Notes under the pieces: generated by a model | What the model was told of the DNA's origin: nothing | Databases searched by the model: none | What the model saw: the letters and a program-made list of their open reading frames with translations, nothing else | Origin: Amoebophrya sp. A120 | Taxonomy: Eukaryota > Protista > Dinoflagellata | DNA: 64,000 nucleotides | Assembly (NCBI GenBank): GCA_905178155.1 | Contig: CAJINV010000006.1 | Span: 4,408,339 to 4,472,338, forward strand | Direction: 5' to 3' | Program-made: the position numbers and the translations under genes | Shown: piece by piece, positions 1 through 64,000 of the stretch | Layout of the letters: every line of letters starts with the position of its first letter | How positions within the stretch are numbered: position 1 is the first letter of the stretch

Positions 1-2
1 CT

Positions 3-324
3 TATCAAAATGAAAAATCCCCCCTCCCCATATCAAAACGGAAATTTGTGATGCTGATTTGTGGCCACAAATCAGCTTTGTATTGCACAGAGGCACTGCG
101 GCCAGATCCCCAGGCTAGGTAGGGGCGTATGGGTCTAGTAGTTCAGCATGGCAAACGGCCCCCATTTAGCCCCAACAGCATGGAAAATCGCTTCCATAAT
201 GGGGCGGAAGCTTCTGCCCTTGTCTTCTTGCAAGACAGATGTGATTTGTGGCCTCAAATCCGCAACGCAAATTTTTGGAAACATACCTTTTCAATATGGG
301 GAGGGGGGATTTTTCCTCTCAATA
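3..324. mobile_element. Introner family B
   Basis: TIR TATCAAAA..AAAAATCCCCCCTCCCCATAT; right repeat CTGCT. Confidence 0.85.
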
Positions 325-3300
325 CTGCTGGCTGCCCAACTACGCATACGCCACGTGTATGAGCTGAAGCGGTTGCCCGGACGAGGTCGGCCCATTGAGT
401 TGCGTAATATCAGTACACGTGCAGAAGGAGGAGGACCTAGCACAGCAGCAGTTGGCCAAGAAGTTGTAGAACAAGGCGAGGGGCAGCAGCAGCAGACGAC
501 CACGCAGCCTCCGACGGACAAGCTCAGCTTATACCATGCGACGAGCGGATATGGGAGTGTCAGGACCGAAATCGACAAAATCGAAAAATTTGTAATGCGT
601 AAAATTATGTAGGGCCCAAAAAAAGGCCTGTGTTGGAGAGGAGGCAAATGAGACCGATTGCAAGCCTGTTTAGCCCTAAACATGTACTGCCAGAGTAGCA
701 TGAGAGGCGCAGTCTTCTTTGCCCAAACAGCATGACAGACTGGATTTTGGTGCTCCCAAAATTTGTCATGCGCCACCTAGAAACTGAGGCTCCAAGTGGT
801 ATCGATTTTATGCATCACAGATTTTTTCGATTTTGTTGATTTCGATCCTGACACCCCCATAGCGGACAAGTAGAACAGGATCTACGACTTCAAGGGATGT
901 TATGGATTGTAAAAATGTCTGGGTCTCCTGGAAGATTCTAAACTTGTAGTGCTGTCTCTGGATTCTAAAAAAATTTGTATTGCATGACCAGCAAAAGGAC
1001 TCCAGTTTGTGCTACGTGGAGAGGGCATTTCTCATGCGGTAGAGGCATCACAAAGTACTCTAAAAATCTGTGATGCTAGGGCATGCATCACAGATCGATC
1101 CTGGATCATTCAAAATATGCATGACAAACCCGGCAATCTTCCAGACCCAGACATTTTTCCATTTGACAGATGTTGAAGAGTGACGATAGCAGAGGTAGTA
1201 CTTCTTCTGCCCACAACGCGTCGGCAGCTAACCTTTTGAAGATGCGGAGGACTTCTAGTACTGCGTCAGCTGCTGAACAAGACCGGGAACAACTACAGCA
1301 TCCTCCTTTGGAGCAGGAACAACGACACGTTCATCCTCTTCACTTTGACCCAGAAAATCGTAAAACTTTGCGACAAAAAAGTGGAGACCACACTATGGAC
1401 GACGAGGACAATAAATTCGTTCCCTGGCAAACCGAATTTCTGGAGCGCATGAGAAACCAAGTTCTACTTTCCGGTGGTTCACCTCGCTCGATGCACACCG
1501 CCGCGGACATTCTTCAGCAAAGACTGCAACTGCAGCAAGCCGATGACCTGCAAGCCGATCTAGATCTTTCGCAGTTGAGCAATTTACACCTTTCGTCCCC
1601 TCCTGCTCCTGCGGGGACGTCGAGCAGGGCTGTTGCATCTTCTCCTGCTCCTGCGGGGACCACGAGCAGGGCTGTTGCCCCGGTGGAGCAGGAGGAAGAT
1701 GAAGATCCTCCTGCAGGTGTTCCTGATAGTCCCATGATCAGGCAGGAACACAAGATGCGTCGGCGACAAAGCGGTAACCTTGGAGAGATATTGCGAGGTC
1801 AGGCTGTTGCTGAGAAGACAGCAAGGGAAATAAAACACGTGCTGCAACGATCGTCGTCGTCCAGCAGGTTGGAAGCAGTTGGAGAAAATGGAACAGAAAG
1901 AATGGACGTTTTTCGAGATACCGCTGCTTTACCAGACGAGTTCGCGCTAGAGCAACATCCTAGAAGTTGTACAACAGCGGAGAGGATGAAAATGGACGAT
2001 ATGATCAGCGGCGCACCAGGAGACTTGAGCGGTCTGATTATACCAGGGGGTCATCGTGGTACAACTGGGCGCGCAGCAGCCTGGATACAACAACCAGTTC
2101 TTCCACCCGACGAATTGCAAAAAGAACTACAGGAGGGACAACAAACTCAGATATGCTGTGTAAAAACGACGTCCCCATCACCATCTTTCCAGAGTTGTCA
2201 TGCAAATCTGCAAGTGCTTGAAATGTTTCTCATGCGAGCTGCCCCATGAGACGAGTTTTCTATATTGTATTTTGGAATTCGAATTTGTGATGCTCGAATC
2301 AGCAAGATCAGTGATGCTGCTCTTCAAACAGGATTACAACTTACAATACTAGGCCAAAGAACAACTTGTCATGCGCAGCAGCTGCCAATAGCAGACGTCT
2401 TGACTCTGGGAAGATGGGGACGGTTTATTTCCTCACAATATCTGGGGCAAGAACTTCTACTGCGCGAAAGTGGTCGTGGCTTTTCGGCCGACGGTCGCGC
2501 TGCTCGGGCGACGTCAAAAGATATTCAGCATGATGTAGAGCAAGTTCTGGACCCAAATTCTACAAGTCAGCACCAGGCCTTCTCCTACTCCGGTGGCGCT
2601 CTGGGCGCAGCAGCAGGACCACCTACCGGACTGAATAGAGGTAGTTCTCAGGATGCTCATGCTGCTCGTGATGAACCGCAGAAAATCACAGACCTAACGG
2701 GAGACTACCGTAGTACCAGCGGACGTGGTCTTGTCAGCCAGTCGAACCTGCTGTGGGCCCGGTTCTCCCCAGATAACTGCTGGAGGCAAATCGTTGTATC
2801 AAATGCAAAAATGTCTGGGTCTGGAAAAGTTCAAACTTGTCATGCAGATTTTCCATGACCCATGAGGTCTGGAATGCGGGACTTAGCATGACAGACTCTG
2901 TGAGGTCTCTGCCATGCCTATCCTGCATGAGAAACTCCCTTCCAACTTGGTCAAAAGTGGACAGCTTTTGGCACTCATGCAACACAGATTTTTGCATGCT
3001 TCAGATTTACCATGACAATTTGCCGCCTTCCAGACCCAGACATTTTTACAGTTGATACGTTGAGAGCGCAAACCAGGACCCGGCTGGCGCTCCTACTTCA
3101 TCCGCTGCAAGAGCCGTCGAGAAGAAAGAGGACACGCAAAACAAGCTGCAAAAACCGGGTCTGCCGAAGATTTTTAAAACTCTGACCGAAGAAAATGTGA
3201 AAATGTGGCAGGAACAAATGATGAAGCACAGCAGCAGCAATTCGGGCAGGGACGATCATGACCAGTACAAGGATATCAAATGCAAATATCGATAGTCTGG

Positions 3301-6240
3301 GCCTGGGAGGATCCGAACTTGTGATGCAGCCTGTTTCGGATCCTACAAAGATCTGTGATGCATAACGTGCAAAGAGGGCATAGCATTTCTCTGTGCCCAC
3401 TTCTCCGAGAAGAGACTCGCCATGCTGAGAGGGCATTTCATCTTATGCAGAACACGACGCATCACCAAGGAGCTGCAGAACCTGTGATGCTAGGCCCTGC
3501 ATTTTTCCAGACGTGGGGGCGCTTGGAAAATAAACTGCATGACAAATCTGGGAATTATCTCCCAGACCCAGACACAACTTTTGCAGTTGATAAAGGAAGA
3601 TCAGCTGCAAAAACAGCTTTGGCAATACAAGCAAGGCGCGGCGGGTGGTAATTATGGCTTCTTGTCAGGAGCACTGCACCCAGAAGACCACGAAGATCCC
3701 TGGACTGCCGCTCTTTTTTCGGAACAACAAGGTCTGACACCGGCGCAAGTAGGAGCGAGTGGAGACGATGAACACCAGCAGCAGGAGGCACAGCGCGATC
3801 GGGCGACTACACGAGGTGAAACTGCAGGAGGACTTCTAAAAGGGTCTACTGTCGTGGGAGGTGCTTTCGCAGGGACATCTTCAATGCAAGCACCGGGGGC
3901 TCCTGCTCCTCCGAGTGCCGTACCACGGGCAGGAAGCTTGTCCGCTTTGGCGCGAGGTGGACCTTTACAACATCAACAATCCCGCCGCGATGTAGCTTTG
4001 GACCCCCGGATTGCGTTCGATACTCGCATAGCAGAAGCGGCTCGACGAGGTATCCTGTGTAAAAACATCCCCACACCAGAGTCAGGATGGGGATTTTGCA
4101 ACACAAGCGTAGGAGTTTTGTGAGTCACGCATGACAAGTTGCACTCCGCAGTGTAGTGCAGGTTAGCAAGTGCAGCCGCATCACAGATTCATCTGCTCAT
4201 CCTGTTCACAGCATCACAAATTCCAAAATACGATTAGAAATGGCTCTCATGGGGATGCGCATTACAAGTCTTCCTGTCTTNCTTCCAGACCCAGACATTT
4301 TTACAGTTGATACGTTGAGAGCGCAAACCAGGACCCGGCTGGCGCTCCTACTTCATCCGCTGCAAGAGCCGTCGAGAAGAAAGAGGACACGCAAAACAAG
4401 CTGCAAAAACCGGGTCTGCCGAAGATTTTTAAAACTCTGACCGAAGAAAATGTGAAAATGTGGCAGGAACAAATGATGAAGCACAGCAGCAGCAATTCGG
4501 GCAGGGACGATCATGACCAGTACAAGGATATCAAATGCAAATATCGATAGTCTGGGCCTGGGAGGATCCGAACTTGTGATGCAGCCTGTTTCGGATCCTA
4601 CAAAGATCTGTGATGCATAACGTGCAAAGAGGGCATAGCATTTCTCTGTGCCCACTTCTCCGAGAAGAGACTCGCCATGCTGAGAGGGCATTTCATCTTA
4701 TGCAGAACACGACGCATCACCAAGGAGCTGCAGAACCTGTGATGCTAGGCCCTGCATTTTTCCAGACGTGGGGGCGCTTGGAAAATAAACTGCATGACAA
4801 ATCTGGGAATTATCTCCCAGACCCAGACACAACTTTTGCAGTTGATAAAGGAAGATCAGCTGCAAAAACAGCTTTGGCAATACAAGCAAGGCGCGGCGGG
4901 TGGTAATTATGGCTTCTTGTCAGGAGCACTGCACCCAGAAGACCACGAAGATCCCTGGACTGCCGCTCTTTTTTCGGAACAACAAGGTCTGACACCGGCG
5001 CAAGTAGGAGCGAGTGGAGACGATGAACACCAGCAGCAGGAGGCACAGCGCGATCGGGCGACTACACGAGGTGAAACTGCAGGAGGACTTCTAAAAGGGT
5101 CTACTGTCGTGGGAGGTGCTTTCGCAGGGACATCTTCAATGCAAGCACCGGGGGCTCCTGCTCCTCCGAGTGCCGTACCACGGGCAGGAAGCTTGTCCGC
5201 TTTGGCGCGAGGTGGACCTTTACAACATCAACAATCCCGCCGCGATGTAGCTTTGGACCCCCGGATTGCGTTCGATACTCGCATAGCAGAAGCGGCTCGA
5301 CGAGGTATCCTGTGTAAAAACATCCCCACACCAGAGTCAGGATGGGGATTTTGCAACACAAGCGTAGGAGTTTTGTGAGTCACGCATGACAAGTTGCACT
5401 CCGCAGTGTAGTGCAGGTTAGCAAGTGCAGCCGCATCACAGATTCATCTGCTCATCCTGTTCACAGCATCACAAATTCCAAAATACGATTAGAAATGGCT
5501 CTCATGGGGATGCGCATTACAAGTCTTCCTGTCTTTGCAAATCTGCACTACGGGGACGTTTTTATTCAGGATACGAGGGGCAGATCACTACGCAGAAGCC
5601 GCAGCAGGAGCAGCTGCACAGCTTGAGCAAGACGATCGGTTATTTCCCCACGACGACCACGACTCCCCTGAGCGGAGACAAGCCGTGGACCCTGGCAGGC
5701 TGAGTTGTATAAGCGATCGGAGCCGCAGCGCCCGGCTGAGGCCAGTGGATCTTGCCAGGGGACGGGGGGTGCCCCCGGGATACCCTGATCCGAGCCCATT
5801 CTTGAAAAGCATGAGCGGCTGCAGTCCGGATATGATGCACTGCACGAGCATGCAAGGAACCCCGCAGCAGCCTGATGGAGCCAGAAATAAATGGTCGTCT
5901 GAACAAGGGTATGAAATGCAAAAATGTCTGGGTCTGGAAGAATGCCAGGTTTGTCATGCATATGTTGCATGACACACTATGCCTGTAATGCATGGCCTAG
6001 CATCGCAGATTTTCATTTGGCTTCCTGATGCGTATTCCGCATGAGAAATGCCCTTCCCGGATAGCGCAAACTGGACTCCTCTTGCTGGTCATGCAATGCA
6101 GAACTTTTTAGAATCCAAAGACAGCATCACAAGTTTGTATTCTTCCAGACCCAGACATTTTTGCATTTCATAAAGGGCTGCAGGCAGGTGGTCTGGAGGG
6201 GCTCTTGCCTTTCAGCTTGCCTAGCGCCGATACTGACTAG
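325..6240 (+). CDS. 5'-partial spliced gene, low-complexity protein of unknown function (8 unique introner introns; 4282-5535 probably assembly duplication)
   Basis: Removing each element plus one 5-bp repeat joins ORF-track frames 148, 1170, 2265, 3539 and 5535 (e.g. ATG T|TG AAG; AAG GA|A GAT); ends LPSADTD-TAG at 6238-6240. No family recognised. Confidence 0.75.
550..861. mobile_element. Introner family E
   Basis: TIR TATGGG.GTGTCAGGA.CGAAATC; DR GCGGA. Confidence 0.9.
901..1168. mobile_element. Introner family A
   Basis: TIR core AAAAATGTCTGGGTCT; DR GATGT. Confidence 0.9.
2152..2440. mobile_element. Introner family C, diverged
   Basis: TAT..ATA ends, degenerate DR TCAGA/TCTGG, frame restored. 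Confidence 0.75.
2797..3057. mobile_element. Introner family A
   Basis: A TIR; DR CGTTG. Confidence 0.9.
3027..5535. repeat. 1.25-kb duplication across N at 4281 (probable assembly overlap)
   Basis: 3027-4280 repeated at 4282-5535; both breakpoints lie mid-introner. Confidence 0.8.
3274..3592. mobile_element. Introner family A (duplicate at 4529-4847)
   Basis: DR AAGGA. Confidence 0.85.
5306..5573. mobile_element. Introner family C (partial duplicate 4051-4280)
   Basis: TIR TATCCTG.GTAAAAAC..CCC; DR CGAGG. Confidence 0.9.
5910..6172. mobile_element. Introner family A
   Basis: DR AAGGG. Confidence 0.9.
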
Positions 6241-9011
6241 AGGTTTAGAAAGATAAGAACTCGACGTGCGGGCGGCTTTTTGGTCGTGTATAGCGCAGCT
6301 ATACTAATGTCTATACGTCTGCTCATCTTCCTAATTTTTGGGGAAGATTTTTTATTCGACACTTTTATTACTGTTTTTTTCAGCCTTGAAAATAAATCGA
6401 GCGTAGTTCATCTTTATGATATTTTTATCACTGGTTTCAAAATAGTACGTAAAATCGCAGAGAACAGTAGAGCTATGACAAGCAGTTTTTTCTTTTTCCA
6501 AAAAATCCAAAAAATGCGGCATCCAATTTTTCCAATATTAATCACATAAACGAGAATGCTCGACCACGTAACCGTGGCGGGGCCACGCAGCTACAAAAGT
6601 CCAAAAAATGAATAACGGGACAACTCGAGGAAGGTAGCGCGTACTTGTTGAGCTACTAAATTTTTTGACGGGAGGACGAGGACGAGATCTGCTTCCGTAT
6701 TAAATGAACAGAAATGGCACAAATGTAGAACGTCAAAAGAGCGCCAGTGCGGCGCTCGTTCTTTTTTTTTACTTTTATTCTCACGCTAGTTTATTGTTTC
6801 TCTTGATTTTTGAAGACTCTGACTCCCCTTTTGCTATCCAAAGCTACTTGATGCTGTGTAAAAGATTTTTTTACACGATCATGTAGCTGTACGACTGTCC
6901 TCGCCTCGCACTATCGACATTTAATGAAGTAACGTGGTTTCCAATTATTCCGTTTCATCTTCAACTTCATGACTATAATATCAGCACGTGAAAACATAAT
7001 TATACGTAGACCAAACTACTTCTACTACAAAATCGGTGACTGAGTTGTATTAAGCTGCGTAAGGCAAGTGCGTCGTGGTAGTCAGTTATACGACGCTGGT
7101 CTTTAACAAGAATGCATCAGTTACAGTATGATCTGCTATCGGCACTACATTCACGATCCGCACTTTTTATCCTTGCCTGTTTCTGCTGCTCTACCTGTAG
7201 CAGGCCGCGTCAAGATGGACGTAGGTTATTTCGTTTTGACTTTGAGTGAGAAATTTATTTTAGCGAGGAGGATGACAGCAGGAAGAAAGAATCGGATGAG
7301 GAGACATTTCTCCTTGCTGTTGTACCTCCGATGAAGGAAGCGAAACTTCGATGAAAGAAGTGATGAAAAAAAATAATTATGATCACTTCAACCTAGTAGG
7401 GCTGGAAGCAGCTATGCGGACAATTGATATCTGATAGCCTTTTTCACGCTATCTCCCCCTGATTTTTGTCCGCCCGCACTAGATGGTCATAATTTAGTTC
7501 TTGAAAGTTCCGCATCCGCACGCACGAGAACACACTATGTCATGGATGACAGCAGCAAAAAGGATAGCACTCCCGCGATTCAATATAAATCTTGCGCCTT
7601 TATTAATATTTGCTGTTGCCGACTGCTGTTATAAGTTACCGTGGTTTAGTGCCACCTTTTCAATTTCTTCTCACTCGCATGATGTGAACATCTCCTCCGC
7701 AAAAAACCGAATACCGACCACGTCTGGTGACCACGGGTAGAAGTAGCTGTTTGTATTATTTCTAAAAGTGAATAGAATACCGACATGTAAATATAGAAAA
7801 CATTTTTTTCATCTTGAATTGTACCGATATTAGAAGTGCGAGGCAGGATAGAACCACGTAAAATATAGAGAGTGATTAGAAGAGATTTTGTGCGACTTTA
7901 ATATTCCACTGCCTGGAAGATGATCTTTTGCGTCAAGACCATGTAGTACCATGTTGTAAAAAAACAAAAAGTTCTAACCGAGTTTCAACGAACTGCCAAA
8001 TATAGCGAACTGACACTTTGACTTTTGAAGATCAACTTCCCGAAGAGCTGCCAGCAGGTATTAGGGGATCGATGAAAAGCAAGCGACATCAGAAAAAAAC
8101 GCCAGCACAACAGTCTTCCCCAGGCCGCTTGTGAATTCTGTAATTTTATTCAAGAAGCAGAGCCACTATCTACAGGCTGTACAACTACAACCGCGAAGGA
8201 ATATAATTACACCGTAGCATAATTTTTACTTCAGTGTAAACAAAGAAAAAGATTTAGAGGACTCACCATTTTTTCGAGCCGGATGTTGAGCAGTTGCTTG
8301 GCATGATACGGACATCGAAATTGAAGCTGCCTTACTGTAAATAGACTTTATAATTTTGCAACAAGACAGAAGGTCACTCGCCAAGGGTCTAGACGAGCAA
8401 AAAGCCGCGAGCTACTGAGACAAGAGCACGAAAATTAGGGGCCCATGTAGTCTGATGCAATGACGATAATGTGACCACGACATTAGATTTTTGTGGTATG
8501 AAGAAAACTTATTTGGATTTTTTTATCCGGAATTAATGTGTATTTACTAATATCGTTGTAAATTCCAATTACATGATTCGGCGAGGCTACTGTGTTTTTA
8601 GTCTCAACCAGCTTCCATCAAAATCTAATGAGGCGCAGTAGACCTCCACTTCTATGTGTATGTCTACAACTTTTTGATCATTGTGTTGTCGACTGCGTGG
8701 TAAAGACAAACAAAAAACTTTTTGTTCAGGTACTTAAATGCGACCCGCTCCACAAGGTCGGTTGTCCGCAGAATTATTGGACCACGGTGCCAGGCCCGTT
8801 TCTTTTTTGACCCTTTTTGGTCAAAAAGAACCAGCCACAGCGAATCCTTATCGGAGCACTGAGTAAGAAGTACTTGGAGACATAGTATGAACCAAGAGGC
8901 GACGGATATTTATGATTAGCTATGATACCATATGACAGTGCACAACTCCCCGTCCCCCTGATTAATATTTACATTGCTTGACTTCCGGGTTCTGGTACGG
9001 CATACCCCCGG

Positions 9012-9188
9012 CGACAGGTGACCTCGACAGGTGACCTCGACAGGTGACCCCGACAGGTGACCTCGACAGGTGACATCGACAGGTGGCCTCGACAGGTGAC
9101 CTTGACAGGTGACCTTGACAGGTGACCTGGACAGGTGACCTGGACAGGTGACCTGGACAGGTGGCCGCGACAGGTGACGACGACAGGC
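9012..9188. repeat. 13-bp tandem repeat CGACAGGTGACCT, ~13 copies
   Basis: Directly visible. Confidence 0.95.
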
Positions 9189-9478
9189 GGGGCGAGAGGA
9201 TAAATCACAGGCGAGGTCAACGCCTGCGCTCATGTCGTTCTTGACGTGAAAAGCAAATATTTGCGACACAGAAAATGAAAAAGATAAAAGCGCAAAAAAA
9301 AAAACTGCGACGTCGCAGAAAATGGAAAATATCAAAGCGCAAAAACACAAAATGCCCCCACACAGAAAGAAGTTTTTGCGCTGCCATGCAAAAATGAAAA
9401 AGTGCGTATCTCTGCAATGCACGCCCAGGAGACGGCTTATATATGATGACGAGGCAGCACCTATTTCATCCTTTTGCC

Positions 9479-10679
9479 AGTAGCGCTTCGCGCACTAAGC
9501 CACCATGCGCGCGCCTGGTGTGAGGTGAAGGGCGGACGCTGTCCGCCCCGATGGCGAACACCCTTCCCCCACTAGCGTTTCGCGCACTAAGCCACTATGC
9601 GCGCGCCTGGTGTGAGGCGAGGGGCGGACGCTGTCCGCCCCGATGGCGAACACCCTTCCCCCACTAGCGTTTCGCGCACTAAGCCACTATGCGCGCGCCT
9701 GGTGTGAGGCGAGGGGCGGACGCTGTCCGCCCCGATGGCGAACACCCTTCCCCCACTAGCGTTTCGCGCACTAAGCCACTATGCGCGCGCCTGGTGTGAG
9801 GCGAGGGGCGGACGCTGTCCGCCCCGATGGCGAACACCCTTCCCCCACTAGCGTTTCGCGCACTAAGCCACTATGCGCGCGCCTGGTGTGAGGCGAGGGG
9901 CGGACGCTGTCCGCCCCGATGGCGAACACCCTTCCCCCACTAGCGTTTCGCGCACTAAGCCACTATGCGCGCGCCTGGTGTGAGGCGAGGGGCGGACGCT
10001 GTCCGCCCCGATGGCGAACACCCTTCCCCCACTAGCGTTTCGCGCACTAAGCCACTATGCGCGCGCCTGGTGTGAGGCGAGGGGCGGACGCTGTCCGCCC
10101 CGATGGCGAACACCCTTCCCCCACTAGCGTTTCGCGCACTAAGCCACTATGCGCGCGCCTGGTGTGAGGCGAGGGGCGGACGCTGTCCGCCCCGATGGCG
10201 AACACCCTTCCCCCACTAGCGTTTCGCGCACTAAGCCACTATGCGCGCGCCTGGTGTGAGGCGAGGGGCGGACGCTGTCCGCCCCGATGGCGAACACCCT
10301 TCCCCCACTAGCGTTTCGCGCACTAAGCCACTATGCGCGCGCCTGGTGTGAGGCGAGGGGCGGACGCTGTCCGCCCCGATGGCGAACACCCTTCCCCCAC
10401 TAGCGTTTCGCGCACTAAGCCACTATGCGCGCGCCTGGTGTGAGGCGAGGGGCGGACGCTGTCCGCCCCGATGGCGAACACCCTTCCCCCACTAGCGTTT
10501 CGCGCACTAAGCCACTATGCGCGCGCCTGGTGTGAGGCGAGGGGCGGACGCTGTCCGCCCCGATGGCGAACACCCTTCCCCCACTAGCGTTTCGCGCACT
10601 AAGCCACTATGCGCGCGTCTGGTGTGAGGCGAGGGGCGGACGCTGTCCGCCCCGATGGCGAACACCCTTCCCCCACTAG
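9479..10679. repeat. 92-bp tandem repeat, 13 near-identical copies
   Basis: ACTAGC recurs at 9571, 9663, 9755 etc.; the unit contains hairpin GGGGCGGAC-gct-GTCCGCCCC. Confidence 0.95.
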
Positions 10680-12120
10680 AGCCACTAAGGACGGGCACAA
10701 GGCCCCAGCGTGGGGACCCTGTCCCCACGCGTGGGTCTTGTTTGTCATGCAAAATACTCAGTCCACCCTTTGCCTCTTGGCACTGTTTGCATGACAAGTT
10801 CTGGTAGCCCAAATAGCACTACACTCCACGTGCAAATTTGTCATGCAGAACCGGCATTCTTGCTGATCCTGATGCTTGTATTGCCGTTCATGCTATACAA
10901 ATGAGGGGGAGGGGGAGTTGTGCACTCTCATATACCAAGTACGATCCAAGAGGCGACGGATATTTATGATTAGCTACGATACCAAGTATGCATCAAACTA
11001 CAGTGCGACGAGTCTTAATTCTACTAAAACAATCCGGCTCTGATGCTGGAGTAAATTATACTTAAAACACCTCCGAAGAACTTGTAGTGTGGTTAGGGAG
11101 GAGGTGGATCCATCGTGATTTACAACTTTTCTATCGAAGCGGTTATGAGGCGGAAACCATAGGAAGTCCGGATCGAGGCACTGACTAACTACTTGGAAAC
11201 ATATATCAAANTAGAGCCACTAAGGACGGGCACAAGGCCCCAGCGTGGGGACCCTGTCCCCACGCGTGGGTCTTGTTTGTCATGCAAAATACTCAGTCCA
11301 CCCTTTGCCTCTTGGCACTGTTTGCATGACAAGTTCTGGTAGCCCAAATAGCACTACACTCCACGTGCAAATTTGTCATGCAGAACCGGCATTCTTGCTG
11401 ATCCTGATGCTTGTATTGCCGTTCATGCTATACAAATGAGGGGGAGGGGGAGTTGTGCACTCTCATATACCAAGTACGATCCAAGAGGCGACGGATATTT
11501 ATGATTAGCTACGATACCAAGTATGCATCAAACTACAGTGCGACGAGTCTTAATTCTACTAAAACAATCCGGCTCTGATGCTGGAGTAACTTATACTTAA
11601 AACACCTCTTAAGAACTTGTAGTGTGGTTAGGGAGGAGGTGGATCCATCGTGATTTACAACTTTTCTATCGAAGCGGTTATGAGGCGGAAACCATAGGAA
11701 GTCCGGATCGAGGCACTGACTAACTACTTGGAAACATATATCAAATGCAAAAATGTCTGGGTCTGGAAGAATGCAAGTTTGTCATGCTTGTCTGGCATGA
11801 CTCGAGAATCTGTGTTGCATAGGCACGAAAGAGCCCTCTTTACTGTCACGCGAAAAGGCAGTTTGCCTTTGCCATGCGGAATACTCAAGACATGGCAGCC
11901 ACAAAATTTGTCATGCTTATCTGCGTACCGCGGCGCGTCTATCATTCACTTTTAACATTACAAGTTTCCAGACCCAGACATGTTTCCATTTGATAACATA
12001 GTATGATCCAAGAGGCGACGGATNCCGCGGCGCGTCTATCATTCACTTTTAACATTACAAGTTTCCAGACCCAGACATGTTTCCATTTGATAACATAGTA
12101 TGATCCAAGAGGCGACGGAT
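10677..12120. repeat. Duplications across Ns at 11211 (534 bp) and 12024 (96 bp), probable assembly overlaps
   Basis: 10677-11210 ~ 11212-11745 (a few SNPs); 11928-12023 = 12025-12120. Confidence 0.7.
11739..11995. mobile_element. Introner family A
   Basis: DR ACATA. Confidence 0.9.
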
Positions 12121-13564
12121 ATTTATGATTAGCTACGATACCAAGTATGCATCAAACTACAGTGCGACGAGTCTTAATTCCATAAACGATCCTCCGGCTA
12201 CTTTGATGCTGGAGTAAATACTTACTTAAAACAAAAAACTACACCTAGGTGTAGTTTCGGACCACGATGAGGGGGCGAGCAGGTGAATCCATGTATGGAT
12301 CACATTGACTGCTCTATCGAACTACAAGCGGATATGAGGTGGAAGATCTTGCAGAAGCGGAGCCGTTATGCTATTGGTTTTTTCGAAAAACAAAGCCACA
12401 CGACACGACACGACACATGAAAGGTTCTTATCAAGAAATACAAAGAAGTTAAGAAAAACTTTGGAGTTCTTCTTGCTGATAGCCATGGCTGTTGTAAGAA
12501 GTACTAGCTGTGCTTTAGCGCTATCTTCTGTAGTGATGTGGAAGTAGCGCCATGAGAGAAAAATTATAGCGCCACCTGTGATAGTCTTCGTCTTCACTGA
12601 AGCCGCTTGGAGCTCCAAGATTTTGAAGTCGGAGAAGGATTTTGTTTCGATCTGGGAAGAAAAAAAGCACTTTGTGGTCCCTCTTCGTGATCATGCGCAT
12701 CGAGAGGCACCTACTGCCTTGTGGCATCGTCCAAAAGCTAATTTATACTTTGTTCCACACAGACCGTGCCCGTTCCGAGATCAGCATAGGTTCATCTCCT
12801 CTTCTTTGGATAGTATTCCACAAACACATGAATAGCCCGGCTCTAGTACTCATCTCACAAGATCCTCGAAATGTACTTGGATCAGAATTATTCAACAAGA
12901 TCAAGAGACAGCCCGATCGTCAGAAAAGAGATGAGCGTGAGATCCGCTGGAAAATCTTCGCAAGAGATCGACAATAAGATAGATCGTCCCTAATAGATCC
13001 TTTATTTCAAGAATTTTCGAACGAGCTGGCCTGTGGTTCATCTCCGCGACAAAATGTCTTTGCAAAAACGAGGCAAAGAGCCTCGATTTACATACCACGA
13101 TTAGGTGATTTAGATTTTTTGTTTGTCTCCAAAAATTCAGTTGAAGCAGGTCATCGTAGCTTGCTGATACCATATTACATCAAAGCTTTCCAAAAATATC
13201 CTCAATTGCTTTAGGTTAGTCTTGTAATCTATTAGTTTTTTCGAGCCACAGCTTTTTTATGTTCTTTGGCCTTACCGCTTTCCTTTTGCATTTATTGCAT
13301 ACGTTTTCTCGTCAAAAAACAAAAAGTAGTCATATAGCGCGACAATAGCTTCTTTTTGTACTATCGAGCGATAAACATAAAACGATTCATAATTTTCTTC
13401 AAAACGGCCACTGCGTCAATCGGTGACTGATAGCACTAGTAATTCTCGAGCGAGTTGTAGTTCCCAACTTCTAGAGCTTCGCTTCTGAAGTTGTACAAGA
13501 AACTTTCACTACTTTTATTTCATTTACGAGTAGTTACAAAGTCTAAATATCGAAAAAAAAAAAA

Positions 13565-16500
13565 ATGAGATCTACGGCGACGAGGGTTGTTCCCGCGGCA
13601 GTCTCGAGGGCGGGGTCTCTGGCTGTTTTCTTTGATCTGTTCTTTACTATTACATTCACAACGCCGAAAAGCTCCTGCATTGTTCACGCCGCTTCCGCTT
13701 CCGACACGACAACTTCTTCCACCAGCACACCCGCCGCCCGTCGCGCCAAGCCCAAGAAGTTGGGGAACGCGGTTCTGGCGCCGAAAGCCGGCAGCGAGAG
13801 GGAAAAGCAGGAAGAACTTAGAAAGGAATTTGCACAGAAAGAAAAGGAGGAAGAGAAGCAAAAGCTTTCTATCTGGTTAGAAACCCACGGGGAAGCCCAG
13901 AAAGCGGCGTTTCAGCTATTGTGAGGAAAAATCCCCCCTCCCCATATCGAAAAGGTACGTCGCAGAAAATTTGCAATGCTGATGTGCGACCACAAATCAC
14001 CTCTGTCTTGCAAGAAGGCAATTCCACAGACAACCGCCGCACTATGCAGGTGGTTTGTGATGCTGTTGGGCCTACAGCGCAGACGTTTCTCATGCTAAGA
14101 GCCTAGCCCAAAACCTACCTACTCAGGCTGAGTATGGGCCTGCAGTCCTCTCCAGCAAGACAAATCTGATTTGTGTACGCAAATCCAGCATCGCAGACCT
14201 CGCTTTGATGTGGGGTGGGGGGATTTTTGATTTTGATATCAGCTCGTGACGGAAAGGGAGTATTTGGACCGGTTCCGCGCGCCCGGGGCGAAAGGGACGG
14301 AGAAGATTTTGAAGGATTTAACAAAGCATGTGAGAACAAGAAGTCGAGGACGACAGGACCACAGACAGCAGGAGCAGATAACGCAGGTAGACCAGATCCT
14401 GCGGAGGCAGCAGGAGGCAGAGTTTTACGCAGAGCTGGCGAATCTGAAACAGTCCGGGCGGGAAGTGGTGTACAAGGAACAAGAGAAAATGTTTCAAACA
14501 TGTTTTCAAGCGGTCAAGGAACTCCACGATACATCAAAAATCAAATCTTCGGCGAGCCCGGGCTGGATCCAGCTGATGACGGAATTGGCAGAAGTTCACG
14601 AGCGGAAGCAGCTGTCGGTTGGGCTGTTGAAGAGGAGGACGTCTTCTGCAACTACTATTGCCACGAAGATGAACGACAGTGAAGATCGTGCTGGAAACAA
14701 GGTGGAAATAAAGCGTACTACTCGTAGCGGTAGTCGCAAGAAAGACAGAAGAACCACGAGTCCAGCCAGAGGGTCGCTCTCTCGTCGGGCAAGAACGTCT
14801 TCCCAAGAACGGGACATAAGCACACATTATTTATTTCAGCAGTGGAAAAAATACGACGATGAAGAGGCTCTTCTTGAAGGTGAGGCAGCTACATCCTATT
14901 ACCACCAGAGCCAGTACCTGCTACAGAAAATCGTGCAAATTTATGCTCCTAGTCCAACCCTGCGAACCGGTTCAACTACGCCTTCGCCCGCCTCACTGGA
15001 GTATTACAACAGTACCATAGCAGGAGGAGCGCACAATAAACCACGGACATCCACTATTCCATTCGTATTCGAAGACACTAGCACCTCAGGCGCCAAGAAA
15101 GAGAGTTCTGGCAACCATCAAAACGCTTTGCTAGAGTCGTTTTTGCAGAAATCGCAGTGCCGGGAGTACTTTCAGCTAATGGAAATTCCGGGGAGAACCA
15201 AATCCGAATGGAACAAGGTGAAACAATTGATAGTCGGAGCGGGTTTGTGCACCGCCCCGGACGTCCGGAGGAATTCCTTTTCATCATCTGTGGAAGACGG
15301 TAATGCTTCTACTCCGTTGAATGAATCCCCGGAGAGAGTGGCGGATAAGAAGCGATACGTGCAGGAGAAAAGACGGCTGTATTTCAAGCTTATCGGAGTA
15401 GAACAAGGGGAGCTCAATGAGGCTGCAGATGAGCCTATGACGGACGTCGCGGCCACGGGTGCTGGGACTGTTGCTGCCTCGGCGAACAAAGGATTTTTGC
15501 TGAAGGAGGGACAGGGTAGTGGAGCAGATCACCAAGAACCGGGAAAAGATGTCAAAGGGCTAGAAGTGCTATCTCCTCTGCGGCGAGGTTCTTTTTCTTC
15601 CTCCCGAGCTGCGACCTCTGTACCATCGTCCTCCAGGAGCCCCAGTACGCGGTATGCATCGTATGTGAGCAGTTGCACTTCGCGGCGCAATAGCTGCAGC
15701 ATCGATGACGACGTTTTCATGACAGGCAGCTTGAGCAGCGGAGAGCAAGGTGCAATATCAGCTGGCTCACGGTTCGGGAGCCATGCGAGCTTTCAGAGCC
15801 TGCTTTTGCAGGAAGATCCGATCAGTCGTCCGGCTCTCAGGAGTCCCTCGCCGGCGCTCTCTGCAGCATTGGGAGCCGTTAGTACTGTCGAGGATGAGGA
15901 TAAGGACCATGATCTTGTAGTTCACGGTCCTTATACAACCGACAACAGGTGTACTAGCCGTGTCCCGTATGTTCCAAGCGAGGACGCAGCGGTACACCTT
16001 CTGCCTTCAGCCAAGCCGTCTTCGTCATTTGCAGTGCATATGGACGACGACGAGGTGCCGCAAAGCAAAAAGCATGCTCCCACCACCAGAATTGCAACGC
16101 CGCCGTTGTTTCCCGTGGCAGAAGAGGGCGGGGGTTCTATTGGTGCTGTTGTTCTTCCCATGGCCGCCAGCGCAGCAAGTTCTTGTACTACTATGCCGAC
16201 AAAACAAATTAATGACGCGCGTGATGTTATCCTATTTAAAAAACGTCCCCACCCCATAGTTGTAATGCAAATCTGCATGCTGAAAATGTTTCTCATGCGG
16301 AGCCCCATGAGAAGCATTTTCCAATCGTGTTTTGAAATTTGTCATGCTCCAATCAGCATGGTATGCTAGATCTGTGATGCTGCTGAGCTAGCTCAAACAG
16401 CACTACACTACGAAATTGATTGAGTGCGCCTTTAAGTACAGTGTAGCATGACAAATTTTCCGAGCGCTTTCTGATGCTTAGCGCGCAATACAAACTGCGA

Positions 16501-17127
16501 TGCTTCATGGCGAAACTGTGGCGCTCTTGTTGCTTTTATGCAATACAGATTTTTAAGGAATGGTGGACACGCAACACAGATTCAACCTTTCCAGACCCAG
16601 ACATATTTGCGATGCATATGCTGTTCGAAGTCCTCATGCGCACGGTTGGAAAGGACTATGACAAGATTACTACAACAAGAGCTCCTACCTCTGAACATGA
16701 GCCGAAAAAAACACACCAGCACTCGGAAGTGAAAGAAGCCGAGCGAGTGTTGCTGCAAGTGCTGCAGACTTGCGTCGATTTGAACCCTTTTTTGAAGTTG
16801 TACGGGGAAGAAAGTGTGGCGAAAGTGCTGCGGTTCTTCGTGAATATGAAGACACAGATGAAAGGTGGTCGTGAGGACGAAAATCTACGAGAGGGCCCTC
16901 GTGCTGACCACCCTGTTCAAGAAGTACGTGCTGTCAGTACGAGTCACGCGACCTCCTCGTCCTCGCACGCTACTACTCTGACAACAACTTCATCTCCGGA
17001 TGTTCCTGCGACAACTTCTTCTTCAACTTCTAGAGGGGCTGGGCCTGGGGAAACTAGTACAACCAGAAATAACTACCGTCGCACCTGGGCCAGCCTACTT
17101 GACACAGTGCGGTTTGATCGCATCTAG
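13565..17127 (+). CDS. Spliced gene, Ser-rich protein of unknown function
   Basis: ATG 13565; removing 13917-14238 plus TCAGC joins FQ-LVTERE into the 707-aa frame. The last junction (chimeric element 16228-16618) does not restore frame by the simple rule, so the final exon is tentative. Confidence 0.65.
13917..14238. mobile_element. Introner family B
   Basis: DR TCAGC. Confidence 0.9.
16228..16618. mobile_element. Chimeric introner (C left end, A right end)
   Basis: Mismatched TIRs, no matching DR (GATGT/TGCTG). Confidence 0.7.
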
Positions 17128-19577
17128 CGTCCATGTGGAGTTTGATGCGTAGTAGGAGCGGATTTCATATATGTTCATAGGTTTATTCCAGGAGCGAAGA
17201 AGGTAAGAGGTGTCTGGAATGAATCAGATTTTAACTCATCGCAAATAAGGTTCTTGACAAAAAAGGAAGAGCAGTGCCCTTTATTTGGATAGACTAGCAA
17301 CTTTTTAAATTTTCCGCGTATAATCATCTAGCTATAGGTAGCGCGCTCGTTGAAGCTTGCCTGTGCTTGCAGTTTGCAAGGCTGCGGGTAAGTAGTCGGG
17401 CCAGGGCTTTTGATACCAGGCCGCTATGTAGTTTTTCATAGCAAAAAAAAATACAACGAAATTTTGTTTTTTTTTCCCTATTTGTTGGGCAAGTAAGTAA
17501 CTTAAAAGCGACAATTTGTTTCTCCGAATAACCACGTGCGAAAGTACTATATCTTTCTAGGATAGAAAGTCACGATAGTACAGCCCGATATTAGTTTTTG
17601 CAGCTGTATAGGCTCGCACGAGATGAGGCGAACGAGTGCGGGCTTTTTTTTTGTCTTTTTTACGCTTCAAGTGAAGTAGACGATGAGCTAGGTAAGAAGA
17701 GCTACACGTTGCGATTATTATATCGAGACTTGCTATAGCGACTAAGTGTATGGCGTTTTGATTTATTTTCCCGCTCGTTTAATTCTATCACTTCTCCGCT
17801 TGAGAAATAATACAAATAAATTGATTCGAGAAAAGCGCCCAGCATGATTTTCCTTTTATTATTGATGTTTTTGTTTTTCGTCCAAGACTAGATGTAGTAT
17901 CAAGAAGCGGGGCCGCATGCAGATGGAAGCATGTTTATAGTAGGAAGCCTAGCCCTGAAGATAAGGATAACCAGAGCCACACTTTATTTTCCCGGGATAG
18001 TATGAAGCATCAGACGTCTTTTTTAGGACATCTAATGCAACGTGAAAACCCAAACGAGCAGCTGCAGGTCCAACGCGAAAAGTAGTTGTCGACCATTTGT
18101 ATGCCTCCTGCCAAAATGGTGATGGGAAAGGAACAAACCGTGACTCAATATAATATCCGAAATCTCTAGCCATGAATTTTTGTACAATTTTTACATGCTA
18201 TCCAACTTTTACCAGCCACTACCGTACTCACTATCCGTATTTACTAGCCTATGAAGTTGTTGTACGTAAAACTTCAAGAACAATTCCGGCTCACACAATT
18301 TTTATACCGGACGAATATTATACAATTTTTATGCCGCGCAATCTGTAGTTGTCTTCCTTCGTATTGAATATTGGTTCGGTGACCGAACTGTAATACGAAC
18401 AGATCCACTTCTCCTGAGAATGTTTCTTTAACAACTGCTGGTGCATGTATCATTTTATTTTTTAGGACAACAAAAAGAACAAAGTAAAAATCAAAAACAA
18501 ACTCTACATCAAGGTCAACAACAAACTCACACTTCCTTTTATCGCACTAGGCGGCCCACCGATGGCGAAGATTCTTCTAATAAACGCACAACTTCATGGG
18601 AGGACACAATATACGATACTTCGATAGTACCGTCAGCACGATGAATCTGTTTGCAGAGAAGTTCGGTGGGCCTGCAGATTGTAGAAGGAACAGTATAGTT
18701 TTTGGAGCCCAGGCTAATTTCTAACTAACAGGGGCGAACGAGAAGAAATCGGAAAAGAATGAATCAAGAGAAGGAGTGGGGGAAAAATTATAATCTTCGA
18801 GTTGCACTGCTGCTCTGTTTCACCGTGCCGCAACTTCCTCGAAGTGGGTGCGACCTGGAGCTTCCTTAATGTGCCGGGGGGAGTTTTGTTCGACCACTGC
18901 TAGCCCGATTTTTATTCGTTGCCGTCGCTGGTGGTGCTGCTTTTGCGACCACAAGGGACTATAATATGACCAGAACCAGATCAGGACCACCAGCTCTAAT
19001 ATAATTGCATGACTTTTTGTTCCAATGCACTTCCATGATGCGACAAAGATATGAGCCGGAGTTGTCGAAGGTCTTCGTCTACCACTACTCTGCAAAAGAG
19101 CCGACAGCAACAGGCGCGTTATGAGGGTCGATTGACCATAACCATTCAGCCCATTTAAGCCATTCGTAAAAAATGAAAAGCAAAATCGTAGGGCCTTGCT
19201 CTCCGGGGACTTTTCCTGGGGGCAGGCTGGTTGCCAGTATAGACCTACCCCTCGGCGTTGCGGAGCCTGTCTGCCTCGTCTCCGAACTTCGGGGTGTGGT
19301 CTCGCAGCTTAGCGGCGGGCTCCCCGTCATGGCGCGGAAAAATAACCGAAAATGACAATGGGCCGAGCTGGAACGAGACAGCTTTTTGATGAACAATTGC
19401 AGGCGTAGCTACTTCGTTTTGACTAAATTCGGACCATCTTTCGTTGCTGCAAAATTGCGAGCTTCGGTACGTTTTTTCGATTTCGGCCGCCCCGCGCGGC
19501 GAGAGAATTTGTTGAGAGAGGAAAAAAAGCAGCGCCTTCCAGCCCAAAAAAAAAAAATCTAGCTCAAAGCGCGCGCT

Positions 19578-19880
19578 GGCCATCCGGGCCATTCGAGCCA
19601 TTCGCGTGGGCCGCCCGGGAACGGCCGGCGCACCGTTCAGGGGCAGTCCATTCGACCCATTCGCGCGCGCGAACGGCCCGAATGGGCTGAATGGGTCGAA
19701 TGGATCTAACGGCCTGAATGGCTCGAGTTTCCGGTCCATTTAGGCCTGTAAGGTGGGCCGCTCGGTCCATTCGGGCCCTGCGAATGGCCCGAATGGGTCG
19801 AATGGCTCGAATGGGTCGAGTGGCTCGAATGGATTTCCGGTCGTTTTCCGAATGGATCGAATGGCCCGCGGCTGAACGGG
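19578..19880. repeat. 9-mer (CGAATGGSY/GCCATTCG) repeats in direct and inverted orientation
   Basis: gccattcgagccattcg on the left; gaatgggtcgaatggctcgaatgggtcg on the right. Confidence 0.75.
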
Positions 19881-20282
19881 CCCGCGGGCCGGCTGGGCCG
19901 GTCTGGTCCGAAGGCCCGGCCGTCTGGCCGGAAGCGCTGTGGCGGAGGGCCGGGCGCCTCGTTTGCGTCATATTTTTTTGCCTGCTTGCAGGACGACGGA
20001 ATCGAAAATGCCATAGGAGCGGAGGGGAGCACTGGCGGGCGTAGCTGGTATCTTGCGCTGCATGCGCGTGGGCCCTTTGATCGGGCCAAGCCTCGGGTCG
20101 TCGCTTCGCCACCATGGCGTCTCGGCTTGGGTTCACGGGAGTTGTGCGAGGCGTGGCGCACCAGGTCCCAGGTGGAGATAATATGGAGCAACATTGTTGT
20201 CGGGCTGCGTGGAGATGAATGGCCGAAACGTTCAGCAGTGCCACGACCGGGAACACAGATGGCGGACCAGCTGGCCCCGGGA

Positions 20283-20297
20283 CCATTTTGGCTCAAG
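20283..20297 (+). other. 15-nt match to the 3' part of the dinoflagellate spliced leader
   Basis: CCATTTTGGCTCAAG vs DinoSL DCCGTAGCCATTTTGGCTCAAG; not followed by GT, so not an SL RNA gene. Confidence 0.45.
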
Positions 20298-21560
20298 TTG
20301 GTTTGCATTGAAAATATTTTTTTTTTTCTTCAATGGCCTAAATAGCTCGAATGGTTATGGTCAGTCTGACCCTCTTGAGGCGCGGTTCTGGGAGTGCGAT
20401 CTAGCAACTACTTGATTTTTATTTGGTGAAGTAGATGTAGGCCATGACCAGTCATTGACTTATTCTAGCAGCACAGTCAGGGCGCTGCAAGTTCTTTGGT
20501 GCGGATGGAAAGGCTCTCCATCAAAGATCTATCGATAAGGAGCAAAACACGCAGAGAGTATTTTTGATTGAAAATCTGCACTCGCCCGATGGACGCACGA
20601 GACGAAATTCCGGCACGAGTATTAATTCATCACTTCTTCAAGATCTATCGCTGGTACAACAAGAACTTTAGCGCAACAAGAAGTGACCAGTCCGTCTCTG
20701 GATCTCTTCGTATTATTTGTGCCCTGGTTCTTTCTCTGGATCTCATCTTTTGGTAGTTGGGCGTCAGGAGCTCTTTCTCGATCTAGTACGAATTTTATAT
20801 GATTTTTCGCCGCAGTTGCAGTAGCAGGAGCACGACCACGAGATCTACTGTAGGCATATGTTTTCACTTTACTTACGCATTTTCGTAGCAATATGGTTTT
20901 TATTCTTAAGCTCGAACGCATTGCAATAAAATTTTTCACCTACCAAAAAACCACACAGGCCGCTCAACTTCGAGGGGACTAAAAATTTATAAAGAATTTG
21001 TGACTGATGTAGATCAATCAAGATAAAACGAACCAACGACAACATTTCTGCTGTAGCGGTTTGTGTACTTCTACAAGAATAGCACGGAAAATTTTCAAGA
21101 ACACCTGAAAAAGCGCCTTCAAGAAACTAAGCTCTAGCACCACTTATAGAAAAAGAACAACATAAAAAGGCGATAGGGCAATTTCACTGATTCAATTTCA
21201 CGACGACAATTCCGTAGTCGAAGCAAGTTTTTTATCTTTGATATCACGACAAATGTTATCTTGTGTCATCTGTAAGTGTTTTTGTTTCCAACTTCGAAAA
21301 TAAGGTAATAAAGCGAGCATCTCTACTGTACGTGTAAAATTAAATGTATGCCCGGGCAGTAGCAGGCTAGCGAGCCTGTGAGTCTAGGCTGAGGCTGGTC
21401 GGGCGGTATTTTATGTCTGTCCAAGCCCAGCCCTTCTCCGGTAGCCAGGGGCTTGATGATTGTGAGGGTGAACCTCGTCCCGTTCTGGGTCGAAGTTTGT
21501 TTCCTTTCTCTCTTGCCCCCAGGGAGTAACGCCCCTGCCGTTGGTAGTAAGTTTTGGTCC

Positions 21561-21795
21561 ATCCGCCTCAGGAAAGTGTCTCTCATCCGCTTGTCGGAAA
21601 GTTTGGTATCATCCGCTTTGCGGACAGTTTTGGATATCCGCTTTGCGGAAAGTTTAGCCCAATCCGCGTTGCGGACTGACAGTTTTTGGCTTGACCCAAT
21701 CCGCTTTGCGGACTGACAGTTTTTGGTTTGGCCCAATCCGCTGTGCGGACTGACAGTTTTTGGAATGAGTTTCTGGTCTATCCGTTGAGCGGATA
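21561..21795. repeat. Array of ~8 ATCCGC-NNN-GCGGA hairpin units (24-43 bp spacing)
   Basis: e.g. atccgctttgcggactgacagtttttgg, repeated with variation. Confidence 0.85.
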
Positions 21796-22245
21796 GCTTT
21801 TGACCTCCCTGATGGTGCTCTCGCTGTCAAGAACAGCGAGAGTACGTAGATCATGCGGTCTCGCCTTGCTTTGGGAAGGAGGGTCGTTTGGCACTGGCGG
21901 TTCGAACCCGTTACCCTTGCGAACTTTTTCCCAAGCCATGGCGCTTGGCTTTTGGTGGTATTATGGTCTTTATTTTGATCCTCAAAGAAATCCCATTGCA
22001 ACGCGAGGCCGCAAGGCTCAGCCTAGATCTAGAATGAGGCTCTCTTTTAGTCTCCGCTCCCTGGAATGATTCCGATTTTGGGTATAGTGTATTGGACAGC
22101 CAGTGGCTTTGGATTTTACGGGTGCTCCACCCTTGTTTTCATTTTCCCTTCAGGCTTTCAGGTTGCCCTTTTTGGCTTTTACAGTGCTAGAGCTTGTCTA
22201 TTTCCTTTTCACGCGGTTCTGGTCCTAGTTTCTGTCTGGTACACG

Positions 22246-23286
22246 ATGTTCAACGTTATCAAGAATTTTCACAAGAAGTTGGAAGAAGACAAGAAAAATG
22301 CCCCTCCGCCTCAGGGCCGCGGGTTGGCGGACCGGGTTTCCCGGGTTTTAGAAGATTCATCTCGGGATGGGTCGTCTCAGTTTTCCTTTCCAGCAACCGG
22401 GGACTCGCGAAAAACGCGAACGTCGACACAGATGAAGACAGCATGCAGGCTGGCCTCGGACGCAACTGCTTTGTCGCAGTGCGTCCGCTTTCTTGGGGAG
22501 ATAACGTCCATGGCTTCGGCGTCGACCACGAAGTCGCAAATTCTCAAGTATGAACGTATCACGCGGGCTAGCGGGGAGGAGCCCTGGCCTGCCACTTTCA
22601 GGACGGTGGAGAATTTTATCGCGGTAGCTTTGACTACTGGATACAAAACCTTCGATGATGATGTTAGCCTGGTACTTAAGCACGCGCGGAAGGGCGGCCA
22701 GTTTGCTCTGACCGATGTGGAGGAAGGTTTTGTGTGGTCTTTGCTTAGTAGCCTACGGCGAAAGGGAGTTTTTAACCACAAGCAAAAACCTCCAGTTTTT
22801 CGGGCCCACATCATGAAAGTTCCGCGCGCGGAGGATAGGGGCAAGCTTTTGCCGGCCTTCCTTTTCGGGCTTCGCAAGTCGGAAGCCTTGCAGATCAATA
22901 AGAGCATCAAGATTTTGTGGGGTCAGCACTCCACTGGGCTGGATTTCCGCGGGGCGGTTTTGAAGTCGAATAGTACGGCGGCGACGCGGGTAAAGTGCGC
23001 ATGTAGTAGTGGTTTGGGCCGCAGTTCCTGTCTTCATGCGTATCGGGGAACTCTTGACGCTGTTCAGGGAATCGACGTCGAGCACTTGCTCGATAAATAT
23101 AGCATGCAGACTACCTCCCACTCCTTACGGATAGGAGTCCTCCTCGCGATGCTCTCCCAACGCTACACAAATTTACAAGTGACAAGCCACTTGAGGTGGC
23201 AGAGTCCTGTCGTGGTGATGTATTATTCGCGATGTCAGGGCTTATTTGAGGCCCCCCAATATGATCTGACTTGCCCGATCGCTTAG
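22246..23286 (+). CDS. Tyrosine recombinase (DIRS/Ngaro/Crypton-like)
   Basis: FLFGLRKSEAL (R), TSHSLRIG (HxxR), HLRWQS (W), MYYSR (Y); intronless; ORF open from 22066, ATG 22246 preferred. Confidence 0.88.
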   Translation: MFNVIKNFHKKLEEDKKNAPPPQGRGLADRVSRVLEDSSRDGSSQFSFPATGDSRKTRTSTQMKTACRLASDATALSQCVRFLGEITSMASASTTKSQILKYERITRASGEEPWPATFRTVENFIAVALTTGYKTFDDDVSLVLKHARKGGQFALTDVEEGFVWSLLSSLRRKGVFNHKQKPPVFRAHIMKVPRAEDRGKLLPAFLFGLRKSEALQINKSIKILWGQHSTGLDFRGAVLKSNSTAATRVKCACSSGLGRSSCLHAYRGTLDAVQGIDVEHLLDKYSMQTTSHSLRIGVLLAMLSQRYTNLQVTSHLRWQSPVVVMYYSRCQGLFEAPQYDLTCPIA

Positions 23287-23640
23287 TCGATCGCTGAACA
23301 AATGCGATGCTTTCTCCTGTACCGAAATCAAGCGCGATGCTTCTGGCGCCACAAATTGGGCCCCTGGGTTCCTTTCTTTCTCATTGCTTCCGAAATTTGG
23401 AAGGCACGAAAATTCCCCTGTTCCTGTTCTGAGAGATGTAAAATCTATATCTACGCTGCGCTTCGACGTACTTCTTGTGGGGTCCTTCTTGGGAATCCGA
23501 CTGCTCAGAATCTCTTCCACTTTCTCTGATTTTCTTTCTTCTGTGCTTGGACAGGGACTTTTGGTATCTGCGTTGCAGATTGTAGTTGTGCATCAGAGTT
23601 ACTTTTAGGTTCACTAGCCACCTACCACTTCTTTTCCACC

Positions 23641-24459
23641 ATGCCTGAGCAAGTTTTGTACGAAGAGGCACTTGATGGCCAGGATCCTCCGGCCGAAGCG
23701 GGGAAGGATGCAAACGCCGCGGCTGTTGTGGCGTTGTTAGGCTCCCTCGTGGGGAAGGCGACGAAGGAGGTCGCTGACGAGGAGAAGGATGCTGAAGCGT
23801 GCCAGCCTCAGCACGGGCTTTGTGAGGGCGTTCTTCTGTCGGCCGGCAATTTTTCCAAGGCTTTCGGGTCTATCAAGAAGCGAGGCGTCCACTTTATCAC
23901 TTTCAAGGATGAAGCAGACATTATTGGGTTTCTGGGAGTCTTACTCCATGCGGCGAAGATGGAGGCCCACCTGGCGAATAATCTCGGGCTGTCTTTGCTG
24001 TTGCGCTACAGCGTGTATCCGATCTGGGTGACGCTTTTCAATTTTATGTGGAAGGAGACCTCCACGCTTGTGGTGGAGAATTCCGCTCTTCTAGGTGGTC
24101 CGAAGGTTACGAGCACGGAGCCGGTTGATGTTTACGCCCGCCGGGTGTGGGTCTGGCTTGTGTCCGTGGGGATGTCCCGCATGGACACTCTGACTGGTCG
24201 GGGGAAGCCTGCCGACAAATCTGCCCTGCCTCCGCCGCTCAAGAAGTTCCGCTATGGCGAAGGAAAGATGGACGGTCCCTGTGCGATCTATTTACAGCAC
24301 GGGCCTTGCAGTCGGGGAGCCGCTTGCCGCTGGCAGCACAAGGCCCCGGAAAGTTTGGAAGCCCTCAAGCAAGTCGTCACGGCGAAGGGTTGGAGTTTCT
24401 GCCCGGAAGCCGCTTGGAAGAAGCATGATAAGCCGTCCGCTAGTTCCACCAAGAAGTAA
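23641..24459 (+). CDS. CCCH zinc-finger protein, possible Gag-like ORF
   Basis: CAIYLQHGPCSRGAACRWQH = C-x8-C-x5-C-x3-H; intronless 272-aa ORF inside the element. The Gag role is inference. Confidence 0.7.
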   Translation: MPEQVLYEEALDGQDPPAEAGKDANAAAVVALLGSLVGKATKEVADEEKDAEACQPQHGLCEGVLLSAGNFSKAFGSIKKRGVHFITFKDEADIIGFLGVLLHAAKMEAHLANNLGLSLLLRYSVYPIWVTLFNFMWKETSTLVVENSALLGGPKVTSTEPVDVYARRVWVWLVSVGMSRMDTLTGRGKPADKSALPPPLKKFRYGEGKMDGPCAIYLQHGPCSRGAACRWQHKAPESLEALKQVVTAKGWSFCPEAAWKKHDKPSASSTKK

Positions 24460-25621
24460 GGCGCTGCCCTGTTGCAACATCTTGTGGGATGTCGCCGGGG
24501 TGGACCTGTGCGTACGTATTTGCTCTGTGGTCGGCAGATGAATTCTTTTGCGTAACTCTGGCACGCCGTCTACTGTTTTGCGCTAGTGAAGAGGTGCGCG
24601 CCGCTTGGCTGTCTAGTACACTCTATCTGCGAGGGCTGGTGTTCATTTCTTCTTCTTGGCCTGTGGTGGCAGTTTTTCCTCGATCGGTTTTCGTCCGCTC
24701 GGGTTTTGGTGTTTTCACTTTCTACTACCAGCCACTTGTCGGTCCGGCGTCGTCGTCACGCCCTCGTCTATGGGGCGCACCGGTTGTCCCAAATTCATCG
24801 TCTGGTCGCTAGCGTCGTGACGGGTTCTTTGGGCTGCTTCGGCGTATCGGGCCTCCGCCGGTGGGGTAGGTGCTTCCAGGGCGCCTCCTTGTACGACGCA
24901 GTGGGAGATGCTCCCATCGAGCGATCATCCAAAGGGTGATCCTTCCGCTGTGACTGAATAAAATGTATGCCCGGGCAGTAGCAGGCTAGCGAGCCTGTGA
25001 GTCTAGGCTGAGGCTGGTCGGGCGGTATTTTATGTCTGTCCAAGCCCAGCCCTTCTCCGGTAGCCAGGGGCTTGATGATTGTGAGGGTGAACCTCGTCCC
25101 GTTCTGGGTCGAAGTTTGTTTCCCCGCCCACCCACCCGGTTTTGTTTCCGCAGTTACTTCGGATGGGTCGCTAGGTCTCGCGCCGCTCCAGTTTCTTTTG
25201 GGGTAGGACAGAGGCCGAAATATGTCTTCCACAGCGAGGGTAGGTGCTTCCAGGGCGCCTCCTTGTGCGACGCAGTGGGAGATGCTCCCATCGAGCGATC
25301 ATCCAAAGGGTGATCCTTCCGCTGTGACTGAATAAAATAATAGTTGTGACACGGAGGGACGACGTCTGCTCGACGTCCCTCTGTTTAATCTTTTCTCTAT
25401 TTAATCGCGAAGTGAGGTGGAAGTATCGAAATCGATCTGCTTGAAGATGGTTGCCAGCGAGCAGAACAAGGTAGATTTTGAGTTCCATACTTCGTTTCGC
25501 AATTATCTTTTGGGGTGAGTAGGTAGGAAGAGGAACAACATCAAAAATTTAAGATTTTTACGCTCTTAGCATTCAGCACTTCGTAGTTGTTGAAAGAAGC
25601 TACAATTCTTCAGACTCCAAG

Positions 25622-28600
25622 ATGTTGTTGTGCACTAGTTTTATATCAAAGCGCACTTCTAGTTCCGCGACCAGCGCAGCATCACGGAAGCGACGCAGCT
25701 CGAGTGGTTACTTTTTTCGCTGTCAACTACACACTTTCTTGACTTTAACTTTTCTCGTCTTCCTGGCGCAAAAGTCCTCCTCCGTTGTGGGGGCAGGTGT
25801 GAAGGTACTAGGTGGTGGAGATGAGGCCGCGGGTGGAACAACATCAGGAGCATATTGCAGTGAAAAATGCCCCCAGCCCCAAAGTTGCAAAAATTTGTGA
25901 TGCGAAGTTTCCCAATGAAAACTTTTTGCCATGCATGAAAGGAGTATGAATCTTTCTGATGTAGATTCTATTCGTGTATCGCATCGCTTGCATGACAAAC
26001 GTCACTCTTGCTGGGGTCTTTTGCAATACAAATTTTTGCTATTCACGATTGGAAGCCTGTGATGCTGATAGATGCAAGAAGGCAAATTTTTGATTTGGAA
26101 AGGTTTGCAATACAAATGCTCCCAAGTTCGGGGGTGGGGGCTTTTTTCCTTTTGATAGAGCACGACCCTTGGTCGTGGAGGACCACGACGTGCCTAGTGC
26201 AAGAACAAGAACTCATTCTGTGGAACAAGTGGTCACAGAACCTGCAGGAACATCAACGACTGTGGTCCCTACAAGAGCCACCTCCTGTGAACCACGAGAA
26301 GGACCACGACTAGAAGAGGACCCAGGAGTAGATATTACAGGAGTTGTAGACGCATGTAGGTCATCATCATCATCATTTCCATTGGCAACAGCTACACCGT
26401 CCGAACTGCGTCCTGCCACACCGCCCGCGGAAAGCGAAGTGCCGGCGGGTTTTTTATTTCGGCACATGCTATTGGACCGGCATGGGGACCCGCAGGGATT
26501 TTTATGGAAAGAACCACAGGAGCCCACAACGACAAAAGATGTTTATCACGCAGAGGCTATTCCCGCCCCCGACGCAAATGAGGTTCCCGCGGGGTTTGGC
26601 CTGCTGGGATTCCATCAAGGACCTGCTTCACAGCAAAGTGGGAGGCGGCAGAATGGAACTACAAGAACTAACTACGAAAATTATGATATTGAAAACAAAT
26701 GGCACGAGGACGATATCAGTGCGAGTGACGACGCGCTAAGCATCCGCGCCCTTGTAAGCAGTGCCGACGGACGTGGAGCAGAGCCTCCACCACCGGGTAT
26801 TAGAATTGCAAGCGGAACTACTGCAGCTGCAGCTGCGCCACCACCAGCTCCTGCATCAAGTTATACTTCTACCGTCGACGTAGTAGCACCGCCAAGTGAA
26901 GACACCAGCAGGAGAACGTCCAAAACGAGTCAAGGAAGTGGAGCTCCTGCAGCTGCATCGTCCGGTAGTTATTATACTAAAAGTAGTTCATCTCGGTGGA
27001 AATCCGGCGCGCCGGGGCGCAAAGAAAAAATCGCGGCGCGCCAAAAAACTCCGCCAGCTGCCCCGAGAAGTAGGGTCAAGCATGACGCGGAAGGCGAACA
27101 GGATAAAAATTATGTCAATATATCTGTGCTGCCGTCGAGAAAAGTGAAAATAGCAAGTCCAAGACACGACCCCGGCGAGGTAGCCCGACTCGCTGCTGCT
27201 TTGGAAGCGCTATGAATCGCAAAAGTATCTCCCGATACTTGTATAAATGCATTACAAATTTGTTTCCTCAGCATTGAAAATGAAATTTTTATTGCAGAAT
27301 TACCTTGAGAAAAAGATTTGTATTGCATGATTGCAATTTATTACTACGAGTGCGATACTTTTGCACAGGATAGACGCTGCGTTTGCCCGCGAGGGTCATG
27401 GTCGCACCAGAAAGGGATGAGTATAACTATGAATTGCAAAAATGTCTGGGTCTGGGAGATTGCTGAGGTTTGTGATGCTGTGTCTGCCTGAAACAGTCAG
27501 AAGGTGTGCCATGCAAGGCCTAGCATCACAGGTTTTGAGACGGTTTCCCAATCCTTGATCCGCATGACAAACGCCTTCTTTCGGCGACAGGAAAAAGGAG
27601 CTCCCTTTGCTGTCTGAGCATGACAGATTTTTGTGTGATCCAAGTATGCATCACAAGTTCGCATCTTTCCAGACCCAGACATTTTTGCATTTGATAATAA
27701 CATTAATCATAAAAGCTATACTAGCGAGGAACTTGTACAACATCTTCACGGCGGACCACCTGCTGATGCTTTGAAGAACGGCGCGGCTGAGCACGACGAC
27801 CAAAGGGGGCTAGAGGTACCCTCGAGTGAACCACCACCACCCTGGACGACGTCGAGGGGCGAACAAGAAAGGGAGCTGGTGGAACAAGTACCCCGTGTTG
27901 AAGATGAGAAAGGGATGAGAGGCGGAATAAAGAGCCCCGTAGAGCAACTTCATCTTGCACGACGTCAACAAGTAGACCCGTTCGCGGGTAGTTTTAGACC
28001 AGCTGCCGAGCAGCAGAGCAGCAGTCCAGCTGCCCGCGGAGGTGGTCCACCTCTCGACGTTCTTGAGAACGGAGTAGGAGAAGACTGCAGTAAAGTAGGA
28101 CTACAGCATCGACGTTCTCCACCCCGAAGAACAAACACGGCAGGTTCGTTATTACAATGAAAAATGCCCCCACCCCCGAACTTGAAAGTATTTGTATTGC
28201 AAAGCTTTCCAAATGAAACATTCGGCCTCTTGCATGTATCAGCATCACAGATTTCCGATCGTGAATAGCAAAAATTTGTATTGCAAAAGATCCCAGCAAG
28301 AGCGGTGCTTCTCATGTAAGCGATGCGAACCACGACTAGAATCTGCATCAGAAAGCTTCATACTCCTTTCATGCATGACAAAAAGTTTTCATTTGGAAAC
28401 TTCGCATCACAATTTTTTGCAACTTTGGGGTGGGAGGCCCTTTTCACTGTAATATTCGTTTGCAGAAGAAGGGGATCGAGCGGCGGGACCTGGTGGAGTT
28501 CTTGCGGCGCGTCGCCCCCCCGGTGCCTTTACTCCCCCCTCTCCTGTGCTGCGCTGCATGGATTTGGGAGAAAAAATACCGTGGTCACCCTCTTCTTCAC

Positions 28601-31600
28601 CGGAGCTCTTGTTTTCAGCATCTCCGCCGGGTCGTACTGAGGGGGCTCCGAAAGAAGTACAACGGCCAGCCCACTTCGAGAGGAAAATGAAGTCACCGAC
28701 TTCTTCTCCTGAGAGTCACCCGAAAGAACACCGACCAGAGCCAAACTTCGAGAAGCGGCCAGAGCCAGACTTTGAGAGGACGCGAAAAAGCAGAAGTTCC
28801 AGCCCTAGCAGAAGCCGAAGATCAAGTATGAGAGTGCACAACTCGACGTCCCCCTCCCCTCATTTGTATGGCATGAGCACGAGCAGCAAAAATACAGACA
28901 CCAGGAGCTCCAATGGAGCGTTGGCTTTCATGTTGGCATCAAGTTGATTCGCCTATAACATAGCATTGTGTCGTGGTCTCCTTCTTCCGAGATTATTCGT
29001 CATGCAAAAATAAACCGTGTCACACTTCTCACAACGCGACGATAGGATTTTGGATTTTGCATTACAAGTGAGGGGGACGACGGGGAGTTGTTGCGCACGG
29101 TCATATCAAAAAAAAGCAGCAACCGAGTATACGGCCCTCCTGACCATCAAGAGCTTCTTGAGAAACTGCAACACCTGGCCGTGACGCAAGATAGTGTCAA
29201 CATCAAGGAAAGCGAAAGAAAAACTACACCTACAGCTAACCTCCTCAAACGCCAACCACATGCTGGCGATTTGGCCGCCTTCTCTCGCGGAGATTTGGCC
29301 GCCGCGGCGGTTGGGAATGGGAGTGAAAGTGCTCCTCCTAGTGGTGCATATCAAAAGGAAAAATCCCCCCTCCCCAAAACGAAGTTTCTGATGCTGGATT
29401 TGCGTACACAAATCAGATCTGTCTTGCTGGGGAGGACTTCAGGCCTATACTAAGCCTCAGTAGAGAGGTTTCGGGCTAGGCACTGAGCATGGCAAGCGTC
29501 TAGTTTGTAGGGCCCATAGCATCACAGATCGCCTGCAGAATGCGGCGGAGCCTGTGGAGATGCGTTTTTGCATGACAGAGACGATTTGTGGTCACAAATC
29601 AGCATTGCGAATTTTCCGAGGCGTACCTTTTCGATATGGGGAGGGAGGATTTTTCCTTGCGATAGTGCACCTCTCGACCACGTTCTAGCGCCGGTCGTGG
29701 ACGAGGTTGACCAAGTACATCACACGAAAATCAGCAAAGAAGGAGACGCTCCTGTTGATCATCAGGTAGAAGTAGTAGAGCAGAGTCGACGTGGTCCTCC
29801 GGTAGAAATATTAAATCCCCCTACCGGCGGCCTTGGGCTTGGCAGTATCTTTGGAACGGCAAGTAGAACCGCGGAGAATTGTGCGCAGAGTAGTTGCCAA
29901 CACAACGGGCAGGACGTGAAAATAGTACCTTCGGAAGAAGAAGAAGTACAAGTTGTAGCACAACAAGATGAAAAATCCTCATCCATCCGGCAAGATGGAC
30001 CAGCACGGTCGTTTAACGAGGCTGTAGATCTCGCAACTGCAACAGTGCGTCGTAGTGCTGGAGGTCGTGCCACGGGTTGCCGTACTAGTTCATCATCATC
30101 AAGATCATCGTCATCATCATCCTCATCATTATCGCCCGGTCCTTGCAGTGCTACTTTCACCGCACCGTCGTCGTCGTGTACTGCTTCCAGAAGATCTTCC
30201 CGTAGACGGCGGCGAAAAATAAACGAAACCGACGCGGCATTTTTGCCCGCGAGCGAGACCAAGGAAGATGAAGATCCAGCATCTAGTACTAGTCCGGCGG
30301 TGCGGCGGCCGGATTTTGATAAACAAAGGCCAGATCTTCAAGCCACAGGGCTGGCAGCTGCTGCTCCCGGTAGTACCGATCCCTCGGGCGGGATACTGCA
30401 CGAAGATGAAGAATTAGAGCGGCAGTGGTCACCAGTGACAGCCCTTGAGCCGGAACCGGAGCCTGCAGACCATGGTGCAGGAGTCGATGTGTCACCAACT
30501 AGATATCAAAAGTAAAAATGTCTGGGTCTGGAAACTTGTGATGCTGGGTGGCGTCTCATGATGAGGCTACAAACGCTGGCTCAGCATGACAAGTTTCTGA
30601 GCTCCTAGCTGTTGCCTATTCTGCATGACAAACTGCGCTTCTGCATCACAGAAAAACGGAGCTCTTGGGTAACTAACGTGCATGACAGATTTAACAGTCA
30701 TGCCAGACAAGCATGACAAACATGAATTCTTCCAGACCCAGACATTTTTGCATTTGATACTAGAACACATCAAACAAGTCCCCACGAGGACACGCGGCTG
30801 TTGTTGCCGACAGCAGTAGTTCCTGCTTTGCTGCCAAACAACAATGTTGAAGAACCTGTAGCACGACAAGAAGATCATGAGCCTTTTTCATCTCGTGGTC
30901 GAGAGCATGTAGTTCATCTTCCAGTCGAGGAAACTGACGGGCAAACGAGAGCGTTACTAGAGTTTTTATGTGGTGTAGCAGAACGAGCTGCAGTGGAGGT
31001 ATTCTAAGGAAAAATCCCCCCTCCCCATATCGAAGATTTGTGTTGCTGATTTGAGGTCACAAATCACGTCTGTCTCGCAAGAAGACAAGGGGAGAGGCCT
31101 CCGCACCATTATGGAAGCGATTTGGCATGCTGTTGCGCCTAGGGGACGCCTGTTTGCAATGCTAAGCAACTAGACCTATACGCCCCTACCTAGGCCGAGG
31201 ATCTGGCTGCGATGCCTTACTGCAAGACAAATCCGATTTGTGTACCCAGATCCTGCATGACAGATTTCCATTTCGATATGGGGAGGGGGAGTTTTTCCTT
31301 TTGATAGGAGGAGAGCCACGACCACGAGGAGTCTATGCAGGAAAAAGTAGAACAAGGACCAGCATCAAGCGAAGAGAAAGAACTACCACAAGCAGCTGCA
31401 GCAGCAAGACCGGCCGCGCAAGAACGTGACGAGATGAGCAGTAGAACTGCTCACCAGATGAAAGCAGAAATTAATATACCTCCTCATGGTGTTGAACAAG
31501 ACATCAATCAGAGCCATAATCAACCGTTTCCTTTTTCCCAGGAAAATAAAAACCCGTTTTACCCCTACAACAGCTACGATGAAGCGCTCGAGGATATCCT

Positions 31601-34600
31601 GAGTAAAAACGTACCCACACCATAGTCAAGATGGGGAATCGGCTAGACAAATCCACAAGTTTTGGCTGTTTTGCATGACAAATTTGGATTCGTAGTATAG
31701 TGCTGTTTGAGCTAGCTCAGCAGCATCACAGATCTAGCATACCATGCTGATTGGAGCATGACAAATTGCAAAACATGACTAGAAAACGCTTCTCATGGAG
31801 CTCCGCATGAGAAACATTTTCAGCATGCAGATTTGCATTACAACTCTGGCGTGGGTACGTTTTTACTCAGGATAGAGGACGGGTTTTTGGCGATCACCCG
31901 AGAGGTTTTGAACAATATCAAATGCAAAAGTGTCATCTGGGTCTGGAAGGTTGTGAGACTTGTCATGCAGATTTTCCATGATCCATGTCGTCTGGAATGC
32001 AGGACCTAGTAGCGTGACAGATTCTGTGAAATCCCTATCATGCCTATCCTGCATGAGAAACGTCCTCTCAACTTGGTCAAAAGTGGGCACGCTTTGGGGT
32101 TGTCCGTCATCGTGATAGGGTCAGCAAGTATGACCAATAGACCCCAGCTTACGTAATAGCGCGCAACCGGCCACAAAACTAAGACGCGAGCAAGTTTGTA
32201 AGTCTAACCCTTCAAGGCCACGCCGAAGCTCCACCTCGCTCGCGGGCTTGGATGGTAAGGGGGTTCTGCCACACGTAGCGCCCACGGGTCGTAGTTGCGC
32301 GTAAGTAATCGATAGCGGTTTTGCGGATGCGGCCGGGTGGTAGATAGGACGCGGAGCAAGTATCCACCTAGGGGTATCGGCAGAGGCTAAATCTGTTCTA
32401 GCGCCCAGGTATTAGCAGAGGCTAAATCTGTTCTAACGCCCACCCGCCAGGAGTCAAATGGTCACTACTACTACTACTAACTTGGTCAAAAGTGGACAAC
32501 TTTTGGCATTCATGCAACACAGATTTTTGCACGATCCAGAATTGGCATTACAAGTTGCATCCTTCCAGACCCAGACATATTTGCATTTGATAAACAGGCA
32601 CCAGCGGACATTTCAGTTTTCGGTCTCGGAGACCGCGGGCCAAGCGGAACTGCGGCGAATCGAAGAGAAGCGGCTGCAAGAGAAACGGGATTTCGAACAG
32701 CTCCAAGACGAACAGACGCGCAAGCGGCAGAGTTTTTTCAATTTTCTCACCAGCCAAGCACCGCAGTTCGAGTTTGCAAAGTATCTCGGGGTCGGGGGGT
32801 CGGGCGACGGGACAAATCATGCCTGGGCGAGTGTAGAGCAGGCGCGGAATGGCGCGGATATGCTGGAAACGAGACGGGCCCGCGAAGAAGCCTATTTCTG
32901 GTGCACGGAGCATTTGAAGTTGGTGCAGTCAGACTTTACACTATGGGGTCGTCAACGTTGTATTTGCCTCAGACCGTAAAAAAAATTCTGCGCGCATTTT
33001 TTCGCGGCGCGAAGCTAGTAAACCTGTGCACGCTAGTGAGGGGCTGACTTGAAGGCGGTTTGTTTTACCTAGCTTGTCAGAAACAGTGCTCCAGTAGGTA
33101 AGTGAGTATTGACGCGAAGGGGGGCGGGGTGCTGGGGGTTCTTCTGTGGCTGATGTTTCCACCTAGAAAACGCCGGGCGCGCGCAATATTTTGCTCCGTT
33201 TTCCGGATTGCTCTCTCCGTGCAGCTATTTGCCGCTATGGCCTGGGTCAGCGTGTGAGGCTGGAAACGCCCCGCGAGATGCCTACACAGGCCCTGGCCTC
33301 GTCGCCTCTAGCAGGCACCACACACACATGTTGGCCGCGAAGGCCTTTCCGGAGCCCTTCCAAAAAGGGGGGGCCGGAGGGGTACCCGGAACCCTAAAAA
33401 AAAGCCTATTGCCTTTTCTTCGAATCACGATGCTGCTACCCCTCCCCAAAAGGGGTCCCGGAACCCCTCGGGGAACCCTTCCCGAAAGGGTCTCGGGCTT
33501 TTCGCATTTTGCCGAAAAAGCCGCAAAGGCAAAATGCGCGCGCGCCTGCCGGTACACGCGTGCGCAGCTGCGCGACATTAGAAACAAGAGGAGGCGCAGC
33601 CGCGGCCGGTTCCGTTTGCGCCCTCGACTCCGACCGACTTGCACAGATTGAGGCCCATTGTCTAGCGGCTGGACTGCAAGAGGACCTGCTGCAGCACCTC
33701 CAGGCTGCAGGGGCGCTCCGAGGCAAGTCCGTGGAGCAGCAGCGCCGGATAGCTCCGTCTTTAGCCACTGAGAAGCGCTGCGAATAGGCTAGCTATTTCA
33801 TTAGGTGCGCAACATAGTGGGGGGCTATACGTGTGCAACGTGATGGATATCAAATACAAAAAAAGGCGCGCGGAAATTTTTTTACAGCTTGAGGCAAATA
33901 CAAGTTTGACGACGCCATATACACCGGGTGGGCTGTACTACAACAATGCATACAAGAATAGAGGAGTGGATGAAGCAGCAGCGCCAGGGGTAATGCGAGG
34001 GGGTCTGCGTGGTCTTCGAAGAAGGGCACAACAAGATGTTGAAACAAAGGCACTTCTTCTATCAAAAGGAAAAATCCCCCCTCCCCATATCGAAAAGGAA
34101 ACTTGTAATGCTGGATATGCGTACTCGTACACAAATCAGATCTGTCTTGCAGTAGAGAACTGCAAGCATATGCCAACCCTGGGCAGCGAGGTTCTGACAT
34201 AGGCACCCAGCATTACATATGTCCACGCTGTAGGCCGAGCAGCATCACAAACCGCCTGCACAACGCGGCGCAGCCTGTGGAGTTGGCTACATGCAAAACA
34301 GAGACGATTTGTGGTCACAAATCAGCATTGCAAATTTTCCGTGGCTTCTTTTTTGATATGGGGAGGGGGGATTTTTCCTCGCAATATCTTCGCGACCTAG
34401 CGGAAACGACGATAGAGACGGTATTAGAAACCCCGTTGTGCCGGCAGTATTTGCTCTTAAACGTCCCATATCAACTGTAAAAATGTCTGGGTCTGGAAGA
34501 TTCTGACACTTGTCATGCATAATTTGTATGACCCATGATGCCTGCATATGCATGCCCTAGCATGACAGTTTTTTTGAGAGCTTCTTGATGCCTATTCCGC

Positions 34601-37600
34601 ATGACAAATGCCCTCTCCGCGTAGCAAAAATTACACGTCTTTTGGTACTCATGCAATACAGATTTTTCTGGAATCCAAATGCAGCATCACAAGTTGCATT
34701 CTTTCAGACCCAGACATTTTTACGATTTGATATCCCAGATAGCCGCATGGAGCACACGTTCTTTCAGACCCTGCTCGGCATGGGTGTCTGCTCCATCGGG
34801 GAAAACTACCAGAATTTTCGCCGGAGACAGGACTTTTACCACGACAAATTTCCTAAAAGCAGGCTCGGCGGAGGACTTCTAAACGCGGGCATCATGGAGT
34901 TGCACATTCGGGAAGAGTATGGATTGCAAATATGTCTGAGTCTGGAAACTTGTAATGCTAAAAGTGAATGACAAACGCACTGCAATACGCAGCTATACGT
35001 GACAGATTTTTTGGCTGCCATGTCTTACGTATTCCGCATGGCAGTCTGCGTTTTTGCATGACAGGTAAGAGGGCCTCTTCGTGGCTATGCAACACAGATT
35101 CTCGAGTCATGCCAGACAAGCATGACAAACCTGGCAATCTTCCAGACCCAGACATTTTTACATTTGATAAAGAGTGTAGTAGAAGTACTGCTACTTCTCA
35201 TGAAGATCCTAGCGATCATCGTCCTGAAGTAGGTTTTGAAGGCCCTGGTGAAGGTGGAGCTGAAGCTCCACCTGCTCCTGCCCCTACTTGCCAGAAGAAG
35301 ATGGTGATGTTTGCCGACTTATCCTGAGTAAAAACGTCCCGGTAAATCTGCAACACATATCCCCAACTTTTGGGAGCTGTGCATGAGAAGTTTCCATCTG
35401 CAGCGTAGTGCTGATTAGCAAGGACACCCGCATCATAAAGATGCCTGCTCATCATGCTGTTTACAGCATTACAAACGCCAGAACACAAACACCAATTCCT
35501 CTTGTCCGGATGCGCATTACAGATGCAGATCTGCATGACAACCAACTATGAACCGGGAACGTTTTTGCCCGGGATGAGATTCCATAGGTGAGGAAGTTGT
35601 CCTCCCCTACGAGGACGCGTGTTTATCCCTGATTCCGCAGCACCTGGTATCAATTGCAAAAATGTCTGGGTTTGGAAGAACGCAAGATTTGTGATGCAGG
35701 TTTTCCATGACCCATGAGGTCTGGAATGCGAGACCCAGCATGACAGATTCTTTGAGGTCTCTATCATGCCTTTCCTGCATGAGAAGCTCCCTCTCAACTT
35801 GGCCAAAAGCGGAACACCTTTTCGTACTCACGCAACACAGATTTTTGCATCATTCAGATTTAGCATGACAAGTTCTAATCTTCCAGACCCAGACAGTTTT
35901 GCATTTGATACCTGGCGCAAAACCGGCACTTTCTCATGAAGCTCGTTGACGAATCGCGGACCCGTTTCGACAGCACCGTCTTCAAAAAAGACAAAGACTG
36001 GGTATGACTTGCTCAAACCGGTTACCATCTCAAACGTTACAATAGAAACTGAGATTTGTCTTGCATTATGAGCATCACAGACTCGACGCAGAGCGTTCCA
36101 CTTTCTGCAATACAAATTTCGCCAGATTGTAGTGGGGTTTGGTGCTCCGGAACCTGTCATGCGCAATCCTATGAGAATTGGCTAGATCATGCACTCTTGC
36201 ATCACAGATTTCCATATTCTATTGTAACGCTTGAGATTGTAACACCTGAGCGGGTTATACTGGCAAGAAGGCCTGGCCGGGCGGTTTCCGGGGGACGGAC
36301 AGGGCCCCGCAACGTTAAGTGAGCGGGCGGACTTGGATAGTGACCTAAACTCAATCGCTATCCTGAGAAAAAAGTGTTACAGTTACACATTGTGTTGCGA
36401 GCCCAGCATGACAGACAACCTCTGTCATGCCAGAAATGCTTCCGCGCTTCATTTCATACGTGCTTTCCCTTATGTTCTGTGCATTGCAAGTTTTCCCTCT
36501 CATGCAGAGAAAATTTGTGTTGCTGAAGTTACAACAAATGTGTGACTGTGACACTTTTTTCTTGTGACAATCGCGGCGAGCAGCCTCTCCACGCTGATGG
36601 CGGGGCTGGGCTTGGGCAGCAATATCCTGTGTAAAAACGTCCCCACCTCCCCAGAGTTGTCATAGGATACAGATTTGCAATTGCAGGAGCATTTGTAAAA
36701 ATGCGCGTCCCCAAGAGAGGCACTTCCAATCGCGTTTTGGCATTTGGTAAAATGCTGCAAACAGGATATTAAGCAGGTGGATTTGTGATGCGGCTGTCCT
36801 TGCTAAAAATATGCGCAACACGACTACGGAGTGCAAGAACTTGTCTGCGTGGCTCCCAAAACTTCTGGATTTGTGTTGCTACGTTCCCAATCATTGACTA
36901 TGGGGTGTGGGCCCCGTTTTTGCATACGATAAGCAATGCGTCGTCCGGACGAAGCGCCTTGTCTGGCTCGAACTCGCACGGCCATTTGTCGGACCTGTAT
37001 CACAGGAAAAAAGTGTTACAGTTACACATAGTCTATGCAGGCCAACAAGGAAGACAGACAACTTCTGTCATGCCGGATATGCATATAGGAGCCTCGTTTC
37101 ATAATATATGTGTTTTCCCGTAGGATTTCTACCGTGCAAGTTTTCTCTCTCATCATGTAGAGATGAAATTTGTGTTGCTGAGTTCTTCACTACAAGTGTG
37201 TAAACACTTTTTTCGTGGGATAACCTGGACGCTTTTTTCAGTAGCAGCGGGGACGAGGAACGTCAACACAGAGCCCTTATCCTGAGTAAGAACGTACCCA
37301 CACCAGAGTTGTAATGCAGATTTGCAAAGACAGGAAGACTTGTAATGCGCATCCCCATGAGAGCTCGCGTATTGGAATTTGTGATGCTGTCAACAGGATG
37401 AGCAGATGGATTTCTGATGCGTTTGCCCTTGCTATAGCCTGCACTACGCTGCGGAATGCAACTTGTCCTGCGTGGCTCCCAAAACTCCTAGGCTTGTGTT
37501 GCAAAATCCCCATCCTGACTCTGGTGTGGGAACGTTTTGACTCAGGATAGCCCTGGGGCAAAAAACTCTGCGGGGCCGCCAGACAGCGGAAACTAAACAA

Positions 37601-40600
37601 GTACCGGCAGTTATGGATGTGTCAGAGTTGAAATCGACAAAGTTGAAATAATTTGTCATGCATAAAATGGATGCCAGTTGGAACCCAGTTGCCAAGTGGC
37701 GCATGACAAATTTCGGTGGTCTCTAAATCGAGTTTGTCATGCTGCTTGGGCAAAGAAGAGCGATTTTCTCATGCTACTTTAGCAGCTCGAGCTGTAACCC
37801 CAAACAGGCTTACAATCGGCCTCACTTGCCTGCTCTGCAACACACGCACCTCGGGTCATGCATTTTATGCATTACAGATTATTTCAACTTTGACGATTTC
37901 AACCCTGACGCTTCCATAGCAGTAGACCCGAAGTTTTTGTCGCCGTTGGTGGAGTATCAAATGTAAAAATGTCTGGGTCTGGAAGAGTGCGCGATTTGTC
38001 ATGCAGCTTTTCCATGACCCATGAGGTCTGGAATGCAGGGCCTAGCATGACAGATTCTGTGCGACCTTTCTCATGCCTATACTGCATGAGAAACTGCCTC
38101 CCGACTTGGTCAAAACTGGACGACTTTTGGTAATCATGCAACACAGATTTTTGCATGCTGCAGATTTAGCATGACAAGTTGCCTTCTTCCAGACCCAGAC
38201 ATTTTTACACTTGATATGGAGGTGCGTACGGAGCATGGGTCGCCAGAAATAACAGCGCCGGCGGCCTGGGAAGGAGGAGATCATTCTCGTGGTTCTCGTC
38301 CAGAAGGTTTTGTAGCATCGCTAGCTTCGCTGAGTTTGCTACGAGAATGCACAAGAACTCCCCTTCGTTCTCATTTCTCATGCAAAACAACAAGTCCATG
38401 CTTTCCTTATACACGAATCAGCATAAACAAATTTGTCATGCAAAAGCGGCACAACTCTTGCTGACGCTTGTATTGCTGTTCATGCAAGAACTTTTATACA
38501 AATGAGGGGGAGACCACGAGCGGGGAGTTGTGCACTCTCATATTTGCCGCCCGGATTTTCTATCAAATGCAAAAATGTCTGGGTCTGGAAGAATCCGAAA
38601 TTTGTTATATGCTGTTTTTGCATGACACAGAATGTCTGTCATGGAAGCCCTAGCATCACAGATTTTTAGAGGCCTTCCTGATGCCTATTCCGCATGACAA
38701 ATGCCCTCCACGCGTAGCACAAACCGGACTCCTCCTGCTGGTCATGCAATACAGAATTTTTTAGAGTCCAAAGTTAGCATCACAAGTTCCAACCTTCCAG
38801 ACATCCAGGGATTTTTGCAATCCATATTTTCGGGTCCCTCATCGCGGTCGTCTTCGCGAAGTAGAGTCTCGTCTCCACTTATCGCCAGAAAAAACTGTTT
38901 CACTGTAAACTTGTAATGCAGAAAATGTATTTCACAAGTGCTTGTCTTGCTACACATGCAAGACAGTGGATCGTCAGCTGTGTTTTATTCCCTTAATAGG
39001 AACCTTGCATGGCATATTTTCTCTGTTATGTAGAACAAACTTGTGATGCAAAACCTGCAAAATCTTTACAGTCGTGAAACACTTCTTTCGTTCGATACTA
39101 CTAATATCTTCGAGCGCGGCCTCATTAGCCTCGTCATTAGCCGCGTTCTCGCGCTCTGAACATCCATCGACAGCAGCGGCTGCTGTACAGGGAACTACTA
39201 CATCGAGAACAAGCAGAACAAGCAGTGTCATTTATTACAATGAAAAATGCCCCCACCCCCGAACTTGAAAGCATTTGTATTGCAAATCTTTCCAAATGAA
39301 ACATTCGCCCTCTTGCGTGTATTAGCATCACAGATTTCCGATCGTGAATAGCAAAAATTTCTATTGCAAAAGATCCCAGCAAGAGCGGTGCTTGTCATGC
39401 AAGGGATGCGAAACACGACTAGAATCTGCATCAGAAAGATTCGTACTCTTTTCATGCATGACAAAAAGCTTTCATTTGGAAACTTCGCATCACAAATTGT
39501 TGCAATTTCAGGGGTGGGGGGCATTTTTCACTGTCATATCACTCCTTCTAGTAGAGATGAGGCATCAGGTCCTCGGGCCGGCTATCAAATGTAAAAGTGT
39601 CTGGGTCTGGAAGCTTGCCAGGTTTGTCATGCATATTTTGGAAGACTCATGATGTCTGTGATGCATGCTCTAGCATGGCAGATTTTTAGAGGCCTTTGTG
39701 ATGCCTCTACCGCATGAGAAATGCCCTCTCGTCCGGGTAGCACAAACTGGAGTTCTGTTGCCGGTCATGCAATGCAAATTCTTTTAGAATCCAGAGACAG
39801 CATCACAAATTTAGAATCTTCCAGACCCAGACATTTTTGCATTTGATACCGGCGCGCCGGGATCGTACGCCCTGTTAGGTGATTGGAAACGACAGACGCG
39901 CGGCGCGGTAGAGGCGTACTCGCAATACATCTTAACTTTCTCGGGCGTGGGGAAGTTGTTGCAACTGTACCACGCCTATGCATTGCAAACATCGATCTGG
40001 GTCTGGAAGGGTGGAACTGTAATGCTAATTCTGGATCGTGCAAAACTCTGTGTTGCATGATGCCAAAAGCTGTCCACTTTTGACCAAGTTGAGAGGAGGT
40101 TTCTCATGCAGGATAGGCATGATAGGGATCTCACAGAATCTGTCATGCTAGGTCCTGCATTCCAGACGACATGGATCATGGAAAATCTGCATGACAAGCC
40201 TCGAAATCTTCCAAACCCACCCATAAATTTGCATTTGATAACACCCCCGCGACGAGAATTTTTTCTCCGACAGGAGGGGAGGAAGACAAGGACAACACGT
40301 ACATCGACGTGGGACTCTTCGCGCACTATTTGTTAAACACGGGCACCACTTACACGCCCTTAATGGTGTGGAACAACTTTCACGATTACGATGAAGAGTT
40401 CCTCTTCGCCAAACCTTTCGGCTACCGTAATCTGCTGAAAACCTGGTTCGCCGTGCCGCCAATGGATCGTGAGGAACTACCTGCTGCTCCAAGTTCAACA
40501 CGAGGTGGAACTACAGACGCACACTACCACCAGTTGCACCACGACGAACCCCAGGATGTCGTGATGGATTTAAGCAGCGTCAGCGAGACTGCGTTTGTCC

Positions 40601-43600
40601 GCCAGTACTCGAATGCGAGCACCGGTAGGGAAGAGCAAAACATGGATTTGAATCTAGACACTGACCTGGTCGAAAACTTGGACAAATCTAAAATCCCGGG
40701 CGCCTTGTATCATATGTGAAAACGTCCCCACCCCGACCAGAGCCTGCGGGACCCTGAGGGCAGAAGTCCCCAGCCCCTACAGCACGCGCACGCACTAAAT
40801 AAATAAATTACAGTGGCCACATAGCATATGCGTTTCTCTTCTAGTCGTAGTTCGTTCTCCTCTTGATTTTTTCTGAAAATTCGAAGTTTCTCTGTGCTTG
40901 AAATTTGGTCTTTTCCAGTACATAAACACCCCATAGTCAATGATTGGGAACTAAGCAACACAAATCCAGAAGTTTTGGGAGCCACGCATGACAAGTTGCA
41001 GTCCGTAGTGTAGTGCATGTTAGCAAGGACAATCGCATCACAAATCCATCTGCTTAACTATCCTGTTTACAGCATCACAAGTTCCAAAACGCGGTTGATT
41101 ATGCCTGGCATAAACATGCGCATTACAAATCTTCCTGTCATCGCAAATCTGCATGACAACTCTGGCTTGGGGACGTTTTTACACAGGATACCTTGCTCTG
41201 GATCGCCACGCGGATGCACACGAGCAACCCCGAGTTTTGGAAAAAGACCGATATGAACTGCAACTATGTCTGGGTCTGGGAGAGTACAACTTGTGATGCT
41301 GCATTTCGATGCTGAAAAAATCTGTATTGCATGACGAGCAGCTCCTGCAAGAGGAGTCAAATTTTGCTACGCGGAGAGGGTATTTGTCATGCGGGATGCG
41401 CATCGATAAACGGCCAAAAAAATCTGTGATGCTAGGGCATACATAACAGACACCATGGATCATGGAAAATGTGCATGACAAACTTGTCCTCTTCCAGACA
41501 TCCAGGGATAATATTATGCATTTCATAACCGACAGCGAGCAGCAAGTTCCCTCTGGGACGCCCTCGGACACACTGAAAGAGCTGCGCCAGCTATCCTGTG
41601 CAAAAGTATCGTATTCGTATTGCAATCATTCATTACAAATTTTTTTCTTAAGGTAAATCCGCATTACAGATTTTATTCCTCATGCTGAGGAAATTTGTCA
41701 TGGATTTATACGAGGGCAGAGTGCGATATTTTTGCAGTTCATACCAGCTGGTGAAATACAAATTCTTCGGCATAGTTTCGCCAGCGGCACGAAAGAAGTT
41801 GCCATCAAGCGGTACAACGACGACAGGGACGAACAACATCTCCAAGCCCGGAGGTCAACATCTGGGTAGTTCACCTCTCCTGCAAGGCACCGCTCCTTTG
41901 AAAGAGCCGGATGGCAGCTTGTTAGACCACAATAATCTTCGTCCTCGAGAAAGAAGTATCAAGTGCAAAAATGTCTGGGTCTGGAAGAATTCACGTTTGT
42001 CATGCTTGTCTGGCATGACTCTTAAATCTGTGATGCACGTTACCCAAGAGCTCCGTTTTTCATTTTCTGTGATGCAGAAGCGCAGTTTGTCATGCAGAAT
42101 AGGCAACACCTAGGAGCTCAGAAACTTGTCACGCTGAGCCAGCATTTGTAGCCTCATCATGAGACGCCACCCAGCATCACAAGTTTCCAGACCCAGACAT
42201 TTTTACTTTTGATAAAAAGTGCTGCAGAAACCTCATCGTCAGAAAAAAATCTTCACACGCGCATCCTCATTCCCGAGTTGTTTCGCGCTAGTGAATATCA
42301 AATGTAAAAATGTCTGGGTCTGGAAGATTGGAACTTGTGATGCTGCGTCTGCATTATGCAAAAATCTGTATTGCATGAACAGCAAAAGAGAGGGGCATTT
42401 CTCATGCTTTTGGCCACGGTGAGAGGGCATTTCTCATGCAGTACAGACATCAGAACCACCTTACAATATCTGTGATGCTACGGCATGCATCGCAGACGTC
42501 AGGAGTCACGCAAAATGTGCACGACAAACCCTACATCCTTCCAGACCCAGACATTTTTACATTTGATAGTGAAAGAAATGCATGGACATCAAGTAGAACT
42601 CGACGCACGACTAGTAGAACTGGTGGCACGAGTTGTACGACGTCGACCCCGGGTAATATCGACACCCTCGCAGGTGCAGGAGCAGCACGTGGGCCGCAGG
42701 AGGCTATCGAATGCAAAAGTGTCTGGGTCTGGAAGATTGGAACTTGTGATGCTAACTTCGGACGCTAAAAGCCTCTGTATTGCATGGCCAGCAAGAGGAG
42801 TCTAGTTTGTGCGACGCGGGGAGGGCGTTTGTCATGCGGAGTAGGCATCAGGAAGCCCTGTGAAAATCTGTGATGCTAGGGCGTGCATTACAGACGTCCT
42901 GGGTCATGCAAAACATGCATGACAAGCCTCAGAATCTTCCAGAGGACCCAGACATTTTTAAATTTGATAGAGGCCCTGCAAAGGCAACGTTCCATCGACC
43001 TGCAGCCTGACAAAGCCATTGAAATATTTGTGCACGAATCTAACGAGGGTATTAATATGTACAGCCACTTGAGCTGCAGGAGCTCCTGCTCCAGGGCGAC
43101 TTTGAATTTGGACGAAGATCATCAGCAGGATGTTGATGCTGCAGCAACCATATGGATTGCAAAAATGTCTGGGTCTGGAAGGGTTGGAACTTGTGATGCA
43201 AACTCTGGAACACACAAAAATTTGTGTTGCATGAGCGCCAAAAGCTGTCCATTTCTTGGCACGCAAGTAGGAAGTTTCTCATGCGGGACAGGCATCGTGA
43301 GGCGTGCTCAAAACCTGTGATGCTTTTGCCTGCGTCAGACGTCATTTGGGTGATCCGAAATATGCATGACAAATCTCGGAATCTTCCAGACCCAGACATT
43401 TTTACATTTGATAAACCACTGCAGCACGACAAGCTGCAGCTCCTCGTTCTTGCCCGTCCTTCGAGCCGCGTATCGAAGTATTTTTCTCGAATTACCCCGT
43501 CGTGAGTGCAGCTGTGGCGGCCGAGGATGTCGATGGAGGGAAGCACGACCTGCCGGACGATCTTTCTGGTGCAGATGGAAGAAGTTGTACTAGCAGAGAG

Positions 43601-46600
43601 GAGGTGCCGCGAGCTGGAGATACAGCTAGAACTTCTACCTCCAGTGTAGTCACCCTTAGCCAGCAGCGCTGGGTTCCGCCGATATCAAAGTGAAAAATAA
43701 ATCCCCCCACCCCATAGTACTTACTCAAACTAGAAATTTGTGATGCAGATTTGTGGTTACAAATCAGCTTTGTCATGCTAGAGCTAGAAGGGAAAAGATG
43801 CGGACTATAGTGCTGGTTGGCGTGGGAAAGCCTTGCATCTTCAGCATGACAGGGGGCAGCTGGAAGTGGGAAACAGCATGACAAATTGCTTGCAAACGAG
43901 GCCACAGCTGCGTCTCTTGGCCTTCTAGCATTACAAGTCGATTTGTGTACTCAAATACAGCGTCACAAGTTTCGTTTTCGATATGGGGAGGGGGGATTTT
44001 TCCTTTTGATAGCCGACGCAGGTTATTTTTCCCCTCGACTCCGTCGATGAAGACTTATGCAAGAAAAAACAAAATGCTGTGTAAGTGTGAGGAATAGCAT
44101 CACAAGTTTATGCTCTGCATGACAGAGAAAACTACCTGTCATGCTTAGCTAGTATCAGTGCAAACACGTACGAAAAGAACCTCTGATGCATGGGTCTAGC
44201 ATGACAGGTGATAAGTGTTTTACATACGTCTGCAACACAAACTCACACTTACACAGTTTTTTTCCTGGATAAGACTTGCACGAGGACTACATGAAAGATC
44301 CTTTCAAGCGGGCTAACAACTGCAAATATGTCTGGGTCTGGAAAGTTGTGATGCTAATGTGCGAATGATCCGCAACGTTTATTTGGGGTCCGCGCATGAC
44401 AAGTTCCAGAGCGGCTATGCCTAGCATCAGCTCCATGACACATGGCTCTTTGTGTGACAGACAAGTGGCACGACTGTAGCGCACGAAGCATGACAGACTT
44501 TTCTGTCTCGTCGGCCAAGCATGACAGACTTGCATTCTTCCAGACCCAGACACATTTGCGTTTGATACGGAGTATCGTGAAGCAAATCTGGCAGGAGAAC
44601 GACGTGGTAAAAGTCTCGCGGGGGATGGCTGGTCGGGTACAAGTCGCGGCGCCGAAAGGAGCTGCACCAGCAGGGCTGCAACATCTGGCTATGCAAGAGA
44701 AAAGCTGTGTAAGTGTAACTTTGTGTTGCAGGACATGCAACAGAGTTGCGCCTCCTGTCATGCCAGACAGCCATGAAGTGGTCCTCTTTTCATGTGTGTT
44801 TTGATGTTCCCTTACAAGCCACGCATGACAGGTTACTTACTTATTTCCTCTATCCTGTAGAGCAAATTTGCGATGCTGTCAGCCAAAGAAAGTTGCACTG
44901 ACGCAGTTTTTTTCTTGGATACTGGCCCCCATTGCTGCGCTGTACGCAAGAAAGCCGACGTTTTTGTGCAAGCCGCCCGGTAGTTCATCAACATCGACCT
45001 CGTCCCGTGCAGCATGTATGTCGGGCGAGCGGCTGTGGCATGCTGTGTTGTCCTCGGAAGATGCAAGAAACATCGAGGGGATCCGAGATGACACGTTTTG
45101 CTTTCCGTTTGTCGATCTGAAGAGTGTGAGTCTGAAAAGGCGCGACGTCGAGTTCGAGGTTTTGTTGGAGCAAGAGCGAAACTATAACGAAAACGACCCA
45201 AACCTGGTAGAGCTGTTCAACAAAAAGGACCAGGCTCTTGTGGAGAGCCTGGAAAATCTATCCTGTGCAAGAGTATCGTACTCGTAGTAATGGCGTTTCT
45301 GCATAGTGCAAATCTCTTTCCCACAGTAAAGCAGCGTTACAAATTCAATTTGTAATGCTGGGCTAAGTTGTTGTAATGCAATTTCTACTAGAACGATGCT
45401 TTTGCAGTTCATAAAATCATTTCGACGACCATATTTACGTCGACCCTGAGCAATTGCTGTTTCACTTTCCGCCCTCCGCCGTCGTCCCTGATGTTGCTGG
45501 TGCAACATCAGACCTGTCTACCAGCACCCCGCCGCCGCATGATGCTGATCTGCTGCTGCGGTACCGGAGCGTGCACCAGCGTGCCATGAACCGCATGGCG
45601 CACCGGGCCCGGAAAGACCTGTACTCGATCCGGGTGGTGCGGATATGAGACTGCACAACTTTCCCTCCCCGCCCTCATTTGTCATGCAAAATTCCCAATC
45701 CACCCTTTCTTTACCTCTTGGCACTGTTTGCATGATAAGTTCTGGTAGCCCAAATAGCACTATATTCGAGTGCAAGTGTGTCATGCAAAACCGGCACTCT
45801 TGCTGATGCTTGTATTGCCGTTCATGCTATACAAATAAAATATAGGGGCAGGGGAAGTTGTGCACTGTAATAGCGACATACCTTCTACGCGAAGGGTATT
45901 GACTTCTACCACCACGGTGATCGCACGGTCTTGGATCTGCAAGACGCGGGGTTGCTGCGTTTGGATGATCAAAGCTTGGCGAGTAAGGTGGAAATTCGCA
46001 ATCAGGACAGACACGAGGGGCAGAAACGCGTCCGCACGAACGCGTTCGCCGTGGCGCAAGCGCGGAAGTGGTACGACCGGAAGATCCATTTTTGCTTCGG
46101 CTTCCTCTTTGACGTGCTGGATACGCAGATCAAGCCGGTCTTACTGGAAGTGGAACGGAAAATGCACTGGCTTCAGGACCTGCATTATGCAAGAGAAAAA
46201 CTGTCGTGTAAGTGTAACTCTGTAAAAATGCAGAACAACATGCAACAGAGTTACTACACCTGTCATGCCAGACAGCCATGAGAAGTTCTCTGCTCATGTG
46301 TGTTTTCCCTTACAAGCCACGCATGACAGGTTTTCTCTTTCATGTAGAGCAAATTTGTCATGCTGTCAGCCAAAGATAGTTACACTAACGCAGTTTTTTT
46401 GTTGGATATGCATCACAAGTACAACAACAGCTTTACACTTCCCCAATTTGACGAGGCGACGCGGGAGCAGAGGACAGAAAGCCCGGAACTGTGGCAAGAG
46501 CTCTGGGACTATTATACCGTACAGTATCAAGCGGAGCATGATATTAACGGAGCAGGAGGAGCATCTACAACTGCTTCGCAACGAGGAGGTCGTGGTGTAC

Positions 46601-48874
46601 AACTTCCGGGTTTTGTGGCCGATCATGCTGCGGAAGATCAACATCCGGTCGGCACTAGTACTCCCAGATACTTAATTAGCGGCCCTTTCATAAGTCCGGA
46701 CATTTCACTCCTTGCCACATACCAAAGATTTTAAATATATAAATCGGAACGTGTCCAGGAGCTGCGTCTGCAGCTACTCGCTCTTGTGCAGCAGGCGCGC
46801 TTCCTTTAGTTCCGTACAACAAAAGAAGCAAGAGGCTTGATGTTCACAAGGAGCCTACGCTTTATCAGTGGCGTAGGCTTCTGAAGCAGCTTGCACAGGG
46901 AAATAACGCGACAGAAGAAGTAGAAACAGCCAGCCAAAAAAAGCTCTCGACAGCTTGGAAACTTTAGTCCCCGTCGGCTGCCACCCAATGCAGTGCGCCG
47001 GGCGGCTTTGGTGTTTGTGTTTCCGTATAATAAACCACGCAAGTGTGTTGCGCATTTGCGACGCCTGTTCCTTTGTCTATCGGCGCCGCATCTGCAACAC
47101 CTTGCACAGTGTAGGCATCAGGAATACACAAACACGCCAAAACAAGAAGACTGATAGTCCGTACATTTCTACAGGCTGTTACTGTGTAGGCGCGCGCAGT
47201 GTAGTAAGTAAGCGGGCAGTTCTCGTTCTGGACCTGGATGCGCCACGCTGCGCTGTACTGACTCAATACTCAGGTGAGCGCTTCGGAGTGTTACGCGGGG
47301 ACCGCTGCTCTGCGGGGGGACTGCTGGATGGAAGCCTAGGAGAAAAATTTGCGCGGGGAGTATTGGGGCATGAATTTCGAGTAAGCAGCCCTCTGAAACG
47401 CACCAAAGCAGTGCGCGCGTACTTAAACGTAGAAAATAGGTGGACAAGCAGCGTATATAGGTTGCAATGCTCGGGGGCTCGCTGGATATACTGGCACTGT
47501 AAGCAAAATAAAAAAAGCCCGGGTAGGAAAAATGCATTTTGCGTTTTTTCCTACCCGGGGTTTTTATTTTCAAAACCCCGGGTAGGAAATATTTATCCGC
47601 TGCTCTGCACGTCTGTGAGGGTGATAACAGCTGATAAATATTTCCTACCCGGGGTTTTGAAAATAAAAACCCCGGGTAGGAAAAAGTTCAAAACTCATAT
47701 TTCCTACCCGGGCTTTTTATTTTCAAAACCTCGTATAGCCCCTCCGAAATCTGGGCGGCGCGGCAGCGCCGCGAAAATTTTTTTTTTGGATCGTGGAGAG
47801 CTACGTGAGGTTTTGAAAACCAAAACCTCGTATAGCCCCCTCGAAATTTGGGCGGCGCGGCAGCGCCGCGAAGATTTTTTTTTTTGTTCGCGGAGGGTCG
47901 CATCGGGTAAGTCGCGCCAACGTGCGGGCGCAGGGGCTGCAGCGCTGCATTTGGTTTCTACCGTGACCGTCAGTGGTGTGGGCCAGAATGTGAAAAGTCA
48001 TTTGACCTATGACCCTTATGCAAGGGCCGCTAATTACGTCATACAGAGTAATGGCAACACGACACATGCTGCGGAAGATTTTGTGGACGATCAGGCTGCG
48101 GAAGATCAACATCCGGTCGGCACTAGTAATGGCAACACGACACATTTTGTGCTGCATACCACTTTCTCCAATTCTGAAGACGATGGAGAAGAGGTGGAGG
48201 ACAACTCAGATGGTGACCATCTCGTCTCGGATGATGTTCATCCAGACGCTTCAGGTAGGAGTAGGACAGCCAGAACAAGCGACGAGGCCGAGAAGGAACC
48301 GCGAATCGCAGCAAGTTCCTTTTCGTCCGCCGCGTCCTCTTTCACTTCCTCGAAAAACACGACTTTTACCTCCTTTTTGCAAGTGACGCTCCCGGAAAAG
48401 ATTTGGGAGTACGACCTGTACCTGCAGCACACGGTGTACCCCCAGGCACACGACTATCTGCGGGAGATTTTGGATTCGAAAATTTGTACGGATGAGGGGG
48501 ACAACTTCCTTTTGCCTGTTATGCACTGCAAAAATGTAGTCTGGGTCTGGAAGGTTGGAACTTGTCATGCTAAATCTGAATCATGCAAAAATCTGTGTTG
48601 CATGATTACCAAATGCTGTCCACTTTTGATCAAGTTGAGAGGCAGTTTCTCATGCAGGATAGGCATGATAGTGATCTCACGGAATCTATCATGCTAGGTC
48701 CTCCATTACAGATCATATGGGTCATGGAAAACCTGCATGACAAGTCAAGCAAAGTTCCAGACCCAGACATTTTTGCATTTGATACCTGTGATGGAAAAAC
48801 AAAAACTGGCGAAGCTGCTCGAAAGCTTCGCGCTGCCACCGGACTTCGTCAAGTTTCCCGAGAAATACTTGTAA
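25622..48874 (+). CDS. Giant spliced gene (~2970 aa, unknown function, N-terminal hydrophobic segment) with 44 introners and one TA-flanked element
   Basis: Traced junction by junction. Removing each element plus one direct repeat gives one continuous ORF from ATG 25622 to TAA 48872-48874; my summed exon length is 8907 nt, a multiple of 3. Confidence 0.75.
25853..26157. mobile_element. Introner family G
   Basis: TIR TATT.CA.TGAAAAATGCCCC; DR GAGCA. Confidence 0.9.
27211..27372. mobile_element. Introner family D
   Basis: TIR GCAAAAGTATC; degenerate DR. Confidence 0.8.
27428..27696. mobile_element. Introner family A
   Basis: DR ATAAC. Confidence 0.9.
28150..28454. mobile_element. Introner family G (inverted relative to 25853)
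   Basis: DR TTCGT. Confidence 0.9.
28827..29105. mobile_element. Introner family H
   Basis: DR TCAAG/TCAAA. Confidence 0.8.
29349..29664. mobile_element. Introner family B
   Basis: DR GTGCA. Confidence 0.9.
30504..30759. mobile_element. Introner family A
   Basis: DR CTAGA. Confidence 0.9.
31000..31306. mobile_element. Introner family B
   Basis: DR GGAGG. Confidence 0.9.
31595..31874. mobile_element. Introner family C
   Basis: DR GAGGA. Confidence 0.9.
31916..32592. mobile_element. Introner family A with nested retroposon
   Basis: DR AACAA/AACAG. Confidence 0.85.
32087..32478 (+). mobile_element. Retroposed SINE/truncated-LINE-like insert nested in an introner
   Basis: 17-bp TSD AACTTGGTCAAAAGTGG (32070-32086, 32479-32495); 3' (CTA)n tail. 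Confidence 0.75.
32942..33919. mobile_element. Long (978 bp) introner, family I
   Basis: ~60-bp imperfect TIR TATGG.GTCGTCAA..TTGTATTTGCCTCA; DR TACAC; frame restored DFT|PGG. Confidence 0.85.
34060..34386. mobile_element. Introner family B
   Basis: DR TCTTC. Confidence 0.9.
34469..34732. mobile_element. Introner family A
   Basis: DR TCCCA. Confidence 0.9.
34918..35169. mobile_element. Introner family A
   Basis: DR AAGAG. Confidence 0.9.
35320..35576. mobile_element. Introner family C, diverged
   Basis: Degenerate DR CGACT/AGATT; frame restored. Confidence 0.75.
35648..35910. mobile_element. Introner family A
   Basis: DR CCTGG. Confidence 0.9.
36003..36259. mobile_element. Introner family J
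   Basis: TIR core GTTAC.ATCTCAA.CGTTACAATAG; DR CTGGG/CTGGC. Confidence 0.8.
36359..36569. mobile_element. Introner family F
   Basis: TIR GAAAAAAGTGT.ACAGT.ACACA; DR ATCGC. Confidence 0.85.
36623..36931. mobile_element. Introner family C
   Basis: DR AGCAA. Confidence 0.85.
36998..37222. mobile_element. Introner family F
   Basis: DR ACCTG. Confidence 0.85.
37278..37549. mobile_element. Introner family C
   Basis: DR GCCCT. Confidence 0.9.
37612..37918. mobile_element. Introner family E
   Basis: DR GCAGT. Confidence 0.85.
37955..38216. mobile_element. Introner family A
   Basis: DR TGGAG. Confidence 0.9.
38340..38542. mobile_element. Introner family H
   Basis: DR TTTGC. Confidence 0.85.
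38561..38826. mobile_element. Introner family A
   Basis: DR TTTTC. Confidence 0.85.
38880..39097. mobile_element. Introner family F
   Basis: DR CCACT/CTACT. Confidence 0.8.
39233..39538. mobile_element. Introner family G
   Basis: DR TCATT/TCACT; close copy of 28150-28454. Confidence 0.85.
39583..39848. mobile_element. Introner family A
   Basis: DR CCGGC. Confidence 0.9.
39977..40240. mobile_element. Introner family A
   Basis: DR ACGCC/ACACC. Confidence 0.85.
40708..41190. mobile_element. Introner family C with ~190-bp internal insert
   Basis: DR CCTTG. Confidence 0.8.
41252..41527. mobile_element. Introner family A
   Basis: DR ACCGA. Confidence 0.85.
41592..41743. mobile_element. Introner family D
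   Basis: DR CCAGC. Confidence 0.85.
41957..42214. mobile_element. Introner family A (inverted near-copy of 30504-30759)
   Basis: DR AGAAG/AAAAG. Confidence 0.9.
42296..42568. mobile_element. Introner family A
   Basis: DR GTGAA. Confidence 0.9.
42705..42969. mobile_element. Introner family A
   Basis: DR GAGGC. Confidence 0.9.
43151..43413. mobile_element. Introner family A
   Basis: DR AACCA. Confidence 0.9.
43683..44011. mobile_element. Introner family B
   Basis: DR GCCGA. Confidence 0.9.
44056..44271. mobile_element. Introner family F
   Basis: DR AGACT. Confidence 0.85.
44314..44567. mobile_element. Introner family A
   Basis: Degenerate DR CGGGC/CGGAG; frame restored. Confidence 0.8.
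44690..44921. mobile_element. Introner family F
   Basis: DR CTGGC. Confidence 0.85.
45259..45413. mobile_element. Introner family D
   Basis: DR AAATC. Confidence 0.85.
45644..45872. mobile_element. Introner family H
   Basis: DR GCGGA/GCGAC. Confidence 0.85.
46186..46408. mobile_element. Introner family F
   Basis: DR TGCAT. Confidence 0.85.
46661..48048. mobile_element. 1.39-kb TIR element with TA duplication (Tc1/mariner-like, non-autonomous) inside an exon
   Basis: TA|CTC..TAATTAGCGGCCCTT..CATAAG ... CTTATG..AAGGGCCGCTAATTA..GAG|TA; the empty site ACTAGTAATGGCAACACG equals the intact exon repeat at ~48122. Confidence 0.75.
48520..48784. mobile_element. Introner family A
   Basis: DR CCTGT. 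Confidence 0.9.
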
Positions 48875-49103
48875 GATTTGTAGCGAGTGTGAAGAAGGTG
48901 AAGGGAAGTTTCTTTAGTTTTAGTAGTACAAGTTGTGAAGAAGTACTAGGCAGCTAGTGCTTTCCTTCCTTATGAGGAGAGATTCATTGAAGATGAAGAA
49001 GCACAAGGACCACGTAAGCAGGGAAATCGGCGCGTCTCGTCTCTTACCGTGAGACATGATTTCATCAATTTTATTTCATTCTGGCATAAGATATTACTTA
49101 ATA

Positions 49104-52100
49104 CAAGATGGGGGTCGGCCGTTTGGCCGACCCTATCTTGATGGACAGGGGGCAACCATAAGAATCAACATCAAGACAGACCCAACGCAAACCCTAGCGG
49201 TCGAATGTTCCCGAAGGCTGGCCCCCCGAAGGGGTTGGCGGAAAGCGCTGCAAACGCAGCAACCTGCTCCAAGGAAACTTGCGATGCCAGAGGCCCCTAT
49301 CAAGGGGCACCGAAGGCCCCCGCGAGGGGTATCGAAGACCCCCCAAGGGGGTAGCGCGAGATGGGGCGCCGCCTGAAGGCGTCCGCCCAAGGTTTCCGAC
49401 CCACAGACCCGAAGGTCCTGGCGGTCGGAAAGTTTGCCCGGCCCCCTTCAAGGGGGTACTGAAGACCACCCCCAGGGGAGTGGCGCGAAGGGCGGCATGC
49501 AACATCGCGCGAGGGCGTCCGCTCGGGGTTCCCCGAAGGCCAGCCACCCAAGGGGTCTGACGGAAAGCTTGCAGAAAAACAAACGCCCTGCAAGTTTGCG
49601 ATGCCCACGGCCCCGCTCATAGGATAGCGAAGACCCCCAAGAGGGTACCGGAGAGCCCCCGAAGGGGTTGGCGCCGAAGGCCCTCACGAGGGGGTAGCGC
49701 GAGGTGGGGCGCCGATCGTTCGACGGCGCCTGCCTGGGTGGGGTTCCCCCCCATCGGTGGATCGCTCGGCCCCCCGGGCGGTGCGGCCAAATGGAGTTTC
49801 GCAATAGCAGGAACGGGCATGAGGCCTGTGCTTCCCGGGGCCCCCTCCCGGGGTATCGAAGACCACACCAAAGGGGCGCCGAATGGGAAGGCCATTCTAG
49901 GAGGGTCGGGGTAGCCGAAGCTGCGCCGCAGCCTGAAGGCATGCACCCCTCCGCCCGCGGCCCCCCGAAGATGGCCGCCCAAAGGGACAGGCGCGCGGGA
50001 AGCAAACCCGCAAAGGCGGGAAACAAACCCGCAAAAGCAGAAACGTGTTGCGGGTTCGCGGTGCCCGAGGCGCCCAACACATGGCACCGAAGACCCCCCC
50101 GGGGGGCGCCGAAGATCCCCGACGGGGTAAACAAAGAAGACCCCGAAGGCCCGCTATGTGGCCCGCCAAAAGGTCGGCTGGCTGGGAACTTAGCAAAGGC
50201 TGCGAAGCCCGTCCGATGGCTGCCGCCCTTGCTTCAGGCGGTGTGGAAGGGCCCGCGAAAGGATACCGGAGACGCCCCGGAGGCGGGACACCACAGGCCC
50301 CCCGATTGGGGAGCGGGCGCGATGAGGGGCGCCGCCTGAGGTTGCCCGCCCGAGGCGCCCCGGGCGCTGATCGGCTCCCCGAGAGGTTGGTCCGGCGGAA
50401 AGCTCGGAAAGGCAGGCACCTGCCCCCCCCCAAGTCTGCGACAGGTACCGAAGACCCCCGCCGCCCCGAACGGTATCGAAGGCCCCCCAAAAGATATCGA
50501 AGACCCCCCGAAGCAAAGGGCATCGAAGACCCCCCGAAGGGGTATCAGAGACCCCCCCCGAAGGGGTATCGAAGACCCCCCGAAGGGGTACCGAGGGCCC
50601 GCCCTCCAACAAACAAAGGTTGGGCGGGCGAGGCGGGACGCCACCTGAGAGCGTCCGTCCGCCGGAGGTTTCCCGAAGGGAGGCTGGCCGGCCCGCCTCA
50701 CGCGGGGCCCGGCGGTCGGAAACTTCGCAAAGGCCGAAACCTGTGCCAAGGAAGCTAGCTTGTGGCGCCCTACCTCCCCATAACCGCGCAGGGCAGCCGG
50801 CGCTCAACTCCGCCGGCTGCATTTCAACACCGTGGACCCTTCTGGCAGGCGGGGCTCAGAGCGCTAGTGAGAAGGTAGGTGGCAGGCGTAGCCGGGGAGC
50901 TCGCAGGGCGAACGCCTGCGCTATTTGCGCGCAGGGTAATCCGGTCGCCTAACCTCCGGCGCCCTGGATTCTTCTGGCAAGGCCCAGAGCGCTGCAGCCT
51001 AGGGGGCTCGCCTGGACACGGAATCGCGCAAAGGGAACAGCTGCGCCACCTGCGCCCAAGTGCACTGCGGCCGACGACACTCCGGCGCCCTTGGCCCTTC
51101 TCGCGCCGCTCCCTCAGAGCGCTCGCTGGGGTGTGCGCGGCTGGTTTGGTCACGGAAAGGCGCAAGGCGAACATGTTGGCGCCGGACTTTCGCGTAAATC
51201 CAGACGCCGGACTTTCGCTCAGGGCACAGGAACGTCGGCGGTTGGCCTGGGCACGAAGGGCACCGAGCGGGCGTCTGCGCGACTTGCGAGCGCGCAAACG
51301 AACCGGAAAAACCATAGCGGCTCAGTCAGCCCTCCCGCGCTGGCGCTGCAGCTTGCTCGCCCGGCCGCCTTCGCGGGCCGGCGGATGGAACACACAGGCA
51401 CAACCCTGATGGCGCCGCTCGCTCGTCCCAGAAAGTCGCAAGACGGGCAAACTGTGTCGCGCGGCGGGGCGGAAATGAAAAAGAAACTAAAGCGACCATG
51501 CCCCCCCGCGGGCGTTTAAACTAAAGCGGCCCCGCTTACCTCCGGAAGCAGAAAATAAACGATCGAAGCAAAAGCAGCACCACCCAGCGGGCACATCACA
51601 AACCGGCCGAGGCAAACCCGAGCGGCCCCACCCCCATTAGAACACGGGGCGCCGCAATCATGGCGGCCCCACCCGCATCCGGTGCGGAGCTCTAGCGAAG
51701 CCGAAGGTGGTGCCGAGGCCGAAGAGCAAAGAAAGCCGCGGCCCCAAAGGCGGTCGGATGGAAACCTTCCCGATGGCCAAGGCGTCGGGCAAGGCAGGGG
51801 GGGACAGGCAAAGGCCAGAAGAAATACGCGCGCGCGCCGCGTGGCGCGACCGACGCACGGACGGAAAGAACCTGAGCGGCGTCGCCCGGCACGCAACTTA
51901 AGCGGCGGGCGCCGCCCGCCAATGGAAACTAACAAACGGAACAAAAGCGGCGCCGCCTACACCAAAAAGCGAGTCAAACCATAGCGGCCCCGCCCGCGTT
52001 TGAACGTGGAGCAGAAAACCGTGGGGACGCCGCTTGAAGACGCCGTGCCAAAATTATCTGAAGGCCCTTCGGAGGCCCCCCGAAGGCCCCCCAAAGGCCC

Positions 52101-52396
52101 CCCGAAGGGGTGCGCGGAGGCCGAAGGCCCCGCGAAGGCCCCCCGAAGGCCCCTCAAAGGGGGGGGCGAAAAGGCCCCCGCAAGGGGGGTCGGAAAAAAA
52201 TTTACGGCAGGTTTTCGAGGCCCGAGGCCCCCCCGAGGCCTCCCCAAGAGGCCCATCGAACCTCGGGCGAGGGGGCTCATTGAACCCCCTTCGGGGGGTC
52301 AGCGATAGTTCTTGGCCGATTCTCGGTCGACCAAGGGGTTGCGAAGGGGGTTCATTGAGGGGCCGAAGGCCCTTCAAAGAGCAAAATCATCATTAA
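49104..52396 (-). mobile_element. 3.3-kb GC-rich non-autonomous Helitron-like element
   Basis: On the minus strand starts A|TTAAT (52396) and ends with hairpin GGGTCGGCC-aaac-GGCCGACCC then CCATCTTG|T (49104); sharp GC contrast with AT-rich flanks; many CCCCGAAGGGG and GGTATCGAAGACC repeats. Confidence 0.55.
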
Positions 52397-54936
52397 TAGT
52401 AGTTAATTTAAATTTAAATAAAAAAAACAGTTCCTTCAGGCACAGACTCCAAATTTTTACCTTGCAACTGCGAAAAACAGGACTACAATGCAACTTTTAG
52501 AGCAGCACTGCTTTGTGACCTTCCCAACTGGTAGACTTTCAACTTTCAAGACCGACAACAGCGTAAGTTTTCAACAACTTCTATTTTTCTCGTCTCAACT
52601 TTCAGACTTTATCTTTTCCTTTTCAACAAGAACGCTTTACTTTTCAAAAACGACTTTAAGAGTTTTACGTTTAGTTTTCAAAATAGTATCTATCGTTTTC
52701 TGTTGCCAGGTTCGTGTAGTTGTCCAACAGAAAAAGGTTTTTCTATGAGGGTCCAAGCCACAAGTTGCTTGCCCAGCTTGTCTTTTTGTTGAAGTAGCGC
52801 TAGCCACGTGAGAGAAAGCAAAAAACTTTCAAGAGGTTCCGCGTGACCACTCACAACAAACAAACAAACAAACAAGATATTACTCAAAATAGAAATATAA
52901 GATAGGCATATTAGGACGATAAATTTTTTATGGGCGTTCACAACATTTCTCATTCTGATTCTTCCAGCATACAAGCTATTTCACTGTATCTGCAGTTTTT
53001 AGAAGTTCAGAAGCATCAAAAAATCTATCCGATAAAAAAGTTGCTTTTACTGTACCTGATGTGACGAGTTACATGCTGGCTTAATGCCGCAGAGAAATGT
53101 GCCACCATTAATTATGTCAGTATACCAAGCTGCTTTTTTTTTTCATTCTTTTTAAATGTACTTCTCGCATGATCTCACCACAGCCACGGCCATGTCAAGA
53201 ATGTCATCTCTATGGAGTGGGCCTGTGCGCGTGGGGTCGTGAGCTTTGTCTCTTGAGCGACACGATTTTATTTATTTCTGTGTAGCAACCCTTTTTCATT
53301 TTCTTTTTCTTTATGGTGGAGCTGCCGCTGAGGCAAAATGCTATCAACGTAAGAAGTGCTCGCGAGAGAGCTTTTTCTATTCGTCAAACGATCCATTTTT
53401 TTTTCCGATAGACGATGCATGTCCAAGAGCAAACACGCAATTTTGTCTTCTGGTTTTAGAGTATTAATTGAGTTGTGGAATTAAGGTGAAGCATGCAATG
53501 GAAGATAGAAGACATTTTGTTTTTGATTTTGGTACAGTGCAACTTGCTAGTACCTGTTCCAGGTTTATGATTTTGGTTTTCAGGGTGGGAGTAAAGCTAA
53601 AGGCGATAGAAAATCAGAGTTGTTTTATGCTTCAAGAATTTTGTTGTGCCATGGACATGGTTTATTGCTGTCGATACTGCGATAGCGATTTACATACCGA
53701 TACCGTGCCATGGTAAAAACCTTTTTTGCACCTTCAGTAACTGCTGTAGGCAACTGCATGAAGATCCATCTTCATGCGCCGCAGTAGAAGCAAGGTGGGT
53801 ATTAAAAGAGATTTTTGGATAAATCTACAAAGTTGCTTTGTTATTGTTTGATCAACAAATTATACAAAGGGCTCTTCCTATTACTGGGCACAGCGGTCGT
53901 GGTGGTAACAAGGTGAGAACGTTTGAGATTGGAGGAAAAAGGAAGCGTATCAGGTAGAAGAAGCTTTACCACGGCATTTATTCACTCTCCCTGTTTTCCT
54001 ATAGAGGGTGACTAGGTGTATGGAAATTGCCCCTACTTATGTTGTTGTTTTGTTTCTAATGGGGGACGAGAAGATGGAAATAAAGTATAACCGCTGTACT
54101 TACAAGAAAGCCAACGTGGCATTTGGGGAAAAAAAATACAGCAGCTGCAGACTACGCTATCTAGTATCAAAAAGGAGAGGAACCAGGTTGTTCCTGGTCG
54201 ATGAAAAAGGTTGTGGAAAAAAGAACCAGTAAGTATAAGCATTGATATTTTGAAGCGGCGGAGCAATGCTGTGGTGATTTTTTTTGGAGAAAGCAGATAC
54301 ATAGCAGCTGCTGTATTTCGAATCAAGCGACGTACAGCATGTGGTTGATATTAGCTGGTATAGGGCGCGGAAGACGCAAGAGTTACCATGGGAAATAAGC
54401 TGTTCATCGTCATCCTCGTGTTAAAGCTCCATCGACCAAGCTGATAGGCGTTTCGAGAAATAAGCCAAGCTCACTGCTGCTACTCTGATCTAATTTTTGC
54501 GATCATCGTTTGCTGTTTCTAGACGACACGTCGATCCAGCAGTAAGGAAGATCAGCATCCCGTGATTTTGAATCGCATCGCCAACGATCATGAAATTTTT
54601 GCGTCCCTTTGGCGATCTTTGTTTTTGCTCTTTGTTAATTTTCTTTTTGCATGGGTGCATCGGCTCCAGAGGTGCCGGTTCCTGGTCATCTGGTTCGTTT
54701 TTGTTTTGCAACGTTCATTGAGAAAAAAACGTCACCTACGACAAAATATTTCATCTGTATTTCTTTTTTCAACATCAAGACCGTCTCCTTCGGCAAAAAT
54801 TGGATCGCAAGCGTCGAGGGGCACAGAAACGTGATTTCATCTGTTGTTTCGCTTATTTTAGTACCTTGTTCTGTTGCAGAACTACAATATCAATATTTAT
54901 CAGTCGTGCAACCGCAAGGCACAACGTGTTTCAACT

Positions 54937-57900
54937 ATGTTTCAATCACGTGGATTGGGTGGAGCGGGCATTTCTCATTCTCTGCCCTGCGTGCTGGCGA
55001 AGACACTTCTACTGTTTGTGGCAGTAGTCGTGCATCAATCTGCGATTTCAGAAGTCCACGCGTCCGAAGCCGGGCGGAAATACAGCGAAGATTACATCAC
55101 GGATCTCTCCTATCCAAGAAAAAAACTTTGTAAGTGTAAATCTGTGATGCGAAGCATGTAACACACTTACACTTGTCATGCTAGGCAACCATGAAGTCCT
55201 CTTTCATATGTGTTTTCACGTACTGGCTGTGCGTGACAGGCTTTCTTTGTAATGCGGAACAGATTTGGCATGCTGTCACCTCAAGACACGTACACCAACA
55301 CAATTTTTTTCTTGCGATATCTCCTGGTGCCGGAGCTTGTCCCACCACTTCAAGTGGGAACGGTTGTTGCAATTGCAACGAAACTGCGAGCTGACGGTCG
55401 TAAAAAGAGAACAACAACTTCTATCAAGCGGCAGCTATAGCAATTTTGTTGGTGTGGAAGAATTGGAACTTTTTCTCTGTAGCGACAACGCAGATTGTTC
55501 TACCAATCCTTCCGGTTCAACATCAGCATCAGCATCGCCTTCTTCCCCTGGAGATGAAAAGAAAGCGACAGCAGATCATGCAGACCAACCGGATACCGCT
55601 TTCTCGAAAGCAGCCGACGCAGTAGAATTTGCGCTGGAGTGGCAATGGGCTCGTCCTATCCTGAGTAAAAACGCACCCACACCAGAGTTGTAGTGCAGAT
55701 TTGCAAAGACTGGAAGACTTGTAATGCGCATCCCCATGAGAGCCATTTCCAGTCGTGTTTTGGAATTTGTGATGCTGTGAACAGGATGAGGAGGTGGATT
55801 TGTTATGCGGATTCCCTTGCTAAACTGCACTACAATACAGCCTGCAAGTTGTCATGCGTGACTCACAAAACTCCTAGGTTTGTGTTGCAAAATCCCCACC
55901 CTGACTCTGGTGTGGGTACGTTTTTACTCAGGATACGTCCCACGGAGTATCTATGTGCGAACGGCTTGGTCACAGCGACGCTGATACTTCTGCATGAGGA
56001 TGTGAAAAACCGGTTTTTAGCCACCTTTGCGCAAGATGTTGACACCAACGCGGACGATGAAACTCGCACTACGAATGCAAAAAATTATTCTATCCTCGAC
56101 TTGCACAAGGCCCTGCAAATCGAAGCGCTGTTGAAGCGGATGAGCGAGAAGGTTTTTCTTCTGGACGCGAGCTTGTGGGGCGGAAAGTCGTTCATGGTGA
56201 AAGAATATTTTCAGAAATACAGCCGGTTACTAGAGAGAGGAGGACCACAGAACGACCACAACCCTGAGGAGATGAACAGTAGACATCCGATGTCACAACT
56301 AAAAAACAGTATTGTCGAACCTGATGAAAATATCGCCGCTGAGATGGAGAAAATGCGTGCGCAGCCGGTGACGTTTCTGGTGCCCGAATTGACGGAAGAT
56401 TTGGCTTTGCATCTATTGGAACATTTTGCGAACGAGCATTTGATATTGACTTTTAAGCCGGTTGAGCAAAAGAATTATAGAGAAGAACCTGCTTCTCTCG
56501 TCGATACTGGCGAGGACAAGAGCCGTGGTGTCAGCAAGCAGGACCAGGAGCAGGCTGAAGTCGATGCTGCGAACGGGGAGAACAATGATCTAGCCGTCAC
56601 TGACGATTTGGTGACAAACCGGAAAAATAAATCCGCGGACGAACAAGAAGCAGTGGACAATAAGTGGCACTATGAACTTATGAACTGCAAAAGTATCGTA
56701 CTCGTATAAATGCATGACAAATTCCCTCAGCATGTTGAGAAACAAAATTTGTAATGCGGATCTACCTAGAGAAAAGAATTTGTAATGCAAGACTTGCATT
56801 TGTACGAGTACGATACTTTTGCACAGGATAGAACTGATGGACATGAAGTTAAAAAACTGGGTCTTCTTTGACCATATGCATTGCAAATGTGTCCTCTGGG
56901 TGTGTGGAAACTTGTGATGCTTGTACATGTGTGAGAAGCTACTGACTCCAATACGCAGCCACGCATGAGAACAAATTTATCAGCGGTTATGTGGTGCGCA
57001 ACCTGCAGGAGAAATCGCGTTTTTGCATGACAGAGGGTTGTTGCTAGTCCACAACATGCATCTTCACAGAGTTCAGGATCAGGGGTATGGATGCGAGTTC
57101 AGCAATACAAGTCTCGCACTCTGCTTCCAGACCCAGATCGATATTTGCAGTGCATAGACCACCCCGCGGACCAGCAACACGCACAGGAGGAGCAGACAAT
57201 GATTGGCACGCTCGTGAATGGGATGGCGGAGAATGTGCCCACCCCACTCGCTTTCGTAGTGCTGAACAAAAATTTCCTGCCCAAAAACCGCCAAAGCTTG
57301 CTGAAGATGATCCGGTACGCGACCTTGGAGCAGGACAACGTGCAAGTGGTTGGTACCGGATTCGCGAAAATCGGGAATGTTTTGAACGACTGGTGCTACG
57401 TTTTGGAGTTGAAGGATTGGCGGATGAAGTTTTCCCCTTGGTACAGAGAGTCTTTACTCGCGGTGAATACCCAGTTGAAACAGCAACTGCAGATGATGGG
57501 GTTATCAAATGCAAAAATGTCTGGGTCTGGGAGAGGCACTCTGTTTTTGCATGAGACAGAAGGTCTGGCATGGAAGCCCTAGCATCACAGGTTTCGAAAA
57601 GGTTCCGCAATGCCTAATCCGCATGACAAGTCCCCCACTTTGGTGGCAGAAAGTGGGCAACTTTTGCTGTCTATGCATGAGAGATTTGTGTGTGCTGTGA
57701 AATGCGCATCACAAGTTTGCACACTTCCAGACCCAGACATATTTGCAATGCATAGGGGTCGCTGCAGAACCAAAGAGTTGATGGAGATCACGCAGGAGCT
57801 GCGTCCAGTCAGTCTGAAATGCAGCAGCAACTAATGCAGGAGTTTATCCAAGAAAACATCCTGGGCACTTCCATCCGTGGATCCTGGTTTGAAGGCGTGC

Positions 57901-60398
57901 AGGACGACCAAAATAACCCCGACGGCACTTCTACGCAGAATCTTCAAATGATATCCTTCCCAGCGAAGGTCTGTGACACCACCAGCCCCTCTTTTCTGAT
58001 CCGCACAGAAGTTTTGAAACGAATCCCGCTGGTATCCTGAGCAAAACCGGGCTGGCCCACACCCCATAGTCAAGATAGGAAATCCGCTAGACAAATCGGC
58101 AAGCTTTGGCTGTTGCGCATGACGAATTTAAGGTCGGGGCGTAGTGGTCTTTCGCTATTGTACCAGCATCACAGACCTCGCGTATCATTCTGATTCGAGC
58201 GTCACAAAAAGCGAAACACCACTAGGGAATGCTTCTCATCATGGGTCTCCGCATGAGAAACATTTTACGCATGCAGAATCGCATTACAACTCTGGCGGCG
58301 TGGGGACGACGTTTTTACACAGCATAGCTGGATCCCTCGAATATCAAACACGGGGATTTACTCGCGCTGGAATACTTTATCCGGCTGAAAAAACAACTAC
58401 CAGTACCGGTGAAAGTGGCGAGCGTAGTAGACGCCGAGATGGGATATCTCGTTGGGGAGGGCAAGGAAACAGCACCTGGTGCCAGCGAAGTACTAGCGGA
58501 GCGGAGTGAGCTACATCAACCAGTAGATGAGAGTACAGTTTCTAAGTGTACGACTTGCGTTGACGCGGAGACCTTCATAGGAGACGACGGGTTCTCAACA
58601 TCGGGAACAAGCGCAACAACGAATTATACACGACGACCCGCCTCCCATCCTACTAGTAGTGCAACCTCCAAGAACTCGTCCCCAAGAATGATAATTACAG
58701 CCGCCTCTAGTAGAACATCAAGTTCTGCTATGCTCTACGGCTCTTCCATCTTCCTGACCGACAATCCAAGTAAAATCAAACAACTGGAATCTCTCTGGCG
58801 TGCCCTCGCGGGGAAGAAATTTGCCGCTGTCACCGACCTACGCGAAGTGGAATTGCCGCACTTTGCGCAGGGGGAAATCGGGTTTGGGAGCCTGGAGTCC
58901 CGGTTTCAGGAGCAGAGAGAAATGATGTTGGCGGAGCAGGAAAGAATAAAAACGCCAACCAGTGCAGCTATTCCAGCAAATAATAAAATACAAACAACCC
59001 AGCACCACCGTTCCTTCCACCAGGTCACCACGGTTCTGAATTTCGGGTGCAACCTTTCTATTGCGAATTGTGAAATTCCGCTGTGGGTTTACCGTGGTTG
59101 GTCAGCTCCGCCGTGTTGCAGGCGGACGCTGCGCCGGCTGCTGTTCTACATCACAGACCTCTTCGACAAAGTCGGGATCCGCTATTTTTTGACCGACGGG
59201 GGATTGTTAGGGGGATTGAAGTACCATTCTCTAATTCGTTGGGACGCAGACATTGACTTGCAAATCCACGGAGAGGATTTCGACAAGTATCTGCTTGGGA
59301 AAGCAGCATTACAAACTGGGACTAGCATCGGGTTTCCGCATGACAAATCAAGTAATCTTACCACAGCATCAACGACCTTGGAAGAGCAGATCACGAAAGA
59401 TGGTTTTTTTTTGCGCAAACATCAGACCTCGAAGACACAGTTTCTGCTGCAAGTATCCTGTGCAAAAGTATCGTACTCGTAGTAATCGCAGTCATGCATT
59501 ACAAATTTCTTTCTCAAGTTAAATCCGCATTACTCTCACGCTGGGGAAATTTGTCATGCGATTTATACTAGCACGATGCTTTTGCATTTCATAGCAAGCG
59601 AACGTGAACAACTACCTTTTGATTGAGCTGAATAAGCGGGATTACGACCAATGGTTCTTCAACGACGACGACGATGAAAATGTAGATGCTGTGGACATAA
59701 AACAAGGCGACGTCAAGACCAGCGAGGTCGTGGAGAAAAGAACTAAATTACCCGTGGAGGGCAAGCTGTTCGATGTAGTGTACAAACCAGCAGGGCGAAG
59801 AACAGGTTATCAAATGTAAAAATGTCTGGGTCTGGAAGAATGCCAGACTTGTCATGCAGGTTTTCCATGACTCATGAAGTCTGGTATGTAGGACATAGCA
59901 TGACAGATTCTGTGAGAGTTCTATCGTGCCTATCCTGCATGAGAAATTGCCGCTCGATTAGGTCAAAAGTGGGCAGCTTTTGGTAATCACGCAACACAGA
60001 TTTTTACATGATTCAGATTTAGCATGACAAGCTGCTTTGTTCCAGACCCAGACATTTTTGCATTCCATACAGGTAGAAATACACCAACACCAACTGAGAA
60101 GAACGACGAGCAAGATCATCATCTGCACGAGACAACAACGTCCTCACCCGAAGATGCAAGAAGTGCAACTACATCTACTTCAGAGACCACGACGTTGAGA
60201 GGCCATCCACTTCGAGCAGATACCTTCACACCCCTCAAAGCGGTTCGAAACTGGTATGGCTACGGGTTTCTCGCCAATCGGCTACGGCACGTGCCCGAAT
60301 GGGAGGAAGCGGAGAACCCCTTGTTCTGTGCAACGCCCTATCACCACAACTGCGCGGATTTGCTGGCCAGCGCTGCGGTGCCCAGGGTTGTGTTTTGA
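54937..60398 (+). CDS. FKRP: Fukutin-related protein-like (FKRP/LicD family) phosphotransferase, ~1180 aa, 8 introners
   Basis: FGC..C...WSAPPCCRRTLR..GIRYFLTDGGLLGGLKYHSLIRWDADIDL matches the FKRP zinc loop and LicD WDxDxD motif; N-terminal signal anchor; all 8 junctions restore frame. The start codon is inferred. Confidence 0.85.
55111..55319. mobile_element. Introner family F
   Basis: DR TCTCC. Confidence 0.9.
55657..55935. mobile_element. Introner family C
   Basis: DR CGTCC. Confidence 0.9.
56679..56830. mobile_element. Introner family D
   Basis: DR GAACT. Confidence 0.9.
56875..57156. mobile_element. Introner family A, diverged
   Basis: DR GACCA. Confidence 0.85.
57503..57754. mobile_element. 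Introner family A
   Basis: DR GGGGT. Confidence 0.9.
58033..58326. mobile_element. Introner family C
   Basis: DR GCTGG. Confidence 0.85.
59454..59593. mobile_element. Introner family D
   Basis: DR GCAAG. Confidence 0.9.
59808..60069. mobile_element. Introner family A
   Basis: DR CAGGT. Confidence 0.9.
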
Positions 60399-63044
60399 TA
60401 TAAGCCGCGGGGCGGATGTTGGCGGGATGGGTGCAACAATCGTGGGAGATCCTCGTTGGACCTAGCTGTACTTACAGTTACACCAAAACTCGGCGAGGTG
60501 GGGTGATACCAGAGCACGACGAGATCGGCTGTTCGTTGTAGACCATCGGAAGGGCGGTTTTAGTTGAAACAGAGTTCTTGTGGGGTTTAGAACCGACAAA
60601 GAGCTCTGCTTGGAACCCTGCCTAGCGAAAAGATGGTGCGCAGTGCTGCGGGCATGGATGAAGAATTGCGGTCGTGAAGGGGACACGATGACGGTCGTGA
60701 TATTGAAGGGGAAAAGGCGGTGATTGTGTAAGTGCTCCAATTCGTACTTGTGTTTTTGTTTATTGATCATGAGCCACGAAAGTACTCCGACATAATTTTT
60801 GTGCAGATGACTTGCTGAACGGCAGCTGTTTTTCTTGCTGTTGGGCAGCCAACATGCAGCACGGCATCAGGTTGCCCTATATTTAACAAAAGAAATCGAG
60901 CTGCGTCGTGTTCAAGTGATACGTCTGCGAGGATGAAGCAGAATTGGTTACCCGGCGAGCGGACTGCTTATCCGGCTTTTGTGAATCAGTAGCAGCGTTT
61001 CCTGCTCGGTGAAGCCCCCGCCGCATTTGCGCGGCAGGTGTGGGCATTTGGCCCGGCCGGGCCGGCGCCCGGTCTGGGGCTGGACCCTGCGCGAGCAGCG
61101 CCGTGCCGATTCTGTCCAGAAAAAGCAGGGCGCGCGCGCAAGTGGGTGGGCTCCCCAGGTGGCCCGCTTGCGATGCGCCGCTTCTGGTTGCGCCGCCCTG
61201 TTCTATTCTGCGGCCGCACATGGACGCACACGCGCGCGGCGACACGGTCGCGCTTTGGTTCAAGCGCGCCCAGTACGGATGGAGCACATTAGGGGGCCTC
61301 GGCGGCCGCGGAAGCCTCCTACGCCGCCATGGACGCCGTGGCTTGGCGGCGGCGATCTTGGCAGAGCTGCAAAGGGCGGCGGCGCAGTTGATAAGTATGC
61401 GCCGGAGGCAAGTGGGCCCAGGGTTGGGGGCACAGGGCGGCGGCGTGCTCGCGTGTCGTATGGCGGAAGGCAGCGCGGCGCGTCTTTCCCGGCTCCCCTT
61501 TGGCGATGTGGCCCCCGCCCACTCCGCTCCGGGCGCTGGCGCGGCGCGGCAGGGATATGCTGCCCGGCGGCGCCGGAGTTGCGCAAGGAAGGGGAGGGCT
61601 TACGCGTCGAGGGAGGCGTCCTCGATGACAACGGAACTCCATGGCGCGCACGGCATACGATGGCGGCGAAATAGCCACCCCGCCGATGTTCACGGCCTCG
61701 CGCTCACATTCTATCTGGCGCGCGGGGCCCCGGCCCGCCGGCTCGGGCCGTCCCAGAAAACGGAGGCCCGTCCTAGGGAAAACGACAAAGCGGTCGGGGC
61801 CATCCCTCTTGTCATCGATCTGCCTTGCCGCGCGAGGTCGGGGCGCGCGCGGCGTGGCACCCGGCCGCAATTGCGGCCCGCCGGCGCCCCTCGCGTTGGC
61901 CCGCCGGCGCCCCTCGCGATTGGGGTGCCCGGCTGCCCCCACCAAGGCCGGGCGGCGCCTGGCGCGAGGCCGCCACCATGCTGCCGCTCCGCCCAGGCTT
62001 GGCCCGAGTCTAGCATTTATGGCCGGCCCATTTTTTGCGCGTTGCCGCCGGTCGCTGTCGCCGCCTAATTTCGATATTTTCCTTCCCCGCCCCTGGCCGC
62101 GTTGCGTGTTATTCTTTCCGCAACAGCTGGGTTGCTCTTGATTGTTACCTGCAGAAAGTGGGGCGGCCTGACGGGGCTTTCTGCGTGGTTGGTGTGTTGA
62201 TTTTTTTTCTGTGTAACGAGCGACGCGAGCTTGCTCCCCCCAAACCAAGCCTCGGAAGAATCTTGACGCTCAGCCATTTTTCCTGATCCGCGTGTTCACT
62301 CTGTCATGTCGCTGCCGGGGAACAAGCTACCGACGCTCAAAACAGTTAGACACTTCAGCTGCCACCCCCATGAGCGAGAGGAGCCAAGCCAAGTGTAGTA
62401 TGACAGACAACATTGAAGTGAATACTCGGGCGCATATTGAATGATACTTTTAGTGATGAAGTAGGCTTCTAAGTGCCATGTGTCGAGTGAAGAAAGGGAG
62501 GCGCGCGTTCTTGTTGAATTGTATGCACAAAGCACAAAGTCGATCTGGAATCTGATATTAGTGGCATTTTTTATCTTTCGCTCTTGTAGTGTTTCCGTCT
62601 TTCACGGTGGCAGTACGATTTTCTTCATATCAAAATCTTCACGACTTCTTCAAATTTCTGTTTGTCTTAGGACGTTGATCTTCACCTTGTACCCCCCCTG
62701 GTCGTTTGTATCTTAGGACTTTGAGCTGACACCCCGTAAGTATCTTAGCCTCCCAGTCTATACCTTGCTTTGCTTTTAGTGCGCTACTTGACATTGCTGT
62801 TCGTACTTGGAGGAAAACTTACTCGCAAAATCCAACTGAATATACTTGCGTCTAGCACAGCTCTCTCTGAAGTACGAGATGTTGGTTTTGGAGCGAAACG
62901 ATATGTAAAAACTAAAGCTGTTGTCAACAACAGCTGCAGCGAGGAAGGTTTACTCAAATATTGGATCAACATCTTGGTAAGGAACCCACCTCCTGAAGCT
63001 GCTTCTCTTCCTAGCCGCTTAGGCTAGCGCAGCCTCCGCCCAAG

Positions 63045-64000
63045 ATGCATCGGTTCGATACGTTTTCGAAGCCGCTACAGGAGTTTCAGGTGAAAACGAA
63101 AATTGGCGGCTACCTCTCCGTAACGTCAGTATGCATGATCGTGTACCTGCTGCTGTCGGAGGTGATGTTCTTCCTGGAGCTCGAGCAGAAAGACGAGATG
63201 GTGATAGACTTGTATCAACTGCAAAAGTGTCTGGGTCTGGAAGATTGCAACTTGTCATGCTGTTTTTGGACTCTAAAAAAATTTGTATTGCATGACCAGC
63301 AAGAAGAGGGGTGCAATGTGTGCTACACGGACAGGGCATTTCTCATGCGGAAGGTGCATCAGGAGGGCCTTTAAAAGTCTGCGAAGATGCTAGGTCATGC
63401 ATTACAGGCATCACGGGTCATGAGAAATATGCATGACAAATCTTGCATTCTTCCAGACCCAGACATTTTTGCATTTGATAACTTGAACCAAGACACAAAA
63501 ACCTTCAAGATGCACCTGGATTTGTGGGTAAGTACTAAGTAATTTGATTGATGTTGCAATGCGTAGCAAGAATAGTATACCCTGTGATGCATGAAATCGC
63601 ATGAAGTGAATTTTTTGTCCAAAAAAAAATCCACAAGAATTTGTTCTACAAATACACAGCTTCCAGAACTTCCTTGCGCGGTTGTCGCTTTGAATTTGGT
63701 ACACGTCAAGAACCAGGATAACGTAATGCACGTCGGGCACACGATATCGCAGGAAAAAAGTTTCACAGTTACACATTTGTACGTGGATTCAGCATCACAA
63801 ACTTGCGCAGCCTGACAGAGAAAATTTGCAATGCAGAAATCATAAAGGCAAAACACACATGAAACGAGGCTCGCAAGCATCTTGCGCATTCCAGAGGTTG
63901 TTTATCTTGCGTGCTTTGCAACACAATGTGTAGCTGTAACGTTTTTTCTTTGCATACACGATCTTGAAGCAGAGGTGGGGCAAGGACCCGAAGTCAAGAG
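63045..64000 (+). CDS. ERGIC3: ERGIC3/Erv46-family ER-Golgi intermediate compartment protein, 3'-partial
   Basis: Spliced MHRFDTFSKPLQEFQVKTKIGGYLS-TM-EMVIDL|NQDTKTFKMHLDLW|LPELPCAVVALNLVHVKNQDNVMHVGHT|ILKQR matches the ERGIC N-terminal pattern; 2 introners and 1 GT-AG intron. The paralogue assignment is less certain than the family. Confidence 0.85.
63213..63480. mobile_element. Introner family A
   Basis: DR ACTTG. Confidence 0.92.
63528..63659 (+). other. Canonical GT-AG spliceosomal intron
   Basis: GTAAGT donor, ACAG acceptor; joins DLW to LPELPC in frame. Confidence 0.85.
63745..63956. mobile_element. Introner family F
   Basis: DR CACGA. Confidence 0.9.

Follow-up and report, generated by a model that had tools for sequence, protein, structure and literature searches.

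The window, by which we mean the whole 64-kb stretch of DNA analysed here, carries several genes that are interrupted by TIR elements, most of them beginning with TAT, ending with ATA and flanked by a 5-bp direct repeat. No Rfam match was found in the 64-kb window. Its genes and elements are as follows:

3..6172, + strand: gene 1 (unknown protein), 879 stop-free codons over 7 junctions with an assembly duplicate left out
Gene 1 elements: 3-324 (left repeat cut by the window edge), 550-861, 901-1168 (ends ACA), 2152-2440 (repeat TCAGA/TCTGG), 2797-3057, 3274-3592, 5306-5573 (repeat CGAGG, reads GT-AG), 5910-6172
8931..10932, no strand assigned: 2002-bp element, repeat TACCA, enlarged by a 92-bp tandem array; flanks without an open frame
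11739..11995, - strand: member of the largest family, with repeat ACATA; an open frame in the flanks on the - strand only
13917..14238, + strand: element of gene 2 (ORF from 13547), repeat TCAGC
16228..16618, + strand: hybrid element, left end from one family and right end from another, without a 5-bp repeat
25553..46734, + strand: gene 3, a 2831-aa ORF once 43 elements are removed
Gene 3 elements 1-11: 25853-26157, 27211-27372, 27428-27696, 28150-28454, 28827-29105, 29349-29664, 30504-30759, 31000-31306, 31595-31874, 31916-32592, 32942-33919
Gene 3 elements 12-22: 34060-34386, 34469-34732, 34918-35169, 35320-35576, 35648-35910, 36003-36259, 36359-36569, 36623-36931, 36998-37222, 37278-37549, 37612-37918
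Gene 3 elements 23-33: 37955-38216, 38340-38542, 38561-38826, 38880-39097, 39233-39538, 39583-39848, 39977-40240, 40708-41190, 41252-41527, 41592-41743, 41957-42214
Gene 3 elements 34-43: 42296-42568, 42705-42969, 43151-43413, 43683-44011, 44056-44271, 44314-44567, 44690-44921, 45259-45413, 45644-45872, 46186-46408
48520..48784, + strand: element with repeat CCTGT, within the stretch coding the C-terminal tail of P0001
54862..60398, + strand: LicD-domain (FKRP-like) gene, a 1208-aa ORF once 8 elements are removed
LicD gene elements: 55111-55319, 55657-55935, 56679-56830, 56875-57156, 57503-57754, 58033-58326, 59454-59593, 59808-60069
63045..64000, + strand: 5' part of an ERGIC3-like gene (Pfam ERGIC_N match), with elements 63213-63480 and 63745-63956
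63528-63659, + strand: canonical GT-AG intron (GTAAGT...CAG) inside the ERGIC3-like gene

Our count of TIR elements in the window is 66, as an earlier note on this DNA had estimated. A scan that required TAT...ATA ends, a perfect 5-bp repeat on the flanks and complementarity at 11 or more of the 16 terminal bases returned 47 pairs, a few of them cross-pairs, and none in 30 of 30 dinucleotide shuffles. When the repeat was not required, 87 TIR pairs were found: 36 with an exact 5-bp repeat, 9 with a repeat of 2-4 bp only, none with one of 6-8 bp, and 42 repeat-free pairs that are mostly cross-pairs between element copies. A homology search yielded 12 further degenerate copies, for a candidate total of 69. 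Candidate 18362-18618 was dropped as a chance pair having no homology, internal motif or open frame, and 4529-4847 and the hybrid 4051-4312 were dropped because both arise from an exact duplication, 1254 bp long, around an N at 4281. At thresholds of 70% cover and 65% identity, 67 candidates form 21 groups, 9 of them multi-member, so the "10+ families" first proposed is a fair figure. The largest family has 24 members, and its copies occur in both orientations within + strand genes. Lengths are 140-329 bp in 62/67 candidates and 391, 483, 677, 978 and 2002 bp in the remainder. Among the 63 elements in + strand genes the left end is TAT in 61, the right end ATA in 60 and both in 58, the right end being ACA in 2; an A stretch occupies TIR positions 11-15 (A in 48-59 of the 63), and the flanking repeat is perfect in 50, in line with the termini and 5-bp repeat originally described. 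The elements are short and non-coding, possess TIRs and a TSD and are dispersed both ways round, as MITEs are.

Removal of an element together with one copy of its repeat (element+5) keeps the frame in 62 of these 63 elements. The earlier note had claimed frame restoration throughout, and the sole exception is the hybrid 16228-16618, where +1, +4 or +7 reaches the long downstream frame and +5 does not. Removal lengths of +0, +1, +3, +4, +6 and +7 give a longest ORF of 843 aa, compared to 2831 aa (43 elements) and 1208 aa (8 elements) for +5; at 51/51 junctions +5 is better than +3 and +4, and retention of any single one of the 51 elements truncates the ORF. Two proteins named Amoebophrya sp. 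A120, P0001 and P0002, are 100% identical to window proteins: 36597-46659 in gene 3 corresponds to P0001 residues 1-1144 (1144/1144 identical) and the LicD gene to annotated P0002 (948/948). P0001 itself derives from transcript alignments and is therefore not independent of RNA. The search for an annotated protein covering gene 3's upstream half, where elements 27211, 28827, 31916, 35320 and 36003 lie, found none. Comparison with LicD gene orthologues favours +5 at junctions inside conserved blocks (best at 5/8 junctions against P0003 and 4/8 against P0004); the remaining junctions are in stretches of poor alignment, and there +2 or +8 ties with +5 or exceeds it by as much as 8 points. The identification of this protein as FKRP holds as far as its Pfam LicD match (E 6.8e-06), the name FKRP itself having gained no further support. 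That of ERGIC3 stands, with +5 best for both elements against 4/4 homologues and 104/110 residues identical to P0006 without gaps, but the ordinary intron 63528-63659 must be removed as well. A crude six-frame test of related loci (n=131) weakly favours +5, with 71 compared to 50 for +4 and 43 for +3.

In probable RNA contigs (runs X4 and X7, one sample, their RNA status being a guess) exactly element+5 is skipped at 11 junctions, all in gene 3, and GT-AG is found at 0/11. Together with the protein identities, these junctions bear out the scarless removal read from the sequence alone. No run that the search listed as carrying this DNA is recorded as RNA. Raw RNA reads (X12 and X13, 221 and 127 reads) were fragments on repeats, all partial fits, and held no junction information. 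Since the RNA status of X4 and X7 is a guess, the joined contigs could also represent DNA from which the elements had been cut out in some life stage, much like ciliate IESs, and the inverted ends bounded by TA, along with a motif phased to the DNA helix (see below), do point to a DNA-binding enzyme. We consider this very improbable. No germline/soma split is known in Amoebophrya's group, which counts against it. Furthermore, genome assemblies carry the elements within coding exons, in the window and at related loci, the register at one informative locus follows transcript direction, and RNA-seq support for A120 introners is reported in the accessible text of the 2021 genome paper (Farhat et al. 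2021; PMC7789003).

Imperfect repeats serve as natural markers of the cut, and two of them resolve it exactly:

44313..44571, + strand: intron made up of element 44314-44567, 1 nt to its left and 4 nt to its right; repeat CGGGC/CGGAG; contig joint 44312>44572, skip 259, ambiguity 0 in X4 and X7, with P0001 in agreement
45643..45876, + strand: intron made up of element 45644-45872, 1 nt to its left and 4 nt to its right; repeat GCGGA/GCGAC; contig joint 45642>45877, skip 234, ambiguity 0

Four more junctions are compatible with the same position, and on these six junctions, all in one gene, the cuts likely fall 1 nt outside the left TIR and 4 nt outside the right one (the -1/+4 register). P0001 is matched at 1144/1144 residues only under this register, other registers giving 2-5 mismatches, and it limits the left offset to 0-1 at 39233, 0-2 at 39977 and 0-3 at 38880 and 41957. 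In the largest family the offset is 1 at 44314, in one orientation, and the mirror offset 4 is excluded at 41957, in the other, which indicates at this one locus that the register is set by the transcript and not by the element. At related loci a single in-frame stop turned up among 19 imperfect repeats; it excludes offset 4 only, at one locus, and no conserved family that could polarise these genes was found.

The removal of element+5 could be right and the cut still slide within the repeat from locus to locus, the six informative junctions agreeing by chance. Only two junctions are exact, and a hand calculation gives a chance of about 15% that six loci, were their registers independent and uniform, could all be fitted by a single register; the observed pattern, however, needs exact offset 1 twice, for which the same calculation gives about 0.002. 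According to the Fig. 3 legend of the 2021 paper, where splicing falls with respect to the hairpin varies and is unknown, yet the Fig. S23 legend "1-5" may already denote the -1/+4 register, and 9/9 of the top A120 site types in Table S4 begin NT (PMC7789003, as far as its accessible parts go). Annotated donors and acceptors of A120 families are mixed, as is expected from aligners where repeats are perfect, and the hybrid 16228 requires a different length. On balance we think a sliding cut improbable. In the open-access text searched, no later study of mechanism or register was found after 2021.

Under the -1/+4 register the 63 donors are AT (17), CT (17), GT (15) and TT (14), and GT-AG occurs in 2/63, or in 3/63 in any register (5306, 31000, 59808), so that the absence of GT-AG noticed earlier describes most elements but not these. 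As a set the window elements do not show the GT or GC donor and AG acceptor of U2-type introns. That the repeat sequence varies freely was confirmed on 160 oriented related elements, which show no base bias at any of the 5 repeat positions; G stands at position 4 in 50, AG occurs 13 times compared to 10 for its mirror word, and GT-AG is possible in 4. Splice-site selection, suggested by an excess of G at the fourth repeat base among window elements (31/63, p 0.0004), was rejected in view of the 50/160 among related elements against a 30% background. With the resolved cut the invariant T of TAT becomes intron position +2, the place that T has in GT donors, and an NNAGG repeat yields a plain GT-AG intron, for which reason a relaxed spliceosome fits the junctions equally well as a dedicated removal system.

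Our preferred reading, at a probability of about one half, is that the elements are non-autonomous TIR DNA transposons (MITEs) served by one integrase-like transposase, and that element+5 is spliced from pre-mRNA by a modified U2-type spliceosome using a hairpin-anchored ruler. Insertion, as the repeats indicate, takes place either way round and duplicates 5 bp of target without sequence bias. The two TIRs are predicted to pair within the transcript; in the predicted folds at least 8 of the first 16 bases pair with the opposite end in 52/62 elements (raw count). Cuts 1 nt upstream of the stem on the 5' side and 4 nt downstream of it on the 3' side, exact at 2 junctions and compatible at 4 more, would then be a general rule, producing an intron N-UAU...AUA-NNNN that keeps only +2 U (and +3 A) from the normal donor sequence. 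Cuts so placed would remove element+5 whatever the target sequence, and catalysis would be spliceosomal and proceed via a lariat. Canonical and non-canonical introns stand side by side in the ERGIC3-like gene, in favour of the spliceosome, and the accessible 2021 text reports all but 6 of 89 spliceosomal proteins in A120 together with U2, U4, U5 and U6, though not U1 snRNA (PMC7789003). Against it, neither the 63 window nor the 160 related elements show any sign of selection for +1 G or 3' AG; in the predicted folds the donor bases lie inside the stem (mean pairing 0.44-0.87), where U1/U6 would pair with them less easily; and element 16228 lies outside the rule.

A rival reading, in line with the dedicated system of the earlier note, keeps the elements and the -1/+4 ruler but would have a dedicated non-spliceosomal endonuclease and ligase read the TIR stem. 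Junctions free of G or AG bias, the use of both element orientations, the predicted stable terminal stem and the U1 snRNA not detected in A120 (PMC7789003, accessible text) would all suit such an enzyme, as would the euglenid TIR introns, which leave as full-length circles and not lariats (PMC11282704) and for which a similar enzyme has been suspected. However, the register preserves two bases of the normal donor, +2 U and +3 A, and has a geometry that the spliceosome is known to use in Polarella (bioRxiv 2020.10.14.339549), the tunicate Fritillaria splices TIR-derived non-GT-AG introns by a changed U2 spliceosome, and no candidate enzyme was identified. What survives of the claim is a removal that works in either element orientation, as in the 24-member family, whereas its dedicated nature does not follow, a relaxed spliceosome fitting equally. 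We consider a dedicated enzyme a serious contender and the relaxed spliceosome more likely. A broader proposal, which we put forward tentatively and regard as rather doubtful, is that one ruler applies to every A120 introner family, the cuts being set 1 nt ahead of the TIR stem and 4 nt past it by a machine other than the ordinary spliceosome and blind to end dinucleotides, and that one integrase-like transposase binds TGT[C/G/A]ATGC phased at three DNA turns. Such a ruler would make any 5-bp-duplicating insertion harmless in either orientation.

The elements and their intron nature were already published in 2021, and the A120 protein identities together with that description bear out the suspected link to Amoebophrya inverted-repeat introners. 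In its accessible text the 2021 paper describes A120 introner elements of about 240 nt with inverted-repeat motifs starting in TAT and ending in an A stretch, a hairpin, direct repeats of 3-5 nt with a 5-bp example, and 29,850 repeated introns supported by RNA-seq (PMC7789003). The window elements agree in the TAT-starting TIR, the A stretch at about 11-15, the repeat (5 nt here), the existence of families, the absence from transcripts (probable RNA contigs) and the mostly non-GT-AG ends. The two accounts differ in that the Fig. 3 legend leaves the border within the repeat unknown, where we propose the -1/+4 register. New here are the register from imperfect repeats, the unbiased repeat in 160 related elements and a shared, spaced 8-bp motif, which finds no mention in the accessible 2021 text. 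How tens of thousands of Amoebophrya introns without GT-AG leave transcripts has been a standing question since 2021; imperfect repeats point to the one register N-UAU...AUA-NNNN, which can be counted genome-wide from existing reads and gives exact substrates for lariat or circle mapping.

Other systems share part of this design. Polarella glacialis ILE class 12 likewise has a 5-nt TSD and, in one frame, a donor made of the last TSD base and the first element base with an acceptor in the TSD (NNAGG), but needs a target G and AG and one orientation, whereas here any target and both orientations serve (bioRxiv 2020.10.14.339549). Euglenid nonconventional introns are also MITE-derived, with TIR and TSD, non-GT-AG ends and ends joined by a stem (predicted here); their stem pairs +4..6 with -8..-6 (CAG/CTG) and release is circular, while the stem predicted here starts from +2 and includes UAU (PMC11282704). 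The non-canonical introns of Fritillaria are MITE-derived with TIR and TSD and non-GT-AG as well, but prefer AG-AC/AG-AT and depend on a divergent U2AF in a U2 spliceosome (PMC11282704; PMC13326754).

With regard to mobilisation, all families may be moved by one integrase-like (Ginger/GingerRoot-like) transposase. GingerRoot, in the accessible description, resembles the window elements in its TA...TA termini, occasional TG...CA (compare the ACA ends in 2/63 here), TIRs and unbiased target, and differs in a 6-bp TSD, a length of 4-13 kb, an integrase-related transposase and in not being known as introns; the TSD is 4 bp in Ginger1 and 6 bp in Ginger2 and GingerRoot, and Ginger termini are TG...CA (PMC6839031). 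Most window elements share the TA...TA termini, while their 5-bp TSD departs from this group. The transposase had been left open in the earlier note, but a 2025 dataset contains A120 introner family 38 (about 810 bp, 5 copies), with integrase-related ORFs, a "5-bp TSD, TA/TA termini" and no complete enzyme (Gozashti et al. 2025; PMC12130899). By description its TSD and termini are like those in the window, whose elements have no coding ORF. A transposase search that covered the window, 9 long TIR pairs and 73 ORFs of at least 300 aa from 134 related loci was negative, and no TIR match was found in viral contigs.

All family groups have in common the 8-bp motif TGT[C/G/A]ATGC (site form TGTCATGC), with 244 matches in 20.6 kb of elements compared to 7 in 41.2 kb outside. 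A branch-like word, GCAUNACA, which is the reversed motif, stands at a distance of 30-50 nt from the right end in no more than 35/62 elements, a point against the spliceosomal reading. Motif spacings of 30-33 bp make up 46/132 intervals, compared to 6.5 expected and a maximum of 18 in 2000 simulations, and are present at about this length in 9/11 family groups; the transposase might read the TA ends together with motifs spaced 31-33 bp, or three DNA turns, and this helical phasing offers a handle toward finding it. In related elements (n=381) the same spacing recurs in 293/745 intervals.

The elements described in the earlier note, short inserts with terminal inverted repeats (TIRs) running from TAT to ATA, are real and were accurately observed, and they are already known as the introners of A120. 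In the available part of PMC7789003, A120 introners have inverted repeats beginning with TAT and flanking repeats of 3-5 nt, with one 5-bp example; that part reports no transposase for A120 and leaves the border unknown. A search of the available literature found no later mechanistic study. The cut register and the phased internal motif described here are modest additions, with which the open splicing question becomes directly testable.

The window is 50% G+C and contains three N. Requiring both TAT...ATA ends and a 5-bp repeat returned 47 pairs, compared with none in 30 shuffles. Without the TAT requirement, 44 pairs combined inverted ends with a 5-bp flanking repeat, 37 of them TAT...ATA; without the repeat requirement, an exact 5-bp repeat was found at 36 of 87 TAT...ATA pairs and a repeat of 6-8 bp at none, the remaining pairs being for the most part cross-pairs between copies. 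Homology searches gained 12 degenerate copies, giving 69 candidates, from which 18362 was discarded as a chance match and 4051 and 4529 because they arise from an exact duplication of 1254 bp that surrounds an N. The 66 that are left agree with the earlier estimate of about 66, and the 21 groups among 67 candidates, 9 of them multi-member, bear out its ten or more families. Statistics were computed on 63 elements in plus-strand genes, with those at 3, 8931 and 11739 excluded. The shared TAT...ATA ends hold at both termini in 58 of the 63 but the other 5 deviate, and the direct repeat is perfect in 50 but imperfect in 13. Members of one family occupy both orientations within plus-strand genes, and insertion has duplicated 5 bp of free sequence in either orientation. 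Each N is flanked on both sides by near-exact tandem duplications (3027-5535, 10677-11745 and 11928-12120), which are likely to be assembly joins and not biology. The 2002-bp element at 8931-10932 holds a 92-bp tandem array of about 13 copies (9477-10679), and internal inserts are also present in elements 31916-32592 and 40708-41190.

Reading frames after removal of an element plus one repeat copy (element+5) were followed in gene 3, which carries 43 elements, and in the following features:
54862-60398, plus strand, LicD-domain (FKRP-like) gene, 8 elements
63045-64000, plus strand, ERGIC3-like gene, two elements
16228-16618, plus strand, hybrid element joining two families, without a 5-bp repeat

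Removal of element+5 gives 2831 aa across 43 elements and 1208 aa across 8, compared with at most 843 aa for removal lengths in other frames, although frame alone cannot separate +5 from +2 or +8. At 51/51 junctions +5 was better than +3 and +4, and retention of any single element truncates the protein. For both ERGIC3 elements, which have one ordinary GT-AG intron between them, +5 scored highest against 4/4 homologues. The LicD domain is borne by FKRP-type proteins; here orthologues favour +5 at 3 junctions within ungapped blocks, poorly aligned junctions being uninformative. The claim that frame is restored throughout stands at the 51 junctions and in ERGIC3 but fails at the hybrid, where +5 misses the long downstream frame. 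The left TIR of the hybrid is one base longer than that of its family, and the long frame is kept by +4 or +7.

RNA across the junctions, the check set beforehand, was sought over 27001-46900 (42 elements) in contigs of X4 and X7, two sequencing runs of one sample that we guess to be RNA. Among the 15 of 49 joints listed, 11 are exact element+5 skips, none of these with GT-AG ends, and the other 4 link repeat copies to each other. Element+5 is lost from probable transcripts, and excision from the DNA itself is a very improbable account of these joints. The in-silico products match two public proteins named Amoebophrya sp. A120, P0001 (gene 3) at 1144/1144 and P0002 (LicD gene) at 948/948 residues. 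The same contigs exit the window at 46660 and resume with sequence from 48129, where the P0001 tail also maps. This 1468-nt skip is bounded by direct repeats of 34 bp and shows neither a TAT...ATA element nor a GT-AG register; it is a candidate intron, DNA variant or artefact.

At a perfect repeat, six registers yield identical mRNA. Two imperfect repeats mismatch at positions 4 and 5, and the contigs of both keep left positions 1-4 and right position 5, so the intron at these two runs from 1 nt before the left TIR to 4 nt after the right TIR (-1/+4). Only this register gives full agreement with P0001, in an annotation built from transcript alignments. Four more loci limit the offset to 0-1, 0-2, 0-3 and 0-3; one of them, from the largest family in opposite orientation, excludes the mirror register, indicating that the cut follows the transcript. 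We infer an intron of the form N-UAU...AUA-NNNN from six loci of one gene, which do not suffice for a genome-wide rule; cuts that slide within the repeat seem unlikely. The first intron base would be A in 17, C in 17, G in 15 and T in 14 (n=63). The reported lack of GT-AG holds among the 11 listed skips, but NNAGG repeats turn two elements into plain GT-AG introns. In the available part of PMC7789003, the Fig. S23 legend ('1-5') and Table S4 (9/9 top A120 types start NT) may reflect this register already, and it fits that of Polarella class 12 in the available part of bioRxiv 2020.10.14.339549.

A terminal motif retrieved at least 136 loci from a metagenome collection, and 134 loci (620 kb) were analysed; one accession prefix is common to the 80 loci listed, and identity to window copies reaches 96% among the matches listed. 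With no repeat required, 468 TIR pairs comprised 279 with an exact 5-bp repeat, 5 with a repeat of another length and 184 with none. Curation gave 381 elements, 160 of them orientable by long frames. In these 160, none of the repeat positions is biased towards a base, the G excess of the window's repeats was not reproduced in them, and GT-AG is possible in 4. Elements also lie beside or in core genes at L042:2117-3301, L009:5890-8352 and L010:591-2090 (RNA polymerase Rpb1, SNF2 helicase and C5 DNA methylase), conserved genes useful for junction tests.

We favour removal by a relaxed U2 spliceosome, with a probability of roughly 0.5, because the register retains +2 U and +3 A and fits the Polarella class, and because most of the spliceosome is kept in A120. 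Pairing of snRNAs was judged by the generally known rules. A dedicated nuclease and ligase would be a somewhat weaker contender, given weight because G and AG show no sign of selection and the donor would be buried in the predicted stem. With the relaxed U2 spliceosome, catalysis would be spliceosomal. The terminal stem is predicted in 52/62 elements, and a stem-anchored ruler may be the general rule; the hybrid is a natural test of its reference point.

Common to all family groups is an internal motif, TGT[C/G/A]ATGC and variants in both orientations, with 244 matches in 20.6 kb of elements versus 7 in 41.2 kb outside. Consecutive copies lie 30-33 bp apart in 46/132 intervals versus 6.5 expected, in 9/11 groups, and in 293/745 intervals of the related loci, counts in which copies of one family are not independent. 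A spacing of three DNA turns suggests protein sites on DNA, and service to a transposase would be the simplest option, with an integrase-like enzyme as the putative mover; a search of the window's long elements and of 73 long ORFs from the related loci turned up no transposase. Read backwards, the motif resembles a branch word, but in no more than 35/62 elements is it placed 30-50 nt before the right end.

Three further repeats lie in the window:
21338-25338, 4-kb element whose direct repeats are split (167 bp at 21338/24957 and 101 bp at 24864/25238)
19130-20366, intergenic inverted repeat with 50-bp arms 1137 nt apart
47507-47738, intergenic near-perfect hairpin with 96-bp arms

Judged by its sequence, the first looks like an Ngaro/PAT-type element without reverse transcriptase. 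Its 411-aa ORF (22051-23283), with no Pfam match, has the C-terminal residue order R...HxxR...H/W...Y, which we take to be the tyrosine-recombinase motif, and a 309-aa ORF has a weak CCCH finger. The two intergenic repeats differ in kind from the TAT...ATA elements.

Follow-up and report, generated by a model that had tools for sequence, protein, structure and literature searches.

Introners of Amoebophrya sp. A120 share a conserved internal word on a 10.4-bp lattice, probably the DNA site of a common transposition protein

Analyzing 64,000 nucleotides of the Amoebophrya sp. A120 genome (the window), we found that its 64 MITE-like introners, which have TAT...ATA ends and a 5-bp target duplication, share an internal word, GCAWNASAR, and that the copies of this word lie on a 10.4-bp lattice. 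New here are the lattice itself and a recurring direct pair of sites at a distance of 30-33 bp. The lattice is probably the double-stranded DNA site of one integrase-type transposition protein shared by the families, a reading that we favor with some reserve. An earlier note on this DNA had proposed that one trans-acting factor binds a site common to the families. Base-specific conservation, presence in clusters that are little alike when the word is masked, and the 10.4-bp spacing speak for it; binding is what we infer, since neither a protein nor an RNA partner was identified. Among the factors that the note had offered, a DNA-binding transposition protein fits best and an RNA guide fits poorly.

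The window elements match the published Amoebophrya A120 introner type. An exact 5-bp target site duplication (TSD) flanked 48 of the 55 automatically called window elements, with one mismatch in four and two mismatches in three others, and 387 of 535 elements in a set called without use of the TSD. When ends were placed from the TSD alone, TAT was present at 452 of 502 ends, and A occupied end positions 11-14 in 83-93% of ends. The inverted repeats thus start with TAT, about 7 variable bases and at least three A, the borders carry a direct repeat within the published 3-5 nt, and the elements are repeated in families (15 clusters of 3-104 members, window and fetched elements together). They are also MITE-like in their short length, terminal inverted repeats (TIRs), TSD and lack of a transposase ORF: they are 110-330 bp long, without Copia/Gypsy-like ORFs, and the TIRs of the motif-bearing families measure about 16-30 bp. 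No transposase was recognized among 17 ORFs of the window compared with Pfam, nor by two short integrase-motif patterns in 737 kb of loci. The family letters in Table 1 (A, B, C, E, F, G, H, I, J and one E/A hybrid) were assigned in this analysis and are independent of those of the earlier note.

Table 1. Elements and host gene in the window. The strand of an element is its orientation relative to an arbitrary family reference.
Feature	Position	Strand	Remarks
family B	3..324	+	
family I	550..861	+	TSD GCGGA
family A1	901..1168	-	one end TGT
family E	2152..2440	-	polar motif array
family A1	2797..3057	+	
family A, divergent	3274..3592	.	repeat at 4529-4847 beside N, left out of counts
family E	5306..5573	+	partial repeat 4051-4280 left out
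family A1	5910..6172	+	
2-kb element, family G ends	8931..10932	.	TSD TACCA, tandem array, motif confined to right end; not counted
family A2	11739..11995	-	outside long ORFs
family B	13917..14238	-	
hybrid, family E left half and family A right half	16228..16618	.	no matching TSD; 9 motif copies
host gene	25553..46731	+	one open frame, 2,831 codons, after removing 43 elements + 5 nt each
family C	25853..26157	-	
family H	27211..27372	+	
family A	27428..27696	+	
family C	28150..28454	+	
family G	28827..29105	-	
family B	29349..29664	+	
family A2	30504..30759	+	6 motif copies
family B	31000..31306	-	
family E	31595..31874	+	
family A	31916..32592	.	internal insertion of about 400 bp
element K, 978 bp	32942..33919	.	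TAT ends, 61-bp TIR, TSD TACAC, no motif match; internal control
family B	34060..34386	+	
family A1	34469..34732	+	
family A2	34918..35169	+	
family E	35320..35576	+	right end ATG; end set by ORF restoration
family A1	35648..35910	+	
family J	36003..36259	.	inward-facing sites, 57-58 bp from either end
family F	36359..36569	+	
family E	36623..36931	-	
family F	36998..37222	+	
family E	37278..37549	-	
family I	37612..37918	-	
family A1	37955..38216	+	motif centres 46, 95, 118, 134, 188, 219 bp from left end
family G	38340..38542	+	18 nt from next element
family A1	38561..38826	+	
family F	38880..39097	+	imperfect TSD
family C	39233..39538	+	imperfect TSD
family A1	39583..39848	+	
family A1	39977..40240	-	skipped in contig X4
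family E	40708..41190	+	about 200 extra bp in left part
family A1	41252..41527	-	
family H	41592..41743	-	
family A2	41957..42214	-	skipped in contigs X5, X8
family A1	42296..42568	-	skipped in X5
family A1	42705..42969	-	skipped in X4, X5
family A1	43151..43413	-	skipped in X4
family B	43683..44011	+	skipped in X4
family F	44056..44271	-	skipped in X4
family A2	44314..44567	+	imperfect TSD fixes cut after TSD base 4
family F	44690..44921	+	skipped in X4
family H	45259..45413	-	skipped in X4
family G	45644..45872	+	imperfect TSD fixes cut after TSD base 4
family F	46186..46408	+	skipped in X4
family A1	48520..48784	-	
family F	55111..55319	+	
family E	55657..55935	-	
family H	56679..56830	+	
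family A, divergent	56875..57156	.	
family A	57503..57754	+	without left inward site
family E	58033..58326	+	
family H	59454..59593	-	
family A1	59808..60069	+	
family A1	63213..63480	-	
family F	63745..63956	-	

The strict form of the word, GCATSACARA, was matched 95 times on the two strands of the 64 elements (17,381 bp), compared with 0.5 matches (maximum 4) in 200 dinucleotide shuffles of the same elements. Elsewhere in the window it occurred once in exons (21,150 bp) and not at all in intergenic DNA (18,559 bp) or the YR element (4,000 bp), while duplicated or incomplete pieces of elements (2,910 bp), which were set aside from the counts, held 8 further matches. The motif is thus enriched over background across dissimilar families and rare in exon, intergenic and YR DNA, as the earlier note had claimed, and its claim of several copies per element holds as well: GCATNACAR was present in all 64 window elements, in 53 of them at least twice. 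GCAWNASAR was found in 64 of 64 window elements and in 333 of 337 elements of fetched loci, and the full word, GCAWNASAR followed usually by A or G and then by T, is wider than the one first noticed. The loci returned by two scans of viral contigs, 6 in one and 2 in the other, were simple repeats or coding matches due to chance, none of them with a BLAST hit to the elements. Binding words of RBFOX, ApiAP2 and TALE-homeodomain proteins were dropped as candidates because base 5 of the motif is free and both orientations are in use.

Conservation of the word was examined by leave-one-out identity. In all six groups tested, motif columns (0.74-0.91) exceeded other interior columns (0.58-0.76), while TIRs reached 0.63-0.91 and base 5 of the motif 0.48-0.72; the fixed letters of the motif are therefore about as conserved as the TIRs, and base 5 is free. 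Neither result that the earlier note had named as refuting it, a lack of enrichment or a conservation no higher than in the rest of the interior, was obtained. The earlier idea that the motif is kept while TIRs diversify is correct between families, but within families TIRs are about as conserved as the motif. One could argue that all families descend from a single ancestral element and that the motif is a mere relic. Several families indeed share a layout, in which the inward-facing site lies 37 or 46-47 bp from the end and an outward-facing one 48-50 bp beyond, and unmasked family profiles cross-match at 13-40 bits; masking the motif removes most of this cross-family similarity, although masking also lowers the sensitivity of the comparison. 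However, the motif has persisted within families as their spacers diverged, and this requires selection whatever the ancestry; furthermore, the distances of the first site from the end group near 36-37, 44-48 and 57-59 bp, in steps of about one helical turn. Differential conservation largely refutes the relic-only reading, to which we assign a very small probability, and common ancestry is compatible with function.

The periodicity of site spacing, which the earlier note had proposed to check, was evident: the best period was 10.4 bp in all four cluster sets, none of 150 null scans reached this signal in three of the sets, and the p value was 0.04 in the four clusters absent from the window. 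Of 14 clusters, 12 contained a same-orientation pair at 30-33 bp, where the null gave 3.1 and the best-window null 6.6 (p 0.0002). Opposite-orientation pairs fit 10.4 bp on their own, whereas same-orientation pairs fail to fit once those at 30-33 bp are set aside (p 0.51 and 0.19), and a first terminal-phase test with the window families alone was weak after the period scan (p 0.03 and 0.11). A period of 10.4 bp is that of B-DNA, while a single strand requires no phasing. As 10.2-10.5 bp is also the period of wrapped DNA, the lattice might instead position or exclude nucleosomes or DVNP on the insert, favoring copying or tolerance, and element lengths do group near 150, 210-235, 255-280 and 305-322 bp; yet what recurs is a particular 9-mer whose letters are invariant, not a dinucleotide wave, and we regard this explanation as highly improbable. 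With respect to orientation, the outermost copies were said to face usually inward. This applies to 96 of 128 ends, with 36 of the 64 elements conforming at their two ends, but not to family E, which is polar with nearly all copies pointing one way, or to family H, whose outermost copies face outward.

To see how the word fares after insertion, we compared close copy pairs in four strata. The fixed letters of the motif changed at 0.51, 0.66, 0.41 and 0.33 of the spacer rate, the corresponding TSD-based ceilings on the post-insertion share being 0.66, 0.93, 0.49 and 0.90, and TAT changed at only 0.08-0.28 of the spacer rate. In three of the four strata, then, the loss of the motif that follows insertion is close to neutral in rate, with TAT protected, whereas the fourth (non-A families, 85-90% pairs; 0.33 against a ceiling of 0.90) suggests post-insertion selection. 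In close pairs of non-A families the inner TIR bases look neutral (0.95) and the motif does not (0.66), a contrast that counts against a transposition site.

Protection in this one stratum would be expected if a host DNA-binding or chromatin protein read the lattice and marked the inserts for co-transcriptional removal, perhaps also aiding their copying. Helical phasing and the absence of strand bias of the motif in transcripts (98 vs 83, p 0.30) suit any reader of double-stranded DNA, and outside the called elements the motif is about three times commoner than letter-permuted controls (84 vs a mean of 27, maximum 70), an excess that fits a transposition protein less well. A motif copy lies inside the GT-AG intron 63528-63660, and others lie in a few GT..AG-bounded stretches of L030. 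In addition, U1 was not detected in these parasites according to the available part of their genome description (PMC7789003). Against a host protein, neutral decay fits three of four strata, the motif-free element K lies in coding frame and must be removed, and in windows after GTAAG, GTGAG and GTAGG the motif is no more frequent than after control pentamers (1-3%). Of the introns predicted by an ab initio GT-AG finder, itself unreliable, 8 of 151 contained the motif, compared with 81 of 2,000 controls. We consider a host reader doubtful. A still broader proposal, that one DNA-binding protein reads the phased code of tens of thousands of inserts, drives their copying, flags their removal from RNA and replaces U1-type recognition in this lineage, appears to us unlikely.

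Removal from RNA was followed in contigs of a single sample whose RNA origin is presumed; no sample listed for these sequences is recorded as RNA. In the contigs of this probable RNA sample each element is missing together with 5 nt, in either orientation: a loss of element + 5 nt, at non-canonical sites, was seen directly at 12 junctions and deduced from letter counts at 8 more, and the two junctions with informative imperfect TSDs (Table 1) fix the cut after TSD base 4. The predicted stem starts with TAT/ATA at +2 and -5. X1 contigs read through element-exon borders, X9 holds element fragments with no usable empty sites among the matches listed, and the raw RNA reads X10 and X11 match nothing but repeats belonging to other copies, leave the exons uncovered and are uninformative on splicing here. 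For reverse-oriented family E copies and for K, removal is deduced from ORF restoration, as K must be removed to restore the frame of the host gene.

The precise removal of the elements from probable transcripts raises the alternative that the motif acts in RNA, where a guide RNA or a splicing protein might recognize it or its inverted copies might pair and lengthen the hairpin. Consistent with pairing, motif bases are predicted to be paired more often than other interior bases (0.73 vs 0.59), and motif-with-motif pairing averages 0.29; the former, like the one stratum with apparent post-insertion selection, is less expected of a transposition site. However, family E, which has almost no inverted partner (motif-with-motif 0.03), is found in both orientations within genes, where retaining any such copy breaks the frame; facing terminal copies are complementary at base 5 in only 5 of 28 pairs (10.3 for shuffled partners); a 10.4-bp period suits B-DNA; and Rfam gave no match in the window. 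An RNA guide in particular fits poorly because the motif has no strand bias, both orientations are removed, base-5 complementarity is rare and the motif-free K, too, must be removed for its gene to be in frame. A role in RNA is, in our estimate, quite improbable. K also counts against a transposition protein, as it shares end type and TSD length with the other elements yet lacks the motif.

Taking the transposition protein as the preferred reading, the probable candidate is a DDE transposase of integrase type, or else a partner of one, several subunits of which could sit on one face of the helix and join the two ends, which would be cut and inserted at a 5-bp stagger. Because one protein would serve all families, word and spacing would be retained while spacers and inner TIRs drift. 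RNA removal would be a step of its own, governed by the TAT ends with their hairpin rather than by the motif, the cuts lying 1 nt beyond the 5' TAT and 4 nt beyond the 3' ATA. The available part of the paper that described A120-type introners reports no transposase, no U1 and undefined borders (PMC7789003). Conservation of a single word in helical phase implies that many families share one DNA-binding machine, and the motif offers a bait with ready point-mutant controls for isolating its protein, as well as a signature for the autonomous element. The element + 5-nt rule with its fixed cut permits exact annotation of these introns and separates the needs of splicing (TAT ends) from those of copying.

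Among known systems, the closest are the A120 repeated non-canonical introns of Farhat et al. 2021 (PMC7789003). In the part of that paper available to us, these have inverted repeats of TAT, about 7 variable bases and an A run, short direct repeats and no internal transposase, all as in the window, although the direct repeats are given there as variable and of 3-5 nt; no transposase was found in A120, and general mobilization by transposase was ruled out, which speaks against our preferred reading. The window elements differ in having a uniform 5-bp TSD, with the cut after TSD base 4 at two informative junctions, and a shared internal motif on a 10.4-bp lattice, which that part of the description does not name. 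A120 family 38 of Gozashti et al. 2025 (PMC12130899, available in part) is likewise an intron-like TIR DNA element with a 5-bp TSD and TA/TA ends, but it is ~808 bp long and carries ORFs similar to Copia/Gypsy integrase regions, unlike the shorter elements here; such a family in A120 favors an integrase-type protein. According to the accessible text of Bao et al. 2010 (PMC2836005), Ginger elements end in TGTNR and have TIRs of ~40-300 bp, and the TSDs that Tdd-4 and also Tdd-5 generate are 5 bp long in place of 4 bp. The 5-bp TSD is thus shared with Tdd-4 and Tdd-5 only, and the integrase-like transposase of Ginger2/Tdd is a candidate enzyme class, whereas the window elements have TAT ends (TGT at only 2 of 502 ends), shorter TIRs, that of K excepted, and no transposase found. 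Euglenid non-conventional introns (PMC11282704, in the part at hand) resemble them in the TIR hairpin, in splice cuts that fall a short way beyond the stem and in junction repeats similar to a TSD, but pair CAG/CTG at +4..6 and -8..-6, where our elements have the TAT/ATA stem. Finally, in the available portions of the work on hAT Herves (PMC3143072) and Tn7-like elements (PMC8649781), the transposase binds arrays of subterminal sites, a precedent for our reading. In those elements the site is confined to a single family and its binding was shown, whereas here it extends over about nine lineages whose inner TIRs differ, fills the whole element and is assigned to a binding protein from its pattern. 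The window elements nevertheless share with these arrays repeated, conserved short sites near both ends at set spacing, unequal between left and right and separate from the TIR.

The window DNA is eukaryotic, and its long plus-strand reading frames are interrupted by inserts of 140-330 bp. We used inverted ends to bound 64 inserts, 56 of them called automatically and 8 manually, leaving out six false calls and the repeated or partial pieces adjoining three Ns. They start with TAT and finish with ATA, with a run of A at positions 11-14, and among the automatic calls with full flanks the 5-bp TSD was exact in 48 of 55, with one mismatch in four and two in three. In these features they match the published Amoebophrya A120 introners (PMC7789003). 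There were 95 occurrences of the strict motif, GCATSACARA, in the 17.4 kb of elements against one in 21.2 kb of exon; intergenic DNA (18.6 kb) and the YR element (4 kb) had none, and shuffled elements held 0.5, indicating that the motif is enriched in elements and rare elsewhere, as an earlier note had claimed. GCATNACAR was present in all 64 elements, the fuller word being GCAWNASAR. The same note had the outermost copies usually facing inward; this held for 96 of 128 ends, with 36 of the 64 elements showing it at both, and the claim failed for family E, which is polar, and family H, whose copies face outward. Outside called elements the motif was about 3 times commoner than letter-permuted control words, part of these matches being uncalled families and part lying in AT-rich GT..AG stretches.

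A metagenome scan seeded with a family A end, which biases family A ends and leaves the other families free of bias, yielded 141 loci (737 kb). A finder blind to the motif, which looked only for TAT ends, similar arms and an exact TSD, called 338 elements there and none in 234 kb of shuffled DNA; removal of one 6.2-kb call spanning several elements left 337. The broad motif (GCAWNASAR) was found in 333 of these, and clusters (sequence groups of window and fetched elements) absent from the window all carried it, one single element excepted. When one copy was left out to set the sites and identity was scored in the remaining copies, motif columns reached 0.74-0.91, other interior columns 0.58-0.76 and TIRs 0.63-0.91 (six of six groups), with base 5, the free position of the motif, at background identity in all six. 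The motif is thus more conserved than the interior spacers and about as well conserved as the TIRs. BLAST between families returned almost exclusively 15-25-bp matches surrounding the motif, and motif-masked profiles cross-hit within A, within B, between G and cluster 9 and once from G to E, with no others. Masking costs profile sensitivity, so that old common ancestry could go undetected; that the motif is a relic of one ancestral element behind all families is highly improbable.

Features of the window and of fetched metagenome loci (L-numbers)
Location	Feature	Reading
3030-5535; 10680-11470; 11930-12092	Sequence repeated on both flanks of a single N (at 4281, 11211, 12024)	Probably assembly overlaps
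8931-10932	2-kb element, family G ends, TSD TACCA; GC-rich tandem array and short CGACAGGTGA-type repeats; its flank is itself repeated and also carries the element at 11739	
16228-16618	Left half family E, right half family A, no matching TSD; frame restored one base off the usual cut	Hybrid
19240-20350; 47500-47900; 49100-52400; 60900-62300	GC-rich intergenic, internal inverted repeats, both strands with open frames; those tested matched nothing in Pfam	
21340-25340	ORFs 22051-23286 and 23530-24459 (weak CCCH finger match); no Pfam recombinase at E 0.01, narrow motif likewise absent	YR/DIRS-like element
31916-32592; L069 7990-8961; L051 3862-4492	Family A elements split by 370-700-bp insertions with 13-19-bp flanking direct repeats (motif included in 2 of 3); one of the insertions has an A-rich end	Insertions resemble non-LTR insertions
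32942-33919	TAT ends, 5-bp TSD	Element K
38543-38560	18-nt gap between two elements, retained in contigs	Micro-exon
59288-59380	TAT start, two motif copies 32 bp apart, in open frame right behind LicD match; weak profile matches (E ~1e-4, tiny database)	May be element remnant converted to exon
63528-63660; L030 12690-12830, 13195-13290, 13590-13715	Motif without TIRs in GT..AG-bounded stretches	May be decayed introners turned canonical introns
L025 505-1608	1.1-kb element, new end type; motif pairs spaced at 32 and 33 bp, one end only	

Same-orientation pairs at 30-33 bp occurred in 12 of the 14 clusters with two such sites (15 clusters in total), against 3.1 under a null of random placement that does not model descent, as throughout the spacing tests; the best 4-bp window under this null took in 6.6 clusters (p 0.0002 for the 30-33-bp pair). 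Inward sites were phased from the element end at 10.4-10.6 bp (scan p ~0.002), and outward sites showed no such phasing in the same 15-cluster scan. When the spacing of neighbouring sites was modelled by a single period plus a single offset for opposite orientation, all four cluster sets gave 10.4 bp and 6-7 bp: lineages represented by one cluster apiece, alternative representatives, fetched elements alone, and the four clusters missing from the window (p 0.04). The period fits opposite-orientation pairs taken alone, and same-orientation pairs other than 30-33 bp did not fit it. That this lattice serves to position chromatin is very hard to credit.

Elements are skipped in contigs of three sequencing runs (X4, X5, X8) from one sample, whose status as RNA is a guess, and contigs of a further run, X1, continue across element-exon borders. 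At 12 directly read junctions the element and 5 nt are missing, and 8 more, deduced from letter counts between listed pieces, agree. The cut falls after TSD base 4, as fixed by two imperfect TSDs and permitted by four others, and skipping was seen in both orientations for families A and F. Taking out element plus 5 nt at 43 elements recovers one open frame of 2,831 codons, which any single retained element shortens. The hybrid element, if spliced, would show how little end matching suffices.

In predicted transcripts the motif would run 98 times in one direction and 83 in the other. Action as an RNA signal would accord with folding predictions, in which 0.73 of motif bases pair versus 0.59 of others, but predicted motif-with-motif pairing is almost nil in family E, and among 28 pairs of facing terminal copies 5 are complementary at base 5, below the 10.3 for shuffled partners; we find such a role quite unlikely. 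Element K, whose removal is required by the reading frame, has no motif match, its sole look-alike being one base longer and present once per TIR. That motif-free K must leave the frame argues against a need for the motif in splicing, and its presence argues that insertion is possible without it.

Profiles called 535 copies, of which 506 with at most two mismatches entered the TSD analysis and 29 were left out. Mismatches between TSD halves affect 5.9% of sites in the 506 copies, and the fixed letters of the motif are off consensus at 5.9-8.4% (535 copies). In four strata of close copy pairs, the rate of change of these letters relative to spacers is 0.51, 0.66, 0.41 and 0.33; ceilings on the post-insertion share, obtained by doubling the TSD rate and dividing by spacer divergence, are 0.66, 0.93, 0.49 and 0.90 in the same order. 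TAT changes at 0.08-0.28 of the spacer rate and is protected in all four strata, and context-corrected values are similar. If an assumed exonic contribution to TSD change is allowed for, three of the four strata are consistent with the motif decaying neutrally once inserted, and the other is not. Between close copies, positions 4-10 of the family A TIR show differences at 1.5-2.1 times the frequency in spacers, as though elements exchanged end variants.

Base-identity conservation, strand blindness, helical phasing and common ends and TSD length are most simply read as one transposition-complex binding site. We lean towards the motif as a putative site of one protein of that complex, which would read the phased motif in every family; recognition by a DNA reader of the host seems unlikely. 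No transposase was found among 17 window ORFs against Pfam or by two short integrase-motif patterns in the 737 kb of loci, nor by the paper describing A120 introners (PMC7789003). The TAT...ATA ends and 5-bp stagger resemble integrase-type enzymes: 5-bp TSDs are produced by Tdd-4 and Tdd-5 (PMC2836005), and A120 family 38 has a 5-bp TSD, TA/TA ends and Copia/Gypsy-like ORFs (PMC12130899). The introners themselves were already known; the motif observation is real, and the shared internal motif, lattice and fixed cut are unnamed in the text passages covered on Amoebophrya, Syndiniales and dinoflagellate introners, which took in 41 of the 58 A120 rows of the 2025 supplement. Arrays of subterminal sites are already known from hAT (PMC3143072) and Tn7-like elements (PMC8649781).

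Follow-up and report, generated by a model that had tools for sequence, protein, structure and literature searches.

A split-repeat tyrosine-recombinase element that encodes no reverse transcriptase in Amoebophrya sp. A120

A 3997-bp element that carries genes for a tyrosine recombinase (YR) and a CCCH-finger protein between split direct repeats was found as an intergenic insertion at 21342..25338 (+ strand) of the window, which is the 64-kb stretch of Amoebophrya sp. A120 DNA analysed here. With a probability that we put at roughly 0.55, it represents a semi-autonomous YR retroelement lineage that borrows its reverse transcriptase (RT) and supplies recombinase to gene-less relatives. Split direct repeats, defined as A1..B1-A2-B2 (PMC9210276, PMC6681497, PMC8547959), are taken to be a hallmark of RT-encoding YR retrotransposons, and Cryptons are defined by the absence of long repeats; the element falls between the two. 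Neither an RT-less split-repeat element with a YR and a CCCH gene nor any Amoebophrya YR element was described in the literature covered, a scope outside which most subscription papers and Repbase lay. The main text and one supplement of Farhat 2021 contain 0 mentions of recombinase or DIRS.

Results

The element is arranged as A1-[ORF1-ORF2]-B1-A2-spacer-B2, with all features given here on the + strand. The initial annotation had described a 4.0-kb element with A1 at the left end and B1-A2-spacer-B2 at the right end, and the repeats agree with this. A1 (21342..21504, 163 nt) and A2 (24961..25123) are the same at 163/163 nt (blastn within the window, E 1e-81), and B1 (24864..24964, 101 nt, with AAAT at its end) and B2 (25238..25338, 101 nt) are identical at 100/101 positions (E 7e-46), the mismatch being A at 24893 and G at 25267. 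The identity of A1 and A2 suggests recent activity. The unique spacer (25124..25237, 114 nt) had no match elsewhere in the element or in the 64-kb window, and related sequence was found in other family members (joints 25033>25153 and 25069>25179). AAAT had been reported for each end and for the B1/A2 junction, and all three junctions read accordingly: GTAAAATT-AAAT-GTATG on the left, GAATA-AAAT-GTATG internally, and GAATA-AAAT-AATAGTTG on the right. The left core (21342..21345) and the right core (25335-25338) thus form 4-bp direct repeats at the termini, within the 4-6 bp expected of Cryptons. The left core is the putative crossover overlap; six contigs from sequencing run X1 (source-like) and two from run X8 switch to foreign flanks exactly at this AAAT in the A repeat. 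Terminal inverted repeats, a DIRS-like trait, were absent among the 10 repeat pairs listed. The GC content of the element is 0.54 vs 0.41/0.46 in the flanks, and its non-coding gaps are 741, 354 and 405 nt long.

ORF1 (22246..23286, 346 aa) encodes a predicted protein with Cre-like core-binding and catalytic domains. Its start is most likely ATG 22246, since the related proteins P0007 and P0010 also have the RTS(K/T)QM motif that precedes its second Met. All six catalytic residues are present (R210, K240, H292, R295, W318, Y327), and R/K/H/R/W/Y are retained in 44/47/38/44/43/41 of 50 aligned rows, the misses being mostly gaps. Single-sequence AlphaFold gave a pLDDT of only 31.9, and a model built from an alignment of 50 sequences (pLDDT 92.5) was used. 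The top Foldseek matches of this model were Tre/Cre at a TM of ~0.6, and its superposition on Cre gave VIA Z 15.1 and rmsd 3.7 over 240 residues. Pfam returned no YR match for ORF1 by itself, PF00589 was weak in 8/47 YR relatives and in the related protein P0003, and PHROGs matches were weak for 2/50 family members; ORF1 is nevertheless assigned as a YR because of its predicted fold and motifs. The earlier identification from R/HxxR/W/Y motifs is thereby extended to the full catalytic set, and the objection that the ORF might fail to match the tyrosine recombinase fold is answered by the Foldseek and Cre comparisons. DUF3504 and GCR1_C (CryptonA/CryptonF domains) were not detected by Pfam in ORF1, in 5 close homologues or, at E 0.05, in 47 relatives. 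A quick tree of 38 YR rows of >=250 aa, which covers the family itself and is silent on DIRS vs Crypton, placed the window YR in a group of 16 rows (SH-aLRT 99) together with proteins from AT5.2 and from marine metagenomes.

ORF2 (23641..24459, start ATG 23641, 272 aa) contains one CCCH finger and no other known domain. The finger, C-x8-C-x5-C-x3-H at 24280..24339 (C214, C223, C229, H233), is invariant in 3/3 homologues; the initial annotation had placed a CCCH-finger ORF behind the YR. PF00642 scored above the cut-off in the homologues P0006 and P0009 and below it in the window ORF2, and PDB matches were to CCCH fingers only. ORF2 is likely an RNA-binding protein. It lies behind the YR and has no detectable gag homology, so a gag-like role can only be presumed. 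Homologues of ORF2 turned up in no setting other than next to this YR, and none beyond the AT5.2 proteins; Atlas matches were to clusters without names (0.92, low recognition) and serve as a lead only. ORF1 and ORF2 are both uninterrupted, as originally noted, in a genome that is rich in introners.

No RT or RNase H was found inside the element, which has no ORF, no motif and no room for one. A six-frame scan gave a lone [YF]xDD string, located in the YR frame, the longest open frames other than ORF1 and ORF2 are <=181 aa, and the 405 nt between ORF2 and B1 hold no RT remnant. The scan, the domain search and the gap sizes all agree with the original statement that the element encodes no RT. 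The element also has no ORF ahead of the YR, as a gag-first order would require, and no methyltransferase domain (a PAT-like/DIRS-like trait). RT or RNase H domains were found in 0/47 of the YR-family proteins scanned. Across 13,366 rows of the AT5.2 annotation, which contain 14 PF00589 genes and 63 RVT_1 genes, no PF00589 gene (0/14) was placed 3 or fewer gene numbers away from an RVT_1 gene. Those rows therefore offer no obvious DIRS-type partner of the ordinary kind, a check that is weak because the RTs of Symbiodinium DIRS fit Pfam poorly (PMC5890265).

The same gene pair was found in Amoebophrya AT5.2. At one locus g7586 (YR, 47% identical) adjoins g7585 (ORF2, 32%, E 2e-32), and at the other g18990 holds both parts in one gene model, at 90% and 67% to the first locus; over the two loci, identity to the window proteins is 47-50% for the YR and 30-32% for ORF2. 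The Ameob2 transcript model P0007 reads from the YR through ~125 residues into ORF2, with no RT between, and ends at the ORF2 stop; it does not count as an independent locus because it is 99-100% identical to g7586/g7585. The recurrence of the YR-then-CCCH pair at two AT5.2 loci and in one transcript model indicates that the pair is old. The gene neighbourhoods differ between the loci: g18991 and g18992, beside g18990, are an aspartyl protease and cullin-3, and the large neighbours are g7584 (1417 aa, of which the first 400 aa were examined) and g18989 (1274 aa, without annotation). A divergent Pol could be hidden in g7584 or g18989. Related loci were confirmed for 0 of 85 candidates in viral_contigs, 0/31 in genome_contigs and 2/155 in metagenome_contigs, of which one was too short and the other has a YR that is cut short, on a contig without RT. 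The A-end pattern gave 8 loci in viral_contigs, all of them 18-25 nt chance matches.

Relatives in run X1 were collected as contigs at 80-85% likeness, and the depths given are sums over contigs, not copy numbers. The coding region has a flat depth of 45.4 (flanks 39-42) and forms a single unbranched contig of 2984 nt. The ends reach depths of 200-7200, and the ends together with one 5' segment show 10-160x the single-copy summed depth. No second copy of the YR or of ORF2 was found at >=80% likeness, and with one coding contig at single-copy depth there is therefore no near-identical parent in this run. Diverged coding relatives escape the search, since it missed P0005, an 80%-identical YR scrap. 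The proviso that other copies might carry the RT was thus followed as far as this run allows, and the run gave no support for descent from a near-identical parent by splicing out of the RT. One contig set, at depth 45.6, comes from a copy with internal deletions that retains scraps of the YR (joints 21932>22861, 22928>23013 and 23045>24851), and many other relatives consist of element ends without genes. A ~83%-identical copy spans B/A and continues into the spacer; the B-A-spacer layout is taken as inherited because this diverged copy retains it. Among relatives the A repeat diverges after ~75 nt, and its tail differs between subfamilies.

The 5' leader contains seven small palindromes of the TCCGC..GCGGA type (21586..21794), spaced 25-43 nt apart, whose count and spacing vary among relatives (rearranged joints). 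The leader segment most widely retained by relatives is 21872..21935 (summed depth ~4300 vs 45). Within it, GGTTCGAACCC resembles a tRNA T-arm or Pol III B-box; the hairpin predicted for the segment (z -1.25) is not significant, ARAGORN found no tRNA in the element, and Rfam found no family there, its 2 matches both being under the gathering score. A 3' trailer segment (24732..24863, depth 182-298) is also common to relatives. Strong structure was predicted for B1 (z -3.8) and for a hairpin closed by the B/A junction (24958..25033, z -3.85), in which ATAAAAT pairs with ATTTTAT inside A. The 3' end of this hairpin (25033) is where family-wide conservation of A stops, and contig ends become loose past 25033-25035 in 8 X1 contigs and 1 X8 contig. 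At 6 variable places in the hairpin, 3 are unpaired in the minimum-energy fold, and the change at 25018 would break a pair; 24988 and 25004 pair together and could be compensatory, although the tables do not show their co-occurrence. Run X8, whose RNA origin is a guess, yielded 3 contigs, with the A hairpin only, and is not counted as a sign of expression; RNA runs X5 and X6, for which presence of the organism is not established, gave 0 reads and so do not bear on the question.

Discussion

The initial annotation offered two readings, a YR retroelement that borrows RT and an undescribed RT-less lineage. The evidence favours merging them, and adds that the RT-less YR-then-CCCH core is common to AT5.2. 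RT supplied in trans has precedent: the DIRS-1 RT works in trans (PMC7192593), and TOC1 (PMC5613634) and SIRE (PMC6681497) are examples of non-autonomous elements with split repeats. The gene order that was called unusual does have the YR ahead of ORF2, but is less singular than proposed, given VIPER (PMC6681497) and the Symbiodinium DIRS, in which the order of YR and Pol is shuffled and the RTs fit Pfam poorly (PMC5890265).

In the cycle proposed for such a semi-autonomous element, by analogy with Ngaro/PAT elements, ORF2 would bind RNA from A1 to B2 at the structured leader and the repeats, and a borrowed RT/RNase H would copy it, with the internal B1/A2 junction rebuilding the ends. This restoration would account for A1 being equal to A2 within a copy although the A tail varies between subfamilies. 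A DNA circle with a B-AAAT-A junction would then arise, and the YR would recombine this junction with an AT-rich target similar to AAT(A/T)AAAT, so that each end is left with one AAAT and the target is not duplicated. Gene-less relatives that retain the A hairpin, the leader segment and B would be served by the same YR. The cycle model for Ngaro/PAT elements is reportedly that of Goodwin and Poulter. The split-repeat mechanism rests on models, the sole experimental work found being on the ITR-type DIRS-1 (PMC7192593).

Alternatively, the element may derive by deletion or splicing from an autonomous YR-ORF2-Pol parent (or one with Pol in an intron), in which case Pol was lost from the window copy and each AT5.2 pair is the leading part of a longer, RT-bearing element. 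This we consider unlikely. Gene order is shuffled and RT hard to detect in dinoflagellate DIRS (PMC5890265), the family readily makes internal deletions, and both AT5.2 loci have large unannotated neighbour genes; but run X1 lacks a second YR or ORF2 copy at >=80% and has the one unbranched 2984-nt contig at single-copy depth, the 405-nt gap between ORF2 and B1 holds no RT remnant, P0007 stops with ORF2, RT/RNase H domains occur in 0/47 YR-family proteins, and the genes beside g18990 are an aspartyl protease and cullin-3. It is very improbable that the element is an inactive or domesticated remnant, its genes persisting because the host uses them or simply because the insertion is young, and its ends mobilised by an unrelated element. 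A single coding copy in X1 and two among the AT5.2 proteins found would fit such a remnant; the perfect terminal repeats, the intron-free ORFs in an introner-rich genome, the complete catalytic set and the different gene neighbourhoods of the AT5.2 loci speak against it.

It also seems doubtful that the element is an RT-free, Crypton-like DNA transposon whose YR moves circles via AAAT, the split repeats reflecting either a small A-spacer-B circle inserted in its own site or a copying step at the level of DNA, for which a folded single strand may be the substrate. Integron attC sites are single-strand recombination sites, and the junction hairpin could be one as well. A YR without RT and a 4-bp core are found in Cryptons, and DNA transposons usually show this pattern of a single coding copy among many relatives with internal deletions (PMC3212892); active Cryptons become more numerous, and the core that they use is short and shared (bioRxiv 2022.05.23.493040), and no YR-RT gene pair was found in the AT5.2 rows scanned. 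Cryptons, however, have no long direct repeats (PMC3212892), as against 163 and 101 nt here, and DUF3504 and GCR1_C gave no hit in the 47 relatives or the window protein. The spacer does not come from the element interior and a diverged copy keeps B-A-spacer, which would not be expected of tandem insertion by chance. The identity of A1 and A2 extends through the tail that is specific to the subfamily, whereas relatives diverge after ~75 nt, and the CCCH finger and the G-U-rich stems suggest RNA.

Going beyond the semi-autonomous retroelement, a bolder and rather speculative proposal assigns to Amoebophrya and its relatives among marine parasites a class of split-repeat YR elements for which an RT of their own kind was never necessary. 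These would be either DNA transposons that rebuild their ends from the internal junction copy via an intermediate in the form of a folded single strand, or one component of a bipartite retroelement whose RT comes from an unrelated or RT-only partner. If true, the class would connect Cryptons with DIRS-type retrotransposons as a living link, and its YR family comprises ~50 clusters at 50% identity without a described member. The RT-less gene pair is conserved across species (47% / 32% identity), and the element is compact (4 kb) and intact-looking, with one coding copy and many dependants, so that direct tests are possible. Testable through it are the role of split repeats, DIRS-type life on a borrowed RT, and the DNA form and site recombined by a eukaryotic YR. 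In addition, the YR family offers Cre-like recombinases that are so far uncharacterised and have a 4-bp core.

Compared with Ngaro-, PAT- and VIPER-like elements, split repeats and an R-H-R-Y recombinase are present, and an internal RT/RNase H and a gag-first ORF are not. With Ngaro-like and PAT-like members of the order DIRS (Xenopus DIRS-53_XT, Cafeteria Ngaro types 1-4) the element shares A1..B1-A2-B2, the internal circle junction, a Cre-like PF00589-type YR and a probable lack of target-site duplication; it differs in having no RT/RNase H, methyltransferase or hydrolase, and its sole other gene, with a CCCH finger, sits behind the YR rather than first. TOC1 of Chlamydomonas has split repeats with a short unique spacer and is not known to retain an intact YR. 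TOC1 is an active, RT-less member of a YR retroelement family and the non-autonomous partner of TOC3 (PMC5613634); the present element, by contrast, has two ORFs conserved between species and no known partner. In lacking RT with its split repeats intact it resembles non-autonomous elements of the TOC1/SIRE type. VIPER/SIRE of trypanosomatids (PMC6681497) likewise have split direct repeats, the YR before the RT and short non-autonomous relatives built of repeats, but VIPER is gag-YR-RT/RH and SIRE is without coding content. SymbioDIRS of Symbiodinium (PMC5890265), likened here by layout, share the dinoflagellate-lineage host, A-coding-B-A-B repeats, a separate YR ORF and a variable order, and differ in encoding Pol (RT, RNase H, often DNMT). 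Cryptons (PMC3212892) share the YR without RT, the 4-bp terminal core and the many non-autonomous deletion derivatives; they have no long direct repeats, a CCCH gene is not reported for them in the literature examined, and DUF3504, GCR1_C and C48 peptidase are absent here. Cre of phage P1 shares the two-domain fold and the R-K-H-R-W-Y catalytic set at 14% identity, and differs in its loxP, as no loxP-like perfect inverted repeats flank the AAAT core of the Amoebophrya element.

Anatomy and setting of the element

The split-repeat anatomy proposed in the initial annotation was confirmed for the element (21342-25338, forward strand). Repeats A1 (21342-21504) and A2 (24961-25123) are identical at 163/163 nt, B1 (24864-24964) and B2 (25238-25338) are mismatched at one of 101 nt, and the 114-nt spacer between A2 and B2 has no second match within the window. 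AAAT opens A1, closes B2, and is shared by B1 and A2 where they overlap, so that the internal junction reproduces a fusion of the element's right end with its left. The neighbours are a gene ending near 17127 on one side and coding sequence from about 26094 on the other. The nearest named proteins point to Amoebophrya as the likely host. One introner-like repeat family fills the window yet stays out of the element; this family has long inverted ends and interrupts host genes, with at least 20 copies window-wide (for example, 2797-3057, 37955-38216, and 59808-60069) and none inside the element.

Other repeats were seen in the window. Upstream of the element, a GC-rich stretch (19560-20300) is dense in short direct and inverted repeats of GAATGG/CCATTC and could be a further mobile element. 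Units of 92 bp (about 13 copies, 95-97%) and 13 bp form tandem arrays at 9375-10778 and 8987-9226, respectively, and exact tandem duplications at 3027-5419 and 10677-11511, with periods of 1255 and 535 bp, reflect either recent duplication or an assembly artefact. GC-rich islands (0.64-0.73) at 49400-52000 and 60900-62300 are internally repetitive and carry long open frames in both strands.

A hairpin was predicted at 24958-25033, formed by the conserved part of A and the last three bases of B (-34.6 kcal/mol, z -3.85, 1 of 300 shuffles equally good). Replacing B with the host flank gave a shorter basal stem and a z of -2.36. The end of the hairpin coincides with the end of the family-wide conservation of A, and structure is likewise predicted for B (z -3.84). 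Seven small palindromes lie in the leader (region z -2.81). The leader segment 21872-21935, the internal part most widely kept among relatives, contains GGTTCGAACCC, which resembles a tRNA T-arm or B-box, and could serve as a packaging, priming, or promoter signal. Identity of the segment as a tRNA was ruled out, with no tRNA or Rfam family found in the element.

Coding content

ORF1 (22246-23286, 346 aa) was not recognized in a Pfam scan. A profile built from 50 ORF1-family members matched Cre at E 0.004, and an AlphaFold model from the 50-member alignment (pLDDT 92.5) gave Tre and Cre as best Foldseek matches and was aligned to Cre by VIA-align with Z 15.1 and rmsd 3.7 over 240 residues. All six catalytic residues (R, K, H, R, W, and Y) were found, kept in 44, 47, 38, 44, 43, and 41 of the 50 rows, respectively, the misses being mostly gaps. 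ORF1 thus has the tyrosine recombinase (YR) fold initially assigned to it, based on the Cre-like model and the full catalytic set. At E ≤0.001 the family comprises 49 clusters, chiefly from short metagenome contigs, and includes an A25 protein. In a quick tree confined to this family, the window YR groups with AT5.2 and marine metagenome proteins. In A120, a YR scrap of 86 N-terminal residues, which matches ORF1 at 80% identity, is fused to unrelated sequence in the gene model P0005 and is likely a decayed copy. The 4.8-kb metagenome contig L002, on which no RT was found, carries a 5'-truncated YR of the window family (3729-4259, 39%, reduced to its catalytic half and followed by no ORF of ≥90 aa) and a more distantly related YR, intact at 384 aa (276-1430, 31 bits to the family profile). 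The latter is flanked by a 42-60-nt direct repeat (copies at 133-174, 1825-1866, and 3080-3121) and is possibly another RT-less YR element.

ORF2 (23641-24459, 272 aa) has one C-x8-C-x5-C-x3-H finger, whose CCCH Pfam score is below the cut-off here and above it in both homologues from Amoebophrya AT5.2. The reported absence of reverse transcriptase (RT) also held: in six frames, the single [YF]xDD string lies in the YR frame, and no RT was present in the other frames (≤181 aa) or the non-coding gaps (741, 354, and 405 nt).

The gene pair in other Amoebophrya

The closest YR to ORF1 is AT5.2 gene g7586 (47%), which adjoins an ORF2 homologue, g7585 (32%, E 2e-32). A second AT5.2 locus, g18990, has YR and ORF2 parts within one gene model, 90% and 67% identical, respectively, to those of the first locus. 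In P0007, a transcript-derived peptide from Ameob2, the YR is separated from the ORF2 that follows it by about 125 read-through residues and no RT. The peptide matches g7586/g7585 at 99-100% identity and therefore does not count as an independent locus. Protein homology searches found no ORF2 homologues beyond AT5.2/Ameob2 proteins. From these sequence comparisons, the gene pair is judged to be old.

RT or RNase H domains were found in 0 of 47 YR-family proteins scanned, a weak result because DIRS-type RT normally sits in a separate ORF. The neighbours of g7586/g7585 are g7584 (1417 aa) and g7587 (474 aa), each viewed over its first 400 residues and lying beyond the annotation rows covered. 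In the portion of the PMC6482013 supplement used, g18988 and g18989 near g18990 are unannotated, and g18991 and g18992 encode an aspartyl protease and cullin-3, respectively. The rows covered there (13,366 for AT5.2) contain additional PF00589 genes, numbering at least 14, mostly of 90-270 aa and none adjoining an annotated RT; 0 of these 14 lie within three gene numbers of any of 63 RVT_1 genes, and the nearest pair is four genes apart with a LINE-like RT. There is thus no sign of Pol beside YR and equally no sign of an RT donor, and the check carries little weight, as Symbiodinium DIRS RTs are a poor fit to Pfam (PMC5890265). YR elements with no evident RT may be widespread in the genus.

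Relatives in run X1

The source-like sequencing run X1, possibly the origin of the window itself, contains 0.90 of the words of the element, and its contigs were matched at 85% and 80% likeness. The coding region is covered by one 2984-nt contig at a flat depth of 45.4, similar to the 39-42 of the flanks. The leader and right end rise to 200-1100 per bin and peak at about 4300 (21902) and 7200 (24988); these depths are summed over contigs and are not copy numbers. The high depth at the ends indicates many dependent relatives with shared ends and no genes. One contig set at depth 45.6, with joints 21932>22861, 22928>23013, and 23045>24851, represents a copy that has lost internal sequence and retains YR scraps. 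Six contigs join A exactly at AAAT, with flanks that are mutually unlike (agreement 0.53); those listed end in AAT, as do the target of the window copy and B. Eight contigs abandon A at 25033-25035. A 604-nt contig of single depth, about 83% alike, crosses the B/A junction and rejoins the spacer, which argues that the four-repeat layout was inherited and is not a chance tandem.

Proposed cycle and comparison with known systems

An end-regeneration model has been proposed for split repeats. Beyond the observed anatomy, recombinase, lack of RT, conserved gene pair, and dependent relatives, we favor, at a probability of roughly 55%, a retroelement cycle with borrowed RT in which the element's own YR integrates a circle through AAAT. 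RNA running from A1 to B2 would be bound by ORF2 and copied by the borrowed RT, the B/A junction inside the element would serve to restore the ends, and the YR would recombine the circle, through AAAT, into an AT-rich target. The RT of DIRS-1 acts in trans and DIRS-1 makes single-stranded cDNA (PMC7192593), and split-repeat families support non-autonomous members such as TOC1 (PMC5613634) and SIRE (PMC6681497).

The element is real, intact-looking, and not a one-off, and its being a remnant is highly improbable. That the element arose by deletion or splicing from a YR-ORF2-Pol parent is unlikely. On RT-bearing other copies, which the initial annotation had considered, X1 contained no near-identical parent, and this holds for detection down to about 80% likeness only; the matching missed the 80%-identical YR scrap and so does not detect coding relatives below about 80%. 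The pattern of one master with many derivatives and the missing RT donor agree with an RT-free DNA transposon, but the long repeats, the unique and inherited spacer, and the CCCH finger do not fit, and we regard this origin as doubtful. A bolder reading, a split-repeat YR class without any cognate RT, is offered tentatively as somewhat improbable.

No description of an RT-less YR and CCCH split-repeat element was found in the literature searched, subscription reviews and Repbase excepted (including PMC12130899, PMC7789003, PMC13465315, PMC8547959, PMC3212892, and PMC9210276 and the preprints bioRxiv 2022.05.23.493040 and bioRxiv 2022.06.16.496473). The ends of the element are built like those of Ngaro/PAT, and its enzyme content is like that of Crypton. 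It falls outside the autonomous DIRS groups, lacking RT/RH and a leading gag, and outside Crypton, having long repeats. It is best filed as a non-autonomous split-repeat YR element with two genes under long-term conservation.

Follow-up and report, generated by a model that had tools for sequence, protein, structure and literature searches.

Ciliate IESs are transposon-derived sequences that lie within coding sequence, have ends starting with TA and are removed precisely in either orientation; their removal takes place on DNA, in a separate somatic nucleus. The introner-like elements of Aureococcus and Polarella are reported to have been treated by Huff et al. in 2016 (as cited in PMC10228655 and bioRxiv 10.1101/2020.10.14.339549). 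Spliceosomal introners of Polarella and Aureococcus can work in either orientation (bioRxiv 10.1101/2020.10.14.339549). Like the elements analyzed here, those of Polarella glacialis and Aureococcus anophagefferens are derived from DNA transposons, produce target duplications and include several two-way classes, but they depend on G[T/C/A] and AG supplied by the element or by the duplication, and each of their simple two-way classes favors one orientation (bioRxiv 10.1101/2020.10.14.339549). The elements of Amoebophrya sp. A120 show neither an enrichment of G at +1 or of AG nor an orientation lean. Euglenid nonconventional introns resemble them in non-canonical borders, offset terminal pairing, duplication-like repeats and a likely MITE origin, but belong to another lineage, have offsets of +4 to +6 with -8 to -6 (versus +2 with -5 here) and have been shown to yield circular products (PMC11282704). 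The MITE-derived introns of Fritillaria borealis are also inverted-repeat elements with non-GT-AG ends, handled by an adapted U2-type spliceosome, but differ in their dominant AG-AC/AT motif and in retaining U1 (PMC11282704, PMC13326754).

Introner elements themselves are already known in A120. Farhat et al. (2021, PMC7789003) described IEs with inverted repeats, direct repeats of 3-5 nt, a hairpin and a length of ~250 nt, and 66,565 introns were validated from RNA-seq. About 65% of A120 introns lack GT-AG, and the splicing route is treated there as an open question. Nearly all spliceosomal proteins were reported, together with U2, U4, U5 and U6 snRNA, while U1 was not found. According to the legend of Fig. 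3, splice positions vary with respect to the hairpin, and the legend of Fig. S23 places the inverted repeats 1-5 nt from mapped splice sites.

We analyzed a window of 64,000 nucleotides from A120, meaning the whole stretch of contig CAJINV010000006.1 under study. Judged by sequence, its elements belong to the introners that Farhat et al. described (PMC7789003), because the 3' part of the host ORF corresponds to Amoebophrya sp. A120 protein P0001. The elements have TAT repeats and a direct repeat at the border, fall into families, are absent from RNA-like contigs and lie in an A120 host. They share with the published IEs the end motif of TAT, 7 nt and AAA (section 11 of PMC7789003), inverted repeats, a hairpin, a length of ~250 nt, 5-nt direct repeats, non-canonical borders and an abundance of tens per gene. 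In contrast to that account, whose cited text gives no element orientation and calls splice positions variable, the elements here are unbiased in orientation and one register fits.

A total of 390 elements were found, from which 136 with an uncallable host strand were dropped. The remaining 254 formed a pooled set of 62 from the window and 192 from at least 141 loci of one other assembly set (prefix JACKZZ01; an estimated ~450 stretches in all), the latter being up to ~96% identical to window elements. A tblastn search of P0001 against that assembly set gave no match. Across the 254 elements, end composition was T 1.00, A 1.00 and T 0.98, with A at 0.85-0.93 at positions 11-13, under a detector pattern that required TA[TC]..[AG]TA. 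Direct repeats in the window were perfect at 5 nt for 48 of 62 elements, rising to 55 of 62 when one mismatch is allowed, and none of the 62 had a perfect repeat of 3, 4, 6, 7, 8 or 9 nt. There were 9 families of at least two members in the window and 12 of at least three in the pooled set.

The host gene, its element starts and one 978-nt element are as follows.

25553..46734, plus strand: host reading frame, 2831 aa from stop to stop once 43 elements and 5 nt for each are removed
Element starts in the host gene: 25853, 27211, 27428, 28150, 28827, 29349, 30504, 31000, 31595, 31916, 32942, 34060, 34469, 34918, 35320, 35648, 36003, 36359, 36623, 36998, 37278, 37612, 37955, 38340, 38561, 38880, 39233, 39583, 39977, 40708, 41252, 41592, 41957, 42296, 42705, 43151, 43683, 44056, 44314, 44690, 45259, 45644, 46186
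32942..33919, strand uncalled: 978-nt element of another family than the copies listed below, direct repeat TACAC

We removed 5 nt with each element because the flanking direct repeat is 5 nt and RNA-like joints skip the element plus 5. The first methionine of the resulting frame is at 25622. Residues 1664-2807 align with the N-terminal 1144 aa of P0001 and differ from it at two positions, both at mismatched direct repeats. Exon 40243-40707 agrees with P0001 at 100% identity; the public model of P0001 starts 1663 residues inside the frame. Removing 0, 1, 3, 4, 6 or 7 extra nt per element left a longest frame of 379 aa, while 2 or 8 kept the frame trivially. Retaining any one of the 43 elements, tested one by one, broke the frame. 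The initial annotation had placed all copies in one plus-strand ORF whose frame they restore. The single ORF stands as a predicted frame, but the frame is restored only if one copy of the 5-nt duplication leaves with each element. A division into two genes (ORFs of 1406 and 1490 aa) was rejected, as removing the 978-nt element fuses the ORFs. P0001 matched no Pfam family, Rfam gave no match within 25000-47000, and a weak search with the low-complexity exon 29667-30500 found no longer protein containing it.

Several families have members in opposite orientations within this gene.

30504..30759, plus: copy A, 256 nt, direct repeat CTAGA, putative intron 30503-30763
41957..42214, minus (inverted relative to A): copy B, 258 nt, direct repeat AGAAG/AAAAG, putative intron 41956-42218
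25853..26157, plus: copy G1, 305 nt, direct repeat GAGCA; X1 joint 25847>26158 skips 310 nt
28150..28454, minus (inverted relative to G1): copy G2, direct repeat TTCGT
39233..39538, minus (same way as G2): copy G3, direct repeat TCATT/TCACT
29349..29664, plus: member of a three-copy family, joint skipping 321 nt
31000..31306, minus: inverted member of that family, repeat GGAGG; joint 30994>31307 in X1 and X2
34060..34386, plus (as 29349): third member of that family, joint skipping 332 nt

Copy A aligned to the reverse complement of copy B with 245 identities over 252 aligned bases (7 mismatches, 10 gap positions), while forward alignment was confined to the terminal repeats. With 45 nt trimmed off each end, the local score was 273 in reverse versus 18 forward. 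Reverse-complemented G2 and G3 matched G1 at 267 and 266 of 305 aligned positions, and G2 matched G3 forward at 283 of 305, with approximate end coordinates in each case; trimmed G1 and G2 scored 310 in reverse versus 26 forward. The earlier descriptions of A and B as near-identical reverse complements, and of G1 as inverted relative to G2 and G3, were therefore borne out by alignment. The GGAGG repeat of element 31000 happens to yield GT..AG at the register derived below.

Removal was assessed from assembled joints in runs X1-X4, which are RNA by guess and come from a single sample, with joints drawn from contigs of depth 3-5. Among 18 elements tested in 25400-36800, 16 were skipped by exactly their length plus 5 (15 listed joints and one from contig pieces). 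These included both orientations. Skipped elements ranged from 162 to 978 nt, the largest by joint 32936>33920 in X1, X3 and X4 (983 nt skipped). Copy A was skipped in X1 by joint 30497>30759 (261 nt), and one X1 contig skipped four more elements, with 193 letters observed and 193 expected. Support for G2 was indirect, as an X2 contig begins at 28455 preceded by 12 unplaced letters. Element 31916 had no joint among those listed; nor did copies B and G3, although the junction of B is reproduced by P0001. X1-X4 cover the gene patchily, no run recorded as RNA covers this stretch, and raw RNA runs X9 and X10 match element ends only and no exon of the gene. In DNA-like run X5, copy A is in place (pieces 29635-30530 and 30735-31034), and piece 41673-41980 extends into copy B.

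Element orientation was tabulated against host strand over all 254 elements, in place of the genome-wide tabulation suggested in the initial annotation. Related pairs numbered 875 in the same orientation versus 860 in opposite orientations, with 208 elements falling in families of at least three. There is no orientation bias among the elements, although a weak bias may exist at the family level: one family leaned 14:4 (p = 0.03, uncorrected, one of 12 families), and the family of A and B stood at 13:23 (p = 0.13), neither of which we take as bias. Composition at the first 22 positions was equal at both ends (all p ≥ 0.26). In predicted folds, all but one of the 43 elements have 12 or more of their first 25 nt base-paired to their own 3' end, giving an end-to-end stem offset from the cuts as in euglenids. 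Predicted stems of copies A and B had z-scores of -9.5 and -4.9 relative to shuffles. These results, together with the skipping of both orientations in RNA-like contigs, support a symmetric removal signal. The further step from orientation freedom to non-spliceosomal removal was overstated, because inverted-repeat ends read alike either way and orientation independence does not by itself exclude the spliceosome. A literature search found no report of unbiased orientation, exact element-plus-5 skips or a single register for A120 introners.

A single register fits all informative junctions: the intron is 1 nt, the element and 4 nt, as set by the direction of transcription. The removed piece fits N-TAT…ATA-NNNN, cut after base 4 of each copy of the duplication. 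Cut windows at the 16 RNA skips intersect only at repeat base 4, which is also allowed by 25 of 25 P0001 junctions, one of which allows nothing else. G3 is among those that constrain the cut, with P0001 demanding base 4 or 5. The informative junctions, 4 RNA-like joints and 6 from P0001 in one gene, all agree. In seven elements a mismatch at repeat bases 2-4 shows which copy is kept (RNA-like contigs give 2 of these, P0001 gives 5). All seven retain the upstream copy, with a chance probability of 1 in 128. Examples are listed here.

28827..29105, strand uncalled: repeat TCAAG/TCAAA, cut at base 4 or earlier
35320..35576, strand uncalled: repeat CGACT/AGATT, cut after base 4 or 5; ends ATG, not ATA, yet is skipped
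36003..36259, strand uncalled: repeat CTGGG/CTGGC, cut at base 4 or earlier
44314..44567, strand uncalled: repeat CGGGC/CGGAG, only a base-4 cut reproduces P0001; skipped in X1 record 7

In this register, the TA at the element end occupies intron positions +2/+3, the same place as in GTA. The spliceosomal 5' splice-site consensus begins with GTA, and a GT-AG intron at ~63528 starts GTAAG. The U at +2 and A-rich +3 of U2-type introns are thus present, given the inferred register. All nine predominant non-canonical A120 motifs in Table S4 of Farhat et al. have T at +2 (PMC7789003); such motifs depend on aligner placement of junctions inside the duplication. In strain A25, the repeats start with TTA and the predominant borders with TT. 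Repeat base 4 closes both the exon and the intron. It was G on the sense strand in 106 of 254 elements against a background of 0.31 (p = 0.0004; window 30 of 62, other loci 76 of 192), a modest enrichment and one of 20 tests. The mirror position was not enriched (C at base 2 in 72 of 254). Variant ends occurred on the 5' side only at repeat position 3 (4 of 224) and on the 3' side at positions 1-2 (6) and position 3 (1), a difference (Fisher p = 0.015) that comes from a small, post hoc test and becomes 0:3 versus 4:1 (p ~0.14) without three window cases. The elements do not have the GT/GC...AG borders of U2-type introns: G at +1 (80 of 254) and terminal AG (23 of 254) were not preferred, and GT..AG was at chance (7 observed versus 7.2 expected), and no register gave more than 7 of 254.

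We consider it somewhat probable that a modified U2-type spliceosome cuts the elements from pre-mRNA and reads the terminal repeat itself as a splice signal. The elements would have been inserted by DNA transposition, and the stem between their ends would pair the splice sites and replace U1-type recognition. The 5' splice site would have a free +1 with a fixed U at +2 and A at +3, the 3' cut would lie at a fixed distance of 4 nt beyond the repeat rather than being defined by AG, and an A at -7 may be the branch point. Orientation would be irrelevant because both ends carry the same repeat. Weighing against a U2-type reading, the lack of preference for G at +1 or AG is unusual for a spliceosome, and the stem would mask both presumed signals until unwound.

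It is conceivable, if doubtful, that a spliceosome-independent or specialized pathway recognizes the stem and ligates the exons after cutting 1 nt upstream and 4 nt downstream of it, as has been proposed for euglenids, whose introns carry asymmetric stems and are released as circles (PMC11282704). The predicted end-to-end folding, far better than shuffles for A and B, is in keeping with such a pathway, as are the unpreferred boundary dinucleotides, the immateriality of interior length and sequence (162 to 978 nt skipped) and the failure to find U1 snRNA in A120 (PMC7789003). However, the stem follows from the inverted-repeat ends, with no evidence of its use, and the register reproduces +2U/+3A with G enriched at the cut. 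No 5' TA variants were seen whereas their 3' mirror variants were. The tips of some skipped elements are poorly paired: 34060, 34918 and 36359 have a predicted terminal-pair probability below 0.1, so that removal does not require exact pairing of the ends. Only tentatively, then, can a dedicated, orientation-blind, stem-reading pathway without lariat chemistry be credited with removing tens of thousands of transposon insertions from mRNAs.

We find it improbable that removal occurs on RNA with variable cuts, such that the register and strand hints are small-sample effects and orientation freedom is a by-product of symmetric ends. The informative junctions are few and from one gene, low-depth contigs conceal minor forms, and the Fig. 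S23 legend gives a spread of 1-5 nt (PMC7789003). Nevertheless, 10 of 10 informative junctions agree, such a spread is expected from unresolvable junctions inside a perfect 5-nt repeat, and the two independent sequence sets both show the G enrichment at the base that was predicted. Excision from DNA before transcription in the manner of ciliate IESs, raised in the initial annotation and making X1-X4 excised DNA or its transcripts, is highly improbable: although inverted-repeat ends and a target duplication are features of DNA transposons, X1-X4 are RNA by guess, and one DNA-like run was examined with 2883 X5 joints beyond those listed, 8 of 8 listed X5 pieces run from exon into element unbroken at depth 40-48 with no differing letters, 0 of 15 listed X5 joints are element-plus-5 skips, a symmetric reaction predicts the mirror register about half the time whereas 7 of 7 keep the upstream copy, X1-X4 coverage of the gene is patchy, and 66,565 A120 introns were validated by RNA-seq (PMC7789003). 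Unlike ciliate IESs, the A120 elements persist in this one DNA-like run, and their register follows transcription.

The fixed register of 1 nt, element and 4 nt predicts an exact position for the 5' splice site, branch point or nuclease cut. The register rule would also allow A120 annotation to be corrected, for example at P0001. Unbiased orientation and freedom from G at +1 and AG would explain how the elements can fill coding sequence; unlike the introners of Polarella or Aureococcus, they would make no demand on the target site. If a dedicated pathway did exist, any insertion with a 5-nt duplication would be silent, and the whole coding genome would be a safe landing site.

The central observation concerns one plus-strand gene, in which the same introner occurs in both orientations. 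At least 64 elements with TAT starts and ATA ends were located in the window. Their flanking direct repeat is perfect at 5 nt in 48 of 62 elements, and in none of the 62 at 3, 4, 6, 7, 8 or 9 nt. The copies considered here are:

25553-46734, plus strand, host frame holding 43 elements
25853-26157, plus orientation, element G1
28150-28454, minus orientation, element G2
30504-30759, element A
32942-33919, longer element of 978 nt, located by a scan for longer elements
39233-39538, minus orientation, element G3
41957-42214, element B, opposite in orientation to A

A agreed with the reverse complement of B at 245 positions, against 7 mismatches and 10 positions in gaps, whereas in the forward alignment the match was confined to the terminal repeats. 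Reverse complements of G2 and G3 were 87-88% identical to G1, and G2 and G3 were 93% identical to each other in the forward direction. Because reverse scores remained far above forward scores after trimming the terminal 45 nt (273 versus 18 for A/B; 310 versus 26 for G1/G2), the inversions noted in the initial annotation are real rather than an effect of symmetric ends.

Taking out all 43 elements (25853-46408) with 5 nt each produced a single plus-strand frame of 2831 aa, so A and B were correctly placed in the same ORF; leaving in any one of the 43 broke this frame. A division of A and B between two genes was rejected, as removal of element 32942-33919 unites the frame. Exon 40243-40707 was 100% identical to P0001, a public protein (1302 aa) named as Amoebophrya sp. 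A120, and the 3' part of the frame matched it at 1142 of 1144 residues. Relative to the 2831-aa frame, the P0001 model has its start at residue 1664 (region 25553-36595). As RNA-like joints continue upstream of this start, through 36351>36568 and 32936>33920, the host gene is probably split in the public annotation.

Several longer stretches were also noted. The ~1.4 kb at 46660-48125 has inverted ends, the left one eroded, with palindromes inside; P0001 skips it by way of a duplicated exon segment, and record 7 of X1, an RNA-like contig run, is predicted to end just before it at 46656. Longer elements at 31916-32592, 40708-41190 and 16228-16618 apparently carry a second insertion or are composites of two families. 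A 2-kb TAT…ATA element with a TACCA repeat (8931-10932), in surroundings that look intergenic, contains a 13-nt tandem array as well as a 92-nt unit present in 13 copies.

Removal was followed in runs X1-X4, contigs from one sample whose RNA status is an automatic guess. Of the 18 elements between 25400 and 36800, 16 were skipped, each skip equalling the element length plus 5 nt (15 at listed joints, one via contig pieces); these include A and G1 as well as the 978-nt element, which is skipped in three runs. Among the joints listed there, none supported a skip of element 31916, and the skip of G2 has only indirect support. One family was directly skipped in both orientations (29349 and 34060 versus 31000). 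One X1 contig crosses four further elements, and the 193 letters found between its placed pieces equal the predicted number; removal of B and G3 is based on P0001. In X5, a DNA-like run, all eight displayed pieces continue across the exon-element border at depth 40-48 with no differences; a further 2883 joints of this run fall outside the display. Separately, ~190 reads of the raw RNA run X9 match only 35824-35910, the end of an element, and are flanked on either side by foreign sequence; X1 and X2 share this loose end, which is a short element piece retained in another locus's transcript.

All window families with at least three copies were present in both orientations (e.g., 8:11 and 5:5). 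We widened this set with 141 loci from another assembly set, among the matches listed, that share the end motif. The automatic element finder recovered 54 of the 64 curated window elements, and host strand was assigned from codon use and frame continuity for 254 of 390 elements (62 in the window, 192 at the loci). Across the window and the 141 listed loci, with the added loci judged on sequence alone, there is no orientation bias relative to the host strand: same-orientation pairs of related elements numbered 875 and opposite-orientation pairs 860, and for nearest relatives the counts were 112 and 104. Family by family, the three largest split 42:36, 13:23 and 12:11, or 19:21, 4:11 and 8:6 with stricter strand calls, and one family among 12 leaned 14:4 (p = 0.03, uncorrected). 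Over the first 22 element positions, 5' composition did not differ from that of the reverse-complemented 3' end (p ≥ 0.26). The removal signal proposed initially is therefore symmetric in composition and orientation. Orientation independence would need no special cause if the signal sits in the terminal repeats.

Where the two copies of the 5-nt repeat differ, the junction reveals which base was retained, and hence the cut register; ten junctions, all in one gene, were informative. The sole position common to 16 RNA cut windows was after repeat base 4, which was compatible with 25 of 25 P0001 junctions and was the only one compatible with that at 44314. The removed piece is N-TAT…ATA-NNNN. Seven elements have a mismatch at bases 2-4 that identifies the retained copy, and in all seven it was the upstream one (chance 1 in 128), from which we infer that the register tracks transcription direction and not a symmetric DNA reaction.

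On balance, we lean towards removal by a putative modified U2-type spliceosome, which would read the terminal repeat as sequence while an end-to-end stem would bring the splice sites together. Sequence reading is favored by the T and A that the register sets at intron +2 and +3, by a G enrichment confined to the sense strand at repeat base 4 (106 of 254, p = 0.0004), by variant ends that spare the 5' TA and not its 3' mirror (11 variants among 224, p = 0.015, post hoc), and by three skipped elements whose predicted tips are barely paired. Farhat et al. 2021 (PMC7789003) give T at +2 in 9 of 9 predominant A120 non-canonical motifs (Table S4, aligner-dependent), and report spliceosomal proteins, U2, U4, U5 and U6 in A120, with U1 snRNA not found. 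A stem-guided pathway without a spliceosome is a possible but less probable route: end-to-end pairing is predicted in 42 of 43 elements, the predicted folds of A and B have z of -9.5 and -4.9, and GT..AG occurs at chance frequency (7 observed versus 7.2 expected), yet the +2 T/+3 A, the sense-strand G and the barely paired tips count against it. A variable register is improbable given the uniform fit of RNA windows and P0001 junctions to one cut. The DNA-level excision resembling that of ciliate IESs, as suggested in the initial annotation, is very unlikely, with elements in place in the displayed X5 pieces and a register polarized by transcription.

Other features accompany the gene. The ~3.8 kb at 21342-25122, between direct repeats of ~160 nt (21342 and 24961), is possibly a DIRS/Ngaro-like retroelement; its ORF 22066-23286 has motifs reminiscent of a tyrosine recombinase and no Pfam match at E 0.05, and ORF 23641-24459 gives a weak, sub-threshold match to a CCCH zinc finger (E 0.006). 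Single Ns at 4281, 11211 and 12024 each abut sequence that is exactly duplicated nearby, with copies 1255, 535 and ~97 nt apart, and these are probably assembly artefacts. An exon of the adjoining plus-strand gene (58328-59452) has a LicD-family match (E 7e-6), and this gene also holds elements in both orientations. The gene start at 63044-64000, reminiscent of ER-Golgi intermediate compartment proteins, has two elements and an apparent ordinary GT-AG intron (~63528-63659); its 56-aa first exon had no Pfam match.

The element class is already described, and the observation is real and well supported. According to Farhat et al. 2021 (PMC7789003), A120 elements have TAT-starting inverted repeats, 3-5 nt direct repeats, hairpins and 29,850 copies, with their splicing mechanism left open. 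Polarella and Aureococcus introners function either way round (bioRxiv 10.1101/2020.10.14.339549; PMC10228655), but these have a one-sided lean and conventional splice dinucleotides, in contrast to the unbiased A120 elements. One published search admitted opposite-orientation matches (PMC9860276) and another study filtered for expected orientation (PMC12130899). In mechanism, the introns of euglenids (PMC11282704) and Fritillaria (PMC11282704, PMC13326754) are the nearest parallels. In literature outside subscription journals, leaving aside Huff 2016 and the 2023 Polarella paper, our searches gave no report that Amoebophrya introners are orientation-independent or keep a fixed register. The unbiased orientation and the single transcription-polarized register both appear unreported, while Figs. 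3 and S19-S25 of Farhat et al. may already show the register. With these two properties, how Amoebophrya splices becomes a question that can be tested directly.
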